Source: a virus. Taken from it: a stretch of 64,000 nucleotides of DNA. Made by a program: the position numbers and the translations under genes. The DNA is taken from positions 19,028-83,027 of the IMG/VR virus record IMGVR_UViG_3300033153_005694, one strand, 5' to 3'. How positions within the stretch are numbered: position 1 is the stretch's first letter; the number at the start of each line of letters is the position of its first letter. The notes under the pieces were generated by a model. That model did no database searches. It saw only the letters and a list, made by a program, of their open reading frames with translations, and was not told the DNA's origin. This document shows, in pieces, positions 1-64,000 of the stretch.

Positions 1-2
1 AA

Positions 3-935
3 GGTTCGCTAGATCCGAGAAATAAAAAGCTAATGTTAGCGGGTAGAAACTTTGAGTATAACGGTACGCCTAACGACTTTTGGCAAGGAAGCTATAACAA
101 TATACCAGGAAGTGCATTTGATCTGTTAGCAGTAATGAATAACGAGATTGAAAGTCAGACAGGTACAAAGAGTTTTAGTGGTGGAATTACAGGTAGCGCA
201 CTAGGTAGTACAGCAACTGGAGCTAGAGGTGCACTAGACGCAACTGCAACTAGACGACTAAACTTGGTTAGAAATATAGCTGAGAATATGCTGAAACCGC
301 TGTTTAGAAAGTGGATGTCGTATAATAATGAGTTTCTAGAGGATGAGGAAGTAATTCGATATACGAATGAAGACTTTGTCGAGATAAGAAGAGATGACCT
401 AGATGGAAGACTAGATATAGATATTAGTATCAGTACAGCAGAAGATAATGCAGCGAAGAGTTCAGAGTTGAGTTTCCTATTGCAGACACTAGGTAATAAC
501 CTTCCAATGGAAATGACTCAGCTGATAATGGGTGAAATAGCTAAATTAAGTAGAATGCCAGATTTAGAGAAAAGTATTAAAGAGTATCAGCCTAAGCCGG
601 ACCCTGCAGCAGAACAAGCTAAGCAGATTGAGATGGAAAGACTGATGTTAGAAAATGAGAAAATTAAAGCAGAGATTGCTGATAGATATGCAAGAGCTGG
701 TGAGAATGAAATTGATAGACAGCTTAAACAAGCTAAAGTAAATAGTGAAATGGCAAAAGCTAGAAAGACTAATAGCGATGCAGATAGAGTAGATTTAGAC
801 TTCGTTGATAGAGATAACGGATTTAGAGAACAGTATGAAGCTAGTGAGAAAGAGAAAGACAGAAAGCACCAGATAATGATGGCAGAGTTCCAGCAAAGAG
901 CTGGTGATACCAATATCGGATTAGTTAGACAATAA
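3..935 (+). CDS. Portal protein, C-terminal part (5' end outside window), N4-like
   Basis: Frame is open from position 3. The sequence resembles podovirus/N4 portal C-termini (NEIESQTG..., TATGARGALDA, DIDISISTAEDN) and lies upstream of the scaffold and major capsid genes. Confidence 0.85.
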   Translation, partial: GSLDPRNKKLMLAGRNFEYNGTPNDFWQGSYNNIPGSAFDLLAVMNNEIESQTGTKSFSGGITGSALGSTATGARGALDATATRRLNLVRNIAENMLKPLFRKWMSYNNEFLEDEEVIRYTNEDFVEIRRDDLDGRLDIDISISTAEDNAAKSSELSFLLQTLGNNLPMEMTQLIMGEIAKLSRMPDLEKSIKEYQPKPDPAAEQAKQIEMERLMLENEKIKAEIADRYARAGENEIDRQLKQAKVNSEMAKARKTNSDADRVDLDFVDRDNGFREQYEASEKEKDRKHQIMMAEFQQRAGDTNIGLVRQ

Positions 936-950
936 AAATAGGAGAAATAG

Positions 951-1277
951 ATGAACCCATACTTAAACGAGAATACAACAATAACAGAGGCAGTAAGTGA
1001 CCAAGAATTAGGTAAACAAGCTAGGATGAGGCAAATAGCTGAGCAAGGATATACAAAAGGTATACAAGACAACAAGCTAGCTAGTCAGGCTGCATATGAG
1101 CAAGGATTGGCTGATCAAGCTAGGAAGCTAGCAGAATTACGACAATTTGAAGGCATGCAAGCAATGACTCCTGAACAACTAGCTGAACAAGAGTATTATA
1201 GAAGACTAGATTCGTTGCCAGGGGGATTTCAAGATCCAATGCCTGACCAAGGACTAGGTGATCACTATGGCAGATAA
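951..1277 (+). CDS. Hypothetical virion-module protein
   Basis: ORF preceded by an AGGAG Shine-Dalgarno (SD) sequence. Confidence 0.6.
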   Translation: MNPYLNENTTITEAVSDQELGKQARMRQIAEQGYTKGIQDNKLASQAAYEQGLADQARKLAELRQFEGMQAMTPEQLAEQEYYRRLDSLPGGFQDPMPDQGLGDHYGR

Positions 1278-1449
1278 ATCAAAGATTAAAATTAAACCTG
1301 AAAATATAGGGAAATTTAATAAGTGGTGTAAAAGTCATGGGCATAAGTCTGTGACTAGGAAGTGTGAAGAAGAAGGATTAGCTAGCAAGAGTGCTGCAGT
1401 TCGGAAGATGAGTCAGTTTTCAAAAAATAGTAGAAAGTGGGGTAACTAG
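1267..1449 (+). CDS. Small basic phage protein (IKIKPENxGKF...F.KN.RKW type)
   Basis: Lys-rich. Resembles a small conserved domain recalled from other podophage structural regions. Start probably at the second ATG (MADKSK). Confidence 0.5.
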   Translation: MADKSKIKIKPENIGKFNKWCKSHGHKSVTRKCEEEGLASKSAAVRKMSQFSKNSRKWGN

Positions 1450-1677
1450 ATGAATGAGCAAGAAGGACTAGCAGGAATGCAACAAGGACCACAAGTGAAT
1501 GTAGGTATGTTAGAGCAAGTGATACAGATGTTGATGGCAGGAACTACAGAAGCACAGTTGTTGCAGATGGGCGTACCACAAGAAGTGATTGAAGCAGCAA
1601 TAGCAGAGTTGGGTATACAACAACAGCAACAAGTGTCTCAAGATGTGGGTTTAGCTGCTGCACAAGGTCTAGTATAA
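1450..1677 (+). CDS. Hypothetical Gln-rich protein
   Basis: ORF abuts the previous stop codon. Confidence 0.55.
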   Translation: MNEQEGLAGMQQGPQVNVGMLEQVIQMLMAGTTEAQLLQMGVPQEVIEAAIAELGIQQQQQVSQDVGLAAAQGLV

Positions 1678-1683
1678 GCCAGG

Positions 1684-1706
1684 TTTAAGAGTAGTAGTGT
1701 TATAAT
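1684..1706 (+). promoter_or_regulatory. Host sigma70-type promoter TTTAAG-N11-TATAAT for the head operon
   Basis: TTTAAG 1684-1689 and TATAAT 1701-1706. A second TATAAG lies 11 bp further upstream. Confidence 0.7.
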
Positions 1707-1784
1707 AACGGTATAGAAAAAGTATGACCAAAGAATAGATGTCTCAAAAAGCTAATTTATAAATCAAAAACTAGGAGGATTCAT

Positions 1785-2117
1785 ATGAGTATGAATAACC
1801 AAATCCAGAATGATGGAATGAATGACGAGCAACTTGTTGAAGTAGAGAACCAGTATTGGGTAGATATGCATATATCGCTTGAGAAATTGAAAAAGAATAA
1901 GGATTTCAAGAAAGTAGTCTTGGAAGGGTACTTTAAGGATAAAGCAATTAATGGTGTTAGCTTACTGGCTACGGACTACGTTAAACAGAATGGGTTAAGA
2001 TCCGATGTGATGGAAAGTTTGATTGCTATTAGTAATCTAGAAGATTACTTTATCACGATTGATAACTTAGGTTCACCAACTCCAATGGACGACGAAGAGT
2101 CTGACGACGAGGAGTAG
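1785..2117 (+). CDS. Conserved N4-like head-region protein between portal and scaffold
   Basis: AGGAGG SD. LEKLKKNKDFKKVVLEGYF motif and syntenic position. Confidence 0.65.
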   Translation: MSMNNQIQNDGMNDEQLVEVENQYWVDMHISLEKLKKNKDFKKVVLEGYFKDKAINGVSLLATDYVKQNGLRSDVMESLIAISNLEDYFITIDNLGSPTPMDDEESDDEE

Positions 2118-2120
2118 TAG

Positions 2121-3326
2121 ATGGATGAACTAACTCAAAATGAAGAAGAGCTATACGATCTAGATGATGAAGCAATGGAGGCAGCGTTTAAGGAAGCGAA
2201 AGCAGAATTAGCCTCTCCAGATACTCAGATAGAAGAAGATAACCAAGAAGTAGAAGAAGTAGAAGAAGTTGTTGAAAAAGAGACTATCGAAGATAACGAT
2301 GAAGAAGGAATAGAAGAAGATCTGGAACACCCCGACGAGGACTCCGATGATAACAGTGATGAAAATGAAGTGAAAAAAGAGCCTGATGAGGATTCAGAAG
2401 ATGAAGAGGGTAAGCTTGACGGAGAGCCTGAAGCAACTGAAGAACAAACCGAAGAAGATAAAAAAGAAGCTAAAGATGAATTACAACCAATAGAGAAATT
2501 ACAGTTTAAGGCCAATGGTCAAGATTTCGAGTTTACAGTAGATGAGATGAAAGAACAGTTTGGAAGAGTATTCGGACAAGCTATGAATTATACTCAGAAG
2601 ATGCAACAAATGAAACCGGATAGGAAGAAATTAGATGCAATACAGCAAGCTGGATTGAGTGACGAAGATGTAAACTTAGCAATTGAACTATTGAAGGGTG
2701 ATAAAGATGCGATTACTTCACTGATAAAGAGAACAGGTATAGATACCCTCGATTTAGACGTAGAGAATAGCAAGGACTATCAACCGCAAGATTATGGTCG
2801 GAATGAGACTGAACTTGCACTGAAAGATATAGAGGATGAGATTAGTCGAGATCCTGAATATAAGATTACACATAACGTGCTTACAAAGCAGTGGGATGAT
2901 AAGTCATGGAATGAAATGGCTAGTGATCCAAGTTTGATTAAGTTGCTGCATGTGGATGTTAAAAGTGGGATGTATGATAAGATTAACCCTATAGCACAGA
3001 AGTTGAAGGTATATGGGAATGGTAGTAAGTCAGACCTAGATTACTATAAAGAAGCTGCTGGGCAATATTTTGCAGAGCAAGATAAAGTACGGGCAGAAGA
3101 GGCTAAGGTAGAAGAGCTAAAGTTAACTAGAGAGCAGGAAGAACAAAAACTTGCTGGTGTTAAAGCTAAACAAGAACAGAGACAAACTACCAAAGCAGCT
3201 GCTGTAAAACGAAAGGCTGCAGCCCCAAGTAAGAGTAAGGCTGGAACAAAGAAAACTATAGATTATCTAGATGAATCAGATGAAGCATTTGAAGAATGGT
3301 ATAGTAAACTGCAAGATTCATTGTAA
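2121..3326 (+). CDS. Putative scaffold protein (N4 gp57-like, often annotated tape measure)
   Basis: Very acidic N-terminal region, FKANG motif, coiled-coil C-terminus; immediately upstream of the major capsid gene. Confidence 0.7.
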   Translation: MDELTQNEEELYDLDDEAMEAAFKEAKAELASPDTQIEEDNQEVEEVEEVVEKETIEDNDEEGIEEDLEHPDEDSDDNSDENEVKKEPDEDSEDEEGKLDGEPEATEEQTEEDKKEAKDELQPIEKLQFKANGQDFEFTVDEMKEQFGRVFGQAMNYTQKMQQMKPDRKKLDAIQQAGLSDEDVNLAIELLKGDKDAITSLIKRTGIDTLDLDVENSKDYQPQDYGRNETELALKDIEDEISRDPEYKITHNVLTKQWDDKSWNEMASDPSLIKLLHVDVKSGMYDKINPIAQKLKVYGNGSKSDLDYYKEAAGQYFAEQDKVRAEEAKVEELKLTREQEEQKLAGVKAKQEQRQTTKAAAVKRKAAAPSKSKAGTKKTIDYLDESDEAFEEWYSKLQDSL

Positions 3327-3358
3327 TCTTGTGGTGGCATAAATTAGGAGAATAAGTT

Positions 3359-4696
3359 ATGGCAACAAACGTATATGGAAATGGTACTAATAGTACTGCT
3401 GGTGTGAATACAATTACGCATTATTACGACAGAGCAGGTATTAGAGCTGCAAATAGAGTAAATGTGTATGGACAATGGGCAGATAAAAAATCTCAGCCTA
3501 CAAAAATGGGTAAGACATTTAAGGTTTCAAAATTCTTACATATGTATGACAGAGCACAAAATGATGGTGACTTTGCAGGTAAAGGTTACTTAACAGCTAG
3601 ATCAGCTGCAGATGTATCAGCTGCTCTAACAGGTGCTACATTATCAGAAGGTGCTGGTGCGGTTAACAAGAAAAGTATCTCTAAAGTAACTGTTGAAGCT
3701 ACATTAGCTAGATATGGCGAAATGATTGACTATACAGATGAAGTAGAGTTGTTCTCAGAAGACTCAATGCAAGTTAAGTATAGAGAAGAACTAGGTGAAT
3801 TGGCTAACTCTAGAGAAGAGGATTTAATTCAATTAGATATGTTAGGTACAGGTACAGTACTGTATTCAGGTACAGCTACGTCTAAAATTGGTGTTGATAC
3901 TAAGATCTCTTACGACCTAGTGAGAAAAGGTGTTAGAAAACTAGTTAGAAACAGAGCTAAGAAAAATACAAGTATTGTTACAGGATCGACTAAAGTAGGT
4001 ACTGCTCCAGTTGCTAAAGCATACTATGGTATTATCGGTGCTGACGTTAAATCTGATTTAGAGTCAATTACTAGAGGTACAGACGGTGCTAAAGAATTTA
4101 CATACCAACCAGCTCATAAATATGCAGGTGCTGCAAGTTTAGCTGAAGGCGAAGTAGGTGCAATGCATGAAGTTAGATTTATCGAAGCTGAAGGTGCTGT
4201 TGTATATAGAGGTGAAGGTTCTGGTGTTATTAGCGATACTCAAGAAACTGCTGCTACAACTATAGTTAGTTCTGCTGTACAAAATACAGGCGCTGCTGCT
4301 ACAACTACTTACACTACTGGGAATGATAATTCTGCTGAGAGATTTGCTGCAATTTTAGCAGCTAGAGGGTCTGTTGTGTACGTTGATGCTTCTGATAGTA
4401 ATAATATCAAAGAAGCTACTGTAATTGGTGATACTGATATTGGTGGAACTGGTTCTGATGTACTTATTAATGAGTACTTTGATGCGTATCCTATTCTTTT
4501 CCCAACTGAAGGTTCATTTGCAACTGTTGGTCTAAAAGGTAAAGGTAAGATTAAATTTAACTCTAAAGCACCAGATGCTGTTGAATTATCTAACCCATAT
4601 GGGACACAAGGTTTCTTCTCATATAACTTCTGGTACGCTGGATTGATTTTACAAGAAGAAAAACTATTAAAAATCTTAGTTGCTGCTTCAGTATAA
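3359..4696 (+). CDS. Major capsid protein, N4-gp56 family
   Basis: Motifs P.KMGKT.K, LSEGAG.VN, GEVGAMHEVRFIE, NPYGTQGFFSY.FWY; strong SD; highly biased codon use. Confidence 0.9.
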   Translation: MATNVYGNGTNSTAGVNTITHYYDRAGIRAANRVNVYGQWADKKSQPTKMGKTFKVSKFLHMYDRAQNDGDFAGKGYLTARSAADVSAALTGATLSEGAGAVNKKSISKVTVEATLARYGEMIDYTDEVELFSEDSMQVKYREELGELANSREEDLIQLDMLGTGTVLYSGTATSKIGVDTKISYDLVRKGVRKLVRNRAKKNTSIVTGSTKVGTAPVAKAYYGIIGADVKSDLESITRGTDGAKEFTYQPAHKYAGAASLAEGEVGAMHEVRFIEAEGAVVYRGEGSGVISDTQETAATTIVSSAVQNTGAAATTTYTTGNDNSAERFAAILAARGSVVYVDASDSNNIKEATVIGDTDIGGTGSDVLINEYFDAYPILFPTEGSFATVGLKGKGKIKFNSKAPDAVELSNPYGTQGFFSYNFWYAGLILQEEKLLKILVAASV

Positions 4697-4707
4697 TAAG
4701 ATAAGGT

Positions 4708-4725
4708 GAGGGGGGTGACCCTCTC
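4708..4725 (+). terminator. Hairpin after the major capsid gene (possible terminator or stabiliser)
   Basis: GAGGGGG-GTGA-CCCTCTC inverted repeat with one G-U pair; no clear U tract. Confidence 0.4.
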
Positions 4726-4759
4726 GGCACACTAAACAACCAAATAAGGATTTAGAAAA

Positions 4760-5269
4760 ATGAGTTTACAAGAATTAAAAGTAGAAGCTAAAGAACTAGG
4801 TATTGATTTTAGCGCTAATATTGGAGAGAAGAAACTTCAAGCAAAGATTGATGAGTTTTATGAGTTACAAGAGACTTCAGGTGCTGAGATTGAAGCAGCT
4901 GTAGAAGCAAATGAAGCAGAAAAGGCAAACCAAGAAGAGACTAATGAGAAGCCTGCTGTAACTGGTAAAAAAGGTAAGAGAACACTGCAAGATAGAGCAG
5001 CTCAAGCAAAAAAAGAAGCAACGGCAACTAGAGTTGTTACTATTATTGATAATGATCAGAGGGTTAATAACCAGACTACAACATGTACTATAAATTGTAG
5101 TAATGAGTATTTCGACCTAGGTACAAGGATTACCCCATTAAATGAACCTGTCGAATTAGAACAAGGATTTATTAATTCGTTGAGAGAAGTAAAGATTCCT
5201 CAGCATATTAAAGATCCAGCTACAGGATTGAGTAGAATTACTATGAGAAATAGATATACGATATCGTAG
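4760..5269 (+). CDS. N4-like structural protein downstream of the major capsid gene (gp55-like)
   Basis: N-terminal LQELKVEAKELGI helical motif; synteny. Confidence 0.55.
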   Translation: MSLQELKVEAKELGIDFSANIGEKKLQAKIDEFYELQETSGAEIEAAVEANEAEKANQEETNEKPAVTGKKGKRTLQDRAAQAKKEATATRVVTIIDNDQRVNNQTTTCTINCSNEYFDLGTRITPLNEPVELEQGFINSLREVKIPQHIKDPATGLSRITMRNRYTIS

Positions 5270-5273
5270 TTAT

Positions 5274-5300
5274 ATAAACTCTTCTTAAGGAAGAGTTTAT
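5274..5300 (+). terminator. Intrinsic terminator-like hairpin
   Basis: Perfect 11-bp inverted repeat ATAAACTCTTC-TTAAG-GAAGAGTTTAT. Confidence 0.6.
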
Positions 5301-5340
5301 TATGATTATGGTATAATGAGAAAAATATATAGGAGAAAAT

Positions 5341-5712
5341 ATGAGTTGTAATATTGATAAGTTTGTTTTAACAAAAGGACTAGATAACGATTTTGTATTA
5401 ACAATAAAACAAACAGGTACAACTCTTCCTATGGAAATAGATGAGGTTAATGATACTTTTGCTGCGAAGCTGATTAATCTAGAAACAGAAGCAACTGTAT
5501 TGACTACTGAAATAGTGATTACTGTAAGTGATGCTTTAGGTGGTAAGATTAATCTGCAGTTTACTCAAGCAGATATAGATGCGTTAGATGCTGAACGAGG
5601 AGAAAAGGTAGATCGCTATTACTTGAAGCCTACGTATAAGCTATTGCTAGATTGTAGTACTACAAATAATGGTGACTTTATAGCGAAAATACCTCTGGTA
5701 TATGTGGAATAG
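5341..5712 (+). CDS. Tail or fibre adaptor-like protein
   Basis: Beta-rich 123 aa ORF preceding the fibre gene; AGGAG SD. Confidence 0.5.
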   Translation: MSCNIDKFVLTKGLDNDFVLTIKQTGTTLPMEIDEVNDTFAAKLINLETEATVLTTEIVITVSDALGGKINLQFTQADIDALDAERGEKVDRYYLKPTYKLLLDCSTTNNGDFIAKIPLVYVE

Positions 5713-5716
5713 CTAG

Positions 5717-7168
5717 ATGAGTGATATCGTAGTTAGTGAGACAGAACTAGAATTAGAAAAGCATGAGATTACAAAACAAGCAGACCTAGATGTCTGTGTG
5801 GTTGATGATGAGACTTTAGAGATAACAGCGGCTAAGAAAGAGTATTCGATTGTTGGAGATGCTCTTTACGCAAGTGTAAGTGCAGAAGATGCTCCTCAAT
5901 GGTTAACTAGTATAATTGACAGTGTTGTTGGGGGTATTGTTAATACTAAGGTTGCTGAGTTAGATGAGGCAATAGCTTCGATTAATCAATCACTAAGTGA
6001 ATTAGCGGTAGCTAAGAATCAATATGCAGAATTGATTAACATAGAAGAAACTATAGATAGTGTAATAACTAGTAAGTTAGAGACGTTAAATGCTACAGTT
6101 GGGACTAATGCTGCTAATATAGTAGATTTAGATGTAACAAAGGCTACACCTACAGAAGCGTTAGCGATTAGTACTGAACATTTAAATTCTGAGATTGATA
6201 GTGGAGAAATAGCTAGTTTAGTTACGGGTTTAGAGACTACAATAGCTACTGGAGATAGTACTAATGCTGCTAGTATAAGTGCTTTGAATAGTACGTATAA
6301 CAATAACTATGCTACGGTAAGTGAGGTACTATCGTCAACTGCGGATGAGTTTGGTGTAGAAGCTAATGCGATAGTAGACCTAGGTGGTACACTAGTTGAT
6401 GATGGTGGAACTATACGGGCTACAGGTGGAGCTATTGATACATTAAAGACAGAAATAGAAGATGGTACGGTAGTATTATCAGATGTAACAGAGTTACAAG
6501 GATACTTAAATGATCCAGATGCTCCATGGCAAGGTGGTAGTTCAACATTGAGTCAGAAGTTAGCTATAACTGAAGATAACGTAGAAGCTAAGTTTGAGTA
6601 TGCTTCGACTGTACGTATGGGAGGATCTAACTATACTAGTGCATTCGGTATGACAAATTCAGCTGGGACTGCTCCAGGAAGTGAATTCTGGATTAATGCA
6701 GATAAGTTTAAGTTTACTAATGATGGTAAGACTGGAAGTAATGCTGCATTTAGTATAGATGCTAGTGGAGCAACTCCTCAGGTGACGTTTAATGGAGTAG
6801 TCAGTTTTACTAATGTAGATGGAGCTCCTACTCATACGAGTGGAAGCAGTAATCCAGTAAGTACATCACAACCAATAGGGTCTACTTATCATCAAACTAC
6901 TGTAGATAGTTTATGGACGTATACAAGTAGCGGTTGGGTAGAAGGTGGGGATCCAGATGCTATTACTGCTGCTGATCTTGGTTCTGGTGGTACTACGGTT
7001 ATTGATGGTGGTAGGATTAGTACAGGTACAATAGATGCAACTAACGTTAATGTTACAAATTTAGATGCTACTGAGTTAACTACGGGTGTAATATATAATG
7101 CTGGCGGAAGTGCCGGAAGCTACACAATGAAAATTGATTTAAATGCAGGTGAGATACATATAAAATGA
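5717..7168 (+). CDS. Tail fibre / host-specificity protein
   Basis: Coiled-coil N-half, SEFWINADKF (DUF1983-like) motif, TVIDGGRISTGTIDA repeat typical of fibre proteins. Confidence 0.7.
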   Translation: MSDIVVSETELELEKHEITKQADLDVCVVDDETLEITAAKKEYSIVGDALYASVSAEDAPQWLTSIIDSVVGGIVNTKVAELDEAIASINQSLSELAVAKNQYAELINIEETIDSVITSKLETLNATVGTNAANIVDLDVTKATPTEALAISTEHLNSEIDSGEIASLVTGLETTIATGDSTNAASISALNSTYNNNYATVSEVLSSTADEFGVEANAIVDLGGTLVDDGGTIRATGGAIDTLKTEIEDGTVVLSDVTELQGYLNDPDAPWQGGSSTLSQKLAITEDNVEAKFEYASTVRMGGSNYTSAFGMTNSAGTAPGSEFWINADKFKFTNDGKTGSNAAFSIDASGATPQVTFNGVVSFTNVDGAPTHTSGSSNPVSTSQPIGSTYHQTTVDSLWTYTSSGWVEGGDPDAITAADLGSGGTTVIDGGRISTGTIDATNVNVTNLDATELTTGVIYNAGGSAGSYTMKIDLNAGEIHIK

Positions 7169-8304
7169 GTTTATTTATAGGTAAAGATAATTCAAGTGAT
7201 AACATTATGCACATAACTAAAGATGAAACAAGTTTAGCTGGTATGAAGAATGGTTCTATATCTTCAACTATTTTTCATAGTGATTTTGAATACTTAATAC
7301 ACTGTGAGTATGAAGCATTAGACTATCAATTTAAACCAGCTTACGATGTCGATTACAATTCTGGCTACCCTTCCGCCACTATAATAGATTTTGGAGAAGA
7401 ATTTGCAGATAAAGTAGCCGATGGCCATACATTTCTTATAGAAGTAGGTTCTGAAATTTATTTTCAAATAGCAGGAGACTGGAGACTACATGATCAAGTA
7501 GACCTCGAAAGAGAAATATATCCAACTGAATGGTACGCTAGTGTCTCTGATGGGCAGAATAGTAGTAGATCTTTTACACCTACAGATACTAAGAAGTGTG
7601 TATTAATATGGTATACGTCATCTTCTGATACTCAATTTAAAGCTTACGTACTTAACCTTAATACCACTACTGCAGAACTTATATATCCATCATTTACATC
7701 TGATGAAGTAGTTGTAAATTCAAATGAACTTACAGTTAGAGGTATAGATTTACCTAATTTACGGTACGTGTCTACTGAGGTCATAAATGGTGTAGACCTA
7801 GAAAGATCTACGCATAATCTAAATTTACAGTTTATTAACTCTGTACCTAGTTCAGGTAGTATAACATTACAATCTGAAGCAGAAGGAAATACTAAAGTAA
7901 AAAAAGGAACTAAAACTATATTTACTACCGAATTTGGTATTAACAAACTACGTCTTGATGGAGTTGAATACAATAACTTTACTAACTATAGGGTATATGG
8001 TGACCAAACAAGGTTAGCAGAAATTGGTTCAGGTTTAAGCACAGGTGACATTATTTTAGTTGGCTGTACTGAAGAACTGAATGCTGGGCAGGATTATTTA
8101 TATTATCCTGTTTTATTTAAGTACCAAGAAAACTATTCAGTAATGGTTTATAAAGATACTTCTAAAGCTAATTCTGAAAGATATTGGTGGTTTACAACCT
8201 TTAACGGTAAAGTGTACTTAAAAATACAGTTTACCCATACCCTTGGTAGTAATACTTATATAGCATGGCATTCTATTAGAACTGCTGCTTTTAAGTTTAA
8301 ATAA
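7165..8304 (+). CDS. Putative receptor-binding / distal tail protein
   Basis: ATGA-coupled to the fibre gene; aromatic, beta-rich; base composition differs from neighbours. Confidence 0.5.
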   Translation: MSLFIGKDNSSDNIMHITKDETSLAGMKNGSISSTIFHSDFEYLIHCEYEALDYQFKPAYDVDYNSGYPSATIIDFGEEFADKVADGHTFLIEVGSEIYFQIAGDWRLHDQVDLEREIYPTEWYASVSDGQNSSRSFTPTDTKKCVLIWYTSSSDTQFKAYVLNLNTTTAELIYPSFTSDEVVVNSNELTVRGIDLPNLRYVSTEVINGVDLERSTHNLNLQFINSVPSSGSITLQSEAEGNTKVKKGTKTIFTTEFGINKLRLDGVEYNNFTNYRVYGDQTRLAEIGSGLSTGDIILVGCTEELNAGQDYLYYPVLFKYQENYSVMVYKDTSKANSERYWWFTTFNGKVYLKIQFTHTLGSNTYIAWHSIRTAAFKFK

Positions 8305-8345
8305 TTTAAAGTAATAACCAATAAAATAAAATAAAAGGAAAATAA

Positions 8346-8882
8346 ATGGCAACTATATCAAATGGGTACTTGTATTGGATACACCTTCCAGAACATACAG
8401 ATATAAATACACAAGGGTACGTTGGAATTACTAATAATATACAGGAAAGGTTTCGTATACATAGAAATTCCTATACGGATAATTGTAAGTGTATAAGCAG
8501 AGCCATAAAAAAGTACGGTAATTCTTTAGTATATGACGTAATTTTTACGGGCCCATATGAAGGATGTTTACAGTTAGAGAACTACTTCCGACCAGCTTTA
8601 AATACTGGGTGGAATATAGCGATCGGAGATGGAAAAACAACTTTAGGCCTGAAATGTCATAGTAATTGTATAAAAGCATTAAAGAAAGCAAATTCTAAAA
8701 GTGCGAATATATATAAATATAAGACTAATATTCTTATAGCCGAAAATGTAATAGTGGCAGAATGGGCTAGAAATAATGGTTGTATTAAATCATGCTTATG
8801 TAGAACAGCTAATCAGGCAGAAGGACGTAAGCAGCATAAAGGGTATTATATAAAATACAATAATAATAAGGAAAATAAATGA
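8346..8882 (+). mobile_element. Free-standing GIY-YIG (Seg-like) homing endonuclease
   Basis: YLYWI...GYVGIT.N...RF..H motif; own promoter TTTAAA-N11-TAAAAT at 8305-8327. Confidence 0.75.
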
Positions 8883-9730
8883 CAATATCAATAACAAGTG
8901 AGTTAGACGTACTAAATAAGTACCAACAATTAATAGATCAATCACTAGGTGGATCTTCAATATATATCAGAACTAAGGAAACTATCCAAGCGCTGTTTGA
9001 CAATGGGGACATTAAAGATGATGATAAAGCTGCGGTGATATCGCAGGTATTGAGTGCATTAAATACTAGTTTAGTAAATACGAGTATGACTACTGCACTG
9101 CAATGGGCTTCAGGTGAAAAAGATATAGCACTTAAGAAGCTGGAATTAGAGAAGACACTAGATATACTAGATAAAGAACTAGCCCTTAAAGCAGCACAAG
9201 CAGATAAGATGGTAAGTGATGACTTGCTAGCTCAAGCAAGCAATTTGAGACAGAATGGTGCTGCAACAGTAATAGACGGTAAAGTAGTTGCGTTAAGTGA
9301 TGAAGGTAAAGTATGGACTGATATGCAGTTAATAGAGCAGAATACTGAGAATGCTATAGCCGAAGAGAGTTTAATTACAGCTAAAGAAACTGAAGTGAAT
9401 GCTGGGATACATAAGATAGTTGCAGATACATATGTAAACTATGGAGTATATAGTGGATATAACATAACTAACACAGGTGTGACAGGTATAACTGATATAA
9501 CACCGGTAGGATATGATACATTGAGTGACCTACAAGCTGTGATAGCTAAAGAGCAAGCTAAAGGATATGCATATAATGCTTGGAGTAACGCGGCAAGTGG
9601 GCTAGGTAGCACAATTGGTGTAGCATTAACGAGTGAGACAGACATCTTTACAGGTGATGGTGAAGGGTTATTGGCTAGTTGGAAGACTACAGTTGATAAC
9701 CTAAGAGATGTAACAGCTCCTACATTTTAA
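8879..9730 (+). CDS. Virion structural protein
   Basis: Helical 283 aa ORF in the tail/ejection block. Confidence 0.6.
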   Translation: MTISITSELDVLNKYQQLIDQSLGGSSIYIRTKETIQALFDNGDIKDDDKAAVISQVLSALNTSLVNTSMTTALQWASGEKDIALKKLELEKTLDILDKELALKAAQADKMVSDDLLAQASNLRQNGAATVIDGKVVALSDEGKVWTDMQLIEQNTENAIAEESLITAKETEVNAGIHKIVADTYVNYGVYSGYNITNTGVTGITDITPVGYDTLSDLQAVIAKEQAKGYAYNAWSNAASGLGSTIGVALTSETDIFTGDGEGLLASWKTTVDNLRDVTAPTF

Positions 9731-9738
9731 AGAGTAAT

Positions 9739-11442
9739 GTGAAGAAGCCACAGATAGACATATACCCTACGCAAGTGCAGGACCACTTGAATGAGGTAGG
9801 GTTTAAAAATAAATTCTTAAGGTATTGGGGACATGATGGCAGTATACTAACCGAAAAGCATTACTACTACCCTAATATAAGCGAAAATGATAAAAAGCTA
9901 TTTAAGTTATTAGGTGTATATAAAGATTTAAAAGCTGCGCAAGGGCAGATGGAGGGAATAGATAAAGCTTGGATGTACTTAAATCCAAGTAAAGAAGGGG
10001 TAGTAGATTTAACCGAAGAAACACTAGTACAAGAGCTTGACTTCGATATTAATAGTGGGACATATACTTTAAATATTACCTATAGTCCAACTCTAAAGAG
10101 AGTAGGTAATAATGCATACTACGGAAAAATGTATGTAGATACAGAAGATACTTTAGGGCTATTTAGTGAAGTTTATAAGAATCCTGATGGAACAATTAAT
10201 GTTGATACTCTTGGGAATTATATAACGGCTAATTATGACGAAGTACTTAGTTCGTGTGTTGTAGAAGGTACTGAGCAGATAGATGATGAGACTGATGATA
10301 CTGAGGCTGAGCTAATAAACTTAGTCACTATGTTTGTGTTAGGTGGGTCTGATGCATTTGTAGCTACTATAGAGGATATAAGCTATACTACAGTAAGTAA
10401 AACGTATGCATCAACTAGGTTATCTGCAGATGGAGATACCCAAGAAAAAATAGTGTACCCTTATTTAGAGCAAGCATTAAGTTTAGAGATTAATATAGAA
10501 AATATAGGTATAGTCACTGATACTGATCCCTTAGTAGCTAAAATTATAGAGTACAAGGATAAGCAACAAACAATAAAAGATGCTGCCGCGGCTGATAAAG
10601 CTACTAATGGGCTATTGGGAGATATTTTATATAAGCAAAACCTAGTTAATAATAGTTTATGGACTGATAGTAGGCTTAATGTAGCTGCTTTTAGTAGTAA
10701 TACCCTCAAGACTAAAGACTTAATTAAATTGGTAACTACTTCGCTAGATTCTGGTTATCGGAAGAAGAAGACAAAATGGTGGAAGAAAGTACTTACAATG
10801 ATAGTATTTGTTTTAGTAATGGTTTATACTCCGTCTCTAGGGAAAGTCTTAGGGCTTCTTACTTCAACTTCAAGTGCAATAGCAGTAGCAGCAACCGGTG
10901 TAACGCTTGCTACATTAGCAGTAAGTCTTCTTAGTGTCGGAATGTCTGCATGGGGTGATGAAGCTGGGGCAACTTTTGCTGGAAAGTTTGCCAAAAATGT
11001 TAGTGTATTAAGTACCTTTCTAGGAGTAACTGCTATGATATCAAGTATGGCTAATAATGTGCTTCAATATGGAGTGAAAGGAGTAATACAAACTGCTTTT
11101 AAAAAGTATACAACCGATTTAAGCCTTACCCAAGGATTAAAAATGGTTACTATGGTCGCTAATGCTTGGATGAAAAAAGACTTAAAAAAAGATATAAATA
11201 AGATGCAAGCGCTTGAAGCCCAAAATGCTGAGTATGCTAGGGCTGAGGAAGAGAATAATACAAGACATTTGGCGATGTTGTTTGCTAAAGGATATGCAGA
11301 TGTACTAAATAAGGACTGTAACGATGATCAGTATGACTATCCGTATGAGGATTGGGGTACAAATATGCATATAGGGAATATACAGCGAACAAGTTGGCGA
11401 TGGGAAAGAACCGGAGCTAAAGATGGTTTAAGGATAACTTAG
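9739..11442 (+). CDS. Virion/ejection protein with predicted transmembrane segments
   Basis: KKKTKWWKK followed by long hydrophobic helices, as in N4-like tail-region proteins. Confidence 0.6.
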   Translation: MKKPQIDIYPTQVQDHLNEVGFKNKFLRYWGHDGSILTEKHYYYPNISENDKKLFKLLGVYKDLKAAQGQMEGIDKAWMYLNPSKEGVVDLTEETLVQELDFDINSGTYTLNITYSPTLKRVGNNAYYGKMYVDTEDTLGLFSEVYKNPDGTINVDTLGNYITANYDEVLSSCVVEGTEQIDDETDDTEAELINLVTMFVLGGSDAFVATIEDISYTTVSKTYASTRLSADGDTQEKIVYPYLEQALSLEINIENIGIVTDTDPLVAKIIEYKDKQQTIKDAAAADKATNGLLGDILYKQNLVNNSLWTDSRLNVAAFSSNTLKTKDLIKLVTTSLDSGYRKKKTKWWKKVLTMIVFVLVMVYTPSLGKVLGLLTSTSSAIAVAATGVTLATLAVSLLSVGMSAWGDEAGATFAGKFAKNVSVLSTFLGVTAMISSMANNVLQYGVKGVIQTAFKKYTTDLSLTQGLKMVTMVANAWMKKDLKKDINKMQALEAQNAEYARAEEENNTRHLAMLFAKGYADVLNKDCNDDQYDYPYEDWGTNMHIGNIQRTSWRWERTGAKDGLRIT

Positions 11443-11449
11443 TTATAAT
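11427..11449 (+). promoter_or_regulatory. sigma70-type promoter TTTAAG-N11-TATAAT
   Basis: Exact motif upstream of the 11480 ORF. Confidence 0.7.
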
Positions 11450-11479
11450 AAGTAAAAGTAGAATAAATAGGAGAATAAG

Positions 11480-11893
11480 ATGGAATGTGGTTTAAATAAT
11501 CAAGGTCAATTTGTATGTGAAGGTTTAGGTGCGAGTGCATATGGAGCAACTATTAACAGTCCAATAGTGTCTGATAATAGCTCAATAGTACCTAAAGGTG
11601 ATATTGGGAATGTAGGTCCTACACAAGTTACGGCGGATATCATGAAAGATTATATTCCTGGTGTAAGTGGAGGTGGTTGGTTTACGCAGAATAAAGGTAT
11701 GATAGACGCAGGATTAGGATTAGGGCAACTAGGACTAGGTTATCTAGGATATCAAAGCCAGAAGAAACAAATAGCAAGTAATATAGCGGATGCTGAACAG
11801 CGAAGAAGATTGAATGAAGAAGCTGCACAAAACAAAAGAAATATACAAGCTAAAGCACAGAGTGTCTTTGGCGGTACGCCGTATACTGCATAA
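11480..11893 (+). CDS. Putative small ejection (internal virion) protein
   Basis: Gly-rich hydrophobic segment (GLGLGQLGLGYLG) followed by coiled coil; upstream of the vRNAP. Confidence 0.55.
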   Translation: MECGLNNQGQFVCEGLGASAYGATINSPIVSDNSSIVPKGDIGNVGPTQVTADIMKDYIPGVSGGGWFTQNKGMIDAGLGLGQLGLGYLGYQSQKKQIASNIADAEQRRRLNEEAAQNKRNIQAKAQSVFGGTPYTA

Positions 11894-11902
11894 AGGTAAA
11901 AT

Positions 11903-13519
11903 ATGACTAAATATGCAAAGTATGGTAATATTTCAGTAACAGACCCAACTAAGGGTATGCAAGCTGCAGTAGGCAGTATAATGGATAGAAGGCTAAAAGA
12001 AGATATACTAGCTAAAGAGGAAGCTCGACGAGCAGTGGAAGCTGAAAGAGCTGAAAGAGGCTTACAGCTAAGAGAAGCAGCAGCAGAACGAGAAGCAGGT
12101 AAATATAAAACTGCACTAGCTGAGAAAAAAGCTTTGCAGGAGTACGTAACAGGATATACGCCGTATGGCGAGGAAGCAGGTGGTCGAAAAGGTATGGAGC
12201 TAGTAGATAAGGCTGTGCTGGGTAAGATTGAAGAGATGGATAGACCATTGACTTACGAAGAAGCAGCAGATGTACAAACGTTTTACGAGAAACAAGTACC
12301 CTGGAAAGAAGAAGCATTAAGTAGTGTTTCAAAGAATTTGTTAGCAAGAGGAGTTGATCCAAAGACAGCGTTAGTAACAGCGGCAACTTTGACAGAAGGA
12401 TTAAAAAGTAAAGAAGAGGCAAGAAAAGAAGAAGTTGCAACTACGAAATTACTGAACGAGAGAGCAGATAAAGCAGCGAAAGTTGAAAGAGAAATTGCAA
12501 GGTTGATGAAGACTGCTGCAGGAAAAGGTAAAGCAGGAAGAAAAGGCAATGGAACAACGGCTCTGGATATATCAAGTTTGGTTGAAAAACAAGATCTTGG
12601 GTGGTATGATACAGATAAAGCACAAACTGCTGTAGATGAAGCGTTAGAAATCGCAGATGCTAAGTCAGTGAAGAAAGCAATTGGGTATGGAATTACACAT
12701 GGGTACTTTGCGAAAGGCTTTGATCCAGTTAAGTTTCGAGCAGCAGTAAATATGTTTGAAGAAAAAGGGGTTGAAGGCACTACTGGGACACCAAGCCTAG
12801 GAACACTAGATAAATTTAGACCAAGAAGCTTTCAGCCTGAACCTATTAAAGATATGACAGCTGAAGAAAAACTAGCTGAGGCTAGAAAAGAAGTAAGGTG
12901 GCTAGGTGAAGAAGAAAAAGCAAAACCGGCTGCAAAAGTACCTGCAAAACTAGCTCCTCCAGCTAAAGAAGTAGACGAGAAAAAAACTGCAGAAGTTAAA
13001 GTAGGTGATGTATCAGATGCTAGTAAGGCATTTGAAAAGTATAAAGGACCTAGTTTGTTTGGTAAAGATACTCAAGCATTGACAATACCTGCAAAATGGG
13101 GTACTAGAAAAATGCCGGTACAGACAGAAACAGAAAGACTACAAGTTGAGAAAGCACTAGGTGATGCTCCTATAGAAGATGTATCATTAGCGTTAGTGCC
13201 TGCTGGTGCCGGAGCAAAAGTTGCAGGAAAAGCAGTAACTAGTGCTACTGGTAAAGCGTTCGGTAAGATACTAGATAAACTTACAGGTACGTTACGTGGT
13301 GGCACTTTTACGACAAAAGCTGCTAGTGGTAGAGTACTAAGTGGTGGTAGTGCTAGCGCTGCTAAGAAAGCATTTAATAAACAACTAACTGATGAGATTG
13401 CTGTAATGGCAAGTAAGGCTAGATTGGATGTTGGTGATGTTAGTAGACTAGAAGCTATTGCTAAACGAATACCTGCTCTTAAAAAAGATATAGATATGCT
13501 CATAAATACAATGAAGTAA
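11903..13519 (+). CDS. Putative ejection (internal virion) protein
   Basis: Ala/Lys/Glu-rich helical 538 aa ORF directly upstream of the vRNAP. Confidence 0.55.
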   Translation: MTKYAKYGNISVTDPTKGMQAAVGSIMDRRLKEDILAKEEARRAVEAERAERGLQLREAAAEREAGKYKTALAEKKALQEYVTGYTPYGEEAGGRKGMELVDKAVLGKIEEMDRPLTYEEAADVQTFYEKQVPWKEEALSSVSKNLLARGVDPKTALVTAATLTEGLKSKEEARKEEVATTKLLNERADKAAKVEREIARLMKTAAGKGKAGRKGNGTTALDISSLVEKQDLGWYDTDKAQTAVDEALEIADAKSVKKAIGYGITHGYFAKGFDPVKFRAAVNMFEEKGVEGTTGTPSLGTLDKFRPRSFQPEPIKDMTAEEKLAEARKEVRWLGEEEKAKPAAKVPAKLAPPAKEVDEKKTAEVKVGDVSDASKAFEKYKGPSLFGKDTQALTIPAKWGTRKMPVQTETERLQVEKALGDAPIEDVSLALVPAGAGAKVAGKAVTSATGKAFGKILDKLTGTLRGGTFTTKAASGRVLSGGSASAAKKAFNKQLTDEIAVMASKARLDVGDVSRLEAIAKRIPALKKDIDMLINTMK

Positions 13520-13550
13520 CTAGGAATATAGTCTAAGTAAATAAACAAAC

Positions 13551-13573
13551 TTTAAGTGTATATTGGCTATAAT
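13551..13573 (+). promoter_or_regulatory. sigma70-type promoter for the virion RNA polymerase gene
   Basis: TTTAAG 13551-13556, N11, TATAAT 13568-13573. Confidence 0.7.
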
Positions 13574-13601
13574 AGAGGAAATATACGCTTAAGGAATACA
13601 A

Positions 13602-16600
13602 ATGCCTATTGAAATTGAATACTCTTCACTACTAAAAGGTGAAGTACCCGCTACAAGCAAAATAGAATCACTACAAAAACGTAAATACGATAAGCTAGAA
13701 CGACTAGCACCTGAAGCTGCAAATATACAAACTGCAGAACAACTACAACAATCACTATCAGATATCGCAGATCAGCAAATATATACAAGACCAGATGGAA
13801 GTAAATACCAAATAGACTACATGATCGACCCTGTAACAGGATTAAGTCAAGGCCAACAAGAAGTAGACTACACAAAAATAAGTAGATATGGTACACCAGA
13901 TACTAGAAATCTGTACATCGATACTTCACCAGAAGGTGCTTACAAGCTAGGATTAGCTAGAAGTGATAAAGGCTTTATGGGTAGGTATACTCCAGGAGAA
14001 GACTACGGATGGGCACCAGGACCAAAAGGAGTAACTCCAGAAAATGGTGCATTGATGGATATAGAATTGCCACATGATGTAGCTACTCAGTTTGAATATG
14101 ACGTACATACTAATGTAGGACAAATACGAAGTAGGGCTGCTGGACCAAGTATTGCGGAAATTACGGCTGCTAGACCAGAATTTGGTAGTGGGGTAAGCGA
14201 ATATACTAAACCAACAGCTCCAATGTGGAATATAGGATATGTAGCTCCAGAAGGACAACTTCCAGAAGATACATATATGCCAAAGAAATTACGAGAAGTA
14301 GAAAAGAAGAAGACATTTAAAGACTACCTTACAGAAGAAGAAGCTAGGAGCGGAGAAAGAGCAGCAGGCGGAGAAGAATTGGTAAGTGGACTAACAAAGT
14401 CACTAGGTACTGCCTTTACAAAAGAACTAGCGGTAGATACAGCTGATTGGATAGGGGATGCTACAGGATTCTGGGACATAGGCTCAGAAGACGAAAAAAC
14501 TAAAATGGTAAATGAGTGGTTTAACTACGATCCAAGGAATTTAGAAGAAGCACATAAAAAAGTAAGTGTGTTGAATAACAAGATATGGGATGAAGCTAAA
14601 AAAGGAAATATAGCTTGGAAAGAACTAGGCGAGGCTATAGTAACTGCTGTAAAAGAGCCAGAATTACTAGGAAGTTCACTAGGTACAATAGCAGCATGGG
14701 TAGTACCAGGAGCATGGTTGACTAAAGGTAAAAAGTTTGCCGATGCTGCAGGTATGGCAGGTAAAGCTAGCCATGCATTAAAAGCACAAAGTGGACAAAT
14801 AACAGCTGCGATAGGAAATGTAAATGACCAGTATGAAGAATTCGTAAAGAATAACAATGATGTAGAGTTACAAGGTATAGAAAAAGCGGAATGGTTTGCA
14901 ACTAGATTTGGGGTACAGATGTTGAATCAGAACCTAGATGCGATTACAGCTACAAGTATAATAAAGTCACCAGCAATGTTTAACGCTGCAAAGCAGTCGA
15001 TAGCAGGATTGACAGAGAAGCAATTTGGCAAGTTTTTAGCGGGTGTGGGAAAAGTAGTAGGTACCACTGTAGTGAATATGCCGAAAGAAGCAGTTCAAGA
15101 GTATACTCAAAGAATGATGGAATTGACAAATGAAAGATTTGGAGCAGAGAAGTTTAAAGACTTAGATACGTTCGGTAAGTTCTTGCTAGATGAAGGTGTA
15201 ATGAAAGAGGGAACACTAGATGCATTGATGGGAGCTGCAGGAGCGGTACAGTTTCAGGCAATAGGTGCAGTACCACAAGCGTTAAGAGGCGCAAAAGAAG
15301 TAGTAGCAGATGCGGTAGGCGGTGAAGTAGATCCAGATGTACAACGAATGCCTACAGGCGTAGCTGGTAGACGAAGAGTATTCAACTCAGATGAAGCGAT
15401 GGATTATGTCGAGAATGAGAAGAGTAGAGATGTGTTTACAAAGTCTATAACAGACTACACAGTGGATCTGTACTTCCTTCCAGAGGAACAAGCAAGTAGC
15501 CAGTATGCAGGAATAAAAGATGTAAAAGAAAGAAATAAGCGAATACTAGATGACACAGTAGAAAAGATAGCGAAAGTAAACGGACTAGAAACAAATGCTG
15601 AAAAAGAGTATATATACCAACAAGTTGCAGATAAGCTGAAAAAAGAGTTTGTCAAGGCTTCAGAAAAAGGTGATGGAAAAGTAGAAGAGAAAGATGAGTT
15701 CTACAGTGGGCTACTGACAGCGAGTGATGATAACAAGTATGTGCGAAGAGAAGTAGACGATGCATATAGAGAAGAATTGCTTAGTAATATGGTTGAGTTT
15801 AAAAAAGAACTAGATAGAAGAGGCGTAGAAGTAAAGGATATAGAGCTAAATCCAGAAGAGCAGAAGAAAGTGTTGAAAGTACTAGATAGAATGAAAAGAC
15901 TAGGTTCTGAGGAACTAGAAGACGAAGCTCGAATAATAGCGGAAGCACTAAAGCTAGCTGAAGCACAAGATAAGAAAACTGTAGCAGATGTAAGACGAGA
16001 GATTGAAGTAACTGGATTCTTGAAAGGCGGAAAGAACTACAAAGGTTTAAAAGACCATACGGTAGATATTGAAGGTGATATCGTAAGCGGTAAAGATAGT
16101 GTAGCAAATGTTGAAATGTTGCAAAAATTTGCAGAGTCAAGAGGGGCAAATGAAGTACAACTGTTTTACACAGATGCTAAAGGTAATAGAGTACAGAGAA
16201 ATCCGGTAACGATACACAGATTTATACAAGACCGACAAGAAGATACACAAAAAATAGCGGATACAGTAAATAAATTGCTGGCTGTTGAAAATATATCACC
16301 GAAGATAAAAGAGCAATTAGAAACAGTACAGAAAACAGTAAATGATAATCTGCAAGAAGTTGAAAAGCTATCAAAGATAGACGATAAAGAACTAGTTGAA
16401 ACGCTAATAGAGATGCCACAGAATATAGCAAGTAAAGGACTGGTAAAGATACCAAAAGCTAAGGTTAAAGCTGAAGAAGTAGTAGCTGAAGAGATGCCGG
16501 TAGATGAGTATGCAGATATAGATGTAACAGAGACGGTAATAGAATTACCAGTGGAAGAAATAGTAGTTGAGAAACCTAAAGTTAAACCGGTAAAAGTAGC

Positions 16601-19600
16601 TAAAGAAAAAATTGAAGAAGTAAAAGTAGAGCCTAAAAAAGAAGTAAAGATTGAAGAGAAGAAAGTTGAGCCTAAAGTTAAGAGAGAACTAGATATTCCA
16701 ACAGTTTACGAAGCGATAGTGAAAACTAAAAGTGCATATAAAGATGAAATAGAAGCACAGATAAGAGAACAACTAGATGGTACAGATAAAAAGTTACCGG
16801 TATGGGAACTTTATAGAAGTGAAGGTATACCAGGATCTACACCAAAGAAGATAGAACAGCTGATAAATGAGATTGTAGCAAGTGAACCGAGATATATAGA
16901 AGAAGTAGATGCATATATAGAGGGTAAAGAAGAGTATTACAAAGCTGCAAAAGATGATGGAACAGATACGATAAGAGCAAATATAAAAGCACTAGAGTAC
17001 TACGAAACTAGATTAGATGGTGAAATACAAAAGAAAGTTACAAAAGTAAAACAAAAAGAACAACAAAAACTAAAAACAAAGGTTAAAGAAAAAGTAGCTG
17101 CAGGAGTCGACTCGTTGCGAGTAAGAATAATGGATAAACTGAATAAAGTGAAAGAACTGTTTAGACCAAATACAGATAAGCAACGAAGTGTAGCAAGTCA
17201 GCTAGCAGCTGGGATAACAGAAGCTAGATTGATGGAGATGATGCCTGCAGTGATTCGAAAAGCAGGAGATAAAGGTAAAGATAAAGTACGACAAGCGGTG
17301 GTAACATTACAAAGATTTACAAAAGAAAAAAGTAGTACACCATTACCTAGTCAAACGCTAGCCGCGTTGAAGAATAAAATAAAAGTAGAAAAAGGTGATA
17401 ACTACATATTGGACGAATGGTTCAGCAAGCTTACAGAGAAGCAAGATAAAGAAGTAGAGAAATGGTTCAGAGTTGCTGTGAATGTGTCTGCAGTGATTGG
17501 AATGGGTAAGATGCTGGATGCTAGAAAGCTAAGTAGCAGTGAACTAGATGACTATGTGACAGGAGCATTCGGTGTATATGAAGGTACAGATGTACATAGT
17601 GAGTTGAAGAAGAAAGTGAAGAAAGGTGAGATAGTACCGATATCAACATATAGAAAAGAATTAGGTCAAAGATTGCTTAAAGAACTAGAATTGAAGTTTG
17701 ATATTGCAGAATTAACAGGGCAAGATAAACAAGATGTGACAATGGCAATAGGTCAACTAGTGATGGAAAGAATGAAGCGAGTTGCAAAAGCTGAGAGTCG
17801 GTATGGAGTAGAAGGTAAACAAGTAGGAATAAGCACAGAAGCTGGAACAGTAGAAGTAGCAGATAGTATCGATAACCCAAAAGGCGATAAGATCATCAGA
17901 ACTGTGTTAGAGTTTAAACTGTCAAGTGAAGCAGAAAGAGAACTAGATGTAGCAGCGAGTGTGCTAGAGTATGCTGGAACACAAGATCACGGAAATATAA
18001 AAGATGTGCCTACAGAGTACAAGTATGATAAGAAGATACGGAACAGTGAGATAACTATGCCGCGAGAAGCTGTGAAGTACTTGAATAAACAGAATAAAAA
18101 ATCATGGAAGTTCAACAAAGATTGGCAAGAGCTGTATAAAACTGTAGAGGAACGAGCAAAGAAAGAAGGCAGAACAGTAAACGAGTTGATGTACGAGTTA
18201 ATGCTAGATAATGAGCAAGAATTGATAGCGAATACACCAGCGATGGAAATAGAAAGTGTGATGGCTAAACTAGAAGCTGATAAGCTAGATGTAGACAGAA
18301 TGTTGATGGCATACGACATAGCAGGTGAAGGTGAGTTCTACCTAGATTGGGATTTCACGATAAGCGGAAGATATATGATAAGTAACAGAATGTTGAATCC
18401 ACAGAATAGTAAGATAAGTAGGTTTATCGTAGATATGCAAGGCCAAAGAAGTGTGCTAGAGAAAATAGATGGGAAGTATGATGAAGATGCGCTGCATATG
18501 ATAAAAGTAGCAGCAGCACAAGCATTGGGTATTGGAGTAGATAAAACGGTAGATGAAAAGGCAATTGAAGAACTAGGTAAGAATTGGTTTGTGATAGCTA
18601 AAGATGGCAAAGTAACGTATGCAGATAACAGAAATGCAAGAATACTAAAGAAAGCTGCAGAACTGCAAGAAGTGAATGCGATAGCTGCAATGAAGTTGTT
18701 GAATCAAACAGGTGTGATGCATACAGATGAGAAGATGCACGTGTACCAGATGTTGAAGGCGTTAAGAGAACTAGATAAAGGCAGCGATAAGACAGAGCAT
18801 AACCTAGCATTAGAGATGGATGGAATTACGAATGGTATGATGTTGACATTGCTAGATATGGGTTGGAATGAGTGGATTCAAAGTATGCTGGAAAAAGGTG
18901 GAATATATGACGTAGATAGCGAGTACGAGAACCATGGACAGTTTAAAGTTGCAGGTGGACAAGATATCTACGAAGTACCAGTGGACATGTTGAAGAAAAA
19001 ACTAGAATTAGGTGATGAAGAAACTGCAGAGTTGATTGAGCAAGCTGGATGGAGGAACTTTTTGAAGCCACTAGTGATGGTATTCATGTACGGCGCTGGG
19101 ATAAATAATATTCGAAGAAAAGCGGCTGAAGAGTTGGCGATGTTGCATGTGAAGAATGCAAAAGATGTAGGTAAGATTAAAGGATTGATGGCAGAAGCTG
19201 TAGGGTATATGAACTCGAGTAGAGAGACCACAAAGTATACGTCAGCTGCTAAAGTAGAATTTAAACAGTATAAAAACGGAGTGATGCGAAGTATACCAGA
19301 CGGAAAAGTAAAAGATGTGTATTTAAGCCCATACCAGATGTATATATTGAGTACGTACTTAGATGAAGCTGTGATAGGGAATTACATAGAAAATAGCTTT
19401 GAGACAGAGTTTAAACCAGTGGTAGAGTATAGACAAACGCTAAAAACAGTTGAGACAATGAACTACTGGGTGTTTAAACAGCAGTTAGAGAAGAAGTTGA
19501 AAGGTAAGAATGTTGCAGAGTTGACGGCTGAACAGTTAGAAGAAGTGTTGATGGAAATGATAGATGAAAATACGTTCTATGGAGCAAATGACGCGAATAA

Positions 19601-20342
19601 TGGAGTGCAAGATTACACAAAGATGGGAGATACACATGCGAATAACAAGGTACATGTAGCCGGGTTTGGAGGATATGCAACGAATATTGACGTACGACGA
19701 AAAGAAGTGAATAGTGCGGTTAAGGATTTCATCAGCAATATTGGTGCAGTAGGTGTAACAGCTATACATAACAAAGATGGTAGAGCAATGAATGAAGGAC
19801 ATATCAAAGATGTGTTGAATATCTTCGATGCACTGATGATGGGTACAGATGTAGAAGTGAATGGGGAGCAATCTGTAGCGATGAATAAATCGATGGTAGA
19901 TGTGAGTAGACAGCACGATATATTCGGAAAAGCTGTAGAAAAGTTAGTAGGAAATCTAGATAAAGTTAGCTTCGAAGAGATGAGTGAAGCTGATGTAGAG
20001 TCGCTACAAGATGACTTAAAAAGAGCATACGGGATTACAGGTGATGAAGATCTAGATAACATGACAGCGAAAGTGATGGAGATTATCGAGAAGGTAAGAG
20101 AAGATAGAAAGACACTAGGTAAAACTAGATTAAAAGTAAATCACTACTACGTGAGTGACAAAATGGGTCAGTATAAAGAAGAGCAAGCTGGAGAAACTAC
20201 GGGTATAGTAGAAGAACTAGGTGTACTAGAAGATAAGATGAATGAGATGTTTACAGCAGAAGTAAAAGTAGATGAAGCTGCTGTTAAGCCGGAAGATGGT
20301 ATAATAGCGAATATAGCAAATAATATCGAGGAATGTGTATGA
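13602..20342 (+). CDS. Virion-encapsidated single-subunit RNA polymerase (N4 vRNAP-like), N-terminal and catalytic part
   Basis: 2246 aa. T7/N4-type motifs: DFTISGRY..NPQNSKISR, motif A LEMDGITNG, motif B RNFLKPLVMVFMYG, motif C NIFDAL. Confidence 0.9.
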   Translation: MPIEIEYSSLLKGEVPATSKIESLQKRKYDKLERLAPEAANIQTAEQLQQSLSDIADQQIYTRPDGSKYQIDYMIDPVTGLSQGQQEVDYTKISRYGTPDTRNLYIDTSPEGAYKLGLARSDKGFMGRYTPGEDYGWAPGPKGVTPENGALMDIELPHDVATQFEYDVHTNVGQIRSRAAGPSIAEITAARPEFGSGVSEYTKPTAPMWNIGYVAPEGQLPEDTYMPKKLREVEKKKTFKDYLTEEEARSGERAAGGEELVSGLTKSLGTAFTKELAVDTADWIGDATGFWDIGSEDEKTKMVNEWFNYDPRNLEEAHKKVSVLNNKIWDEAKKGNIAWKELGEAIVTAVKEPELLGSSLGTIAAWVVPGAWLTKGKKFADAAGMAGKASHALKAQSGQITAAIGNVNDQYEEFVKNNNDVELQGIEKAEWFATRFGVQMLNQNLDAITATSIIKSPAMFNAAKQSIAGLTEKQFGKFLAGVGKVVGTTVVNMPKEAVQEYTQRMMELTNERFGAEKFKDLDTFGKFLLDEGVMKEGTLDALMGAAGAVQFQAIGAVPQALRGAKEVVADAVGGEVDPDVQRMPTGVAGRRRVFNSDEAMDYVENEKSRDVFTKSITDYTVDLYFLPEEQASSQYAGIKDVKERNKRILDDTVEKIAKVNGLETNAEKEYIYQQVADKLKKEFVKASEKGDGKVEEKDEFYSGLLTASDDNKYVRREVDDAYREELLSNMVEFKKELDRRGVEVKDIELNPEEQKKVLKVLDRMKRLGSEELEDEARIIAEALKLAEAQDKKTVADVRREIEVTGFLKGGKNYKGLKDHTVDIEGDIVSGKDSVANVEMLQKFAESRGANEVQLFYTDAKGNRVQRNPVTIHRFIQDRQEDTQKIADTVNKLLAVENISPKIKEQLETVQKTVNDNLQEVEKLSKIDDKELVETLIEMPQNIASKGLVKIPKAKVKAEEVVAEEMPVDEYADIDVTETVIELPVEEIVVEKPKVKPVKVAKEKIEEVKVEPKKEVKIEEKKVEPKVKRELDIPTVYEAIVKTKSAYKDEIEAQIREQLDGTDKKLPVWELYRSEGIPGSTPKKIEQLINEIVASEPRYIEEVDAYIEGKEEYYKAAKDDGTDTIRANIKALEYYETRLDGEIQKKVTKVKQKEQQKLKTKVKEKVAAGVDSLRVRIMDKLNKVKELFRPNTDKQRSVASQLAAGITEARLMEMMPAVIRKAGDKGKDKVRQAVVTLQRFTKEKSSTPLPSQTLAALKNKIKVEKGDNYILDEWFSKLTEKQDKEVEKWFRVAVNVSAVIGMGKMLDARKLSSSELDDYVTGAFGVYEGTDVHSELKKKVKKGEIVPISTYRKELGQRLLKELELKFDIAELTGQDKQDVTMAIGQLVMERMKRVAKAESRYGVEGKQVGISTEAGTVEVADSIDNPKGDKIIRTVLEFKLSSEAERELDVAASVLEYAGTQDHGNIKDVPTEYKYDKKIRNSEITMPREAVKYLNKQNKKSWKFNKDWQELYKTVEERAKKEGRTVNELMYELMLDNEQELIANTPAMEIESVMAKLEADKLDVDRMLMAYDIAGEGEFYLDWDFTISGRYMISNRMLNPQNSKISRFIVDMQGQRSVLEKIDGKYDEDALHMIKVAAAQALGIGVDKTVDEKAIEELGKNWFVIAKDGKVTYADNRNARILKKAAELQEVNAIAAMKLLNQTGVMHTDEKMHVYQMLKALRELDKGSDKTEHNLALEMDGITNGMMLTLLDMGWNEWIQSMLEKGGIYDVDSEYENHGQFKVAGGQDIYEVPVDMLKKKLELGDEETAELIEQAGWRNFLKPLVMVFMYGAGINNIRRKAAEELAMLHVKNAKDVGKIKGLMAEAVGYMNSSRETTKYTSAAKVEFKQYKNGVMRSIPDGKVKDVYLSPYQMYILSTYLDEAVIGNYIENSFETEFKPVVEYRQTLKTVETMNYWVFKQQLEKKLKGKNVAELTAEQLEEVLMEMIDENTFYGANDANNGVQDYTKMGDTHANNKVHVAGFGGYATNIDVRRKEVNSAVKDFISNIGAVGVTAIHNKDGRAMNEGHIKDVLNIFDALMMGTDVEVNGEQSVAMNKSMVDVSRQHDIFGKAVEKLVGNLDKVSFEEMSEADVESLQDDLKRAYGITGDEDLDNMTAKVMEIIEKVREDRKTLGKTRLKVNHYYVSDKMGQYKEEQAGETTGIVEELGVLEDKMNEMFTAEVKVDEAAVKPEDGIIANIANNIEECV

Positions 20343-23300
20343 GTTGTAAATCAGAAAATATAGCAAAGAATGTAGATGAGTATGGAATCGGTGATGTCCA
20401 CGAAGCTGCGAAGTATGTAAATGACAATAGACGCAGAAATGCGTCGATAGCAAGAGCAAGTAAAACGGGGAAGTATGCTGATCCAGAGAAAAGAGTAGAC
20501 TTTAAGATTGATAAAGATAAAGGGCTAGTTGGAAAATGGTTAGGACGAGAAAGCGTAGATGGATACAGCTTTGAAGAAAGTGTGAAGATTGAAAATGTTG
20601 AAAGACTAGATGCTGAGCATGTACGGCTGAATGGCGAGATTACAATAAACCTAGATAAGAATATGACAAATGATGGTATGTATATAACAGAGATATATGG
20701 TAGTGAAGCAGATGTAACAGAAGATGAGGATACGGTAAGTATACGAGACTTCACAGGAACACTTGAAGAAAACCTAGATGAAGTGTTCAACGCAGTGACA
20801 GAAGAAGATGGCGAGATGTTAAGCGATGACCACCATGACCACCTGGTGGGTGTGCTGGAGATGTACCAAGATAAGATGAAAGAAACTGGTAAAGAAGTAA
20901 AACTAGATGGACAACTGCTAGAAGAAATAACACTTACCGGAAAGAATACGAGAGGACACGCAAATCCAGAAGATGGTAAGTTTGCGATAATTAAGGGTAA
21001 TAAGAAGTACGTAACAGCTACAGAAATACTAGCACATGAATTACAGCATGTATTGATAAGTAAGGCGATAGCTAAGAACCCAAAGATTAAAAGAGATATA
21101 CGGCAGTTAAGAGAATTGATGAAGGAAAAACTAGATTACAAGATATTCCTAGACGGTATAGAAAATGTAACACAAGAAGATATCGACTACGCTAAAGAGA
21201 CATATAGGTATGCACTTGATAATACGAGGGCACCAGAAGATGAGTTCCTAGCATTTGCAACAACAAATGAGAAGATGATTAAAGCGCTTAAAGAACAGAA
21301 AGATATAAAAATAAACCTGTTTAAAGAGTTAAGTAAAAAGGAACTAGCAAAAGTAGGTAAGATGCGAAAGTTGCTAGAGCGGATAATCAAAGCGATAAAT
21401 AAAGCATACTCATCGATAAAAGTAGAGGGTAAAGATACACATGAATTGGCTGTAGACTTGATGGCAAAAGCATTAGAAGTGGCTGCAAATGAAGGTAAAC
21501 AACAAGATAAAGGTGTATTTGGCAAGATAAATAACTTACTGGCTAAAGGCGATGCGCAAATAAGAAAGTTTACGGATAGCATAGAGCAAGAAGAGATGAC
21601 ATTGGCTGACCATATTCGAAGAAGAGATAAAAAAGGACTAGATAAAGCCATTGACAGCATGTGGCGAATAAGAGGGTTGAATAAAGCTAGAAGTTTCGTA
21701 TTACAACACAACATATTCAGTAGTTTGACACGGAATAGCAAGAATGAAGATGTAGGGAAGTTCTACGACATGTTTAGACAGAGTAAGAAGTTAGTAGATA
21801 GTACAGTAACGCATTTAAAGAGTGTGACATTCGATACGCTGTTGACTGAGTATAAACTAGATGAAATGGATGTTAGACTACGAAGAGCTACTAAAAGAAT
21901 ACTGATAGATGCAGATACAATGGCAATAGGAACGCTAGATGAGGTTGAGGAGTACTTGAAGGATAACAAGAAACTAGATCAGGATATCATCGCAGAGAGT
22001 GTGGGATTGAAAGATGAGACAGTATTGGCAGCAAAAGAGCTAGGTGCGATGATAGTGGATAATAGCGCGTATACGCACAATGGGTACACAAATGCAAAGC
22101 AAATAGCAAGGTTGCTAGAAGGTAAGGAAGATGAGCAAACAGTACAGAAGATAGATAAATTAGCCAGTATGATGGCACTGTATGTGAGTTCGGATATTGA
22201 TAAGGCACTAACAGTAAAGGCACTAGTTGAGAATAGGACTGGGATTGAGGCTGCTATAAATCTGCATTTGAAGCATGAAGAAAGGTTGCTAGAGAAAGCG
22301 TATGCTGGAATGAAAGAGTACGCTACAAAGGGTGCTAAGCAAGAACATTACAAGGGAAATAAAAAATACTACCTAGTGGATGAAAAAGAGATGAAAGATC
22401 TAGTGAAGGCTGGACTGCAGAATGTAGGAAAGCATAACGAGTTGAGTAGGATACTAGGTGAAGATAGATATATAGTAATCGGTGATAGTATAGATACGAC
22501 ATATACAGAAGGTTTGATGAGTGTTGTACAGCTGAAGAATGAAGGCGAAAGTTTAAGACGGATATTGCTTGAAACTGGAAAGTATACGAATGAAGAAATT
22601 GAAGAAGTGATTGATAGAGAAGCTGGAAGTAAAAGAGTAGGAGTGGGGACATTTCTGGTACCCGAAAGAAGTGGGACCGGTGAGATATACGACTATAGAC
22701 TGCGAATGACACAAGAGCATAAAGAGAAGTATCTAGATCTAGATAATGATCTGGTTCACACAGTAAGCCATACAGTGGCGAACCTGACACATAAAGAAGA
22801 AGCGATGGTGAGTAATAGAACATCGGTTAAGTATTTGAACAGCTTTTACGAGAAACATGGTAAGGATGACGAGTTTACGTTTATCGCAGTAAATAAAGAT
22901 TCGACTGGTAGATTTAAAGAGTATTGGGATTTGATACCCGCGTATTTGAAGAGAGATATTGAAGGAAGTAGTAAAGATAAGACACTGTACATCGAAGAAA
23001 GTATGTTGGTAGACTACTTTGGATATAAAGATGTGAGTATGAAAGATATGCCGTGGGTAAAAGATAGTAGAAAACGGCAAATGCTTGCAGTTAAGTTAGA
23101 AAGAACAGCGCAAGAACTAGTTCAGAGATGGAAAAAAGTTGTGGTAACAATGACTGGAACTACGATAAAAGGAAATATGGGCTCGAATATGTTAGTGACA
23201 ATGCAGCATATAGGAATGGATCCCGTGTTTAAAAGTATGTGGGAAGAATTGAGTCAATATCAAGAAGATGTGAAGAAAAAGACACAATTAGAGGTAAGAA

Positions 23301-24052
23301 GAGATGCTGGTGAAAAGATACCAGAGTATAAGATAAAAAGTTTAGAAGCAAGCATAAAAGCTAGTGCTGTGTATAGCTTGATGGAAGATGGACAATATAC
23401 AGCATTGCTGGAAGATATCGATACAAGCCTGTTCGATGAGAAAGGACCACTAGCTGAAAAGATTGATAAATTGCTTGACAAGATTAAGAAAGAGGATAAG
23501 AGAGCTGGAGTAAAAGAAGTGATGGAAGAGCTGTATTTGACGAATGATTCGAGAGCTCAACAGCAGTTGATAAAATTGACACTATACCCGGATATGTTGA
23601 ATAGAGTGATGATTTACAATGACGCGATGGAGAAGTTAGAGAACAGTAAAAAGGAAGTAATAGAAAAGTTTGGGGGAGATAAGACGAAGTGGGAGAAGCA
23701 TAAAGCAAAAGTAACGAGAGAAACGATGCGATATGTAGATGGGCTATTTGTCAATTACGCATACTTAGATAATAAGTATATAAAGTATGCGAATGATATG
23801 GGATTTGTAGCGTTTACAAAATTCTTCTTCAGAACTATACCTGCGATGCTTAAGATGGCAGCTAAGAAACCATTAACGATGTTCATGACAGAAAGTATGC
23901 AGAAAGTTATAGGAGTGGATCCTGAGACACCTATGGATCAAATGTATAATCCGATAGATACAATGCTAAGGAAGTTGATGATATGGGATGAACCCGTGAA
24001 TATGATGGATACGTTGCTGATGCCAGCAATTACAAGACCGCTAGAAGTTTAG
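20339..24052 (+). CDS. Separate ORF matching the C-terminal part of N4-type vRNAP (zincin-like HExxH)
   Basis: LAHELQH and DEFLAFATTN motifs. GAGGA SD and ATGA overlap with the upstream stop. Combined size is about 3480 aa, similar to N4 vRNAP. Confidence 0.75.
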   Translation: MSCKSENIAKNVDEYGIGDVHEAAKYVNDNRRRNASIARASKTGKYADPEKRVDFKIDKDKGLVGKWLGRESVDGYSFEESVKIENVERLDAEHVRLNGEITINLDKNMTNDGMYITEIYGSEADVTEDEDTVSIRDFTGTLEENLDEVFNAVTEEDGEMLSDDHHDHLVGVLEMYQDKMKETGKEVKLDGQLLEEITLTGKNTRGHANPEDGKFAIIKGNKKYVTATEILAHELQHVLISKAIAKNPKIKRDIRQLRELMKEKLDYKIFLDGIENVTQEDIDYAKETYRYALDNTRAPEDEFLAFATTNEKMIKALKEQKDIKINLFKELSKKELAKVGKMRKLLERIIKAINKAYSSIKVEGKDTHELAVDLMAKALEVAANEGKQQDKGVFGKINNLLAKGDAQIRKFTDSIEQEEMTLADHIRRRDKKGLDKAIDSMWRIRGLNKARSFVLQHNIFSSLTRNSKNEDVGKFYDMFRQSKKLVDSTVTHLKSVTFDTLLTEYKLDEMDVRLRRATKRILIDADTMAIGTLDEVEEYLKDNKKLDQDIIAESVGLKDETVLAAKELGAMIVDNSAYTHNGYTNAKQIARLLEGKEDEQTVQKIDKLASMMALYVSSDIDKALTVKALVENRTGIEAAINLHLKHEERLLEKAYAGMKEYATKGAKQEHYKGNKKYYLVDEKEMKDLVKAGLQNVGKHNELSRILGEDRYIVIGDSIDTTYTEGLMSVVQLKNEGESLRRILLETGKYTNEEIEEVIDREAGSKRVGVGTFLVPERSGTGEIYDYRLRMTQEHKEKYLDLDNDLVHTVSHTVANLTHKEEAMVSNRTSVKYLNSFYEKHGKDDEFTFIAVNKDSTGRFKEYWDLIPAYLKRDIEGSSKDKTLYIEESMLVDYFGYKDVSMKDMPWVKDSRKRQMLAVKLERTAQELVQRWKKVVVTMTGTTIKGNMGSNMLVTMQHIGMDPVFKSMWEELSQYQEDVKKKTQLEVRRDAGEKIPEYKIKSLEASIKASAVYSLMEDGQYTALLEDIDTSLFDEKGPLAEKIDKLLDKIKKEDKRAGVKEVMEELYLTNDSRAQQQLIKLTLYPDMLNRVMIYNDAMEKLENSKKEVIEKFGGDKTKWEKHKAKVTRETMRYVDGLFVNYAYLDNKYIKYANDMGFVAFTKFFFRTIPAMLKMAAKKPLTMFMTESMQKVIGVDPETPMDQMYNPIDTMLRKLMIWDEPVNMMDTLLMPAITRPLEV

Positions 24053-24118
24053 CCGGTCTTCAAAGTGTTCAAAAGCAAGTAAGATGAGAATGAATAGAAA
24101 AAATGCTAACCATTCCAT
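24041..24118 (-). CDS. Very small membrane peptide (MEWLAFFLFILILLAF...)
   Basis: 25 aa hydrophobic ORF read manually; not in the ORF track. Confidence 0.35.
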   Translation of the reverse strand: MEWLAFFLFILILLAFEHFEDRLNF

Positions 24119-24276
24119 GATCTGCCTTTGAATTTGAAAAATTGCTGTATGCCTTTGAAAAGGAATATAACACCAATAGCTAAGAAAACTAGGTAGAAGA
24201 AGTAAGCTCCAATAACTAAGCTAAGCATGATTGCTAGAATGGCTATAGTGTAGAGTAGTGATTTAAGACTTAGCAT
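24106..24276 (-). CDS. Small membrane protein
   Basis: 56 aa hydrophobic ORF read manually (MLSLKSLLYTIAILAIMLSLVIG...). Confidence 0.5.
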   Translation of the reverse strand: MLSLKSLLYTIAILAIMLSLVIGAYFFYLVFLAIGVIFLFKGIQQFFKFKGRSWNG

Positions 24277-24493
24277 GTGAAAACCTTACGGGGTTGATAA
24301 GCAGGTATAAAGAAACTAGAGCTGAACCGATTGTACCAATGATTAGCGTAGCTGTGCTAGCGCTAAAGATTAAAGCTACAAGAACTAAAAGAGAAGCATC
24401 TAAAGCAGCGTCTAATGGGCGGTTGTGCTGAAATTTCCACAATACGACGAGAATATTAAAAGATAGGGCAATACCCATTAGCATGTATATCAC
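24263..24493 (-). CDS. Small multi-TM membrane protein (holin candidate)
   Basis: Two to three hydrophobic segments; AAGGAG SD. Confidence 0.5.
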   Translation of the reverse strand: MIYMLMGIALSFNILVVLWKFQHNRPLDAALDASLLVLVALIFSASTATLIIGTIGSALVSLYLLINPVRFSHAKS

Positions 24494-24495
24494 GA

Positions 24496-24951
24496 TTACT
24501 CCTTTGAAGCTCTTTCATCGAGGATTGCTTGAAGCCTAGGTTCTGGGTTAGGGAAGTTAGCAGGCTTGATAAGCTTGCCATATGAGTCCTTGGGACAACC
24601 TAGTTTAACTTGATTTGCATCCATAACGACGTTAAGGGCAGCAGTGATTTGCTGTGGTGTAAGATCTAGTTTAGTCATAGAACCAATAGCGAAAACTACT
24701 GCATCGCAAGCTTTGTCGAGTCTATCAACATCAGACAGTACTGTCTTTTGTCCATAACACTCATTGATTATTCCTCTACTAATTTCTCTAGCAGATGGAG
24801 CACATCTAAGATTTGAAGCTATATCTTCAAGAAAAAACCCTTCAAGAGCTTCCTCGATTTGAAATGAGGACTCAAGAAAGTCATCGTAACCTGCAGAAAC
24901 TAGGTCTGCTGCATGGTTGAATTGATGGATACGCTTGATCGGGTTAAGCAT
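24496..24951 (-). CDS. MazG-like / all-alpha NTP pyrophosphohydrolase
   Basis: EEALE...D.ACDAVVFAIG...V.DAN..K...D..GKLIKP..F.NPE pattern. Confidence 0.75.
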   Translation of the reverse strand: MLNPIKRIHQFNHAADLVSAGYDDFLESSFQIEEALEGFFLEDIASNLRCAPSAREISRGIINECYGQKTVLSDVDRLDKACDAVVFAIGSMTKLDLTPQQITAALNVVMDANQVKLGCPKDSYGKLIKPANFPNPEPRLQAILDERASKE

Positions 24952-25204
24952 TGTATTTGCCTAAAATGCTGTCTAAAAGAATAATTGCTTTAGCCTCATC
25001 TAGTGAAGGTATAGATCTGTGTCTAAGGTGTAGTTCTAGTCTACTAGTGATGACTTGTTCGATAAGAGATAAAGTAGATTCTGGTTGTATAGGCTCGTCT
25101 GGTAAGCATACTTCAGTAGGTGTTTCGTCGATATCAAGAGTATTAAGATCTAGTTTCTCAAGCTCTTCAAGAATATCGAAAATTGTGGTTTGTCGTTGTA
25201 TCAT
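24944..25204 (-). CDS. Hypothetical protein
   Basis: Likely start MIQRQTTIFD at 25204 after an AAGG SD, rather than at 25336. Confidence 0.5.
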   Translation of the reverse strand: MIQRQTTIFDILEELEKLDLNTLDIDETPTEVCLPDEPIQPESTLSLIEQVITSRLELHLRHRSIPSLDEAKAIILLDSILGKYNA

Positions 25205-25298
25205 AGGTTGCCTTTGTAGGTTGCGGATTTGGTACGTGTTCAACTGCTTACCGAAGGCAGTGGTGGGGGCGATACTCCACATAACGCGACAAGTACGG

Positions 25299-25652
25299 TT
25301 AAGATAAATGTTCTTCGAAAAGGTATTGGTGATCACTAGGCAATGAGTCGAATATAGCTTGCGCTAAATCGCGAATTTCCCAAAGTGCTGCTTTCGAAGA
25401 ACGGAGGGCTAAGAAGTTTTGGAGTGAACGTGCGTTGATAGTCCACATTAGCTCGGTTTTGTAGGCCTCACATAGGTTATATTTACTAATATCACCAGCT
25501 GTTCCTGATTTTACGTTTTGTCTCATTAGTTCAAGAGAAATAATAGATTGATAATCTGTTAAATCATGGCCTGTAAGTACTAAGTATTTACTCGCTCGTT
25601 CAACAGTTTTTGCTGATATAGGTCCGAACTGTCCCTGTAATTCACGTATTAT
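25299..25652 (-). CDS. thyX: Flavin-dependent thymidylate synthase ThyX, C-terminal half
   Basis: The open frame extends upstream of the annotated ATG: IIRELQGQF...ERASKYLVLTG...EAYKTELMWTINARSLQNFLALRSSKAALWEIRDLA. Confidence 0.85.
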   Translation of the reverse strand: MIRELQGQFGPISAKTVERASKYLVLTGHDLTDYQSIISLELMRQNVKSGTAGDISKYNLCEAYKTELMWTINARSLQNFLALRSSKAALWEIRDLAQAIFDSLPSDHQYLFEEHLS

Positions 25653-26230
25653 AATATTTCCTTATATCGTTTCTTTGCATTGTAATAAGCTGTTCGTGAA
25701 TATCCAAATGAGGTATACGCTTCAGCAACTTTAGCTCCTGTAGCTATTAAGGCTACTACGTCTTTATATTGTTTTGCCGATATTGCTATTTTGTCTTTAC
25801 CAGCATTTTCTTGGTTAGTAATAAAAACACAGTTATCTGGTGTGTAGTTTAGGTTAGCTTTTGAACGATCAATAGTTAGGTTGTCAGTATAACCACTAGA
25901 TAGTGCCCAAGTTTTAAAGACTAGATAATCATCCCATTCGTCACAGATAGTGATACCTCTGCCGCCATATAACGGATACTTAGGGTCATTAGGATTATTA
26001 CATCTAGCTCTCATATTAGTCCAAGTTCGGTATAATCTAGTATATCTATCACCATGTATTGTTACTTTCGCTGTTTGGGATTCTCTAGCACATGATGGGC
26101 ATTGCTCTTGAACTTTTCCTTGGTGTTTCATCCGTTCAATAAGCTTACTGCATGTAGGGCATTTAAACTCTGCCCACATATAGCCTCTTTTACCACTATT
26201 TCTAACTTCCAACTCTCGTATTAATTCCAT
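25649..26230 (-). mobile_element. HNH-family homing endonuclease inserted within thyX
   Basis: CxxC zinc sites and RLYRTW.NM..RC...YGGRGI.ICDEW...TIDR....NY.PDNC motif; own promoter at 26258-26280 and AAGGAG SD. Confidence 0.85.
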
Positions 26231-26275
26231 AATACTCCTTTATATTTGTATACTGTTATTTTAACATAATACAGC

Positions 26276-26602
26276 TTAAAAAGAGATAAAAGGTTCTTCA
26301 TTTTTAAGTTCTTTAGAAGTAGTATATCTAGTAGACTTTACAGAGGGACTTGCCATACGGTGGCGAGCTAGTTCTTGAAGTAAAGCTCGAGATACACCTT
26401 TGATCTCAAAATTGTAGGATAAGTGTTCGAGAGTTGAAGAGTGCTTGAATTTGTTGCCGACTCTGTGGATAAGATCTCGGTCGTTAGGGCCGATATTATC
26501 GTCAGTATTGCAAGTGTCGGATTTGCCTTCAGAGGCCCAACACTTGCGGATGGCTTTAGCTGCGATTGGGAGAGGTGTGTGATGGTGTAAAGTAACTTCC
26601 AT
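26276..26602 (-). CDS. thyX: ThyX, N-terminal half
   Basis: HSSTLEH and ELARHRMASPSVKSTRY (RHRx7S motif). Confidence 0.9.
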   Translation of the reverse strand: MEVTLHHHTPLPIAAKAIRKCWASEGKSDTCNTDDNIGPNDRDLIHRVGNKFKHSSTLEHLSYNFEIKGVSRALLQELARHRMASPSVKSTRYTTSKELKNEEPFISF

Positions 26603-26730
26603 CAGCCTCTCCTCAAAATGTCTTCGAGTTTGATGATGATTCTCTCGAGGAACTTGTAGTCTTCAGCTGTTTGGCAGTATTGAAGTTCAAGTCTGAGGGT
26701 TTCAAGATAGTGTTTTAAGCATGCTTTCAT
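26602..26730 (-). CDS. Small hypothetical protein (42 aa)
   Basis: ATGA-coupled to phoH and TGATG-coupled to thyX; read manually. Confidence 0.5.
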   Translation of the reverse strand: MKACLKHYLETLRLELQYCQTAEDYKFLERIIIKLEDILRRG

Positions 26731-28106
26731 AGCGGTTCCTTGCTGTAGATTTTTTCGGCCCATTCAGCGATAGGTGAACGTACGATTTTGGTTAACGGTA
26801 CAACGTGTAGACGAATGATGTCTTGCGGTTTAGTGGCCTGATTTAAGAGGACAGATAAGCCGTTGTTATATTTGGTAATGTATGCGTTATCGATTTGTCG
26901 ATTAGAACCGATGATGATGATCTTGCAGTTCTTGCCGAATCTAGTTAGCATCTTCTGGAGTGATGCTTGAGATTGGTTTTGGACTTCGTCGATGATTGCA
27001 ATAGTATTGTTGAATGTTCTGCCACGCATACCAAGACCTGTCATGGCTTGAATATTGTAGTATTCCTGTAATTCCTCGACTTTGGCTGAGACGAATTGCT
27101 CGAACTCTTGGCCTTTGAGCTTTGACTTCTTATGACGTTCACGTATGATGAAGTCCAAAGTGTCGTAGAGAGGATGCAGGTAAACTAGGTTTTTGTCGTC
27201 GGCAGAACCTGGTAAGAATCCAATCTGTTCGATATCTTCGACATCGTCGATAGATGCTCGAATGTATGTGATGGACTCGTACGAGTTGTTTTGTCGAACA
27301 AGTTTCATAGCGTTGGAAATTGCAGTTGCCGTTTTGCCGGTACCTGCAGGAGCTTCAGCTAAAACTAGAGTAGTAGTTAAGTCTTGAATTGCTGCCGATA
27401 AGAACATCTGGCCCGAGTTAATGGGGTTGAGGTCTTGTGCGCGTAAATCTGACTCTTGCTTTTTACCGATAACGTCGATGAGGAAATTGGGCTTGATGGT
27501 AGCAAGCTTCTCATAACCTAGTGATTCACAAGTGAATCGGTAGTTGAAGTTTTCAGGCTTGTGGTCTGGATTGACTGAGTATATGTTAGAATTTGACAGT
27601 AGTCCGAATTGTTCGGGTGTTACTTCGATAGAACGTATAAAGTCAGGATCAGTATCGTCGACAAGTTTGATGTCGGATACTTGTAGGCCAAGAGATTGCG
27701 CTCTAATACCACACATAACGTCGTTGGTGTAGAAAACTGTGTCGTGAAGCTTTGCATAGATTTTCGCTATATGGATAATCTTACGATCGTTGATGATGCT
27801 GTGATGGGCGCTAGAGTAGTCTGGATATTCAGAACATGCTACGATATGTATGGTAATGTTGTCTACTACTCTGCGAGTAACAGTGTAGTCACCTGTAGTA
27901 GAGGAACCTAGATGAGTTGCTCTAGTTAATAAGCGACCAAATGCACGAGCTTGATAGCCAAGAGATCCTGATTCGGATTTCTTGCCGTCTAGTTCATCGA
28001 GGACTGTCTCCGGAAGTACTATAGTGGTATCCGAAGATTTGCCGAGAGTTAAAAGGTTGGTATGATCTAGGAGTAGGATGTTGGTGTCTAAGATTTTATA
28101 GATCAT
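26727..28106 (-). CDS. phoH: PIN-PhoH (PhoH2-like) ATPase
   Basis: N-terminal PIN LDTNILL; Walker A APAGTGKT; IGFLPGS, MRGRTF, IIDEVQN. Confidence 0.9.
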   Translation of the reverse strand: MIYKILDTNILLLDHTNLLTLGKSSDTTIVLPETVLDELDGKKSESGSLGYQARAFGRLLTRATHLGSSTTGDYTVTRRVVDNITIHIVACSEYPDYSSAHHSIINDRKIIHIAKIYAKLHDTVFYTNDVMCGIRAQSLGLQVSDIKLVDDTDPDFIRSIEVTPEQFGLLSNSNIYSVNPDHKPENFNYRFTCESLGYEKLATIKPNFLIDVIGKKQESDLRAQDLNPINSGQMFLSAAIQDLTTTLVLAEAPAGTGKTATAISNAMKLVRQNNSYESITYIRASIDDVEDIEQIGFLPGSADDKNLVYLHPLYDTLDFIIRERHKKSKLKGQEFEQFVSAKVEELQEYYNIQAMTGLGMRGRTFNNTIAIIDEVQNQSQASLQKMLTRFGKNCKIIIIGSNRQIDNAYITKYNNGLSVLLNQATKPQDIIRLHVVPLTKIVRSPIAEWAEKIYSKEPL

Positions 28107-28717
28107 TACGAATTCCTCTTAAGTTTATCCTTCTTCGGTGCTTTAGTAGAAGTTGCCTTCTGGTGGTAAGTACCCTTGAATCTAGATAAGACTTCGTCTT
28201 TACCCATCCACATGTCTTTACCGTCGATTACCTCCTGCATTTCATCGCCTGATAAGAAACCTAGATAGATGTCTCTGAATGCTTCAGAAAGAGATGCATC
28301 TACGAATTCTTGACGAGCTTTCATCTCGTGGCCTTTACCCATCATACCACCACTGTAGTTGTGGATCATGAAAGATGTGTGGTTAGCTACGACTAAGTCG
28401 TCACAGGCTAAAGCAATAACAGTTCCAGCTGATGCAACTGTACCAGATAGGTGAGCTACTGTATTGGCTTGAGATGATTTGATAGCACTGATTATCATAA
28501 AGGCTGAATCGATAATACCACCTGGTGTGTTTAAATGGATATGAAATGTTTCGGCTTTAGATGCGTTCTTTAGTAGGTAGCAAAGCTCGTTGTACATTGA
28601 TGGCTCTTCGATGCCGTCTGTTAGGTAGACTTCGGTGATGTTCTTGTTGACTAAGATTGGAACGTCTAGATCCCAAATTCTAGTTACTTCTTTCGGTAAT
28701 GCGAAATCGATATTCAT
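28106..28717 (-). CDS. ClpP-like (S14) serine protease
   Basis: LNTPGG, ASAG (catalytic Ser) and FMIH (His) motifs. Confidence 0.85.
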   Translation of the reverse strand: MNIDFALPKEVTRIWDLDVPILVNKNITEVYLTDGIEEPSMYNELCYLLKNASKAETFHIHLNTPGGIIDSAFMIISAIKSSQANTVAHLSGTVASAGTVIALACDDLVVANHTSFMIHNYSGGMMGKGHEMKARQEFVDASLSEAFRDIYLGFLSGDEMQEVIDGKDMWMGKDEVLSRFKGTYHQKATSTKAPKKDKLKRNS

Positions 28718-28826
28718 ATATTATCCTTGTATTTGGTGGTTATATAAAACCAGAATGATTGTAAGAGGAAATTTCCCCATACACCTGTAGCGATAAGAAT
28801 TTCGAAGTATGAAACACTAAGTTCCA

Positions 28827-29408
28827 TTATGTATTTTTACCATTAAGTATATCTACAACTAGTTGGGAGTAGCCAGCGATATCTCGCCATGAATCATCGT
28901 AGTATGGATCACCATTAGCAATACGAGCTAGCTTATGACAAATCATTGTAAGAGCTTCTTGCATATATGGCTCCATATCATCATAATCAGAGTTACTTTT
29001 AATAACCGATAGCAGCGTTTGAGATATACGCGCGTGATCTGAAAATGCTCCGTAGCGACTACCTCGTTCAGTTAAAGTGTCTGCAATAGATACGTTAGTA
29101 GATTCACCGGCATCATTAGTTAGTTCTGGCATATCTGGATGGCCTATTGGAGAAAAGTTGTGATTACTAGGATTATCTACGCCGTAGCCGCACTCAAGAC
29201 AATTGCCCGCAGAATCTACAGAATGGTCTTTATCACCATCATTACATATAGGACAAATTTCAACTGAATAATCAGACTTGCTAATATTAGATTCAGCTAA
29301 AGCTTGTTCGACTGTAGGTTTAGGTCGTTCCATATCTGCAGCATAGCCAACAGTTACAAATGAGTTACTACGATTTATTTCGTTTAGAATTGCTTCTGGA
29401 CTGCTCAT
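28827..29408 (-). CDS. Hypothetical protein with C-terminal DUF6378-like domain
   Basis: TLTERGSRYGAF...EALTMICHKLARI.NGD...DSWRDIAGY. Confidence 0.65.
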   Translation of the reverse strand: MSSPEAILNEINRSNSFVTVGYAADMERPKPTVEQALAESNISKSDYSVEICPICNDGDKDHSVDSAGNCLECGYGVDNPSNHNFSPIGHPDMPELTNDAGESTNVSIADTLTERGSRYGAFSDHARISQTLLSVIKSNSDYDDMEPYMQEALTMICHKLARIANGDPYYDDSWRDIAGYSQLVVDILNGKNT

Positions 29409-29836
29409 TTAGATTCCTTTGTAAACGTAATTATACGTTGGTTGGTAGTAGGAGTACCTATACCACCTAATTCTGCTATATACCTGCCTACTTTAATATA
29501 GTGTAGGGGTGGTAGTAGAGATGGAGGGACTTCTTCATAGTCTAAGCCCGTATATAAGGCTAGTTTGAGGTTGTTAGATTGTACTACTTCGAATAGTTCA
29601 AGTAACTCACCTGGATTCCACTCTCCTCCGTAGAAGAGTACACAAGATATGTGTTTGTTCTTCGATATGAGAGCTTGTAAGATCTCTGGAGTGAGCTGGG
29701 AACCAAAGGTTGGATTAAATGTTTCAGATGAGTGACAGCCTTTACAACCTAATTGGCAGCCACTGATTGAGAGAGCTAGTGCAATCTCATCAGGGACTTC
29801 TTGAAGAACTATTTGTGGATAACTATAGTAAAGCAT
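29405..29836 (-). CDS. nrdG: Anaerobic ribonucleotide reductase activase
   Basis: CxxxCxxC (GCQLGCKGCHS), GGEW, YIKVGRY, TTNQR. Confidence 0.9.
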   Translation of the reverse strand: MLYYSYPQIVLQEVPDEIALALSISGCQLGCKGCHSSETFNPTFGSQLTPEILQALISKNKHISCVLFYGGEWNPGELLELFEVVQSNNLKLALYTGLDYEEVPPSLLPPLHYIKVGRYIAELGGIGTPTTNQRIITFTKESK

Positions 29837-30239
29837 TACTAGCTTTCTCCGCTATAAAGCCTTCAACTACTGCGTATAAATACAAGCCTCTAATGGAGAT
29901 TTTTAGAAGGCCGCTACCGCGATCTGCTAGGTATAGTTCTCTCCCTAGTATTTCTTCAATCCTAGTAAAAGTACTTATGAATTCTTTGAAGTTATTGTAG
30001 ACATGTACAATATTATAGATGCCATACTGAGCCACTGGGTCTACCCCTATTTCGTCCATATCTTGAGCATATAGTAATTGCCCATCTGTTATAAAAACAT
30101 AAGGACAGTCTGTGTGCCTAAATACGTAGTTAGTAGGGTTATCATGGAATATCTCTTTAACTAAGCTTTTATCTAATTCTTTTTGAGTTATGGGATCAGT
30201 AAGGTAGATTTGTGTTCTGTCTGTCACTAAATTATCCAT
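29823..30239 (-). CDS. Hypothetical protein
   Basis: ORF between nrdD and nrdG. Confidence 0.55.
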   Translation of the reverse strand: MDNLVTDRTQIYLTDPITQKELDKSLVKEIFHDNPTNYVFRHTDCPYVFITDGQLLYAQDMDEIGVDPVAQYGIYNIVHVYNNFKEFISTFTRIEEILGRELYLADRGSGLLKISIRGLYLYAVVEGFIAEKASNALL

Positions 30240-30242
30240 ATT

Positions 30243-30437
30243 TTACTTTCCTTTCAGCACGTAAAGTGTACTAAGCCTATGTTTACAGAACCTATCAAAG
30301 TCAGTTATAGCAGATGTTAGGTTTGTATATCTAGCTTTTGATAGTGGCCATATAGAGATACAGAAAAAGTAATGTCTTTTCTCTGTATCATATATAATTG
30401 CGGGTTGTTTATGGTATCTAGCAGATACTTTAAACAT
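30243..30437 (-). CDS. Hypothetical protein
   Basis: ORF directly after nrdD. Confidence 0.45.
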   Translation of the reverse strand: MFKVSARYHKQPAIIYDTEKRHYFFCISIWPLSKARYTNLTSAITDFDRFCKHRLSTLYVLKGK

Positions 30438-30438
30438 A

Positions 30439-32223
30439 TTAACTACTTACGTTATAATGCCTAAGATCAGCTTCTTTCTGACGTTCAGAACTAAAGCTAG
30501 ATACTTTCTTAAGGTACCCAATTACTCTAGTAGCATGATCCACATTTCCTGATCCACAGTTCTCACAGTTGTAACGAGTTTGTTTGTCAATATGTCCACA
30601 ATCTCGGCAAATTGTAATCTTAATATTGAAACAGAAATACTCACAACCTTCTTGAACACTTACATCAATAAGTTTCTTAAAGCCTTCTTTAGAAGCATAA
30701 CCTTCTAAATTACAGTGGTAAGCGGATCCACCATCGAGGAATTGACTAGTGTCATTACCGTGAAGTGCGAATTTGTCTAAGACTGAGATATCGTTATCTT
30801 CTACCTTGTAAAGGTAAGAATTGTAACATTCTCTAGGTACTACGTAACCATCGGCCTTATCCCATTTAGAGAACTTAACGCCTAGATTTTCAGCTGGTAC
30901 AAATTCAGTATTGAATTTGACGTTGTATTTCTTAGCATTGACTTTGTTTAAGTCACTGATCTCTTTAAGTAGGGTTGATGTCCATTGCTTATATTCGTCG
31001 TTATTGTCGATAGTCATACCTAGATACTCTGCTGCTTCTAGTACACCATTAACTCCAATAGTTAGATATTGCTTATCAGTAGTAATGTAGTTATTGGTAT
31101 ATACTGGTAACATACCTGCATCGATGTAATCATCGAATAGGTCTTTGAAAGCTAGTTGGTACTTGTGAATTTTCTCAACTTGTTCAGTCATAGATCTACC
31201 GTCTTGGATTAGTCGATTAACGTTAATTGTGATAACGTTCATAGATCCTGTCGCAACTCCGCCTGCTCCTAACGAGTAAGAGAAATCGTTGATACCATCA
31301 GAGATGTCGTTCTTTAGTCTACAGCATGAGCTGAGGGCATGAGCATTTTCGCTAGAGAATGAGAAGAATGCGTTACCCTCTGCATATTCGTTAGCAATAA
31401 AGTCTAGGTATTCAGCGTCTACGTAAGAGTTTCCATCTGTTAGTGCAGCTGAGGTAACTACTGGGAATGTAAGTAATGCTTTAGTTCGTTCTTTATTGAA
31501 CCATTGCATAAAGTATCTTTGTAGTTTATCTAGTGATTCATATCCAGGCTTATCACCGTCTGGGAACGAGAAGTTACCGAACATAGCGTCAAAGTATGGT
31601 TTATCGTAGATTGAGATGTTCCAGAATACTGATTGGAAACCTCTGGCTGCTGCTGGCTGGTTTAGGGCATATACAACGTGTTGTAGTTGGTTTGCAATGA
31701 TGTCTGTGTGAGTATTTAAGTAATCATCACCATAGTCTTTACGAGCGAAGTAGTCGAAGTACATTAACCATTCAACTGTTGCTACTGCCCCAGCAAATTG
31801 TGAACTGATTGCAAAAACTAGGTTTACGAATGTACCACAGAAACTAGATAGATGTTTAGGTGGTTCTGAGTCTCCTCCGAAACCTTTAAGACCGTCTAAT
31901 AAGAATGGGTACATTGATATAGATACGCAATAAGGTGCTAACGATGTTTCGTCGTGTGTGTAGATTTCATGTGCCTCTAGTTGTCTGTTGTATTCAGCTG
32001 CTAGATCTGCATCGAATCGCTTTGTGATGTAGTCCATGATTAATGAACGGTTAACTTGGATGTTGATATCCTTGTGGATTTCAGCTCCCATAGTAGCGAT
32101 GTTTTTGCTTGATACGTTTGCATTAGCATCCAGCTTAGATCCATCTGCAGCGTTTTGAGCATGAATATAGTTGTTTATAAAGGCTTTCTTTGCCTCGATT
32201 TGTGTGTCGGTTAGTCTAACCAT
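30439..32223 (-). CDS. nrdD: Class III anaerobic ribonucleoside-triphosphate reductase
   Basis: IYTHD, PYCVS, SSCCRL, PAENL, CxxC/CxxC and glycyl-radical loop TRVIGYL; promoter TTTAAT-N11-TATACT at 32278-32300. Confidence 0.95.
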   Translation of the reverse strand: MVRLTDTQIEAKKAFINNYIHAQNAADGSKLDANANVSSKNIATMGAEIHKDINIQVNRSLIMDYITKRFDADLAAEYNRQLEAHEIYTHDETSLAPYCVSISMYPFLLDGLKGFGGDSEPPKHLSSFCGTFVNLVFAISSQFAGAVATVEWLMYFDYFARKDYGDDYLNTHTDIIANQLQHVVYALNQPAAARGFQSVFWNISIYDKPYFDAMFGNFSFPDGDKPGYESLDKLQRYFMQWFNKERTKALLTFPVVTSAALTDGNSYVDAEYLDFIANEYAEGNAFFSFSSENAHALSSCCRLKNDISDGINDFSYSLGAGGVATGSMNVITINVNRLIQDGRSMTEQVEKIHKYQLAFKDLFDDYIDAGMLPVYTNNYITTDKQYLTIGVNGVLEAAEYLGMTIDNNDEYKQWTSTLLKEISDLNKVNAKKYNVKFNTEFVPAENLGVKFSKWDKADGYVVPRECYNSYLYKVEDNDISVLDKFALHGNDTSQFLDGGSAYHCNLEGYASKEGFKKLIDVSVQEGCEYFCFNIKITICRDCGHIDKQTRYNCENCGSGNVDHATRVIGYLKKVSSFSSERQKEADLRHYNVSS

Positions 32224-32495
32224 AGTGTGTCCTTTTGTGTATGAATTATAGCTCTTTTTTCAAGAGAGCGAACCTAAAGTATATCTAAATTTAGATTAAA
32301 GATAGGTTAAGTGGTAAGACTTATCTAGTAATTTTGACCATTAAGTTCTCCAAGCTAGGTAAATAAGAGGTAAAGCTGCTATAGTTGGTATGATAGAGCC
32401 TGTAATTAGTCCTATAGTAAATAGTGGCATTGCAGTGCAGTCATAGAAGCTGTATTTTTTCGTAGAAAAATATGTGTCTAATTTGTGGATAAATT

Positions 32496-32898
32496 TTATG
32501 GAATCTCCTTTGTAGGGATTAGAGTAACTTCACATCTAGGATTGACTTTGTCTTGGGAAATCACTTTCCAAGTTGTACCTAGATGAAACTTAGTGTTGTC
32601 TTGTTCTACTATGTTGTGCTCTTGTAAAGCATCGAGTACGAATTTTTCCACCATGGAAGCGATATTTGAACCGTCGCAAGATGGGTTTTTGTAATACAGA
32701 TGAATTTCAAGAGTGTATGAGCTGGAAATAACATTACCGGTTAGTTGCTGTTTAACAAGCTCGTGGTAATGGGTTTTGACTTCATTCTTCTCATGGTAGT
32801 GAGAATTACCGGTACCAATTCATACCAACTAAGAACGTTTTATCGTCTTTAGTCTTGTAGGTTTTGGTGTAATAGATAGGGAGTATTAAATTACTCAT
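32496..32898 (-). pseudogene. RusA-like Holliday junction resolvase with a 1-nt insertion
   Basis: MNWYR|NSHYH...CDGSNIASMVEKFVLDALQEHNIVEQDN...DKVNPRCEV. The span is 403 nt (3n+1) with a break at CGG TAA T (32806-32811). Confidence 0.7.
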
Positions 32899-33404
32899 GA
32901 AGAGGGCTCCTCCTTTATAGATTGTATAGGTATGTTGAGATTATGCTCAAGTATATAACTATTTCTGACAAGTAAGGCGGTATATTCTGTATTATAATAG
33001 CCAAGGTGTGTTTCTCTACCTTTACTAATAGATAGGAATACTGCCCATTTACCATTTCGTTTATAAAAACGTATACCTTTATAGTTACCTATTTGCTTAC
33101 TTGAAGGTACTTTCCTGTTTAGTGAATTATCCCTAGGAGTAACAAACCTACAATTAGAAGGCTCATAGTTACCATCGGAGTCTTTACGATCGATTTGCAA
33201 GTTTTCCTGGTGTCCATTAGCCAATGCCCAACTTTTAAAAATTGGGTAGTCTTCCCATTCAGTACATACAGAGATGCCTTTATGCTTATAGTACTGTGCA
33301 GAATCTACACAGTCATACTTACATCTAGCTCTCATGTTATACCATAGGAGATATAGCTTTGTTTTATTTCCCTTGTTAGCATCGTTATGTATACGTTTAC
33401 CCAT
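32895..33404 (-). mobile_element. Free-standing HNH-AP2 homing endonuclease
   Basis: LQIDRKDSDGNYEPSNCRF (HNH-like) plus YKGI...KW...HLGYY (AP2-like); own promoter at 33434-33456. Confidence 0.85.
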
Positions 33405-33479
33405 AGTAATCCCTTATCATATTAATATATGTAATTATATACCAATTCAACTTAGATATTACTTAAGTAGATAGGGAGA

Positions 33480-33773
33480 TTAAGCACCGGCTATCTTCAG
33501 CTTAAGTGCCGCTGATGGTTTAAATTTGATAACTTGCTTAGCTGGAGTGCTGTATGTTGTGCCTGTTGAGGGTGATATACCAGACTGTGCAGCTTGAGTT
33601 GCAGGTTTAAAACCACCGAATGCTTGACCTAGATATACTTCGCTGCCTTCAGAAATGTGGTTTGAAATAACTGTTAAAAGTTCGTCCAGTACTTCAGTAG
33701 CTGCTGCTTTTGAACCTAGTCTGTTGTGGTTTGCTAGTGTGTCAATGATGTCTAATTTTGAGATTTGTGCCAT
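33480..33773 (-). CDS. HU/IHF-like DNA-binding protein
   Basis: FGGFK...G.SPSTG....PAKQVIKFKPSAALK; CAGGAGG SD. Confidence 0.9.
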   Translation of the reverse strand: MAQISKLDIIDTLANHNRLGSKAAATEVLDELLTVISNHISEGSEVYLGQAFGGFKPATQAAQSGISPSTGTTYSTPAKQVIKFKPSAALKLKIAGA

Positions 33774-33892
33774 AATGGCCTCCTGTAGTATTAAAATGGT
33801 GGGCTTACACCAAGAACGACCGCGATACGCAATCTTCTCGGAATTAAACTTGCAGTGTGTGCTGCAGAGGTATCCGCTTGGCTGCCAAGGGG

Positions 33893-34150
33893 CTAGATAA
33901 AATATTCTGGGTAGCGCTCTTTGTATATAGGATCTATATATGTAGGACTATCTTCAGTAAAATAGTATTTTATAGCTGCAGATTTATAATCTTCTAAAGA
34001 ATTTACAGAGTAGTTTGATAAAAGAATAAAAGCTATAAGTGATTTACAGTCTTTCTCAAAAGTACTTAAAATAAAAGCAAAACCTTGGGCTGTGTAGTCT
34101 GTAGGACATCCTTGTGTTAATAAGGATAGAAGTAACGTTGTAGAATTCAT
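33893..34150 (-). CDS. Hypothetical protein with C-terminal YPEYFI tag
   Basis: ORF track; shared C-terminal motif. Confidence 0.65.
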   Translation of the reverse strand: MNSTTLLLSLLTQGCPTDYTAQGFAFILSTFEKDCKSLIAFILLSNYSVNSLEDYKSAAIKYYFTEDSPTYIDPIYKERYPEYFI

Positions 34151-34158
34151 AGTAGTTT

Positions 34159-34725
34159 CTAGTGTTTAACAAAATTAATACCATTATATTGAGCTAGTTT
34201 AGTCATACAGTATCTGCAAGATGTTCCACATTCGACGTTTGAGCCTGCGGTGACTGGACAAGTGAATATAGAAGGATCTAGGTTTTCCACTTTGTCGTAG
34301 TTTAGTGAGCCGTGCATTAGTGAGTCGATGATGATTACATTTGGCATGCTCATTAAAGATGAAAAGTTGAAGTCACGTAAGCGTTTAGTAAAGGTATAGA
34401 ATATGAAATTTGGGAGTAAACGGGCAATAGTGGACCACTTGTCGACGTAGGCTTGAGAGTGAAATTCGCCTGACTCGTGTATACGAACTGTATGGCAAGG
34501 TCTGCGGTAGGATTTGAGTTCAGAGACTACGAGTTCAACGAATTCGTCAGTTTTGGAGATGTCTAAGCGAGCTTGACGATAAGGGACTACGGTTTTTGGA
34601 AAACGCTTTTGAGCTTTCAAAGCATAGCAACCTGGACATGTACGACCACATACAGACTTGTCAACGAGAATGTTGAAGATGTATTGGTCTTTAAGTTTGC
34701 TGTTTTGGAATTTGAATAGTTTCAT
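34159..34725 (-). CDS. Phage Gp88-like (Cys-rich, radical-SAM-like) protein
   Basis: NSKL, CGRTCPGCYA, RIHESGEF, FYTFTKR, CPVT...C..C..C. Confidence 0.7.
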   Translation of the reverse strand: MKLFKFQNSKLKDQYIFNILVDKSVCGRTCPGCYALKAQKRFPKTVVPYRQARLDISKTDEFVELVVSELKSYRRPCHTVRIHESGEFHSQAYVDKWSTIARLLPNFIFYTFTKRLRDFNFSSLMSMPNVIIIDSLMHGSLNYDKVENLDPSIFTCPVTAGSNVECGTSCRYCMTKLAQYNGINFVKH

Positions 34726-34967
34726 ATAAACATCTCCGGATGATACTCTTTATAGTTGTGGTATTTGTGGGATTCCTCAGCATAACCTGTAGTAGCGAAA
34801 AATTGCTTAAGATAAGTTTCAGTACCGATTTTGGATTTGGAAATAGGTAGGATATTGCCATAATCTGAGATGACTAGGTAAGTTTTGTCGGTTTCGTCGA
34901 TTACTGTAAGGTTGCCGGATTTACGTCCGTCTTTGGTATAAATAATGTCGTTAATTTTGAATTTCAT
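34722..34967 (-). CDS. Hypothetical protein with C-terminal HPEMFI tag
   Basis: TKDGRKSGN motif; shared C-terminus. Confidence 0.65.
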   Translation of the reverse strand: MKFKINDIIYTKDGRKSGNLTVIDETDKTYLVISDYGNILPISKSKIGTETYLKQFFATTGYAEESHKYHNYKEYHPEMFI

Positions 34968-35164
34968 ATAAGTAACTCCGGGAATTTGTTAGTGGTATCA
35001 GATGCTAGTACGTCTTGCTCTGCTGTAATCTGCTATAAGTAGTATCTAAAAATATCTAGATTACTGGTTTGGTAAGAAGTATAGCCTGCTGTGTTGGATT
35101 GAGTACCTATGGTATAGGTAATTGAATCATCGACGTTTAGCGGGACTCCAAATAAACCTGTCAT
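34964..35164 (-). pseudogene. Tagged small ORF (...NKFPELLI) with an in-frame TAG
   Basis: ATGA-coupled to pol; TAG at 35033-35035 in frame; read manually. Confidence 0.55.
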
Positions 35165-36981
35165 GGTATGTCCTTCAAGGCTTGGGTGATGTGGGCTAAT
35201 GAAGCGTCGTTAGGCAATTCAACTAGATTAGCCCAGTTTGGACCAATATCTAGATTTGCAGCATTGTGGACTATTTGATCAGGCATAAAATCTTTAGTCA
35301 TCACTGGAATGAGATTGTCGTTAAGCCACTTGATGATTTGTGGATCATTACGGACTTCAAAATAGATGCTATCGTAGATAGTTGAAGTAACGATGATGTC
35401 GTCTTGCAAGTTTGCATCGTCGATGAGTTGGTGCATCTTGTTGATGGTTAAAGCTGTAAGGATTGACCAGAATTGGCAAGTTGCATTATTGAGAGTACGA
35501 ATATCACGATCTGGAGAATCTGACTTAATATAGAAACCAAGACCTAGATGTATTTGGCCGTGTTGTCGTGCTGTAGGTAAAACGTAGTTCTCTCGATATT
35601 CGGTGATACCTGGATATAGGGTATTGTGGTAGTTGTTAAAGATTGCTTCGGCTGCTGGTAGTGAAATTTTGAGCGATGATGCAACTTTCGGTGGAAATGC
35701 ACCATAAGATAAACCAAATGTAGCACCTTTACCTTTTTGTCGGATTGCATCGAGAGATTTGTTTGAGTGTCGCAGTTTGTCGAAGGCTTTAACGTCGATG
35801 ACTGTATCGCCGGTTATCGGCATTTGTGCTGCAACTTCATCAGGGAAATAACCGTAAGCGTTTAAGCAGTGGCCATCTAGTCCTTCAAGGAATACATTGC
35901 ATTTGTTAGTGTCACGGGATAGTGAAGCAATGACTCGGTCTTCCAAAGCTGAGTAATCGGCTGTAGCGATGATGAAGCCTGGAGGTGCTGTAAAGCATTG
36001 CTTGATGGGTTTGGCAAATATCGAGCCTGTTGAAGGCATATTTAGCATGTTTGGATTGGATGATGTATAGCGACCTGACTTAGCGCCTAAAAGTTTATAG
36101 GAGCCGTATAGGCGGTCGTTTACGGTGTAGCGATAAAATGCTTCGATGAAGTTGTTACGGACTATAGCGGCAAAGGAATGATCGATAAAGCACTGTGTGA
36201 AGTGCTTGATATCGGGATCACTGGTTTCGGAATTAACCCGTTCGACTTGATCACGATTCCAAGAAGGTAAACCTGTGTCTTTGGAAGTAGCTTCGGACTT
36301 GATACCTAGCATGTTGAAAAGTTCGGTCTTTTGCTTCGGAGAAGCAGGATTGAACTGTGGAATATCAACGGGTGGACTAGCTATCTTCTCGAGATATTTC
36401 GAATTATAAATGTCGGCTTTGTGCTGCGATAAAAGTTCGATGGCTTTAATAGCAATAGAATGGGTGGGGGATAATTCACCTTTAAGAAATCGCTGTAAAA
36501 GAGGACGATTGAGTGAAAAAGTCTTGACAAGCTTGGCTGGCCATTTAGCGATACCGGTTGGTAGAAGTTCACTAGGTTGTGTAATACCTTGCTGTATAGC
36601 GAAGATGTGCATGAAATATGAACGATGGTTCATATCGTTGAATTTGAATGGCTTGATAAAGTCGGATGGTTGTTTAAGCTTGGATTGTTGGTCTGTGATG
36701 TAATCTTTGATTTTAGATTTGTGGGTCTTTGCAATGTAGCGCTGGATGATGGGGTTAGACGCTAGCTCTTCCGCGACTTTGGCTAACTGTGCATCGAGAA
36801 CAGTCTCGAGTTGTTCGACTCTGTCGAGATCGATGTGGAGACCATTTCCCATAAGCCTTACACTATCTCGGATAAGATGTTTAGCGGTGGTTTGGTAGAA
36901 TTCATCGATTGATGGAGATACAGTGCGAGGTTCAGGAGCTGGGAGTAAACTCCAAGGTGAATAGTGAGCTGAGGTGGTCAT
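35161..36981 (-). CDS. Family A DNA polymerase, polymerase domain
   Basis: SGRYTSSNPNMLNMP, motif A ADYSALEDR, motif B RQKGKGATFGLSYG, motif C IYDSIY. Confidence 0.92.
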   Translation of the reverse strand: MTTSAHYSPWSLLPAPEPRTVSPSIDEFYQTTAKHLIRDSVRLMGNGLHIDLDRVEQLETVLDAQLAKVAEELASNPIIQRYIAKTHKSKIKDYITDQQSKLKQPSDFIKPFKFNDMNHRSYFMHIFAIQQGITQPSELLPTGIAKWPAKLVKTFSLNRPLLQRFLKGELSPTHSIAIKAIELLSQHKADIYNSKYLEKIASPPVDIPQFNPASPKQKTELFNMLGIKSEATSKDTGLPSWNRDQVERVNSETSDPDIKHFTQCFIDHSFAAIVRNNFIEAFYRYTVNDRLYGSYKLLGAKSGRYTSSNPNMLNMPSTGSIFAKPIKQCFTAPPGFIIATADYSALEDRVIASLSRDTNKCNVFLEGLDGHCLNAYGYFPDEVAAQMPITGDTVIDVKAFDKLRHSNKSLDAIRQKGKGATFGLSYGAFPPKVASSLKISLPAAEAIFNNYHNTLYPGITEYRENYVLPTARQHGQIHLGLGFYIKSDSPDRDIRTLNNATCQFWSILTALTINKMHQLIDDANLQDDIIVTSTIYDSIYFEVRNDPQIIKWLNDNLIPVMTKDFMPDQIVHNAANLDIGPNWANLVELPNDASLAHITQALKDIP

Positions 36982-36989
36982 AGGATTCC

Positions 36990-37277
36990 TTAGATAAAAT
37001 ATTCAGGGTATTGATTGGGGTTTTGGAGAACAAAGATAGGAAGGGCTGAATTAAAAATTTGCTTATGTCTAGTTGATGGCCATCTGCCTTTAGAGTCTGG
37101 GCCTTGATGAGTAGCAGGATATTTGTAGTAAAATAAAGGTTTACGACCATCCCAGCAAGTATCTAAGCGAGTATCGTAGGTCTCTAGTACATGCTTTTTA
37201 TCCAGCGGTATTTGGGTATATAGCCAATCTAGGTCTTCGAGACTAGTGATCTGGATGGTGTATTTGTTGATATCCAT
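36990..37277 (-). CDS. Hypothetical protein with YPEYFI tag
   Basis: ORF track; shared C-terminus. Confidence 0.65.
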   Translation of the reverse strand: MDINKYTIQITSLEDLDWLYTQIPLDKKHVLETYDTRLDTCWDGRKPLFYYKYPATHQGPDSKGRWPSTRHKQIFNSALPIFVLQNPNQYPEYFI

Positions 37278-37279
37278 AA

Positions 37280-37564
37280 CTAGATGAATAATTCAGGCCA
37301 TTCGGTGCTGTTATAGGCTAATTGCTCGTTAATGACTACATACTCATAAGGATTACAGGCCAAACGTTTAGGTTCAGGTCTAGAGTGAGTTTGCGGATCA
37401 CGCATATACCAACCCTCAACCCATGGGTCTCTGATAAGAACGTAGATGTTCTCCTTTGTGACTTTGTCTACAGTTGTAATAGTGTCGTTATAGCGTGAGC
37501 CGTAGCCTTTAACTAGGATAGTATCGCCTATTTTGATTGGACGGCCTAAGATGTCTTGAAGCAT
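37280..37564 (-). CDS. Hypothetical protein with WPELFI tag
   Basis: DILGRPIKIGD N-terminus; shared C-terminus. Confidence 0.65.
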   Translation of the reverse strand: MLQDILGRPIKIGDTILVKGYGSRYNDTITTVDKVTKENIYVLIRDPWVEGWYMRDPQTHSRPEPKRLACNPYEYVVINEQLAYNSTEWPELFI

Positions 37565-37573
37565 AGAGAGTCC

Positions 37574-37748
37574 TTAAATAAAAAATTCGGGGTATTGGTC
37601 TTTGAAATCGTTGAGAGTTGAAAGTGTAAACTTGTGGTCGGATAAGTAATCGTTGAGGTATAGCGATGTACTAGTAATCGACGTATTTGATGGTTGTAAA
37701 AGGTATACTAAGTTTGCGATATATCGTCTTGAGATGTAGAGTTAGCAT
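37574..37748 (-). pseudogene. Tagged small ORF (...DQYPEFFI), frameshifted near its start
   Basis: AAGGA SD plus ATG at 37748; span is 3n+1; read manually. Confidence 0.5.
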
Positions 37749-38397
37749 TGGATTCCTTTACGTAAGTATTGATTGAATCGAATAGTTTGTAAGTTGCACA
37801 AGCATCAATTGCTGCATAGTGGTGAACGTGTTCATCGTAAATGGTAGATAAGTCAAAGTTATCGGCGGATATCGCCCAATTTCCATACCACTTTCCAGCT
37901 AGCTCTTTGAGGCCAGTGTTAGCTTTCCAAGTCTCGACATGGTTGAGAATGGTTTTAGCGTAGATTTGCGTGTCTTCGTAGCTGATTGGCATCTTGCCTG
38001 TATGGTAATAAATATGCTTGAAATCGTAGGAAGCATTGTGCCATATTTGCTGCTTTTTGGTGGTAACCAAGAAGTTAAGAATTAAGTTGGTAATTCGAGG
38101 ATTATCGAGAATGAATACATAAGCCTCAGAATCGCTAATTGCAATACTACAATGGGTTAAAACAACATGAGATGGGTGGTCGAGAGCTGTAGCTCGAAGT
38201 TTAGATTCGAGTTCGATACGTCTACGTTTCGGTGGATTAGTATCTAGTTCAGCTTGCATTGAGGCTAGATCTGCTGGAGTATAGCGAATAGCGGTTTCGA
38301 AATCAGCTGCGAATAAGGCAGGTAATGAGCGAAGCCATTGATTTGCGGTATAAGCAGATTTGGTAGATTGGTAGGTGACTTTGATTGATTGCTGCAT
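37708..38397 (-). CDS. 3'-5' exonuclease (DnaQ-like proofreading domain of Pol A) as a separate gene
   Basis: ExoI ADFET, ExoII WHNASYDF, ExoIII YAAIDA. Confidence 0.88.
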   Translation of the reverse strand: MQQSIKVTYQSTKSAYTANQWLRSLPALFAADFETAIRYTPADLASMQAELDTNPPKRRRIELESKLRATALDHPSHVVLTHCSIAISDSEAYVFILDNPRITNLILNFLVTTKKQQIWHNASYDFKHIYYHTGKMPISYEDTQIYAKTILNHVETWKANTGLKELAGKWYGNWAISADNFDLSTIYDEHVHHYAAIDACATYKLFDSINTYVKESNANSTSQDDISQT

Positions 38398-38405
38398 GAC
38401 GAGTC

Positions 38406-38591
38406 CTAGATAAGCAATTCGGGATATTGCTCTTGAAGTTGAGGTAAAATAATAGTTGGAATATCACTAGACAACTCAGTACAGATTTGCCCAATTGAGC
38501 AATCTCCACAATTGCTGCCGCTATAGTATATAATGTTGTTTTGTATATAAGTATCAGGATGGGATAATAAAGTAACATATTTGTCTAACAT
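38406..38591 (-). CDS. Small Cys-containing protein with YPELLI tag
   Basis: CGDCSIGQIC; shared C-terminus. Confidence 0.6.
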   Translation of the reverse strand: MLDKYVTLLSHPDTYIQNNIIYYSGSNCGDCSIGQICTELSSDIPTIILPQLQEQYPELLI

Positions 38592-38599
38592 AGGTGCTC

Positions 38600-40015
38600 C
38601 TATAGGTGAGTTGCGTTATAAAGCTCTTTCGAAGTTCTAGTAACTGCTACATAGTATAAGTTTAAAGATTCGCGCTCTTGAGGTGAGAGTTGGGATAATG
38701 GTAAGCCATGTTTGATTGATTTGATAGAATCTGCGGTAGATTCATTAAGGTCATTAGCGATAGTTACTTCATCGAATTCAGCACCTTTGCAAGAATGTAC
38801 AGTTGCAAGTGTGTAAGCTTGGGATGATTGCTCGTGTTTGCGAGCTTCAGCATAAGAATCGAGAATTACAGATTTGCCGTGTCGTTGAAGAAGACGGATG
38901 GCTTGAACTAGTTGTATATCGTCTTTGTAGAGAGACGCTAGGTATACTATGGGTGATTTGTAAGTGTCTTTAAGTAGCTGGTCTTCATACCAGTCATCGA
39001 TATCTGCTTGAATGAACTTGTAGCCAGGATCAGTGATGAAACCTTGATATTTGAGACTGCATAGCATTAAAGGTAGCTTGAAGATATCTTTAGCCTTGCG
39101 GACTAGGCCGTAAGGGATGTTAAGCTGGTTAAGCTCGATCATCTTATGGATAAGTGCAGAGTTAGTACGCGTTAAGTAAGCTCTAGTTGAGATTGTTGGG
39201 TCGACTAAAGGTACACCTTTGAAAGACATAGAAGAATCTAGGTAAGATTGGCAGAAATGCTCGATTTTAGTAGCGATTGTGTTAGGAACTCTGAAAGATT
39301 GTGACATCTGGAATAAAGTGCCTTCGTCTTTGAGAACTTCAAAGCAGTTGATTGTGTAGTTGAATGTGTAGATGTTTTGGAATGGGTCACCTACTGCAAT
39401 TTTGCGAGGTGATGGTAGGAGTTTGAAAATTTCAAGAGTAACCTCGTTAAGGTCACCGGCCTCATCCAGCATAATGAAGTCAAAGTTGTCGTAAGCTACC
39501 TCGCCTTTGTGAAGTAAAATGTGAAACAGTTTGAGGTAAAAGTCGTGAGTACAATCGATCTTGCCAGAATGCATAAGACCTAGGTATTTAGTTGCGATCT
39601 TGGTGTATAAAGGTGGAAGCTGGTATTCATCAGCATATTCGGTGTATGTTAGGAATTTAGATAAGCAGAATGCTTTGATACTATTGATGATTTCCCATTT
39701 AGTTTCGTACTTGATTTTCTCAGTAATAGTTTTATAGTTGAAAAAGCCTACAGAAAGTTTAAGAGGGATAACTGTAGCACGGTAAGCCATTGAGTGAGTT
39801 GTCATACAGTGAGTTGAAGATGGGAATTTCCTCTTCGAGTCGTTAGCTACGGATGTATTGTAGGCTAGATAAAGACCATTGGTATGTGGAATTGCTTTAG
39901 CGATAGCTGTAAGCATGGTAGTTTTGCCAGATCCGGCTATTGATGAGATAAGGGTTAGGCCTTCAGTAGCTTGAATATAGTCGAGGATAGGCTGTTGTTC
40001 AGGAGTTAGCTGCAT
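38600..40015 (-). CDS. Superfamily 1 (UvrD-like) DNA helicase
   Basis: AGSGKT, LDEAGD, VGDPFQNIY, SFR, TVHSCKGAEFD, YYVAVTR. Confidence 0.9.
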   Translation of the reverse strand: MQLTPEQQPILDYIQATEGLTLISSIAGSGKTTMLTAIAKAIPHTNGLYLAYNTSVANDSKRKFPSSTHCMTTHSMAYRATVIPLKLSVGFFNYKTITEKIKYETKWEIINSIKAFCLSKFLTYTEYADEYQLPPLYTKIATKYLGLMHSGKIDCTHDFYLKLFHILLHKGEVAYDNFDFIMLDEAGDLNEVTLEIFKLLPSPRKIAVGDPFQNIYTFNYTINCFEVLKDEGTLFQMSQSFRVPNTIATKIEHFCQSYLDSSMSFKGVPLVDPTISTRAYLTRTNSALIHKMIELNQLNIPYGLVRKAKDIFKLPLMLCSLKYQGFITDPGYKFIQADIDDWYEDQLLKDTYKSPIVYLASLYKDDIQLVQAIRLLQRHGKSVILDSYAEARKHEQSSQAYTLATVHSCKGAEFDEVTIANDLNESTADSIKSIKHGLPLSQLSPQERESLNLYYVAVTRTSKELYNATHL

Positions 40016-40023
40016 GTAGGTCC

Positions 40024-40272
40024 TTAAATAAAGTATTCGGGATGAGATTGTAGAGTGAAGCGGTCAACTTCGATGATACCGTACTTTTTATGATGTTTAA
40101 CAAAAGTATCAACACTTGTAAAAGTACCTGTAAGTGGGCTTGTAAGAGGCCTAGATAATGCTGTTGATTTATCTACACACCAATTAGTCCATGTTCCGGT
40201 GACAGGATCAGTAACATAGTAACGAGTAGAATCTGAAGGAGTAAGATCCGCTATAGTCATAAGTAATCGCAT
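40024..40272 (-). CDS. Hypothetical protein with HPEYFI tag
   Basis: ORF track; shared C-terminus. Confidence 0.65.
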   Translation of the reverse strand: MRLLMTIADLTPSDSTRYYVTDPVTGTWTNWCVDKSTALSRPLTSPLTGTFTSVDTFVKHHKKYGIIEVDRFTLQSHPEYFI

Positions 40273-40280
40273 ATAAGTCC

Positions 40281-40595
40281 TTAAAGAAGAAGTTCAGGAT
40301 ATTCCTGTTGTAAGTTGAGATCGCAAAGTGGGCGTTTATTAATGTTGAAATCTGCTGTTAAGACTTCACAAATAGTATTTAGTTGTGCGGGTGTCCCATA
40401 TACTTCGAGTATGTTACGTGATTTAATGATTATATTAGAAGGACTAATGCATGCGTCGTTGTAAATTGAAAGACGACCTTGTGTCTTTAAGTGATTTCGA
40501 TGCTCTTCTAAACACTGTTTAGCCATAAACTTGTGGTAGTAAGAATGCCAGAAGATGATAAAATTTCGGGAAGTATACTTCCAAGATAAAGACAT
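40281..40595 (-). CDS. Hypothetical protein with YPELLL tag
   Basis: ORF track; shared C-terminus. Confidence 0.65.
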   Translation of the reverse strand: MSLSWKYTSRNFIIFWHSYYHKFMAKQCLEEHRNHLKTQGRLSIYNDACISPSNIIIKSRNILEVYGTPAQLNTICEVLTADFNINKRPLCDLNLQQEYPELLL

Positions 40596-40597
40596 AA

Positions 40598-41044
40598 TTA
40601 AAGGAAAAGTTCAGGATACTCTTCTGCGATAAAAGAAGTATCAGGAATTTTAGTAAGGGTATTACGGATATTAGCTAGGTTATCAAGTAGTTGCTGTTTG
40701 ATAGTATTTGTTCTAGACTTGATAGCTAGATTTTTAGCAGCTAAGGCGATGATTGGTGATGTGAAAAGAGAGCAAGAATAATAGTTTACGTTTTTCACGT
40801 CGATATTAGAGTGTATTGTTTTTATTCTCCAACCATTCTTGCCTAAAAGAGTTGCACTAGTTGATTTTTCGACGATTTTGTCGTCCTTAATGGTAAATAG
40901 TTTGCCGGTAGGAGCAAAACTAAATTGCTTATCTCCCCAACTAGTGGTTTTTTCTTTGACTGTAACCTCGTAAGTTCGTAAAGATTTGCCTTGTATATTG
41001 CCGGTTTGTGTAACAGATGTTGGTTCAATTAAATATGCTATCAT
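40598..41044 (-). CDS. Hypothetical protein with YPELFL tag
   Basis: ORF track; shared C-terminus. Confidence 0.65.
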   Translation of the reverse strand: MIAYLIEPTSVTQTGNIQGKSLRTYEVTVKEKTTSWGDKQFSFAPTGKLFTIKDDKIVEKSTSATLLGKNGWRIKTIHSNIDVKNVNYYSCSLFTSPIIALAAKNLAIKSRTNTIKQQLLDNLANIRNTLTKIPDTSFIAEEYPELFL

Positions 41045-41053
41045 AAGAGTCCT

Positions 41054-41260
41054 TTAGATTTGAAGTTCAGAGTGTTGCCTGAATAAAATGTCGAGAAGTT
41101 GACCTAGAGTGTCGGCTTCGAAAGTATGTTGGTCGATGGTAATTCCACTTTGAAAGTCGTGGACAGACTTCCAAACGCTATCGATAGTATTGCTTGCAGT
41201 TACCCAATTTTCGGGGTCTGTTAAGGTTTTAGTAGCTATAGAGCTGATAGAAGTTGCCAT
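41054..41260 (-). CDS. Hypothetical protein with degenerate tag HSELQI
   Basis: ORF track; variant C-terminus. Confidence 0.55.
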   Translation of the reverse strand: MATSISSIATKTLTDPENWVTASNTIDSVWKSVHDFQSGITIDQHTFEADTLGQLLDILFRQHSELQI

Positions 41261-41275
41261 ATGGGTCCTTTGGGT

Positions 41276-41312
41276 AAATAGAAGAGAGCCTCCAAGATAA
41301 AATCTGGAAGCT
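41276..41312 (-). terminator. Intrinsic terminator after the metallophosphoesterase gene
   Basis: GAGCTTCCAGAT-TTT-ATCTTGGAGGCTC hairpin followed by TCTTCTATTT on the minus strand. Confidence 0.55.
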
Positions 41313-41320
41313 CGATCTAG

Positions 41321-43328
41321 TTACGAGATGTTAAATAAATTTCGAGAAATCTCACCGTTATCGATATGATAGGTAATTGACTTTATGGTACCAGGAGAAC
41401 GTCGGTATCCATGAGCGTATGCCCAATCATTGAGAGGTGCTAAGTTTCGATGCGATTCAGCTTTGCATAAACGTGTATCGACTACTGCGTCTTTGTGGGT
41501 GTGTCCAAAGTGTGCAAATCGGTGTTTAGTGGAGCTGAATATAGTTTGGCAGTCATGAGCCATGACTTCACCTGCATGTGCCATCTTCATACCATCACCG
41601 TGGGCAAATTGTAGGAGAGTAGTGCCGTGTTGGTGGTATTTGATGTTTGTAGGTGTGTCATCGACTATAACTCTAGGATTGTCCTTAAAGGCCATACGAA
41701 TGACCTCACGAACAGCTACTCCAGATGATACGTCGTGATTCAAGTTTGTTATCGTTAGGCTTTTTATCCTAACTTCTATTAGTTTGTTTTGCTAACCATA
41801 CTATAAGAGAATGATTATGTTTAGAATTATTACAAGTTGGGCAAGCTATAGTAAAATTATCTATCGTATGTGCTCCGCCTTTTGATAAAGGTTCTATATG
41901 GTCTAATTGATAATTATTTCTACAAGACTTCATACAGTATGAACATAATTTAGGTTGTTCTAATAACCATTGAGTAGTTTCAGCAAAAGTAGCAGCATTT
42001 TCATGCTGTACAGTTTCTCTACGTTTATGTCTAGAAGCTCTTTGCCATGCTTTAACTTTTTCAGGATTATTAGCTTTCATACGTTTATAGTTAGCTTTTA
42101 CTCTAGCTTTGCCTTCTGGTGTATTTCGTTGCTTATGTAAAGTTTCGTTTATTCTACGTTTATGTAGTATTCTACGTTCTTTTTCTTTACGAGCACGTTG
42201 TTCTTTTACACCAGGTTTAGATTCTCTTATAGCTTTAATAGCTTTAATACAATCTTTACATTCATTGCGGTAAGTATTACTATCTTTTCGATAGTAAAAC
42301 TCAATTAATTCTTTAGTTTGGTTACATTTAGTACAAGTTTTCATGAATTTATTATATCATGATTACCATTAAATATAGCTTAAATTTCTAATAGTTCGGC
42401 ATATTTTTTTACCTTCAACTTAATGGTCAGGTATCGAGGACTCTTGGAAGTATTATAGTCTACTAAGTAGTATCAACTTCTATGCTCTGCGCCTGACTAA
42501 GTTTTTACACTTAGCCTTCGGACTCGAGTAGGCATTTCAGTCGTTCTCGCTTAATTCCTCGATAATTATAAGGTACATTTCTGTACCAAACGGCAATTAC
42601 TTACCGGCTATGTTGTAGAAGTGTACGATTTCGTGTTTCTCAAGTGCCTTGTTAACTGCGTATATTAGGCCTTCGTAGGCTGCTCGTAGAATTTTGGGAT
42701 ACCTAGAGTCAACTGATAAAATATTACCAGACTTTGGAGTCATATTCTTGAAGTCGTCGACTTCCATTAAATCTCCGAGATCTACTACGATACCAACTTT
42801 AGAGTTTGGAGAACAGTTAAATAGGTAGTCGTATGCAGATTGCAGAGATTTGGAAGCTTTTTCAACATTCCAATCAGCCTCAGATTCTTCGTGCCACATA
42901 AGGGCTCCGAAGTGCACATCATTGGAGATGTAAACAGTGGCTAGATCTGAATCTAGCTCTTCCTCAGTAGGAGAACTGTGTTGAGGAAGAGTAGGGATAG
43001 ATTTGACCATGTCTGAGATTGTAGAACTGAACGCATCAAGAAATTGTTGTTTGTCGACATCTGTCTTGACCCATTGTTGCTTGACTTTGCCATCAGGTCC
43101 GTAAAGTGTAGATGATCTCTTGAGAATCTCATCATATGAAACAGAGTTTCCACTATCTAGTGGAAGTACTCCTTTTCGTCGTAGTGTAGCAATATGTTGC
43201 TTGATGCGGCTAGGACTGGTTTGCTGTGAGTCGGGTTTCAGTTTTTTGAGCTGCTTTGAGATTTTCTTGGTATTAAAATCACATTCATAACAGATATCAG
43301 CGAATACGTCAGATTTAATATATGACAT
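41321..43328 (-). CDS. Calcineurin-like metallophosphoesterase, two exons (43328-42603 and 41740-41321; 381 aa spliced)
   Basis: DVHFG, LGDLME, G|NHD split by the intron, AHGD, GHTH. Confidence 0.88.
41741..42602 (-). mobile_element. Group I intron (862 nt) carrying an HNH endonuclease ORF
   Basis: 5' exon ends ...CGGU, which pairs with the intron GCCG (U-G at the splice site). Core-like segments GCGCAGAGCATAG and AAATATGCCGAACT. Intron ends in G. Splicing restores GNHD in frame. Confidence 0.88.
41769..42344 (-). CDS. Intron-encoded HNH homing endonuclease
   Basis: CTKC...ECKDC zinc site; CSYC...DHIEPLSKGGAH...N...ACPTCNNSK. Confidence 0.9.
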   Translation of the reverse strand: MKTCTKCNQTKELIEFYYRKDSNTYRNECKDCIKAIKAIRESKPGVKEQRARKEKERRILHKRRINETLHKQRNTPEGKARVKANYKRMKANNPEKVKAWQRASRHKRRETVQHENAATFAETTQWLLEQPKLCSYCMKSCRNNYQLDHIEPLSKGGAHTIDNFTIACPTCNNSKHNHSLIVWLAKQTNRS

Positions 43329-43382
43329 TGGTATCCTTTCGCGCTAGATTAGGGGCTTACAGTCGGAAGAAATGCCCAAGAA

Positions 43383-43633
43383 CTAGAGGGAATATTCAGG
43401 ATACTGATCGAAGATTTGCTCAAATTTGATAGCTAAAGATTGGCGAGCATCACTATGGTTTAGGAATATGTCGATATAAGTGTTATCCGCCGTAGAAAAA
43501 TAGTCCTTACCCTAAGAGTAACTAACATATCGGCTAAAAGGTATAAGTGAGACCACCAGATAATGAGTAAGATTGTCGAGCGAGTTCAGATGGTTTGAAG
43601 ATTGAATCGAGGTTGGCTTATAGATGTTTCACA
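43383..43633 (-). pseudogene. Decayed tagged ORF (...DQYPEYSL)
   Basis: In-frame TAG at 43512-43514 and no intact start; read manually. Confidence 0.45.
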
Positions 43634-43864
43634 TTAATCCCAGTCTACAGGGGATAGTTCGGGCTCTTTGTTGGGTTTCTTCCGAAGTGTGTGAATCTGC
43701 TTTAGAAGCTTAGTTTGAAAAGTTAGTAGAAGTTTATATTCGGTAGAGTTTTGGCGATATAAGTCTTGAGTGGATTTCGCTATTTTCCAAGCTTCGGCAA
43801 GTTGAGACGGGGAAGCATCGAAGTTGAAAGCGGTAATTTGAGATTGAAGTTCGTCAAGCGTCAT
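43634..43864 (-). CDS. Hypothetical protein
   Basis: AAGGA SD; ORF track. Confidence 0.55.
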   Translation of the reverse strand: MTLDELQSQITAFNFDASPSQLAEAWKIAKSTQDLYRQNSTEYKLLLTFQTKLLKQIHTLRKKPNKEPELSPVDWD

Positions 43865-43886
43865 ATTGGTCCTTTGCGGTATGATA

Positions 43887-43902
43887 GAGGCTTCGGCCTC
43901 TG
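43887..43902. other. Stable hairpin AGAGGC-TTCG-GCCTCT downstream of the SSB gene
   Basis: Perfect 6-bp stem with a tetraloop; no U tract, so function is unclear. Confidence 0.45.
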
Positions 43903-44056
43903 GTTATTTGGTAAGTCTTCTAAATGTTATGGAAACTAATGTAAAGATTAATCAGTAGCTGAATGCTGCTTTCCAAGTGAATGTAAAGGCAAAAGCCCAA
44001 CAAATAAGCTAGTATAAACCACTAAATATCCCGAAGGATAATAGTAGTTGCTGTAT

Positions 44057-44746
44057 TTATTGCTTGAATAAGCTTCCGCTTGATGATGGCTTAGCAGCAG
44101 TTTTAGGTGTTGGTTTGCTAGATACTGATTTGTCCGATTTCTTCGCTTCATACCAAGCCTCGATATCTGCAGGAGTTAAGTCATTTTTGTAAGTTATATT
44201 GCTAGCATACTTCTCTTGCTCAAGAGCTAGTCTCTTACCAGCTTCAGTCTCATTGATGATTTCTTCGGCAGATGCTCCGGCTTCGTTGAAGAATGATTTG
44301 ATAACCATTTTCTTAGTGATTTGTCCAGCGTTTTTACCTTGGGCAGGTATGTAGTATTCCTCTTGTAGTCTGATCTTGATTGGTATATCAGAGAATTGTT
44401 GGATTACAGAGAACTCTTGTAGCTTTTTGTCTTTGCCAACTGCGTGCTCTTCAGGTTCGATCTCGAAGTCGTCGCCATCTGTCATACCTGCTACAATAGC
44501 AAGTTTGTTGATAAGCTTAGCACCGATCTCGTTAGTGTTGCCGTCCGTGTTAGTTACGTATGGTCCATAGATTGTTTGGTCATTACCGTTATAATCTAGG
44601 TTGAAGTTAACAGACTCTGCGCCTTTTGCTGATACATCTACTGATGCGAACTTGATAGTTACGTCATAGATACCAGATTTGCTGATGTAAGAACCTCCGT
44701 TAGATTCTTTGATAGCCTCTGGGTTTGATGTTACTTTAAATTTCAT
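44057..44746 (-). CDS. Putative single-stranded DNA-binding protein
   Basis: GGSYISKSGIYDVTI OB-like N-terminus, low-complexity tail ending SLFKQ; next to the AAA ATPase and exonuclease genes. Confidence 0.65.
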   Translation of the reverse strand: MKFKVTSNPEAIKESNGGSYISKSGIYDVTIKFASVDVSAKGAESVNFNLDYNGNDQTIYGPYVTNTDGNTNEIGAKLINKLAIVAGMTDGDDFEIEPEEHAVGKDKKLQEFSVIQQFSDIPIKIRLQEEYYIPAQGKNAGQITKKMVIKSFFNEAGASAEEIINETEAGKRLALEQEKYASNITYKNDLTPADIEAWYEAKKSDKSVSSKPTPKTAAKPSSSGSLFKQ

Positions 44747-44779
44747 ATTGTGTCCTTGTTATTTGGTTTAAATTGTAGT

Positions 44780-44919
44780 TTAGGCTCTGTCTCGGAGATA
44801 TTGTTTAAGGTTATTGGTTAAATTTCTACAAATTGTGGGCGTTTGCCATCTTTAGATGCTGAATGATTACCGAATATTTCTAAAGATTTTTTAATTTTAC
44901 ATTTTGTACATTTTTTCAT
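44780..44919 (-). pseudogene. HNH endonuclease remnant (N-terminal zinc ribbon only)
   Basis: MKKCTKCKIKKSLEIFGNHSASKDGKRPQ resembles the N-terminus of the intron HNH; frameshifted and truncated; promoter at 44925-44947 retained. Confidence 0.65.
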
Positions 44920-44977
44920 ACTTTATTATATCAAAATAGTCTTTAAAATAAGACTAAAAGACTATCATGGTCGAAAG

Positions 44978-45244
44978 TTAAATGAAGTATTCGGGATATT
45001 TGTCGCAGATTTCGCCTTTAAGTTGCTCAGGAGTAGCACTAGTTAATCCACCTGATTCGACGATCTTTCGAAACTTTTGCACAGTTTTGTAGTCAGGTAA
45101 GGTAAGCGTTTCGATTTTGCCGATAAACTTCTCGTATTTACAAAAAACTGGGTAGTCTTTCGCTGTGAGGAAAGCTACTTTTCGGTTGATGTGGTCAACT
45201 AGAAAGTAGTTGTTTGAAGCTGCGTTTCGGAATAAGAGTATCAT
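44978..45244 (-). CDS. Hypothetical protein with YPEYFI tag
   Basis: ORF track; shared C-terminus. Confidence 0.65.
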   Translation of the reverse strand: MILLFRNAASNNYFLVDHINRKVAFLTAKDYPVFCKYEKFIGKIETLTLPDYKTVQKFRKIVESGGLTSATPEQLKGEICDKYPEYFI

Positions 45245-45246
45245 GG

Positions 45247-45909
45247 CTAGATAACATATTCATCGGCTACTTGTTGTTCAGATGCTAAAGTTTCGATGTA
45301 CTCTTGTAAGTTAAAGTCAGAAACTGGTAAGCTGTCTGGATCGTCTTCTCTAAGAGTTCTAGCAGGGAATTTAGTTGATCTGAAATGTAGAATACGTTTG
45401 TTGCCTTTAGTCTCGATGAATAAGGCTTGATCAGTTTCAGCTAGGAATCCACCTCTTTTAGCAAAGTCACCTTTACCGACCAAATTGTATTTGGCTGTGT
45501 CTTGGTCCCACAATGCGTGAGAGATAAGAACGACATTCATGTCAGATGCGATTAGTGTGTTTTGGATGTAGGCTGTGAATTCAGTAATATCGTTGTTCAG
45601 CTCGCTGTAGATTTTGAAGCCTGTATGCTTATGGTTATTATAAGCTAGTATAGTATCAAAGATTTTCGAAACAGAATCGAATACTATCGTTTTCGGGTAT
45701 GTGTCGAATTTCTCCTTGTAGGTTACGATTTTACTAGTGATTAATTCGATAAGCTCATTGATTGAGTCAAAGTTGTCGACCATTACATGTGGAACTTTAA
45801 AAGGGTATTTCTTGCCGTCGTGTGAAATAACTAAAGCATCCTTTAAGTCTTTCGTTAGTGTTGTTTTACCGCTGTTTGATTCCGCGGCTAAAAGTATCTT
45901 TATGGACAT
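45247..45909 (-). CDS. AAA_24 / Sak4-like P-loop ATPase
   Basis: AESNSGKTT, IVFDSVS, VLISH. Confidence 0.8.
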   Translation of the reverse strand: MSIKILLAAESNSGKTTLTKDLKDALVISHDGKKYPFKVPHVMVDNFDSINELIELITSKIVTYKEKFDTYPKTIVFDSVSKIFDTILAYNNHKHTGFKIYSELNNDITEFTAYIQNTLIASDMNVVLISHALWDQDTAKYNLVGKGDFAKRGGFLAETDQALFIETKGNKRILHFRSTKFPARTLREDDPDSLPVSDFNLQEYIETLASEQQVADEYVI

Positions 45910-45924
45910 ATGTCCTCCTTGTAG

Positions 45925-46119
45925 TTAGTTTAAAAATTCTGGGTAGTATTCAGTGCTAATCGTAGATTTATCATCTATAATTAACGATAAGTATTCGTCA
46001 CGAGTGATTAAAGGGCCTTTTATTAGAGTGTCCATAAATTGGTGGTATTTGCGGACATTATGGGTACAACCAGTAAGTTCAAAAGCTAAGAAAATAGTGG
46101 GGAATTTAGTGGGTATCAT
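45925..46119 (-). CDS. Hypothetical protein with YPEFLN tag variant
   Basis: ORF track. Confidence 0.55.
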   Translation of the reverse strand: MIPTKFPTIFLAFELTGCTHNVRKYHQFMDTLIKGPLITRDEYLSLIIDDKSTISTEYYPEFLN

Positions 46120-46128
46120 AATAAGCCT

Positions 46129-46479
46129 TTAAATAAAGAGTTCGGGGTTACGTTTAGCGATATCGTCGAGTTGGGTGATATCAACTTTAGGATAAACTAG
46201 TTCTCCTTGTCCGCCAGCAGTTTTGCCATTACAGTAATAAGCTACCCAATTATCGTCATAGTTTTCGCCATCACCATAGACTTCGAAGACTACATTGGGG
46301 TACTGTTTAGAGATAGTTACCATGTCCTTCTCAGAGTCATACCACTTAACATTTCTCTCGTTTATAACACCAAATACATAATTTGTAGTCTTCTCAAAAA
46401 AAGATTGAAATTCCTCAGAATCTAAAAGTGATTTGTCGCCTGCAACGATATTGATATTATGGTATGTATAGTAACCCAT
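46129..46479 (-). CDS. Conserved phage hypothetical protein (MGYYT...KWYD...GDGE) with NPELFI tag
   Basis: Likely start MGYY at 46479 after an AAGGAG SD. Confidence 0.65.
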   Translation of the reverse strand: MGYYTYHNINIVAGDKSLLDSEEFQSFFEKTTNYVFGVINERNVKWYDSEKDMVTISKQYPNVVFEVYGDGENYDDNWVAYYCNGKTAGGQGELVYPKVDITQLDDIAKRNPELFI

Positions 46480-46481
46480 AA

Positions 46482-47270
46482 CTACTCCTTGAAAAGTTGT
46501 GGTTTGGCTGGTTGCTTTAATCGTAGATCTTGGGCTAGTAAGTAGCGAAGTTCTGGGTGTTGGTTCCAAGCATCTGCGGATTCAGCGATAAGTTGAAGTT
46601 GGCTGTCGATTTTGTCGTAGTCTTCAGAAGTGAAAGGTTCACGAAAGTTGAAAGTACGAACTGGCAGAGTTTTGGTCGGTTTGGTTACGTATTGTAGCTC
46701 GATGTAAGATATATTGATACCTTGCTGTCTGAGGATCCAAGCGTAAGTATGTAGCTGAAGTCGATAAGCATAGGTAAAACCTGATGGTTTCTTCCCTGCT
46801 GTCTTGTAGTCCCTAAGAACTAGATCATTCCCAAGCTTAACGATAGCGTCGTAAGTACCAGCTGCGTAGATGCCGGGTAAAACTGGATGGTGAATGAACT
46901 GTTCGATGGAATGGAACCGTGTGCCGATGATTGAGTCGGTGATGATTGCGTTAGACATATCTCGCCAATGAGTTTCGATCTCGGCTCTGTCGAAGTCGAT
47001 GGTTTGTGAGTCAAGGTAGTCGGAAACAAGTTGGTCAGGATTTGCAGGTCTGAGGCCTAAACCTGCTTGCTCTGCAAAGTAGTGAACGATTGTACCTAGT
47101 AGAGAGGCTGTAGAGCCTTCGAAGCCAGGTTCGTTGAGGAAATTAACTCCCCACCATTGCCGAGTGTTGGAAAAGAAATCGGCGATAGAAGAAGGTGAAA
47201 GTCGCGTATAGTCGGCTGAGCCATTGTGAGCAGTTAAAACGTCTGCACCTGAATAATATGAATTGATCAT
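46482..47270 (-). CDS. PD-(D/E)XK exonuclease (RecB/Cas4-like)
   Basis: LSPSS, GTIVH, AGTYDA...DYKT, QLHTY. Confidence 0.85.
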   Translation of the reverse strand: MINSYYSGADVLTAHNGSADYTRLSPSSIADFFSNTRQWWGVNFLNEPGFEGSTASLLGTIVHYFAEQAGLGLRPANPDQLVSDYLDSQTIDFDRAEIETHWRDMSNAIITDSIIGTRFHSIEQFIHHPVLPGIYAAGTYDAIVKLGNDLVLRDYKTAGKKPSGFTYAYRLQLHTYAWILRQQGINISYIELQYVTKPTKTLPVRTFNFREPFTSEDYDKIDSQLQLIAESADAWNQHPELRYLLAQDLRLKQPAKPQLFKE

Positions 47271-47278
47271 GGAGGTCC

Positions 47279-47530
47279 TTAAATTAAAAGTTCTGGGTAT
47301 TGGATTCGTAGTTTGTCAAGGTCTAAAGGCAGATCTTTAATATGGGGATAAATTAAAGTTTTGTAGTTGTTTGCAAAACCGCCATCTAAAGCAGATAAAA
47401 TATCACACCTTGCTGGGCATATGCTACATTGGGAAGTACAGCTATCTCTGTAGATATGTTGCTTCCAATCAAAAATATGTTCGGTTATACGAGCTTGAAT
47501 AAAAGTAGTGATAATCTGTGAGGTATTCAT
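47279..47530 (-). CDS. Small Cys-rich protein with YPELLI tag
   Basis: CTSQCSICPARC; shared C-terminus. Confidence 0.6.
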   Translation of the reverse strand: MNTSQIITTFIQARITEHIFDWKQHIYRDSCTSQCSICPARCDILSALDGGFANNYKTLIYPHIKDLPLDLDKLRIQYPELLI

Positions 47531-47538
47531 AGCAGTCC

Positions 47539-47889
47539 TTAAATAAAATATTCTGGATAGTCGTCTCGAATGTCATCGATAGCTGCATAAATGCCAAGAA
47601 AAGTTCGTGGAGCTTTGGAAGACCAAGATGATTCGTCAGTAAGTGATCTAGTTTCGGAACTAGTTTCGGTGATGTGTTCGGTAATCAGGATGGTGTCAAC
47701 TAGGTAAAGGTGATAAATACCGTCAGGTAGTGGTGGGACTATTAGTAAAGGAAGGATATCAGCTTCACTAGATGAATCCAGTAGTTTGCAAATCTTCAAG
47801 TAATTAAAGGACTTTGGAGTGATGGTTCGTGATCCTGTAGATAATTGGAGAGTTACGGAGTCATCCGTCATCTTGATGTGCGGTATCAT
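47539..47889 (-). CDS. Possible truncated rIIB-like protein with YPEYFI tag
   Basis: Overlaps the rIIA 3' end; N-terminus MTDDSVTL...TIT....NY resembles rIIB N-termini. Confidence 0.45.
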   Translation of the reverse strand: MIPHIKMTDDSVTLQLSTGSRTITPKSFNYLKICKLLDSSSEADILPLLIVPPLPDGIYHLYLVDTILITEHITETSSETRSLTDESSWSSKAPRTFLGIYAAIDDIRDDYPEYFI

Positions 47890-49834
47890 AGAAATGCTCC
47901 AATTGAAGATATTTGTTGTAGTCTTTGAGTTTAAATCCGTAAGCCTGTCGCATTTTGAGTAAAATTGAATATTTATCCATTAAAGTTTTATAGTCTACTG
48001 AACTATCGTAGATAATAGGAGTGATATTAAAAACTTGCTGGGCTATGGTAAGTTTTGAATAGTGGGTAAATTGGTGCTTATCACGTGCTGCTTTGTAAGC
48101 CTTACAATCTGCGATGTATGTAAGAAAGTCTTGTGGTATATCGATAGCTGTAATATAAGATGATATATTGTCTTGTAAGATATTGGAAGTAGCTGCGTAA
48201 AATTGCTGTTTGTCGAGAGCTTGCTGAATAGCGGGTATGGCTAAGGTGAAAGCATTTGATGCTTTAACTGCAGGCTGGTATTTCTTCGGAACTCCGACTA
48301 ATGGCGGTTTATCACCAGTGATTAAGTTGTAGGCTTCATAGATTGCAGCGTAGTTATCAACATCTGGTGTGGTACCAGAAGCGGGTATATACCAGTAAGA
48401 GTCAGCGTTAGCTAGCTCAGATTGAAAAAGTCCACCGTGGTATGCTAGAGATACATAGATACCAGCATCTCGAGAATTGGTAGATTTGGTAACTTCGACT
48501 TCGTAACCGGATGTGAAGACATAGTCGACACCTAGATCATCTAGTAGTTGCTTAGCTTCGGCAGTAAACTCATCGAGATCTTGGGATTTGTCTTCGCGAA
48601 CTAGTAAAAGAACTTTTTTGGAAATTGAATCGTGATATAATCTAGCAGCCTCTAAAAAGCGTGATTTAGTGTCGGTTATAATAAAAGCGTAATCGGTAAG
48701 AGAATTAGCGTTTACGGTATTTGACTTTAGATTACGTGCTGATTTGTACCACGAATTGAGTTCACGAAAGTTGACGTTGCCGACTACTCCTTTGATACAA
48801 AAATACTTATCGAACATTTTTTGTCGAACTAAACAAGCTGTATCTGGATAGCTGTAAGTTTGTCTGATTTTCCACGGCATAGTGCCGATTGCTGTGTAAA
48901 AAGTTTGTAGACGAAGGTATGGTGTAGATTGTTTCATGATAGAGTCTGTAATAATTTGCTTAAACTCGTTAGTGATTAGCTCGAATTTGGTATTGATAGT
49001 TTTAATAGTAGCTTGATCTAGTGATAGAGATTCACGGCCAGGGTTAATAGCGGCTGAACCTGTAGGTATTTTTAAAACTAGTTGTTCAAGGTTAAAAGTA
49101 TTGATAGAAGCATCTCTAGGTATCTTGTAGACTACGTTGCTCATTAGAATGTAGTTGTTGTAAGACTCTAAAGAGGTATCTATAAACCAGTCATCGCTTT
49201 TAACGGTGATGTTGGTAGCTAGATCTAGTTCGATATTGAATGTGGGCTTGACTTCAAAGTATTTGTAGATTTTTATGGCTTTAGTTCGGAATGTTTGAAG
49301 ATCTTGAGGTTCGACAGGTAGTGAGAGTTTAAGGCCGTTAGATTCTGTAGTAGGTTGTTCAGCGAGTTGGACGGCTATAGGTACCCCATCTTGGATAGAG
49401 ATGAGGTATGAATAGTAGATGCCGTTGTGGTAGGATTCGACTGTGAAAGATTGCGAGTATGCAAGGCCTGCAAGTCTTCCCAGACCAAACTGACCGTTAA
49501 ATTTGTTGGAATTACGTTTGGTAGAGGCACCAACTACGGTAAATAAACCAACAATGTCATCTTTGTGTAAGCCTATACCATAGTCTCTGACAATAAAAGT
49601 AGGATTTTCAATAGTAGGTATATGAACATCGAATTTAATCTCTAAATCAGCTGCGATACAAGCATCTAGGGCATTTGTGCTCCATTCTCGAATACTAGCA
49701 GACATAGTGTCAGAGTATATCTTTTTGGTAAGTACGCTGTAAAGTGCGCTGTCTGCTTGGATAGAGAAATTAGTAGTTGAACCTACCGCAGAAGAGGATG
49801 TGATATTAGAATCAAGATTTGAAACAATGGCCAT
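47861..49834 (-). CDS. rIIA: rIIA-like protein (GHKL ATPase domain)
   Basis: IYSD...IREWSTNALDA, VRDYGIGL, ASTKRNSN..NGQFGLG, INPGRESLS. Confidence 0.88.
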   Translation of the reverse strand: MAIVSNLDSNITSSSAVGSTTNFSIQADSALYSVLTKKIYSDTMSASIREWSTNALDACIAADLEIKFDVHIPTIENPTFIVRDYGIGLHKDDIVGLFTVVGASTKRNSNKFNGQFGLGRLAGLAYSQSFTVESYHNGIYYSYLISIQDGVPIAVQLAEQPTTESNGLKLSLPVEPQDLQTFRTKAIKIYKYFEVKPTFNIELDLATNITVKSDDWFIDTSLESYNNYILMSNVVYKIPRDASINTFNLEQLVLKIPTGSAAINPGRESLSLDQATIKTINTKFELITNEFKQIITDSIMKQSTPYLRLQTFYTAIGTMPWKIRQTYSYPDTACLVRQKMFDKYFCIKGVVGNVNFRELNSWYKSARNLKSNTVNANSLTDYAFIITDTKSRFLEAARLYHDSISKKVLLLVREDKSQDLDEFTAEAKQLLDDLGVDYVFTSGYEVEVTKSTNSRDAGIYVSLAYHGGLFQSELANADSYWYIPASGTTPDVDNYAAIYEAYNLITGDKPPLVGVPKKYQPAVKASNAFTLAIPAIQQALDKQQFYAATSNILQDNISSYITAIDIPQDFLTYIADCKAYKAARDKHQFTHYSKLTIAQQVFNITPIIYDSSVDYKTLMDKYSILLKMRQAYGFKLKDYNKYLQLEHFYDTAHQDDG

Positions 49835-50002
49835 AGTTAAGCTCCTATTAAGTTTGGATTAGTAGAATATATATATGAAAAAATATACAAGAAAAGATTG
49901 CATAACTGCAATTGAAAAATAAGAATTTGGAAAAAATAAACTAGAATCTAATAGACTTTAACGATTAGGTGTATAGTGAAAAGTGAGAACATAGTAGGCG
50001 CC

Positions 50003-50095
50003 TTAAATAAGTAGTTCTGGATGGCGTATCTCTGAATTAAATAACTCTATTTCATACCCTATAGTAAGAGCTTGCTTAAGTTGGTCAATAGTCAT
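50003..50095 (-). CDS. 30-aa micro-ORF with HPELLI tag
   Basis: AAGGA SD; MTIDQLKQALTIGYEIELFNSEIRHPELLI; read manually. Confidence 0.55.
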   Translation of the reverse strand: MTIDQLKQALTIGYEIELFNSEIRHPELLI

Positions 50096-50108
50096 AAATG
50101 TCCTTAGA

Positions 50109-52379
50109 CTAGTAGAGCCTTACAGCTTGGTCTTTCAGCTTATTAATACGATCATCTGGCATTGCTCCCATATCTATAGCCCAAGCATCGTTGACATCGT
50201 CGATAAGTGTATGGACTTGTTCAATGGTAGCGCCAAGAAGTTTGGCATGTTGAACCATACGGTATATGTTACGAGAACCAGTACCAGGTGCTGCGTTGAA
50301 TGCGTAAGAGAACGTTTCAAGTTCGTCAGCTAGTTGGGCTTTAGATTGAGCAGGTGATAGAGGTTTGTCAGATTGATGCATAGTGGTACGCTCTTTAGCA
50401 GCCATTACAAAGTTACGGACTTCGAGAGGTGACGCGTCTATTACAGATAATACTGGACGGTTTGCATAGCTGAAGAAGATTTGAGATCGTGGTAATGGGT
50501 CTACTTGTAAAGCTAGATCATGAGCGACTATGGCTGTGAAGTGTTTCCAAGTTATGTTGTCGAGTTCAATAGGTGAGTCTAGTTCGATAAGAACACGGAA
50601 TTTGTACTCATTAGATGGATCGCTAGATAAAGCGATATGGTGGTTAAGGTCACCTAGCATGAAATGAGCCTCGGATGCTGATAAAGATGATTCGTCTACA
50701 TCGTAGACTAGCCATTTGGTACCACCGATGATGTTGTCTTTACCACGTACTCCGTTACGGAATTTAAATGGTGAATATGCGAAATCTTTGGTAAGTAGTT
50801 GACCTAAGTCTAAAAATGTAGTTTCAGCTACTTCAAAGCCATAGGCTGTGGTTACAGAGATATTGTGTTTAGCAGATCTAACGCGATCAGAATCGCCGCT
50901 AGTAATAGCATTATTGAGTTCGTCAGTATTGATTGGCTTAAATGAGATGCCCAGAACGTCAGTTTTGATAATAGGTTCATATTGAATTGCTCCTCCCTCG
51001 TTGATTACACTGTAGATACCGTCGGTATCATAACCAGCACATAAAGTTACAAGTTCTTGTAGTTTGGTTTTGGATGTAGATGTAGTAAAGCCTTGCTTTT
51101 TGATGTCGTGGACATTAATGATTGCTTTACCGTCAGCTTTGACTTCTGTTCGTAGGTAGTCTGCGAAACGTTCGTGGTCAGACTTAGATAAATCGTGTTC
51201 GAAAAGTTTCATATCTTCGGACAGTAGTTCGCTGAATCTGATGGCATCTATGTAGTGGTGTTGTTCGATGGTATTTGATTTATCGAAGATTGCAAATGCT
51301 CCAGCTAGTTTGATAGCTTTCCACTGAAGATGTCGTCTGATTAAGACGGATGTGGAATCTTGGTTTGGCATAATGTCAGCTAGGTCTGCATTGTAACGTT
51401 TGTATCGTCTGAATAGAAGTTTGGCTTCTGGAGATACTGCGATGTCTTGGCCTTTGGAAGATATGCCGAAGCTAGCTACAGACTTGATGTGTTCAGACAT
51501 TGCTATACGAGCTTGTTTAGCTTCGATCTCTAGATTGTCTTCGTAAGTGTCGGATTTCTCGAGTGTAGAGAATACAGGTTCAGGAATTCGTTCTGGAGTA
51601 TAGCAGAACCAAGATCTACGAGCTAGTTTAGACATGAAAGCGATATCGAACTTTTTCCTCGTGGTTGGGTCGTAAAGGATGTGGCCTGGTGAGCCTACAA
51701 ATAAGGCTGAAATTGGCTGGCCTTTGATGGCTCTAGTTCGGAATTCGATTCCGGCTGTGTAAATTGCCTCTTTGTCACCTGTATCGTAGACTTCGGATAG
51801 CAGTTTAATGTTGGCTTCCATATTGGGATTGTAAGCTAGTTCGTCTGAGAATTCACCTGAGTAAATAAAACCTGATGAGATACCTAGGTCTCCAATGTCT
51901 GTTAGGTGGACTGTAAGGCCCTTTTCAGTAGTAGGAGTGATATCGATAGGTGGAATGGGTTTAAGATACTGTTTGTAAGTATCGAACTCTGTGGCTTGAT
52001 CTTCGCCTGCGGCTTCAGCAGCTTTGATAGCTTCGTCAGTTACAAGTTGTTTACGGTGAGATTCGATCATTGCGAAACCATCTGCGAAACATTTACGAGC
52101 AGCTTTAACAGATGAATCTTTACCACCACCTGAACCGGTAACGATAAATGAGATTGCATTGATTGGGACTGAAGTGTCATCCCATAACATAATGTTACGC
52201 CTGAATTGTGAGGCAAAGTTTGTAAGTTGAGCTACAGCGATAGTTGCTTTCATTCGGTCATTAACAGTAGTAAAGACTATAGCATTTACGATACGTTGGA
52301 TGTGTGAGTTGAGGCCTGGAGTTAAAGCATCATATTGGTCAAGTACTTCTTTGTTTAAATCTAGCATACTGGGGTTCAT
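50109..52379 (-). CDS. Putative primase/helicase (DUF3987-like P-loop plus C-terminal primase-like region)
   Basis: TGSGGGKDSS P-loop; WLVYDVD...HHIALSS...KFRVLIEL; GTGSRN helical C-terminal domain. Confidence 0.7.
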   Translation of the reverse strand: MNPSMLDLNKEVLDQYDALTPGLNSHIQRIVNAIVFTTVNDRMKATIAVAQLTNFASQFRRNIMLWDDTSVPINAISFIVTGSGGGKDSSVKAARKCFADGFAMIESHRKQLVTDEAIKAAEAAGEDQATEFDTYKQYLKPIPPIDITPTTEKGLTVHLTDIGDLGISSGFIYSGEFSDELAYNPNMEANIKLLSEVYDTGDKEAIYTAGIEFRTRAIKGQPISALFVGSPGHILYDPTTRKKFDIAFMSKLARRSWFCYTPERIPEPVFSTLEKSDTYEDNLEIEAKQARIAMSEHIKSVASFGISSKGQDIAVSPEAKLLFRRYKRYNADLADIMPNQDSTSVLIRRHLQWKAIKLAGAFAIFDKSNTIEQHHYIDAIRFSELLSEDMKLFEHDLSKSDHERFADYLRTEVKADGKAIINVHDIKKQGFTTSTSKTKLQELVTLCAGYDTDGIYSVINEGGAIQYEPIIKTDVLGISFKPINTDELNNAITSGDSDRVRSAKHNISVTTAYGFEVAETTFLDLGQLLTKDFAYSPFKFRNGVRGKDNIIGGTKWLVYDVDESSLSASEAHFMLGDLNHHIALSSDPSNEYKFRVLIELDSPIELDNITWKHFTAIVAHDLALQVDPLPRSQIFFSYANRPVLSVIDASPLEVRNFVMAAKERTTMHQSDKPLSPAQSKAQLADELETFSYAFNAAPGTGSRNIYRMVQHAKLLGATIEQVHTLIDDVNDAWAIDMGAMPDDRINKLKDQAVRLY

Positions 52380-52388
52380 TGGGTTCCT

Positions 52389-52793
52389 TTAAATAGAAAT
52401 TCTGGGTGGGTATTAGCAAGTTTTGGAAAATAATAGTCTTGTACGTTGTTAGTTAAGTCTAACGGGGTCCTTCGTGCAGGTTACTAAGTGTGTCAAAGAC
52501 TCTACAATTTCGAGTTTAATCTCTTTTGCAGTTGGTAAGTTAGGTATGTATCTAATAGTGATTTTGATAGGTATGTGGAATAGCACTTCGGCTGAGGCTA
52601 TTGCTGTCTCCGTTATACTTTTCTATAAGTTCTAAAGTAGTTCCGGTTGGAAAGATTAAAGCTATAGTTAATTGGTTTATTGTGGGGCATTAAAATTATA
52701 AGAGCCAGGGTCATATCGCCCTTTTTGATATTTGTATTTTACTTTGTAGTCTATTATACAATTAGGAATTAAAATATATCCTGTTATTGTCAT
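52389..52793 (-). pseudogene. Multiply disrupted tagged ORF (ends ...NTHPEFL)
   Basis: SD plus ATG at 52793, early stop, and degenerate tag CCAGAATTTCTATTTAAAGGA just before the primase gene. Confidence 0.4.
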
Positions 52794-52802
52794 AAGTGTC
52801 CT

Positions 52803-53054
52803 TTATAGTTTGAACTTGACTAAGTCCTCTTGTTTGATCATTGTGTTATTGTATGTGAGGTAGCCATCTGCTAAGTCAAGGTTGTCCATTAGTTGATTAA
52901 GCCATTGTTTTATTAGTGGTATTTCCTGTGGGTTTAGAGGTTGTATAAACATAGGATGTACTTTGTAAGTAATATTAAGATATTCGATCTTATCATTGAT
53001 AGGTTCTCCTATATTAACACGTTGTCCATTGATTTTGATAATTAATTCATTCAT
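52803..53054 (-). CDS. Hypothetical protein
   Basis: ORF track. Confidence 0.5.
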   Translation of the reverse strand: MNELIIKINGQRVNIGEPINDKIEYLNITYKVHPMFIQPLNPQEIPLIKQWLNQLMDNLDLADGYLTYNNTMIKQEDLVKFKL

Positions 53055-53132
53055 TATAGTCGTCTTGTATTTCTAATATTGTGACTAGGATTATAATATT
53101 GATTGCAAAAAAGATTGCTAAGGCTATAGGTG

Positions 53133-53591
53133 TCATTTGTAATTCCTCATAAGGTTGAATAAGTATTTTGATCTTGTTTTAGTTTGTTTGAACCAAAGAG
53201 AGTTTTTCATTTCTAAAGCTGCTTTCGTCCAATTATGCCTGCTGAGTTGATAATGCATTTTACGGAATTTATGGAATCCGTTGATGCCTACATTATAAGT
53301 CATATCTAGTATGACTGTTTTAGGGATGTAAGGTAAATGTGCATACCAAGGATAGATCTCATCTAGGCTTTTATCTATGATTGTTAGCCTGGAATGTAAG
53401 AGGTAAGTTGCTTCTGCTTTTGTAATATAGGAGAGGTTAGTACCCCAGCCTATTGAATAAGTATGGGTGTCTTTGTAGACATGAGTACTGTAACCCTCAT
53501 GCTTTTTGATAAGTTCTACTGATAGTTCAGTTGGAGCTGCTTTTGCATAGATAGCTAATAGGATTAAAAGAGTATAGATAGCTGTTCGCAT
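53133..53591 (-). CDS. Phage lysozyme (GH24-like) with N-terminal signal/SAR segment
   Basis: IKKHEG...YKDT..YSIGWGTNL, DMTYNVG...F.KM, AALEMKNSLWFKQT..R. Confidence 0.85.
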   Translation of the reverse strand: MRTAIYTLLILLAIYAKAAPTELSVELIKKHEGYSTHVYKDTHTYSIGWGTNLSYITKAEATYLLHSRLTIIDKSLDEIYPWYAHLPYIPKTVILDMTYNVGINGFHKFRKMHYQLSRHNWTKAALEMKNSLWFKQTKTRSKYLFNLMRNYK

Positions 53592-53599
53592 AATAGTCC

Positions 53600-54466
53600 T
53601 TAGATTAAGTGTTCGGGGTAAGTATCGATAACAACTTGCGGTATTTCGATAGTTGGGTATGGAGGATAAGTATGTCGACCTGCTATAGCTACTATAGAAT
53701 TAATATGGTTATCCCATTGTTTTTTGGTGTTTTGTCCACGAGTTGCTGTGTATAGTTGCAGTTCGGGAGAGAAGTGGGGTAATGGCAGGATTTTGGTATG
53801 TGATTTGATGAGAAAATCATAGATTTTTAAGCGTTGATTAGCAGGTAACTGGTCAATGGCTTTGATGATGTATGGAACGTAAAACATATTAACGCTCATA
53901 AATGTGCGGATTTGAAAACCGACTGTAGATTTTACCTTTTTTTCGTAGTAATGAGGTATTCTTTCATCCCAACGATATACAAGTTTGTTTAATGCTGTTT
54001 GAAATTTGGTGAAATCTAGTGTTTGTTTCTTTTGGTAAATGTATTTAGTAAGTCGGCTAAGAGTATTTGATTGAAATTTGTCTAGTTCGAAATATAGGTC
54101 ATCGTGAAATGTTGGGTGTTGGTATAGAGTGCCCTCTGGTAGCATTGCTTGACGAGATTTGTTTAAGTCAAAATCTGCAAGGATTTGTTCGGGAGTACCA
54201 AATTGGTTGACGATGAGTTGGATGTCGTAGTGGTCAATGATTGGAGCTTTAGAAGGTATAACACCTGAGCTATTTTTGTAAGTATGGGCGTTGCTAGTGG
54301 TATAATCAGCTTCGCCGAACTGTTTGATTACAGTACTTGCGGTATGCTGGTCAATAAAATAGATGTCGATGTCTTTGGCTTTATCGAGTAAAGAACCGCC
54401 AGCTATAAACCAGCCAGATGGTGGAAGTAACTGTTTGAGTTTGTTGAAGTGCTCAGGTTTGATCAT
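53600..54466 (-). CDS. Nucleotidyltransferase-like protein with YPEHLI tag
   Basis: FIAGGS....KDIDIYF, IQLI, FDL. Confidence 0.7.
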   Translation of the reverse strand: MIKPEHFNKLKQLLPPSGWFIAGGSLLDKAKDIDIYFIDQHTASTVIKQFGEADYTTSNAHTYKNSSGVIPSKAPIIDHYDIQLIVNQFGTPEQILADFDLNKSRQAMLPEGTLYQHPTFHDDLYFELDKFQSNTLSRLTKYIYQKKQTLDFTKFQTALNKLVYRWDERIPHYYEKKVKSTVGFQIRTFMSVNMFYVPYIIKAIDQLPANQRLKIYDFLIKSHTKILPLPHFSPELQLYTATRGQNTKKQWDNHINSIVAIAGRHTYPPYPTIEIPQVVIDTYPEHLI

Positions 54467-54720
54467 AGGAATAACTCCGGATAGGTGTCAAGAAGCTCTT
54501 GCTGGCTTGTAAAGCTGTAAAGAAGAGTAAAATTTTTACCAAGAGCTTGCTCAATAGGCTTGCCAGTATTACTATTTTGATTAAAGTGTGAAGGACCAGA
54601 AAAATCGTAAGCTAAAGTGTTTGTTATGGTACTACAACGGGTACTAGATGCATAATCAGGAGTACGAACCAATATAAAAGAATTAGGTGTATTTTTAACT
54701 TGAATTAAATGATATTGCAT
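54463..54720 (-). CDS. Hypothetical protein with YPELFL tag
   Basis: ORF track; shared C-terminus. Confidence 0.65.
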   Translation of the reverse strand: MQYHLIQVKNTPNSFILVRTPDYASSTRCSTITNTLAYDFSGPSHFNQNSNTGKPIEQALGKNFTLLYSFTSQQELLDTYPELFL

Positions 54721-54751
54721 AAAGGCTCCTAAAAGGGTAATTTAAAATAAC

Positions 54752-55943
54752 TTACTCGATCTTAGTAACTATTTTCTTGAATAGCTTTTTATTGTTTAGA
54801 TCTTTGTCGAAGTTTGATAGCTTCATATAGTTGTCAAAGTTGTCATCTTTTTTCGATTTTAAGAAAGCAGCTAAGATTTCGATGTCTGTACCATATAAGT
54901 ATGCTAATAGTGGTAAAGCGTCTTCAGAAGATTCTGATTTAATGTATTTAGTAAATAAGTTGTTGGCAAGTTCTGTCTTTTGAATAGCTTCCTGGTTTGC
55001 GATAAGCTTATTGATATGATTACCAATTTTCTCAGGGTTTTTAACCAATACAACCTTTAAAGATTTGGAATTGAACTACGTCTGGGATCTTGTCGATTTT
55101 GTCTACGAATGACGCAAGTTTAGTCCAAGATCTAGGTGTTGCCCCAACTCCGCCATCTGCAGGTGTCCAATGGATTCTGTCTGGATGTTCAGCGATGAAA
55201 TCTCTAACGATTGAGTTGACGTTAGCTGTTCTAGCCCAATCTAGCCATGCAGTTGCATCTGCTTCCACAGTACAGTGGGTAAACCTGTCTAGAAGTGCTG
55301 GATCGAAGGTGTTAACCGTGTAGTCTTGATCTGCAGGATTGATGGCTGCGACTACAAATGTAGGTTTACCATCAACTATTGGTAGTAAGTGTGAGTGTAA
55401 ACGTTTGTCAAGAACTAATTGAAGGCTGGCATTTAGAATGTCAACTGGTGCTCTGTTGAATTCGTCTAAAAAGATTACAGATCTTTTGGCTTTGCTGTAA
55501 GTGATAAGGTCTTGAGTGATTAAATGTAGCATGTCATTGATCTCGCCTGTAAATTCGCAATATAGGGCATTTAGAGATGCTCTATCGATAGATGAACTAG
55601 TGTCTATTCTGTCGATTACAAATGATTTGATTTCGTCAGATGCGAAGCTTAAGTCATCGAAGTTGACTGATGGTGGGAATGCAGCATTTATAACCCTATT
55701 GTACCAGTCTGCTCCTGCCCATACAGTAGTTATCTGACCACCAACTTCAGCAGTTCTAGGCATACCCATTAAATCGGATACGTCCATAAGAGATAAGATT
55801 AAAGTTTCACAATGTAAGTCTTGCTCTGTAGCGAATTGTTTAACTATGTCTGATTTTCCAAGACCATGTAGGCCAGTTATTAGTGGTGCAGCATCTACGA
55901 TGTGGCATGCTTCTACGAAGCTTTTTGTCTCATTTATTGTCAT
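54752..55943 (-). CDS. MoxR-like AAA+ ATPase (N4 gp24-like), broken into two frames at about 55041-55048
   Basis: GLHGLGKS, FLDEFNRA, AAINP, DPALLDRF, TPRSW. The downstream ORF has only a TTG start and a different frame. Confidence 0.75.
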
Positions 55944-55968
55944 TTGGTGTTCCTTTTGTTGTTGTGTA

Positions 55969-56231
55969 CTATATTAGCAATTCTGGGTTTGATTGTTTAA
56001 GGTGTTCGGCTAAAGTTTGTGTTAAGTTTTCACCGTTGTTACAGCTAGGTTGAAGTTTGCAGGCTTGGCAAGGGATTCCTTGGCATATGGCATAGATTGA
56101 GCCTTTGTCACGATCTAGTTCAATTTGGTAACAGAATGGGTCGATGTCTGTTTTCTTGAATTTTTTGCGAGATTTCTTGTCATCTTTATAGACGATGTAT
56201 AAGGGAAATCGCCGATTTGTGAAGTAATCAT
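55969..56231 (-). pseudogene. Cys-rich tagged ORF (...QSNPELLI) missing one base near its start
   Basis: Span is 263 nt (3n-1); CQGIPCQACKLQPSC; read manually. Confidence 0.55.
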
Positions 56232-56233
56232 AG

Positions 56234-57436
56234 TTATTCTTTAAGCTGGAATGCTGTCATTTTGCCTTTGTTCATTGAGTCCATGATTTGGCCATTGGCT
56301 TCGATTAACCAGATAATTCGCTTGTTAAGTTTAGCGAATACTTCGACGTCTGAGGTGTCAAGGTAACCGTCTGTAGTAATTACTATAGCGTTGTAGTCAA
56401 GTCTATACTCTTTGGCTTTGTTGATTGCTGGAGATAAGTAAGTACCACCTGCTGCTTTACGTTCAACGATTTTGGTGTTTTTCTTCAGTTCTTCGGGTTT
56501 GCTAGGTTGTGTGCTGATTTGAATAAGTTTGACTGCAGATTGAGTTACGTCACAAATATGTCGAACTTCGCCCCATAAGTGTAGAAGAGCGTCGTCAGAT
56601 ACTGAACCTGATACGTCGGATACGATGAGTAGGTCAAATATACGGTCTTTAGTTCGACCTTTGAGCCATTCGAAGTCTGGTAGTCGTCTGTCAGGTCTCA
56701 TCGTAGTTTTGCGAGAACCTACACGTTTGTTGCCTACTATGTTTCGAAGGACTTTACGCCAATCTAGTTCACGTTTGTGGGTGAATAGGTCAAGCCAATT
56801 GCTGATTGCGTTAGGTATAGTACCACGAGATTTCTGGGTGCTAGAGATTGACTTTTCGATCATGTTTTTGGTAATGTCATCTTGTAGTTCTGGATCACCT
56901 TGAGACTCATCCCATTTAGAATGTGCTCCACCTGGAGTTCCTGAGCCTTGGTTTTGTTGGTCTTTGGGTGGTAATTGGTCTTTGTCGAGGTATTCGTAGT
57001 ATTGTTCAGCAGACTTGTTGTTTGGTGTTTTCTTCTTTGAAGGAAAGTTATCAGGATAAATACAGCCGTTTGGTAGATGTGTACGATCGATAGCTTGATT
57101 GATTGCACAGTCTGTTGCGTAGTTGAAAGCCTGGGGATCTCTGTCTTGCCGTCTGTAGATGTGGCCATTTAAGATGTGTAGCATTTCGTGTTTAAGAATA
57201 CCTAGTCGTTGAACAAGTGGGAATTTGTTGAATTCGTCAGGGTTGATAAATAGGTTGTAGTGATCTAGATAAAAATTGACACTGGCAGGTGCGGGTAAAG
57301 ATTTGTCATATTGGACTTTACATTGAGCAATCATGTGAGTGTAGAATAGGTAAGTTTGGGAATATTGAGATTGGATAGCTATCATATTACTGATAGCTTC
57401 TTCAAATCCATATTTGTCAGCTGGAGTGATTTGCAT
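56234..57436 (-). CDS. DUF2201-type metallopeptidase/VWA protein (N4 gp25-like)
   Basis: LKHEMLH, NYATDCAIN, MIDAS DVSGSV, GGT, TTDGY. Confidence 0.85.
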   Translation of the reverse strand: MQITPADKYGFEEAISNMIAIQSQYSQTYLFYTHMIAQCKVQYDKSLPAPASVNFYLDHYNLFINPDEFNKFPLVQRLGILKHEMLHILNGHIYRRQDRDPQAFNYATDCAINQAIDRTHLPNGCIYPDNFPSKKKTPNNKSAEQYYEYLDKDQLPPKDQQNQGSGTPGGAHSKWDESQGDPELQDDITKNMIEKSISSTQKSRGTIPNAISNWLDLFTHKRELDWRKVLRNIVGNKRVGSRKTTMRPDRRLPDFEWLKGRTKDRIFDLLIVSDVSGSVSDDALLHLWGEVRHICDVTQSAVKLIQISTQPSKPEELKKNTKIVERKAAGGTYLSPAINKAKEYRLDYNAIVITTDGYLDTSDVEVFAKLNKRIIWLIEANGQIMDSMNKGKMTAFQLKE

Positions 57437-57437
57437 G

Positions 57438-58091
57438 TTAGTCCTTTAAAGTAGTGGGTAGTGTTCCAATGAATGGTTCACAGTAGTAGTATCTACCATG
57501 AGGTTTAGTAAGATATTTATGTGTATGATTATCCATTTTCATAAGTTGTAATAATTGTGGTTGATCTTCTGATGAATGCCAAAACCAACACCATTCGTTT
57601 GGTTGTGGTTGCCAGGGTTTAATATCTGATATAAGGATTATGCCTTTTAAATTATTACCTTTTAATGTGACTGTATCATGTCCTATAGGAGCGCTAATTA
57701 CTTGTTTTATAATTCTGGGATTTTTACATGTAGTAATCTCAACCCAATCACCAACTTTGAATTGTGGTTCGTCGGGTTTGATTCTACAGTAACTTGGTAC
57801 ATAGTTTAACATGTCAATATTATTTGAATTTTTCCATTCAGGATAAGATTGTTTATTAACATTTACTTGAATAGTTTTACCTTCAGCTAATGCTTTACGC
57901 AATTCAACATATTCGTCGTTGATGATGTAAGTACAATCTTCGATAGTTCCAGCAAAGAATGTTGAAGGTTCGTCATAATCAATAGTAAGCCATTGTGGTA
58001 TAGTATCATCAGGATAATAACCTAATAGTTTTCCGCCATTAAGCCAGTGTTCGAATTCAAGTTTGTATTTATTGATTATGTCTTTATTCAT
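57438..58091 (-). CDS. Hypothetical protein
   Basis: ORF with AAGGA SD. Confidence 0.6.
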   Translation of the reverse strand: MNKDIINKYKLEFEHWLNGGKLLGYYPDDTIPQWLTIDYDEPSTFFAGTIEDCTYIINDEYVELRKALAEGKTIQVNVNKQSYPEWKNSNNIDMLNYVPSYCRIKPDEPQFKVGDWVEITTCKNPRIIKQVISAPIGHDTVTLKGNNLKGIILISDIKPWQPQPNEWCWFWHSSEDQPQLLQLMKMDNHTHKYLTKPHGRYYYCEPFIGTLPTTLKD

Positions 58092-58100
58092 GGTTGTCCT

Positions 58101-58331
58101 TTAAATTAATAGTTCTGGATAGTTTGTAGAGTTGAATTTGCGATAATCTTTGATTGTTGTAATTAACATATGGCCTTCTTCTTGTAGCTTTTCGATATTT
58201 ACAGTAGAGTTGTAACAAAGTGTTGTGGCAGTAATCTCATTTAATGTACACCAAGTGGAATTGGCTGTTTTAGAACATACCCAATAAGGTTTTTGTGGAT
58301 TGTTTTTAATATTACAAAGTATATAGTACAT
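58101..58331 (-). CDS. Hypothetical protein with YPELLI tag
   Basis: ORF track. Confidence 0.6.
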   Translation of the reverse strand: MYYILCNIKNNPQKPYWVCSKTANSTWCTLNEITATTLCYNSTVNIEKLQEEGHMLITTIKDYRKFNSTNYPELLI

Positions 58332-58339
58332 AAAAATCC

Positions 58340-58762
58340 TTAGATAAGTAATTCTGGTTTGTGTCGGCGTAAATAGTCTACGACTTCACTAGGTAAATCT
58401 TGCGGAGTAAAATCTTGTATGTGGGAATCTACAGACTCTGAATAATAGCCGTTAGATGAGTCATGCCATTTGATGTCTACATAGCCTTTGATAGTGGCTA
58501 GAGTGTAGAATGTCCAAGTTTCGGATTCACCATAGTTGGTATCGGCATGGTACACTTTTTTGTCAACACGAAGTAGTGGATTGTAGAGTAGATTATCAAG
58601 ATTACCGACTATATCGTCAATAACAACTTCCTCGCAGCAATCTTGGTCATGTCGTATAGTGACTACTTTGCCGTTAGCTAGATAAAACTTGATGTTATCA
58701 TCTAGGTCTTCGCTACGTGTAAGTTTGATATAGATAGGTATCTGGTTTTTAAGGTTTTGCAT
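58340..58762 (-). CDS. Conserved phage protein (H.QDCCE.V...TWTFY...SNGYYSESV) with KPELLI tag
   Basis: Recognisable conserved phage hypothetical motif plus an appended tail carrying the tag. Confidence 0.7.
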   Translation of the reverse strand: MQNLKNQIPIYIKLTRSEDLDDNIKFYLANGKVVTIRHDQDCCEEVVIDDIVGNLDNLLYNPLLRVDKKVYHADTNYGESETWTFYTLATIKGYVDIKWHDSSNGYYSESVDSHIQDFTPQDLPSEVVDYLRRHKPELLI

Positions 58763-58769
58763 AGTAGTC

Positions 58770-59039
58770 CTAGATAAATAATTCAGGGTTAGAAGTTTTG
58801 TAAAGCTCTGGATGGTTGTGGATAATAGCTAAAAGTAAATCTGTAAGATCGTAGCTACGTTTAATGTCACTATAGTAAGAATCTTTAGCGAATTTGGTAA
58901 TAGAGTATTTGTTATCGAGTAATCGAAATAGATATTCATGGTCGTCTAAATCACTAGGTTTTACAAGTTGGTGAAATGTGTAATCGATGGATATACCTAG
59001 CTGTTGCTGGGCATTGTCCATGAGTTGTTGAGGTGTCAT
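58770..59039 (-). CDS. Hypothetical protein with NPELFI tag
   Basis: ORF track; also an internal HPELY copy. Confidence 0.6.
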   Translation of the reverse strand: MTPQQLMDNAQQQLGISIDYTFHQLVKPSDLDDHEYLFRLLDNKYSITKFAKDSYYSDIKRSYDLTDLLLAIIHNHPELYKTSNPELFI

Positions 59040-59530
59040 TATATTGGCAATCTGCCTAGTAATCTAGTTGCTGTGTGTGAGATTTGAGTAGTGCCCATTT
59101 TTCTCCATTTAGATTTGTAAGATGATTGGCCGTTAATTAAGTCAACTGCAGATTCCTCTTTGTTAGTTGACTCGTGTAGCATCTGTTTAGCTTGCTTTTT
59201 AATAGTGTTTGCGGCTAAAACATGGAAGTTTGTGTAGTAAGCTGAAGATTTGATGTATAAGCCTCTGAACGCTAGAATCCTGTTAAGTTGAGTGTAAGCT
59301 GAAACTCGTCTAAGACCTAGTTCCATTGGATTGGTAGCAGTTGCTAAGCCGGGTACTAACCAAGCTAGATTAGAATCAAGCCATGCTGCAGTAAAGTCTG
59401 CACCTTGCTGAAATGTAGATTTGTTAGCTGAGATGAAATCGTTGATTGTAGTTACTTTAGCTTCCATTCTTTGAAGTCTTGTATTGTATCTTGTTTGAGC
59501 TTTGCTGTGGATTAGTTTTGTCTTTGTCAT
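59039..59530 (-). CDS. Hypothetical basic protein
   Basis: AGGAG SD. Confidence 0.6.
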   Translation of the reverse strand: MTKTKLIHSKAQTRYNTRLQRMEAKVTTINDFISANKSTFQQGADFTAAWLDSNLAWLVPGLATATNPMELGLRRVSAYTQLNRILAFRGLYIKSSAYYTNFHVLAANTIKKQAKQMLHESTNKEESAVDLINGQSSYKSKWRKMGTTQISHTATRLLGRLPI

Positions 59531-59573
59531 AATGTTCTCCTATGAATTCGGTGGTTGTGTATAACACGACTAG

Positions 59574-59628
59574 TAGTACTTACAGAGACAAGTAAAAGGT
59601 ATTAAAAAACTTGCCTCTGTAAATACTA
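59574..59628 (-). promoter_or_regulatory. 20-bp RNA hairpin (RNase III-site-like) upstream of the 59530 ORF
   Basis: TAGTATTTACAGAGGCAAGT / ACTTGTCTCTGTAAGTACTA; both mismatches are G-U pairs on the minus-strand RNA. Confidence 0.6.
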
Positions 59629-60575
59629 ATAAATATCTAGTTACTTCTTACTAAGCTTTTGCTGCTCATTTGCTTCACTAGATAAATTTGTTGGTGTTAT
59701 CCTTTGATATTTGGTATGGGGATAACTCTGTCTATGGTTGTAATTAGGTCTGATTGTAGATCCATTACGTCAAATATAGATTTGTAGGCTTTAGGGTTTC
59801 ACCCAAAGCTTACCCTTTTTTTCGTGGTTAGTAACTAAGGTGAGACATCTTTGATGTGAGAACCTAGGTCAAGGGTGTCTTTAGCTTTTCGTCGGGATAG
59901 TACTCGTCCTGTATGTTTGTAAGTTTCTTGGTTATTTTGTTTTTCTTTTTGATGAATGCTAAAATGTTTATTAATTTGTTCTTTACCATTATCTATTCTT
60001 TATTTGATTAAGTGTAATATACATTAAAGAACACTCACACCTTAAGGAAGAAAGGTGTAGGAGATGAGTATCTAATTACATAGTTATACTGGTACTACTA
60101 AAGCTGTTAGTATTTCGTTTTCTGGTGTTGTGTCTTTAAGAACTTCGGTATATATCTTTGAAGGTTTGTCTGTTGCTTTGATTCGTGCTGGGTAATTAGC
60201 TCTCATTACCAATCTTTCCAAGCTATTAATGCCGTTACAGGTATAATGATATACCAATAAGCTAGAGCAGCTAGATTATGTCCTGCAACTCCGACTGATC
60301 CGCCTAACCAAAATGCCCAAGCATACTTTTTTATAAAATTCATGTGATTCCTTTGTTAAATACTTACTAGAATCCAAGTTGCTTTTGCAATACGGTTGGA
60401 TTCCATAAATATTTATTGTTTTACAACTACTTCCTCTAGTTGTCAAGTAACTGTGGTTTTGTTAGAACAGGTTACCCTGTTGGCACTTATGTTCTGGTTT
60501 GTTTACAATATAGATGAGCCCGAAGCTGGCAGATTAGTGTACATGTAGTAACTAAGAGCTGTCTGAGCGAATAAA

Positions 60576-61322
60576 TTAGCTAGCCTTTGTCACTGAAATT
60601 GGTACTTGTGTTGCTACTTCTTTGTGAAGTTTGTAAGTAAGAACTTTACAGCCCCATAACCTAGTGTTTGCTTGTACTTCGGTGATGATTTGGTCTAAAG
60701 AGTCGGCTGTTGCTGTTGCTATTTCAGAACCGTTTTTACTGTAAACTATGACGATAAGTTTAGATCTGTTTTCATAGTCTGTAGTTGGTATTGCTGCACC
60801 GAAAGCTGCTATTAAAATATCTTGTAAAGAAGATGTGTGTGCTGAGTTCATAGTTGGTTCCTTTGGCTCTGTATGAGCTATAGTTGATGTGTAAGTAACA
60901 GCGTCAATAGAATCGTCGTGATTAGTAGTAGGTTTACATAATACTCGAACTGAGGTATGTGGGGGTGTAATATACAGATTAGTTTTTATACGTGTTCCTA
61001 TATGTGTATTACCAGGAGTATCTTCACATTTGCCTATAGTTCCGATAGGGGTTTTGTAGCCAGAAGCTACGGTATACTCAGAAGTGAATATAACTTTATC
61101 ACCTTTGATGGCTTCAGATCCTGGTTTAGTTTTGACTAATTTAAAATGTTTAGTAAATCTATATCCTGAATCATCAATTAATGTTAATTTTTCTGAGTTA
61201 TTAATTGATTTAATAATAGATAATGTACCTATAGCAAGATTTGCTCCAGGTTGAGTAGATATTCGTTCAACTATATCTCCTGGTTTGGCTTGGTCGATGG
61301 GTAGGTATTCGTAGTTATTCAT
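60576..61322 (-). CDS. Hypothetical protein with an internal repeat (AKPGD / AIKGD)
   Basis: AAGGAG SD; ORF track. Confidence 0.55.
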   Translation of the reverse strand: MNNYEYLPIDQAKPGDIVERISTQPGANLAIGTLSIIKSINNSEKLTLIDDSGYRFTKHFKLVKTKPGSEAIKGDKVIFTSEYTVASGYKTPIGTIGKCEDTPGNTHIGTRIKTNLYITPPHTSVRVLCKPTTNHDDSIDAVTYTSTIAHTEPKEPTMNSAHTSSLQDILIAAFGAAIPTTDYENRSKLIVIVYSKNGSEIATATADSLDQIITEVQANTRLWGCKVLTYKLHKEVATQVPISVTKAS

Positions 61323-61500
61323 GTTGCTCCTTTCGTGGATGTGTGTGTTTTTCTAACATATTTTCGAGAAGATAAATGGCTTCTTGGTATGCTTCAGAAG
61401 CTGAAGTGTGTAGTTTAGATTCTTCGAAGTCTCTGAGTGTTTCAAGTTGCTCAATCACAATAAGTATTGGTAGGTGTAGTGGTTTGGCTGCTGTTATCAT
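61315..61500 (-). CDS. Hypothetical protein
   Basis: AAGGA SD. Confidence 0.5.
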   Translation of the reverse strand: MITAAKPLHLPILIVIEQLETLRDFEESKLHTSASEAYQEAIYLLENMLEKHTHPRKEQHE

Positions 61501-61750
61501 ATGATTCCTTGCTATTTAAGATATTTGATTACTTTTGCAACTTTGCGAGTGTAGTCTAGATTAGTTATCTGGTTGCCTTGGCTATAAACCCAGTTGGTAC
61601 GCTTACGATCTAGTTTCCAGTATAAGGGTTCAGCTAACACTGTTTTGATTGCCTAGGAATTGTCGGTTACTAGTTCAGAAGTGTAAAAGAATTTATTGAA
61701 ATGTGTTTGTTCAACTTTAAGTCTGCGAAGTAAAGAGCAAGTAGCGCATA

Positions 61751-61939
61751 TTAAATGGTTCTATTTACTATTGGATTGTAGGAAGTTAGAGTATAGCCAA
61801 TGTATTTGTCGTAGCCGTAGGTTACGATTGCATAGTGGTCGAGTATTTCGTCGTACACTTTGTAGTGATGTGTATCTATGGTCTTTTGGTAGACTAGGCC
61901 GTGCTCTTGTAGGAGTTTGATTAAAGTGGTAATCTTCAT
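61751..61939 (-). CDS. Hypothetical protein
   Basis: ATGA-coupled to the upstream gene. Confidence 0.5.
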   Translation of the reverse strand: MKITTLIKLLQEHGLVYQKTIDTHHYKVYDEILDHYAIVTYGYDKYIGYTLTSYNPIVNRTI

Positions 61940-62268
61940 GGTAGTTCCTTGAATAGTAGGGTACCGTCGAGGTTTTCGGCTTTGTTTCCTGGATCTTTAC
62001 AGATTTGAAGAAAGTCGTTTCTAAGGTTAATTAGGGTTGAATGAGTACCCATATTTTTGATTTTCTTGAAGCTAATTTTTTCGATGTCGAATACTCGCTG
62101 TTTTGTAACTCCTAGAAATATAGCTATTTCCTCTTGGCTAAATTCAACGTTTGTTAGTTGAAAATAAGCTAGTGTTTTGATAGTAGCATTTAATCGAGAT
62201 ACATTAGTACGTTTGGTATATTCGTTGATGAATTGTAGGATGGTATTGATTGATTCGGGTTGTAGCAT
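61936..62268 (-). CDS. Stand-alone sigma70 region-4-like HTH protein
   Basis: FSQEEIAIFLGVTKQRVFDIEKISFKKIK matches the T..EI...L.VT.ERVRQIE..AL.KL pattern. Confidence 0.7.
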   Translation of the reverse strand: MLQPESINTILQFINEYTKRTNVSRLNATIKTLAYFQLTNVEFSQEEIAIFLGVTKQRVFDIEKISFKKIKNMGTHSTLINLRNDFLQICKDPGNKAENLDGTLLFKELP

Positions 62269-62270
62269 GG

Positions 62271-63014
62271 TTATTCTCCTGTGAATAGTTTATCTTTTTC
62301 TTCTTTTGTTACTAGTCTCCAATTGCTATTAATTATACTATAACTATTACTTCTAGCATCATATACTTTACTGTTTTCATAGTAATGAACCCAAGCTCCC
62401 ATACCACTGTTTGTAACAATTAAAGCTGAAAAGTTATTAGGATTTTCATACCATTCTTTTTTAATTGGTGTTAAGTTATATTTACCTATATCTTCTTTAG
62501 TATAACAATCTGGTCCAATTTGTGTTGCATTACCATTAACCCATTTAGCACAAAATACATAGCCTAAACTGTTTATTACAATACCAAAGAGCGCATTGTT
62601 TCTCTCACAAAATATTTCGCCTTCGAAATCAGCTGTAAAGCCATAGTCTTTAAAGTTATTTAATCTTGAGGTTTGAAGTTTTTTATTGCTTGATTCATTT
62701 TCCAATTCGAATATAATATTGCTAGAATTCCTATTGTTAATGGTATTGTTAATGCTTCCATCTTCTTCTCCTTTAGTGTATACCCATTTGTTAATTTTTG
62801 TGTTGAAATGGATTTGTTTTTTATGCGTTTCATTATTTGCCGTAAACTCTTTATCTTCATGTACATATAAATAAGAAAAATTAAATTCTGTAATTTCTTC
62901 TAATACTGAAGGTATAGCCTCAAAAGGTTTGCAATCTGATTTAACCAACTCATTATAGTGTAATTGTGTAGCTTCACAATATGTATTAGTGAAGTCTGTT
63001 ATTATGTTGGACAT
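62271..63014 (-). CDS. Hypothetical protein
   Basis: ORF track; AT-rich. Confidence 0.55.
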   Translation of the reverse strand: MSNIITDFTNTYCEATQLHYNELVKSDCKPFEAIPSVLEEITEFNFSYLYVHEDKEFTANNETHKKQIHFNTKINKWVYTKGEEDGSINNTINNRNSSNIIFELENESSNKKLQTSRLNNFKDYGFTADFEGEIFCERNNALFGIVINSLGYVFCAKWVNGNATQIGPDCYTKEDIGKYNLTPIKKEWYENPNNFSALIVTNSGMGAWVHYYENSKVYDARSNSYSIINSNWRLVTKEEKDKLFTGE

Positions 63015-63024
63015 TGTTTATCCT

Positions 63025-63432
63025 TTATAATGCTTTAAGTAATATTGGTAAAGCTTTAAGGTATTTAGCTTTTTGTTTGTCGGAGGGATTACAAGACATA
63101 TTATGTAGCATATCTGCTATTTTGATTTTAGTAGCTCTAGACGAACTAGTTAAACTTAATAAATAGTTACTGTAAAGTTGGTTAGGTTTTTTAGTTAATA
63201 AGTATATATCTAATAATACATCACCGCGTACACCTAAGTTTTGTAGCTCGATTCCTGTGATAATAGTATCTTCGATTACATCATGTAGGTATGCTATGAT
63301 TTTTTCTTCTTCTGTATCCATCATATCAGCTACTGCTATTGGATGAGTGTGGTAAGGTGTTGTTTTATCTTTGCGGAATTGTCCTTGGTGAGCTGAGATG
63401 CATAGTTGTTTTGCTTGTTTTACAGTTATCAT
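63025..63432 (-). CDS. HD-domain hydrolase, SpoT/Mesh1-like (putative (p)ppGpp hydrolase)
   Basis: AHQGQFRK...PYHTHP..VA, AYLHDVIEDT, LLTK, IKIADMLHN. Confidence 0.85.
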   Translation of the reverse strand: MITVKQAKQLCISAHQGQFRKDKTTPYHTHPIAVADMMDTEEEKIIAYLHDVIEDTIITGIELQNLGVRGDVLLDIYLLTKKPNQLYSNYLLSLTSSSRATKIKIADMLHNMSCNPSDKQKAKYLKALPILLKAL

Positions 63433-63662
63433 TATATTACTCCTGCTCTAGTTCGTCGTTTAAGTTCTGCTTTAATTAGGTCTATATTAGCAGATACTTT
63501 GCTTAGCTCTAAGTACAGCTCTTGACAATAATTACTTTCTTCTATACTACATTGATTACAATTATCCCATTGTCGTTTTATGGATTTGCTTTTGTCTTTG
63601 TTGAATAATAGTAGAGTTTCAAGGTCGATTGTTGCTGTTTTCATTAATTCTGTTTCTCTCAT
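63432..63662 (-). CDS. Hypothetical protein
   Basis: ORF track. Confidence 0.5.
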   Translation of the reverse strand: MRETELMKTATIDLETLLLFNKDKSKSIKRQWDNCNQCSIEESNYCQELYLELSKVSANIDLIKAELKRRTRAGVI

Positions 63663-64000
63663 AGTTTAGCCTTTAAATGATTGTAGGTAGCTACTAAAGC
63701 TATAAGAGCATACCAGTAAAATAACTGCAGCTTGTATTGCTATAGATAATATAGCTAGTCCTTGAGGATTGCCAATAATTAAAATAATAGTTAATATTAA
63801 TGGGGAAATAACACTAAATAGTGCTAATAACGTGATGTATAAATGAAGTATAATTGGTCCTTTACGTTGTATAGTTGTTATCTAGTTGTAATATATCAGA
63901 ATGAAACATTTTATAAATTCCACATCCTGTAAGAAGGCGGTCTCCATTATATCTCATAGCTTTGTATTTTCGAAGAATTTTAGTTTCTTGTTCCATTGCG

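Follow-up and report, generated by a model that had tools for sequence, protein, structure and literature searches.

The DNA studied is a stretch of 64,000 nt from IMG/VR record IMGVR_UViG_3300033153_005694 (positions 19,028-83,027), hereafter called the window, to which all coordinates refer unless another contig is named. On its minus strand, thyX lies in two open reading frames with a gene for an HNH endonuclease between them. The upstream ORF, or N-half (108 aa, 26602-26276), contains the ThyX motif RHR...S..SxRY and stops within a variable loop, with EEPFISF directly before its TAA. By sequence inspection, the 5' end of the intervening cassette (26280-26231) consists of a promoter-like box, an SD and a spacer: the box (TTTAAG-N11-TAAAAT, 26280-26258) gives the N-half its last codon and its TAA, and the SD of the HNH gene (AAAGGAG, 26241-26235) falls within the spacer of exactly 45 nt that separates this TAA from the HNH ATG. 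The HNH gene itself (26230-25649) encodes 193 aa, from an ATG at 26230 to a TAA at 25651-25649, and its last codons contain an SD-like AAGGA (25663-25659). The C-half reading frame of thyX (120 codons, 25661-25299) is open after a TAA at 25664-25662 and begins GGA AAT ATT ATA ATA CGT. The only start candidates behind the SD-like sequence (25655-25647) are ATT 25655, ATA 25652, which overlaps the HNH stop as ATAA, and ATA 25649, all of them near-cognate. The insert amounts to ~630 nt (627 nt between the ThyX ORFs), of which 582 nt are the HNH ORF.

A preliminary description of this DNA had the N-half ending in KNEEPFISF-TAA, 45 nt before the HNH ATG, and the C-half frame opening inside the end of the HNH gene; reading the minus strand confirmed each of these points, the last by the GGA at 25661, within the last codons of the HNH gene. 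The same description had assigned the N-half TAA to the promoter of the HNH gene. The TAA does lie inside the box, as claimed; as a promoter, however, the box is a consensus match only, and scanning for sigma-70 promoters gave nothing upstream of the HNH ORF. With one mismatch allowed, a search for the box returned 11 sites against 7.3 expected; it is a putative promoter.

Both pieces are recognizable as ThyX. The Pfam Thy1 profile (PF02511, cut-off 24.8 bits) matched the N-half with 74.9 bits over profile positions 3-94 and the C-half with 59.7 bits over positions 121-184. Against ThyX of H. pylori (PDB 3AH5, the closest solved structure), the N-half aligned with residues 1-99 (E 2.6e-32), and residues 10-119 of the C-frame aligned with residues 96-206 (E 9.6e-27). 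On an HMM of 92 intact sequences the N-half covered nodes 1-99 and the C-half nodes 103-205, so that no part of ThyX is missing; the ThyX profile reached residue 106 of the 108 in the N-half and resumed at residue 13 of the C-half, counted from ATA 25652. Neither half has a frameshift or stop, and of 43 columns with conservation of 95% or more the window retains 41, one of the two deviations (Pro to Cys in LPE) being common to split C-halves. The N-half contains ARHRMASPSVKSTRY and the C-half NARSLQNFLALR, which we take to represent the ThyX motif RHRxxS...SxRY and the C-terminal ThyX segment NxRSLxxFLxLR; the catalytic motifs are all kept. The closest named phage proteins are the ThyX of Campylobacter phages (Fletchervirus and Firehammervirus-like records), with ~58% identity to the N-half, and megablast found no close DNA relatives among named phages. 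The H. pylori and Campylobacter phage enzymes are single chains of about 205-220 aa, whereas the window ThyX is in two pieces; its two ORFs in different frames depart from the single chain per subunit of the ThyX family. The break is located where a loop begins whose length in intact relatives ranges from 0 to about 40 residues.

This anatomy, the lack of any intron or intein signal and the recurrence of the arrangement in relatives (see below) together support well that thyX is split without RNA or protein splicing, as the preliminary description had proposed, and we consider this very probable. HNH ORFs are common in phage group I introns, and an insert removed as a group I/II intron with its HNH ORF, as an intein or as a split intein would restore one ThyX chain. 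Two papers add precedents, namely a mention of ThyX inteins (PMC3620165) and the existence of 'fractured genes', in which split inteins flank an endonuclease gene (PMC2677866). Against such excision, Rfam returned no intron family at E<=10 (window 24800-27000, and 3900-5350 of the related viral contig L006), and Pfam no Hint or intein domain. Apart from the HNH ORF the insert comprises just 45 nt and a few more, which leaves no room for a ribozyme, and the match to ThyX ends 2-3 residues before the N-half stop and restarts ~12 residues after the opening of the C-frame. Stops separate the two halves, whose frames also differ, and the C-halves of relatives have an SD and ATG of their own. We regard splicing as very improbable on these grounds. 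Still less credible is a -1 frameshift near the HNH stop that would fuse the endonuclease to the ThyX C-half. Relative to the HNH ORF the C-half is indeed in the -1 frame, which opens four codons before the HNH stop, but the sequence there (GAA ATA TTA TAA) lacks an X XXY YYZ slippery heptamer, the frame relation is altered in L006 by a 7-nt difference, and gene calls in relatives give the C-half as a protein of its own with an initial Met.

The HNH ORF matched PHROG families of HNH endonucleases (phrog_374, E 6e-35; phrog_3377, E 8e-32), although in Pfam it gave no HNH match. Its 97 protein matches include about 30 clusters that are full-length at 54-76% identity, and the motif LTIDR...NY.P.NC...T..EN does not vary across 18 relatives. 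The gene is free-standing, that is, outside any intron or intein and equipped with its own SD and the promoter-like box.

The C-half, in contrast to that of every relative seen, has no canonical start where one would be placed: no ATG, GTG or TTG occurs in its frame until ATG 25526, leaving 45 open codons (42 counted from ATA 25652). From this ATG the source gene caller produced a lone stub of 75 aa (P0120), an outcome through which split thyX loci are easily mistaken for pseudogenes. ThyX-like codons had been noted before ATG 25526 at the outset, and they are real by the alignment with 3AH5 and by comparison with the C-half-only protein P0116, to which the window C-half is 71% identical over 117 residues and against which the 42 codons upstream of the ATG are as well conserved as the remainder. 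The accompanying proposal that ATA 25652 is the start and a mutated ATGA finds no support in the comparison with relatives. The initiator Met of the closest C-half-only relatives aligns with the GGA or AAT codon of the window (25661-25656), one to two codons upstream of ATA 25652, and aligning the DNA with that of L006 places the L006 ATG in a 7-nt stretch that is absent from the window, where ATT 25655 pairs with the third codon of the L006 C-half. Because of these alignments ATT 25655, ATA 25652 and ATA 25649 are equally eligible, and we infer that one of them, if any codon, would be the start. In a crude gene call, ATGA overlaps occur at 6 of the 15 overlapping same-strand junctions in the window.

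What this start means for the gene can be read in three ways. Given a split without splicing, we find it about equally plausible, neither being quite probable, that a near-cognate codon still gives a translated C-half and that the start has truly been lost; an assembly error is clearly less likely than either. Loss of the start would make the window thyX dead or dying: the split form would once have been functional, only the N-half and the endonuclease would now be made, and the phage would depend on dTMP synthesis by its host. The run of open codons without ATG, GTG or TTG, the alignment of the relatives' Met with GGA/AAT and the missing ATG-bearing 7 nt speak for this, and near-cognate codons support only roughly 1-2% of the AUG level in E. 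coli reporters, according to a preprint (bioRxiv 10.1101/063800). Lack of the ATG present in L006 and in the Met-initiated C-half-only relatives would, however, suit a weak start equally well. The end branch of the window in the whole-gene tree points to a dead or dying gene too: at 0.82 it exceeds the branches of the neighbouring L047 (0.24) and L099 (0.44). On the other side stand the intact frames and highly conserved columns of both halves, the conservation of the 42 upstream codons, the retention of a well-placed SD, and a branch in the C-only tree that is short (0.22). A dead or dying gene is a real possibility, if a minority one. An unlikely further explanation is that an error of assembly or consensus at the HNH/C-half junction, such as a short indel or a miscall in the A/T-rich AAATATTATAATA, hides an ATG. 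One substitution (ATT or ATA to ATG) would be enough, either yielding an ATGA overlap; the sequence comes from a metagenome-derived viral contig with an estimated completeness of 79%, the junction is a low-complexity A/T run, and all relatives seen have a canonical start. Both adjoining frames are nevertheless intact and properly ended, and the locus contains no other apparent miscall.

The split is not unique to the window, which is new here. On the viral contig L006 (IMG/VR), an N-half is followed by a phrog_59-type HNH gene and by a C-half whose ATG overlaps the HNH end, and thyX is split at the same loop. Both loci have the N-half stop in a TTTAAR-N11-TAWAAT box, then an HNH ORF, then AAGGAAAT before the C-half; they differ in that L006 has its phrog_59-type HNH and an ATG start, whereas the window has a phrog_374-type HNH and no canonical start. 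The HNH proteins of the two loci are unrelated by BLASTP (E 21). Protein searches extended the pattern. Among 46 short N-half matches retrieved, 18 have recurring termini at most 20 residues after RY(T/V). Of 22 C-half matches retrieved, 14 consist of the C-half alone (107-128 aa) and have their first residue in the loop; that residue is Met in 13 of these listed proteins and V in one (P0132). These half-only proteins (C-halves among P0116-P0135, N-halves among P0002-P0094) share features with the window, whose C-half tail, IIRELQGQFG, is of the (L/I)IRELxGxFG type common to relatives and matches P0116 and P0122. Apart from L006, the short relatives are protein sequences, with stops, gene order and intervening HNH genes deduced from termini and from source contigs of equal size, and it is by equal contig size only that N-half, HNH and C-half are paired in relatives (HNH/C pair P0239/P0124; N/C pairs P0007/P0127 and P0018/P0126).

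Among thyX loci read as DNA, L006 was the one besides the window found split: a DNA survey had 107 of 107 loci uninterrupted, and at all 75 metagenome loci both thyX matches lay in one frame without stops. A scan of viral contigs with the window HNH gave just one distant locus, and one with P0116 just one match, an intact thyX; scanning genome contigs with the HNH alignment gave 14 distant HNH loci, none of them within 2.5 kb of thyX. The half-only proteins and the relatives of the HNH protein indicate that split thyX is a widespread and conserved arrangement, and the window would belong to a lineage of such genes in uncultured relatives of Campylobacterota phages. A full-text literature search found no description of a split thyX, and none is mentioned in the portions consulted of PMC11934525, PMC6715854 and PMC10893344.

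In phylogenetic trees the C-halves from split loci group in a single clade (UFBoot 100 / SH-aLRT 98), N-halves of split genes scatter among intact genes (10 changes needed), and the N-half and C-half trees disagree. The best whole-gene tree places L006 beside the intact L003 (SH-aLRT 95), apart from the window. Two independent splits, in the window and in L006, were considered and dropped, since an AU test did not reject a window+L006 clade (p 0.304) and the C-half trees unite both in one clade. Constraining L003 with L006-type C-halves was not rejected in the careful tree (p 0.356), and in a quick tree the constrained topology even outscored the unconstrained one, by 23.7 lnL (p 0.789); mosaicism of L003 and L006 in the C-part is suggested by these results, not proven. 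The last 56 residues of P0132 are the same as in the L006 C-half, with 47% identity before. This pattern and the disagreement between N-half and C-half trees are no more than indirect hints that the HNH protein may cleave endonuclease-free alleles and spread by gene conversion. Both halves may keep a copy of a (K/R)EL..F segment: tblastn, phmmer and MAFFT each align the C-half tail onto the KELK..F segment at the N-half end. The profile-HMM gain from treating the tail as a duplicated KELK..F was not significant, however, and as high a score was reached in 55 of 300 trials with the first 14 residues shuffled, which leaves the duplicated segment a lead rather than a finding.

There are hints in these sequences that the endonuclease and the thyX C-half move together. 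A mobile module that combines a promoter, an HNH gene and the C-half of thyX might spread among phages by overwriting the 3' part of a resident thyX, with HNH genes swapped over time and two-chain ThyX selected, the supply of C-chain being set by HNH translation and, here, passing through a non-AUG start. Such a module would explain the single C-half clade, the scattered N-halves and the apparent (K/R)EL..F copy in both halves; we offer it tentatively and, taken whole, think it rather unlikely.

We consider it probable that thyX is here a gene in pieces, with a free-standing HNH cassette in its loop and two polypeptides as products. An HNH homing-endonuclease cassette would have inserted in a hypervariable surface loop, just after SxRYTLKELKxEEPF, bringing the promoter-like box, the SD and the 193-aa ORF, its 5' end giving the N-half a stop and its 3' end giving the C-half an SD. 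The N-half (with RHR/SxRY) and the C-half (with NARSLQNFLxLR) would be made separately and reassemble into the ThyX fold; the window C-half, if made, would start at one of the three near-cognate codons behind AAGGA, coupled to termination of HNH translation. Modelling of the two chains, as had been suggested, gave a predicted complex with an ipSAE of 0.85, against 0.00 for the best of three controls, a partner pLDDT of at least 84 and runs agreeing in at least 93% of contacts. Among solved complexes 58 of 80 attain this ipSAE mark, as do 2 of 110 mismatched pairs, and the pass may reflect model memory, because ThyX structures have been solved. The two chains may assemble into an active enzyme, which as a ThyX would convert dUMP to dTMP with FAD, NADPH and methylene-THF.

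To our knowledge, genes broken by intron-less homing endonucleases and functional as two chains amount to very few cases, chiefly nrdA of phage Aeh1. The comparison with Aeh1 made in the preliminary description proved apt. As in nrdA-a/mobE/nrdA-b, a free-standing gene of the HNH family lies in a nucleotide-metabolism gene without splicing (Friedrich et al.; Crona et al., 2011, PMC3045599), between halves that here jointly cover ThyX. According to PMC3045599, Aeh1 likewise has active-site residues divided over two polypeptides, an endonuclease gene that overlaps the downstream half, and halves with terminal tails absent from intact homologues. The target is class Ia RNR there and ThyX here, two-chain ThyX is known here from sequence, and the window copy, unlike Aeh1, lacks a canonical start for its second half. 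The same paper presents Aeh1 as the split case: of 1200 nrdA genes surveyed, none was divided over multiple coding regions. Split thyX, by contrast, is found again in many relatives that have diverged, and two or more HNH genes without relationship to each other are involved. The 'fractured genes' of Dassa et al. (2009, PMC2677866) are also host genes broken by a free-standing endonuclease gene, mainly in metagenomes; they differ in their intein halves, which are absent here, where the N-half has at most three non-native residues and no Hint domain.

ThyX is a drug target in bacteria that lack thyA. A recurrent and diverged lineage of two-piece ThyX would give a natural fragment-complementation system for this enzyme. 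Split thyX would also be a case of different endonucleases at one site, and could be used to measure how much host-gene sequence a homing endonuclease takes with it by co-conversion.

The window carries thyX as a real, well-defined gene in pieces, with all genes of the locus on the minus strand. The N-half (26602..26276, 108 aa) ends EEPFISF-TAA and scores 74.9 bits against Pfam Thy1 (profile positions 3-94 of 191); it also aligns with residues 1-99 of H. pylori ThyX 3AH5 (E 2.6e-32). It is followed by a 45-nt spacer, in whose sequence the box TTTAAG-N11-TAAAAT (26280-26258), which takes in the TAA of the N-half, and AAAGGAG can be recognized, and then by a 193-aa ORF (26230..25649) that matches the PHROG HNH endonuclease families (phrog_374, E 6e-35); a Pfam search gave no HNH match for this ORF. 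The frame of the C-half, -1 relative to the HNH ORF, is closed upstream by TAA 25664-25662, opens GGA AAT ATT ATA ATA CGT and runs to its own stop at 25301-25299, matching Thy1 with 59.7 bits (positions 121-184) and 3AH5 over residues 96-206 (E 9.6e-27). For this half, the gene caller of the source record (a viral record of 83 kb with an estimated completeness of 79%) gave only a 75-aa product from ATG 25526 (P0120). Just upstream of thyX lies a gene for a PhoH-like ATPase of 459 aa with an N-terminal extension (26727-28106, minus strand), with a 53-aa ORF (26602-26763, minus strand) between the two; in the syntenic locus L047, PhoH abuts thyX.

The proposal of the preliminary description that an HNH cassette splits thyX without an intron or intein is borne out. 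No intron family was found by Rfam at E<=10 in window positions 24800-27000 or on L006, a second split thyX on an IMG/VR viral contig, and 582 of the ~630 bases of the insert are HNH ORF. A ThyX profile built from 92 intact relatives covers the N-half with nodes 1-99 (its residues 1-106) and the C-half with nodes 103-205 (from residue 13, counted from ATA 25652), and thus the two ORFs make up the whole protein. At most ~3 residues at the end of the N-half and ~12 at the start of the C-half fall outside the profile, far too few for intein halves, and no Hint domain was found in Pfam. Frameshift fusion of HNH to the C-half is unlikely, given that there is no slippery heptamer and that the frame relation differs in L006.

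Alignment with intact relatives places the break where a loop of variable length (0 to ~40 residues) begins. In L047, the closest syntenic relative (PhoH, intact thyX and an orf151 homologue, ordered as in the window), this loop is one continuous frame at the site of the insert. The intact thyX of locus L027 (8-634) has a ~40-residue acidic insert in the exact loop split in the window and L006, indicating that the loop is tolerant. A zinc-ribbon-like CxxC...CxxC insert of ~40 residues occupies the N-terminal variable region of ThyX in several intact relatives (L047 199-945, L099 792-1532) and is absent from the window ThyX.

Both halves remain well conserved, with 41 of 43 highly conserved columns kept. 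One deviation is Pro to Cys in LPE, where split C-halves have I, L, G, V, S or C; the other, RYT-TS-KELK, adjoins the insert and resembles the extra residue of other split N-halves. The conserved-column check revealed no further decay in either half. A two-chain prediction (alignments A1 and A2, three controls) gave the N-half/C-half complex an ipSAE of 0.85 against 0.00 for the best control; 58 of 80 solved complexes attain that mark, as do 2 of 110 mismatched pairs. The partner pLDDT was >=84, at least 93% of contacts agreed between runs, and N-half residues 61-71 were predicted to strand-pair with C-half residues 64-74. Because ThyX structures are already solved, this predicted complex reflects the likeness of the two halves to the known fold and not binding.

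Among loci readable as DNA the split is rare, but in protein collections it is widespread. With L006, L031, L032 and loci with a partial or no N match set aside beforehand, all 107 loci whose N-terminal match starts at query residues 1-5 give an uninterrupted translation of at least 180 aa. Among 79 metagenome loci, the 75 with both N and C matches are single-frame without stops and the other four have a C match only. Besides the window, L006 is the only split thyX among the loci read as DNA: its N-half ends FCTFK-TAA, within TTTAAATAAACCTATGGTATAAT, and its C-half starts at the ATG of AAGGAAAT-T-ATG, 11 nt before the HNH stop. Its 183-aa HNH protein belongs to a PHROG family other than the window's (phrog_59), and the two HNH proteins match only at E 21 by BLASTP.

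From a collection of 5.8 billion proteins, in which short relatives are known by protein sequence alone, the N-half query retrieved 115 proteins of 59-189 aa. Eighteen of 46 fetched stop no more than 20 residues past RY(T/V), and their termini fall into recurring classes: EEPFI or AFI (P0009, P0089, P0094, P0086, P0030), FCTF(K/N) (P0033, identical to the L006 N-half, P0034, P0063, P0069), SFLQE (P0002, P0005, P0010, P0023) and F(V/I)(V/I)DM (P0007, P0018). An extra residue in RYxxSKxLK is common to the window, P0009, P0089, P0094 and the SFLQE class. Other short matches with odd tails may be fragments or frameshifts. The C-half query retrieved 391 proteins; among 22 fetched from the best 120, 14 consist of the C-half only (107-128 aa) and begin in the loop, and the other eight, starting inside the N-part, are probably fragments. 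Some 30 of the 97 proteins that the HNH query yielded are full-length (54-76% identity), all ending ...YYNAKKRY plus 2-6 variable residues. Contigs of equal length are suggestive, and only that, of a link between P0239 (HNH) and P0124 (C-half), between P0007 and P0127, and between P0018 and P0126.

How the window's C-half begins is less clear-cut. As described previously, the first ATG of its frame is at 25526. Up to there, a stretch of 45 codons, the frame also has no GTG or TTG, and no SD precedes that ATG. The further suggestion that it starts at ATA 25652, as ATAA in place of ATGA, is not supported in that form. AAGGA (25663-25659) lies upstream of ATT 25655, ATA 25652 and ATA 25649 alike. 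Among the best 120 of 391 matches the closest C-halves, with tails as in the window (P0116, 71% identical over 117 residues, P0122, P0117, P0118, P0129 and P0123), start MKLIREL, MKIIREL, MKNGLIREL, MNGLIREL, MSGLIREL and MEIFREL where the window reads GNIIIREL, so that their Met aligns upstream, with the window's GGA or AAT. A weak near-cognate start is one candidate; in E. coli reporters, AUA, AUU, AUC and CUG are reported to initiate with 1-2% of the efficiency of AUG (bioRxiv 10.1101/063800). Loss of the start is another: in the DNA alignment, the 7-nt stretch with L006's ATG is absent from the window, whose ATT 25655 aligns with the third codon of the L006 C-half. An assembly error is the third candidate; a single change, ATT to ATG or ATA 25652 to ATG, gives in each case an ATGA overlap with a stop of the HNH frame, ATGA being the most frequent overlap seen in the window (6 of 15 overlaps), and the aligned relatives offer no sign of an ancestral ATG at either position.

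The two halves appear to have different histories. In a quick whole-gene tree (94 rows, junction columns removed), L006 adjoins intact L003 (SH-aLRT 95) and the window adjoins intact L047, L099, L091 and L001; a window+L006 clade was not rejected by an AU test (p 0.304) run without 7 long-branch and 19 near-identical rows. A careful C-part tree (67 rows, 112 columns) omitted 28 near-identical rows and the long-branch rows L030, L029, L045, L028, L098, L043, L008, L044, L118, L015, L016, L018 and L011. It joined 16 of 16 split C-halves in one clade (UFBoot 100/SH-aLRT 98; 100% of 200 bootstrap trees), a clustering favoured by the choice of C-half-only proteins as best matches to the window, and with few columns. 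In the careful N-part tree (68 rows, 88 columns, likewise few), the 18 split N-halves require 10 changes (bootstrap range 9-11), at least 4 forced by starred branches, and intact L003 nests among L006-type N-halves (98/96). Placing the long-branched C-part of L003 with L006-type C-halves was not rejected by AU tests in the careful tree (p 0.356) or the quick tree (p 0.789), where the free search had missed a better constrained tree. The C-half of P0132 is identical to that of L006 (4917-5258) over the last 56 residues and at 25 of the preceding 53 (47%), the latter being the side adjoining the endonuclease gene; this is a sharp mosaic boundary, of the kind gene conversion would give, and hints at recombination. 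Together, the single C-half clade, the scattered N-halves and this mosaic suggest that endonuclease and C-half move together.

Related HNH genes also occur outside thyX. A second HNH-family gene in the window (32895-33404, minus strand, 169 aa), which shares 45% identity with the HNH of the thyX insert over residues 62-154, has an extra C-terminal domain and is free-standing after a small HU-like gene (33480-33773); TCTAAG-N11-TATAAT (33434-33456) precedes it. TTTAAG/A-N11-TATAAT recurs at 1684, 11427, 13551 and 20283 (plus strand) and 26280, 33456, 42373 and 44947 (minus strand), for example 28 nt before a 1239-aa ORF at 20333. Judging from this recurrence, weakly above chance (11 versus 7.3 expected, one mismatch allowed), it may be a promoter type of the phage. 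In other phages, free-standing homologues of the thyX-splitting HNH directly follow a ribonucleotide reductase gene (L024 6013-6486) and, in a larger form, lie ~700 nt past the end of an intact thyX (L099 2230-2817).

Genes split by an endonuclease are already known, and the window thyX is a further example. The closest described system is nrdA-a/mobE/nrdA-b of Aeromonas phage Aeh1, where the endonuclease gene overlaps the downstream nrdA half and assembly depends on tails that the insertion created (PMC3045599). 'Fractured genes', as outlined in PMC2677866, use split inteins, whereas the window locus is without intein halves. Full-text literature searches, covering articles outside subscription journals and supplements, found no account of a split thyX. 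Two features of the locus stand out: its place in a recurrent, conserved lineage of putatively two-chain ThyX, which the mobile element itself may carry, and a second chain that, in the window copy, is without a canonical start.

What the first reader, a model, noticed from the sequence alone, without database searches (positions are those of the whole stretch)
33893..59039. About 25 accessory proteins share one C-terminal hexapeptide tag, x-P-E-(L/Y/F)-(F/L)-(I/L)-stop
Seen in the ORF track (19): YPEYFI (33893, 36990, 44978, 47539), HPEMFI (34722), WPELFI (37280), YPELLI (38406, 47279, 58101), HPEYFI (40024), YPELLL (40281), YPELFL (40598, 54463), HSELQI (41054), YPEFLN (45925), NPELFI (46129, 58770), YPEHLI (53600), KPELLI (58340). 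Read manually (6): FPELLI (34964), YPEFFI (37574), YPEYSL (43383), HPELLI (50003), degenerate HPEFL (52389), NPELLI (55969). In the intact ORFs the Glu always sits four residues from the C-terminus. Codons vary synonymously (CCA/CCC/CCG/CCT, GAA/GAG, CTT/TTA/TTG/CTA/CTC), which points to selection on the peptide. The carriers are mostly unrelated, 30-288 aa long, and include a nucleotidyltransferase-like protein. No structural gene and no core replication gene (pol, exonuclease, helicase, SSB, primase, rIIA, MoxR/VWA) ends with it. Inference: a phage-wide C-terminal address label, such as a degron, a virion-loading or export signal, or a docking peptide for one hub protein. I do not know of a description of this system.
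Basis: partly seen in the sequence, partly recalled or inferred. Interest (0 to 1): 0.93.

Follow-up and report, generated by a model that had tools for sequence, protein, structure and literature searches.

The report
Shared C-terminal tag on phage proteins
About two dozen otherwise unrelated small proteins of this N4-like marine phage end in the same short peptide, which also marks up to a quarter of all proteins in other phages, including a cultured Vibrio phage, and looks like an address label that may be read by the phages' own MoxR/VWA machine.

Summary
In the window, 20 intact and 5 damaged minus-strand ORFs between 33893 and 59039 end in [YHN]-P-E-x-[FL]-[IL]-stop; chance predicts about none.

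Selection acts on the peptide, not the DNA. Synonymous codons mostly match genome usage, and the peptide survives three different gene-junction layouts. It is a bolt-on: 116 of 120 listed DUF7448 homologues lack it. With tails trimmed, 64 carriers fall into 46 BLAST clusters.

The tag is widespread. It sits on 51 of 193 ORFs in a complete 103.5-kb relative and on 76 of 384 ORFs in the cultured Vibrio myovirus VB_VaC_TDDLMA. One lineage has switched every tag from P-E to P-H, which argues for a single co-evolving reader.

Among the window phage's non-carrier genes, only a MoxR AAA+ ATPase and a zincin+VWA protein track the tag across lineages.

I found no published description. This scan has noted other C-terminal tags beside MoxR/VWA pairs on other phage DNA.

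The parts
33893..34150 (-). carrier, 85 aa, ends YPEYFI; last gene of a run, no start codon close downstream
34722..34967 (-). carrier, 81 aa, ends HPEMFI; CCG GAG ... ATA TGA, overlapping the next start
   Evidence: homologue in G001 ends YPEEFL
34964..35164 (-). damaged carrier: 43-aa ORF, in-frame TAG, then 22 codons ending FPELLI
   Evidence: an 88-aa homologue of the 43-aa part in G010 (68% identity) ends LHPELFI
36990..37277 (-). carrier, 95 aa, ends YPEYFI, directly upstream of the DNA polymerase gene
37280..37564 (-). carrier, 94 aa, ends WPELFI; member of the most widespread carrier family
37574..37741 (-). 55-codon open frame ending YPEFFI, no ATG/GTG/TTG start
38406..38591 (-). carrier, 61 aa, ends YPELLI
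40024..40272 (-). carrier, 82 aa, ends HPEYFI, directly upstream of the helicase gene
40281..40595 (-). carrier, 104 aa, ends YPELLL
   Evidence: weak homologue in the Vibrio phage
40598..41044 (-). carrier, 148 aa, ends YPELFL
   Evidence: homologue in G010
41054..41260 (-). degenerate carrier, 68 aa, ends HSELQI (Pro replaced by Ser)
43383..43511 (-). 42-codon open frame ending YPEYSL, no start codon; probable relic
44978..45244 (-). carrier, 88 aa, ends YPEYFI
45925..46119 (-). carrier, 64 aa, ends YPEFLN (last residue atypical)
46129..46569 (-). carrier, up to 146 aa from TTG (true start uncertain), ends NPELFI; matches phrog_6306
47279..47530 (-). carrier, 83 aa, ends YPELLI
47539..47889 (-). 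carrier, 116 aa, ends YPEYFI; homologous gene after rIIA in tag-poor relatives ends WPEY[ALVC][LF]
50003..50095 (-). mini-carrier, 30 aa, little more than the module, ends HPELLI
52391..52408 (-). decayed tag HPEFLF, not followed by a stop, just upstream of the primase gene (coordinates approximate)
53600..54466 (-). carrier, 288 aa, ends YPEHLI; weak nucleotidyltransferase-like match; homologue beside MoxR in the Vibrio phage
54463..54720 (-). carrier, 85 aa, ends YPELFL
55969..56256 (-). 95-codon open frame ending NPELLI, no in-frame start; ATG at 56231 is in another frame (probable frameshift)
58101..58331 (-). carrier, 76 aa, ends YPELLI
58340..58762 (-). carrier, 140 aa: DUF7448 domain plus an extension of about 25 aa ending KPELLI
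58770..59039 (-). carrier, 89 aa, ends NPELFI
56234..57436 (-). candidate reader, part 1: 400-aa zincin-like (HEMLH) plus VWA-like (D-x-S-G-S) protein, DUF2201_N + DUF2201
54752..55943 (-). candidate reader, part 2: MoxR-type AAA+ ATPase, here in two ORFs (55041-55943, 300 aa; 54752-55048, 98 aa)

Best explanation
The tail is a protein-level C-terminal tag. It is a module of about 14 residues: a short amphipathic stretch, then [YHF]-P-E-x-[FL]-[IL] with a free carboxyl end. It is appended to dozens of unrelated, fast-turning-over small soluble accessory proteins of the replication-gene block.

Shown:
- The peptide, not the DNA, is conserved.
- It is portable between folds.
- It works only at the extreme C-terminus.
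- Its variants change in concert within a phage lineage.

Inferred: all carriers are recognised by one reader that co-evolves with the tag.

Proposed mechanism, not shown: the hydrophobic end and free carboxylate dock on the MoxR ring, as the NorD C-terminus does on NorQ. Alternatively, or in addition, the invariant Glu or the carboxylate engages the VWA metal site or the zincin site. The ATPase then remodels the client, or feeds it to the metallopeptidase. This would give the phage timed activation or removal of a large, changeable set of accessory proteins.
For: Peptide-level selection (66 tails from three phages):
- Pro codons are CCA 21, CCC 16, CCG 14, CCT 15.
- Synonymous codons of Glu, Leu, Ile, Phe and Tyr do not differ from genome usage (p 0.17 to 1.0).
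- GAG is used 18 times, 17 of them where the next gene's ATG overlaps a TGA stop, so it doubles as a ribosome-binding site. GAA goes with TAA/TAG stops without overlap in 43 of its 48 uses.
- The same peptide is therefore kept in three junction layouts.

Conservation in homologues: they are 23-50% identical overall and keep P-E.

Portability:
- Of 120 listed DUF7448 homologues, 116 end just after the domain. Only the window protein and its 3 closest relatives carry the extension and tag.
- LRR proteins, a nucleotidyltransferase-like protein and one helicase also carry it or a tag-like end.
- 64 carriers with the last 14 aa removed fall into 46 BLAST clusters, 36 of them singletons.

End-specificity: 23 occurrences followed by a stop against 1 not, and 0 internal.

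One reader:
- The last residue is Ile in all but one of the 51 G010 tags and in 67 of 76 in the Vibrio phage. It is mostly Leu in G001, Val in G007 and Phe in L130.
- Contig G017 has 0 P-E tags but 15 P-H-x-[LF]-hydrophobic-stop matches against 2 in the control.

Reader identity:
- Of all non-carrier proteins of the window phage, only MoxR and the VWA protein are found in every tag-bearing genome that covers the region (G010, G002, G006, Vibrio phage TDDLMA, AD45-P1, G004). Both are absent from the tag-less relatives G005 (100% complete), G011 (91%) and G012. They are also absent from G013 and G014.
- The VWA protein is 48.7% identical to that of the Vibrio myoviruses, more than to the nearest podovirus isolate (39.3%).
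- Among 33 loci chosen by VWA homology alone, 18 of 20 with 42% identity or more have tags within 10 kb. The figure is 2 of 6 at 33-37%. At 26% or less, 2 of 7 have a single doubtful match.
- Phages with only a distant gp25-type homologue (N4, AR9, SBP1, ZC03, RaK2) give 0, 1, 0, 3 and 1 pattern matches.

Motifs: HExxH and D-x-S-G-S are conserved.

Against:
- The co-occurrence is confounded by descent. The tag-bearing N4-like genomes form one clade and the three fully examined tag-less ones are outgroups. Independent events are therefore few: the N4-like clade, the Va1-like myoviruses, and a few other contigs.
- Fragments G001, G008, G007 and G009 carry tags, but no MoxR/VWA lies in the part held.
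- Contigs G016 and G018 have a VWA homologue (37% identity). They show no P-E or P-H pattern match, and no other shared tail within 10 kb of the gene.
- AD45-P1 and G004 have MoxR/VWA but only 3 and 2 tags.
- Distant MoxR/VWA pairs occur throughout N4-like phages without this tag.
- My covariation attempt was weak. Seven of 58 conserved VWA columns differ in the P-H phage. The most striking, an otherwise universal His, proved on inspection to be shifted by one position rather than lost.
- The phage VWA protein does not itself end in a hydrophobic tail, so the NorD analogy is not exact.
Confidence: 0.45

Rival explanations
1. The tag is read by a host protein rather than a phage one. It could be a degron for a host protease such as ClpXP, Lon or FtsH. 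It could also be a docking peptide for a host hub such as the sliding clamp, or a partner of the FtsZ C-terminal peptide.
For: - The tag occurs in unrelated phage lineages: podoviruses and myoviruses, with GC 25-45%.
- The window phage and the Vibrio phage share other recently exchanged genes, with NrdD 64% identical. This suggests a common host pool.
- Hydrophobic C-terminal ends are classic bacterial degradation signals (recalled knowledge: Parsell, Silber and Sauer 1990, not read here).
- Some tag-bearing fragments show no MoxR/VWA in the part held.
Against: - Related N4-like genomes without MoxR/VWA, two of them 91-100% complete, have no tags at all.
- Tag variants shift in concert per phage lineage, including P-E to P-H. 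That is easier to explain with a phage-encoded reader.
- The invariant Pro-Glu (63 of 63 and 76 of 76) is more specific than the known loose degrons.
- The motif matches no known clamp, SSB or ssrA motif that I can recall (comparison from memory only).
Confidence: 0.25
2. Another phage protein is the reader. Candidates are the ClpP-like serine protease (28106-28717) or a protein of the recombination module. In that module the Sak4-like protein ends in a similar acidic-aromatic-x-aliphatic tail.
For: - A ClpP-like protease is encoded by the window phage, and related genes occur in the Vibrio phage and G009.
- The Sak4-like proteins of all relatives end [DE]-[FYW]-x-[LI].
- The oldest carrier family sits directly upstream of the recombination nuclease.
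Against: - ClpP-like, Sak4-like, SSB and nuclease genes are all present in the tag-less relatives G005, G011 and G012.
- tblastn of the window's ClpP-like, Sak4-like, SSB and nuclease proteins finds no match in the Vibrio phage at E 1e-4 or better.
- The Vibrio phage's own ClpP-like protein matches G002 and G008 only weakly, at 25-28% identity.
Confidence: 0.1
3. The carriers are one extremely diverged paralogous family. The tail is then simply the last conserved piece of a common fold, not a portable signal.
For: - Conservation extends about 14 residues.
- Many carriers are of similar size, with medians of 88-106 aa.
- Some carrier families recur across phages.
Against: - The tail is attached to a widespread DUF7448 domain that lacks it in 116 of 120 listed homologues.
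- It is also attached to LRR proteins, to a 288-379 aa nucleotidyltransferase-like family and, in tag-like form, to a helicase.
- With tails removed there are 46 clusters from 64 proteins, at a lenient E-value in a tiny database.
Confidence: 0.06
4. The peptide acts while still on the ribosome. A nascent-chain effect at termination would tune release and re-initiation, so that tightly packed downstream genes are translated in step.
For: - Most carriers end within about 10 nt of the next start or overlap it (ATGA).
- The motif is strictly stop-anchored.
Against: - Carriers with no start codon close after their stop keep the tag (33893 in the window, 13010 in L003).
- Core genes in the same operons are just as tightly coupled without it.
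- The concerted P-E to P-H change and the link with MoxR/VWA have no place in this model.
Confidence: 0.05
5. The conserved thing is DNA or RNA: a junction element made of ribosome-binding site and stop codon, or a site for cassette shuffling. It would merely happen to be translated.
For: - In the window the common context is TAY CCN GAA YTN YTY ATY TAA GGAC, then 4-5 nt, then ATG.
- An earlier first-stage note on this same stretch suggested a cassette junction (e1-6115721).
Against: - Variation falls on synonymous positions. All four Pro codons are used and Leu is spelled six ways.
- The peptide is kept where the stop is TAA-GGA, where it is an ATGA overlap, and where nothing follows.
- There are essentially no out-of-frame or stop-less copies.
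Confidence: 0.04

Closest known systems
NorQ-NorD (MoxR AAA+ / VWA) complex, PMC13036017
   Same: A MoxR-type AAA+ ring holds its partner partly through the partner's extreme hydrophobic C-terminus. Removing the last two residues abolishes co-purification (abstract and passages read). Here a MoxR/VWA pair co-occurs with proteins that share a hydrophobic extreme C-terminus.
   Different: In NorQD the tail belongs to the single VWA partner, not to dozens of clients. The phage VWA protein also carries a zincin domain and has no hydrophobic end. No binding is shown here.
vWA-MoxR systems as described by Kaur, Burroughs, Iyer and Aravind 2020, PMC7159879
   Same: They propose that the vWA domain captures a peptide of a substrate protein and the MoxR ATPase releases it in an altered conformation (passages read).
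   Different: In the passages I read those systems are bacterial ternary conflict systems with VMAP, iSTAND, FtsH or propeller partners. I saw no phage proteome-wide C-terminal tag there. I did not read the whole paper.
   Same: A short C-terminal signal on many unrelated proteins, with a phyletic distribution that follows one cognate machine.
   Different: Those signals direct export or encapsulation. They have other sequences and readers. The carriers here are small soluble proteins without membrane segments.
   Same: A free hydrophobic C-terminus as a recognition element.
   Different: Known degrons are looser and are read by host proteases. Here Pro-Glu is invariant and the tag follows a phage gene pair.
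   Same: Several unrelated phage proteins share a hydrophobic C-terminal tail that docks on one phage hub.
   Different: That involves a handful of replication and transcription proteins and a sliding clamp. Here it is 20-76 proteins per genome, none a core replication enzyme in the window, and I recognised no clamp gene.

Membership tests
MoxR AAA+ / VWA client-recognition systems (NorQD, CbbQO, RavA-ViaA type) | A MoxR-type AAA+ ATPase is encoded | tested here: met
   55041-55943 matches AAA_5, AAA and AAA_3. It is homologous to the AD45-P1 gene annotated as MoxR-like ATPase. It is split into two ORFs in this genome.
MoxR AAA+ / VWA client-recognition systems (NorQD, CbbQO, RavA-ViaA type) | A partner protein with a VWA domain and an intact metal-ion site motif | tested here: met
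   56234-57436 matches DUF2201_N and DUF2201 (VWA-like). D-x-S-G-S and T-D-G are conserved in 4 homologues. D-x-S-G-S also holds in all but the most distant of the 15 sequences shown (L136 reads D-T-S-N-S).
MoxR AAA+ / VWA client-recognition systems (NorQD, CbbQO, RavA-ViaA type) | Physical contact between the tagged proteins and the ATPase or VWA protein | not testable with these tools
Only co-occurrence is available.
C-terminal sorting signal with a cognate machine | The signal sits at the extreme C-terminus of many unrelated proteins | tested here: met
   23 occurrences followed by a stop against 1 not, and 0 internal. 46 clusters from 64 carriers. DUF7448 bolt-on.
C-terminal sorting signal with a cognate machine | The signal and the machine have matching phyletic distributions | tested here: inconclusive
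   For: 7 of 7 adequately covered tag-bearing genomes have the pair, 0 of 5 tag-less relatives do, and 18 of 20 close VWA loci have tags. Against: independent lineages are few, and G016 and G018 have the VWA gene without a detected tag.
Bacterial C-terminal degrons (ssrA-like) | The tag shortens protein half-life through a protease | not testable with these tools
   No expression or stability data are available.
Nucleotide-level junction or recombination element | Conservation is independent of codon position and reading frame | tested here: not met
   Variation is concentrated at synonymous sites, and the peptide is kept across three junction layouts. There are almost no stop-less or out-of-frame copies.

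The most novel reading that the evidence does not exclude
Many marine phages of unrelated morphotypes carry a tag-and-reader system. A MoxR AAA+ ATPase with a zincin-VWA partner recognises a C-terminal tag of about 14 residues on a fifth to nearly a third of the phage's proteins, and remodels or destroys them on schedule. Tag and reader co-evolve: P-E in most lineages, P-H in one, and other tails in other phages noted by this scan. Any newly acquired or newly born gene that lands in front of a tag is at once placed under the phage's own control. That would explain why the carriers turn over so fast.
Probability: 0.4. Interest if true: 0.95.

Novelty: categorically new. Interest (0 to 1): 0.9.

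Why it matters
- Function for phage dark matter. Small accessory ORFs are the least understood part of phage genomes. A shared tag on 20-30% of the ORFs of some phages would give this dark matter its first common, testable property.
- A role for a common gene pair. It would give a function to the MoxR/VWA pairs that are common in large phages and N4-like phages.
- How new genes are domesticated. It suggests that new genes acquire the tag by fusion to an existing tail.
- A practical tool. A short portable tag with a phage-encoded reader could also serve as a tool.
- It can be tested now. A cultured host-phage pair exists: the Va1/phiTY18/TDDLMA group on Vibrio alginolyticus or V. parahaemolyticus. 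The question can therefore go straight to the bench.

Tried and rejected
Function and family searches that gave little:
- Pfam and PHROGs on the 20 window carriers. Only DUF7448 (58340) and weak PHROG hits for five proteins, so no function.
- Pfam and PHROGs on 10 Vibrio-phage carriers: nothing. Pfam on 10 larger ones: only sub-threshold noise and LRR fragments.
- All-against-all BLAST for hidden paralogy in the window phage: only the last 20 or so residues align.

Hub candidates set aside on phyletic grounds:
- ClpP-like protease, PhoH, SSB, Sak4-like and nuclease are all present in tag-less relatives.
- rIIA is absent from G002 and from the Vibrio phage in my searches.
- A match between the Sak4 tail's last residue and the tag's last residue holds for the window phage and G001 but fails for L004 and L016.

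Covariation between the P-H switch and the VWA or MoxR sequence: no clean compensating change.

Searches that added little:
- The single-protein search for related loci for the VWA protein found nothing. The alignment query worked.
- Megablast of 12 kb of the window against cultured phages gave only a 41-nt match to a crAss-like phage.
- The genome-contig scan gave 18 stretches. Sixteen are chance single or double hits. Two small MAG contigs hold arrays and look like phage fragments; I draw no host inference from their bin names.

Literature:
- Search listings. None pointed to a description of the tag. One search, on literal motif strings, was swamped by ordinary words and is uninformative.
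- Passages read by term search: the AD45 paper PMC3821669, the N4-like survey PMC10654107, the phiTY18 paper PMC9633966, PMC10587174 and the Sak4 paper PMC5928155. None mentions the tag.
They might list such motifs.

Nothing can be said either way.

Full report
**What the window is.** The window is bases 19028-83027 of an 83,027-base virus record. Its primase is 55.9% identical to that of Alteromonas phage vB_AmaP_AD45-P1, an N4-like podovirus. More distant matches include N4 itself. The first half of the window holds structural genes and a split virion RNA polymerase on the plus strand. The second half holds nucleotide-metabolism, replication and accessory genes on the minus strand.

**The observation.**
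- Twenty ORFs with a start codon end in [YHNWK]-P-E-[LYFMH]-[FL]-[ILN]. Two of them have degenerate ends, HSELQI at 41054 and YPEFLN at 45925.
- Five more copies are damaged. One follows an in-frame TAG (34964). Three are open frames without a start (37574, 43383, 55969; the last probably frameshifted). One has lost its stop (52389).
- The tag is confined to 33893-59039, one contiguous minus-strand block. Elsewhere there is only one 16-codon plus-strand chance hit, at 54281.
- Chance is excluded. The motif is followed by a stop 23 times and not once. It never occurs inside a called gene. The mirror control EP.. gives 1 against 21. The commonest fixed-offset C-terminal dipeptide in tag-less relatives reaches only 4-6, against 17 here.
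- Conservation reaches further back than six residues. There are hydrophobic residues at -13 and -10, often Lys or Arg at -9, and an aromatic residue or His at -6.

**Peptide or DNA?** In this window most tags sit in the string TAY CCN GAA YTN YTY ATY TAA GGAC, followed by 4-5 nt and then ATG. Here the stop overlaps the next gene's ribosome-binding site. A DNA-level junction element was therefore a serious rival. Four results speak against it.
- Variation sits at synonymous positions. Across 66 tags of three phages the four Pro codons are used 21, 16, 14 and 15 times. Codon use for Glu, Leu, Ile, Phe and Tyr is indistinguishable from genome usage.
- The same peptide is encoded in three junction layouts. 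These are TAA/TAG followed by GGA, an ATGA overlap, and isolated stops with nothing close downstream. In the ATGA layout the Glu codon is GAG in 17 of 20 cases, and 17 of the 18 GAG codons lie there, so it serves as the next gene's ribosome-binding site.
- In the few carrier families with homologues in other phages (23-50% identity), Pro-Glu is among the few invariant columns.
- The tag is a bolt-on. The DUF7448 protein at 58340 has an extension of about 25 residues ending in the tag, and so do its three closest homologues. The other 116 of 120 listed homologues stop just after the domain.

The carriers are not one family. With the last 14 residues removed, 64 carriers from eight phages fall into 46 BLAST clusters, 36 of them singletons. 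They include LRR proteins and a nucleotidyltransferase-like protein. In one phage a helicase has a 19-residue extension with a tag-like end, CPEEFI. Carriers are small (medians 88-106 aa) and soluble, with no membrane-like segment.

**Distribution.**
- Around the DNA polymerase gene of 17 related IMG/VR loci (16 distinct phages, since L017 repeats the L011 tags), the tag is frequent in three phages, rare in three and absent from ten.
- Whole contigs give 17 tags in G001 (47 kb), about 25 in G002 (52 kb), 2 in G004 (78 kb) and 3 in AD45-P1.
- A scan of IMG/VR for one spelling of the tag (PEYFI-TAA-GGA) returned 9 stretches from 6 contigs. Every stretch held 2-16 tags.
- Among them is G010, a complete 103.5-kb genome with terminal repeats and a polymerase 67% identical to the window's. 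In it 51 of 193 called ORFs carry the tag.
- G006 has 25 tags and G008 has 23. G007 has 13, on a contig without N4-like genes. G009 is a myovirus fragment with tail-sheath and baseplate genes.
- A short blastn of one junction against cultured phages hit the Va1/phiTY18/phiKT1024/TDDLMA group of Vibrio myoviruses of about 190-196 kb.
- In VB_VaC_TDDLMA the codon pattern for P-E-x-[LF]-I-stop occurs 60 times on the coding strand and once on the other. The reversed control pattern occurs once and not at all. In that phage 76 of 384 called ORFs end in the tag, with the same 14-residue profile.
- In bacterial genomes the same scan found arrays only on two small MAG contigs that look like phage fragments.
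- The tag is therefore a widespread feature of phage accessory proteins, not a peculiarity of this genome.

**One reader.** Each phage has its own flavour of the tag.
- The last residue is Ile in all but one of 51 tags in G010 and in 67 of 76 in the Vibrio phage. It is mostly Leu in G001, Val in G007 and Phe in L130.
- Contig G017 has no P-E tag. Instead, 12 of 43 ORFs near its VWA gene end in P-H-[LSWI]-[FLIG]-[LVI]. The contig as a whole has 15 pattern matches against 2 in the control.
- A concerted change of an otherwise invariant residue in all carriers of a genome is what one expects if all are read by one partner that changed with them.

**Which reader?** I asked which non-carrier proteins of the window phage follow the tag's distribution.
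- Only two do: the MoxR-type AAA+ ATPase (54752-55943) and the 400-aa protein at 56234-57436. The latter combines a zincin-like domain (HEMLH) with a VWA-like domain (D-x-S-G-S).
- Both are present in G010, G002, G006, AD45-P1, G004 and the Vibrio myovirus. Both are absent from the tag-less relatives G005 (100% complete), G011 (91%), G012, G013 and G014.
- ClpP-like protease, PhoH, SSB, Sak4-like protein and nuclease all occur in tag-less relatives too.
- The window's VWA protein is closer to that of the Vibrio myoviruses (48.7%) than to AD45-P1's (39.3%). All other cultured-phage homologues shown in the 60 spread rows of 133 matching records are 28% identical or less over most of the protein. 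Five phages of that distant kind have 0-3 pattern matches.
- As an independent sample I collected 33 IMG/VR loci by VWA homology alone. Tags lie within 10 kb in 18 of 20 loci at 42% identity or more, and in 2 of 6 at 33-37%. At 26% or less, 2 of 7 loci have only a single doubtful match.
- Whole-contig counts agree, with exceptions. G016 and G018 (37%) have no detected tag.

**Limits of that inference.**
- It is co-occurrence, with few independent lineages, and some tag-bearing contigs are fragments.
- A covariation search gave no clean answer.

The mechanism I propose therefore leans on published MoxR/VWA work. In NorQD the extreme hydrophobic C-terminus of NorD docks on the post-sensor-1 loop inside the MoxR ring and is needed for complex stability (PMC13036017; abstract and passages). 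Kaur and colleagues propose that vWA domains capture a substrate peptide that MoxR then releases in altered form (PMC7159879; passages). The invariant Glu, or the free carboxylate, could engage the VWA metal site or the zincin site. That part is conjecture.

**Comparison with earlier notes of this scan.** After I had reached the MoxR/VWA lead, a look-up showed follow-up reports on other phage genomes. They describe different stop-anchored C-terminal tags on many accessory proteins, several with MoxR/VWA as suspected reader. They are unchecked AI notes. They agree with the picture here and gave me the NorQD reference, which I then read myself.

**Novelty.** My literature searches found no description of this tag. 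Nor did term searches in the AD45, N4-like survey and phiTY18 papers.

**Verdict.** A peptide-level tag is close to certain. A single co-evolving reader is likely. MoxR plus zincin-VWA is the best candidate reader, at roughly even odds. The biological outcome, whether remodelling, timed proteolysis or something else, is unknown.

Noticed in passing
L127 (contig G017), whole 21-kb locus and contig: A related tag with His in place of the invariant Glu. It reads ...P-H-L-F-L-stop on 12 of 43 ORFs near the VWA gene. The contig has 15 pattern matches and no P-E tags.
   Followed up: partly
window 44057-44746 (SSB), 46482-47270 (PD-(D/E)XK-type nuclease), 45247-45909 (Sak4-like): Two further conserved C-terminal endings in the recombination module. 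SSB and the nuclease end in P-x-L-F-x-K-like tails in many relatives. The Sak4-like protein ends [DE]-[FYW]-x-[LI] in all relatives, including tag-less ones. These may be docking tails of their own.
   Followed up: partly
window 54752-55943: The MoxR gene is in two ORFs (300 aa and 98 aa, overlapping by 8 nt), while homologues are single proteins of 369-435 aa. It may be a frameshift, a sequencing error or a real split.
   Followed up: no
window 29405-29836 and 30439-32223: The window's 594-aa and 143-aa proteins are homologous to the genes that the Vibrio phage VB_VaC_TDDLMA record annotates as anaerobic ribonucleotide reductase large and small subunits. They are 64% and 52% identical, far more than the core genes. 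This points to gene exchange between these unrelated phages and hints at a related host range.
   Followed up: partly
L011/G002, helicase gene (G002 23113-24585): The helicase carries a 19-residue C-terminal extension ending CPEEFI that other helicases lack. It looks like a fusion to the tail of a lost carrier gene, which is one way tags could move to new proteins.
   Followed up: no
window 41739-41779: A 41-nt stretch is 97.6% identical to uncultured crAss-like phage cr6_1. It lies between the two halves of a split gene that the first-stage note e1-6115724 reads as a metallophosphoesterase, beside an HNH endonuclease gene. It is possibly a conserved intron or endonuclease-associated element.
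   Followed up: no
G010 26997-28360 and AD45-P1 gp027 (record 32970-33176): A separate small cluster of tag carriers sits on the other strand, just upstream of the genes annotated N4 gp69-like and gp68-like. Not all carriers belong to the replication block.
   Followed up: no
L059 (JASFSF010000089.1, 7.9 kb) and L070 (QMNM01000278.1, 3.2 kb): Small contigs binned into Ignavibacteria and Cloacimonadota MAGs consist almost wholly of tag-carrying small ORFs (16 and 6). They are probably phage fragments in the bins.
   Followed up: no
L130 (contig G021): A tag variant ends in Phe (YPEIMF, YPEIFF, YPELKF, YPEIIF) beside a VWA homologue of 33% identity.
   Followed up: no
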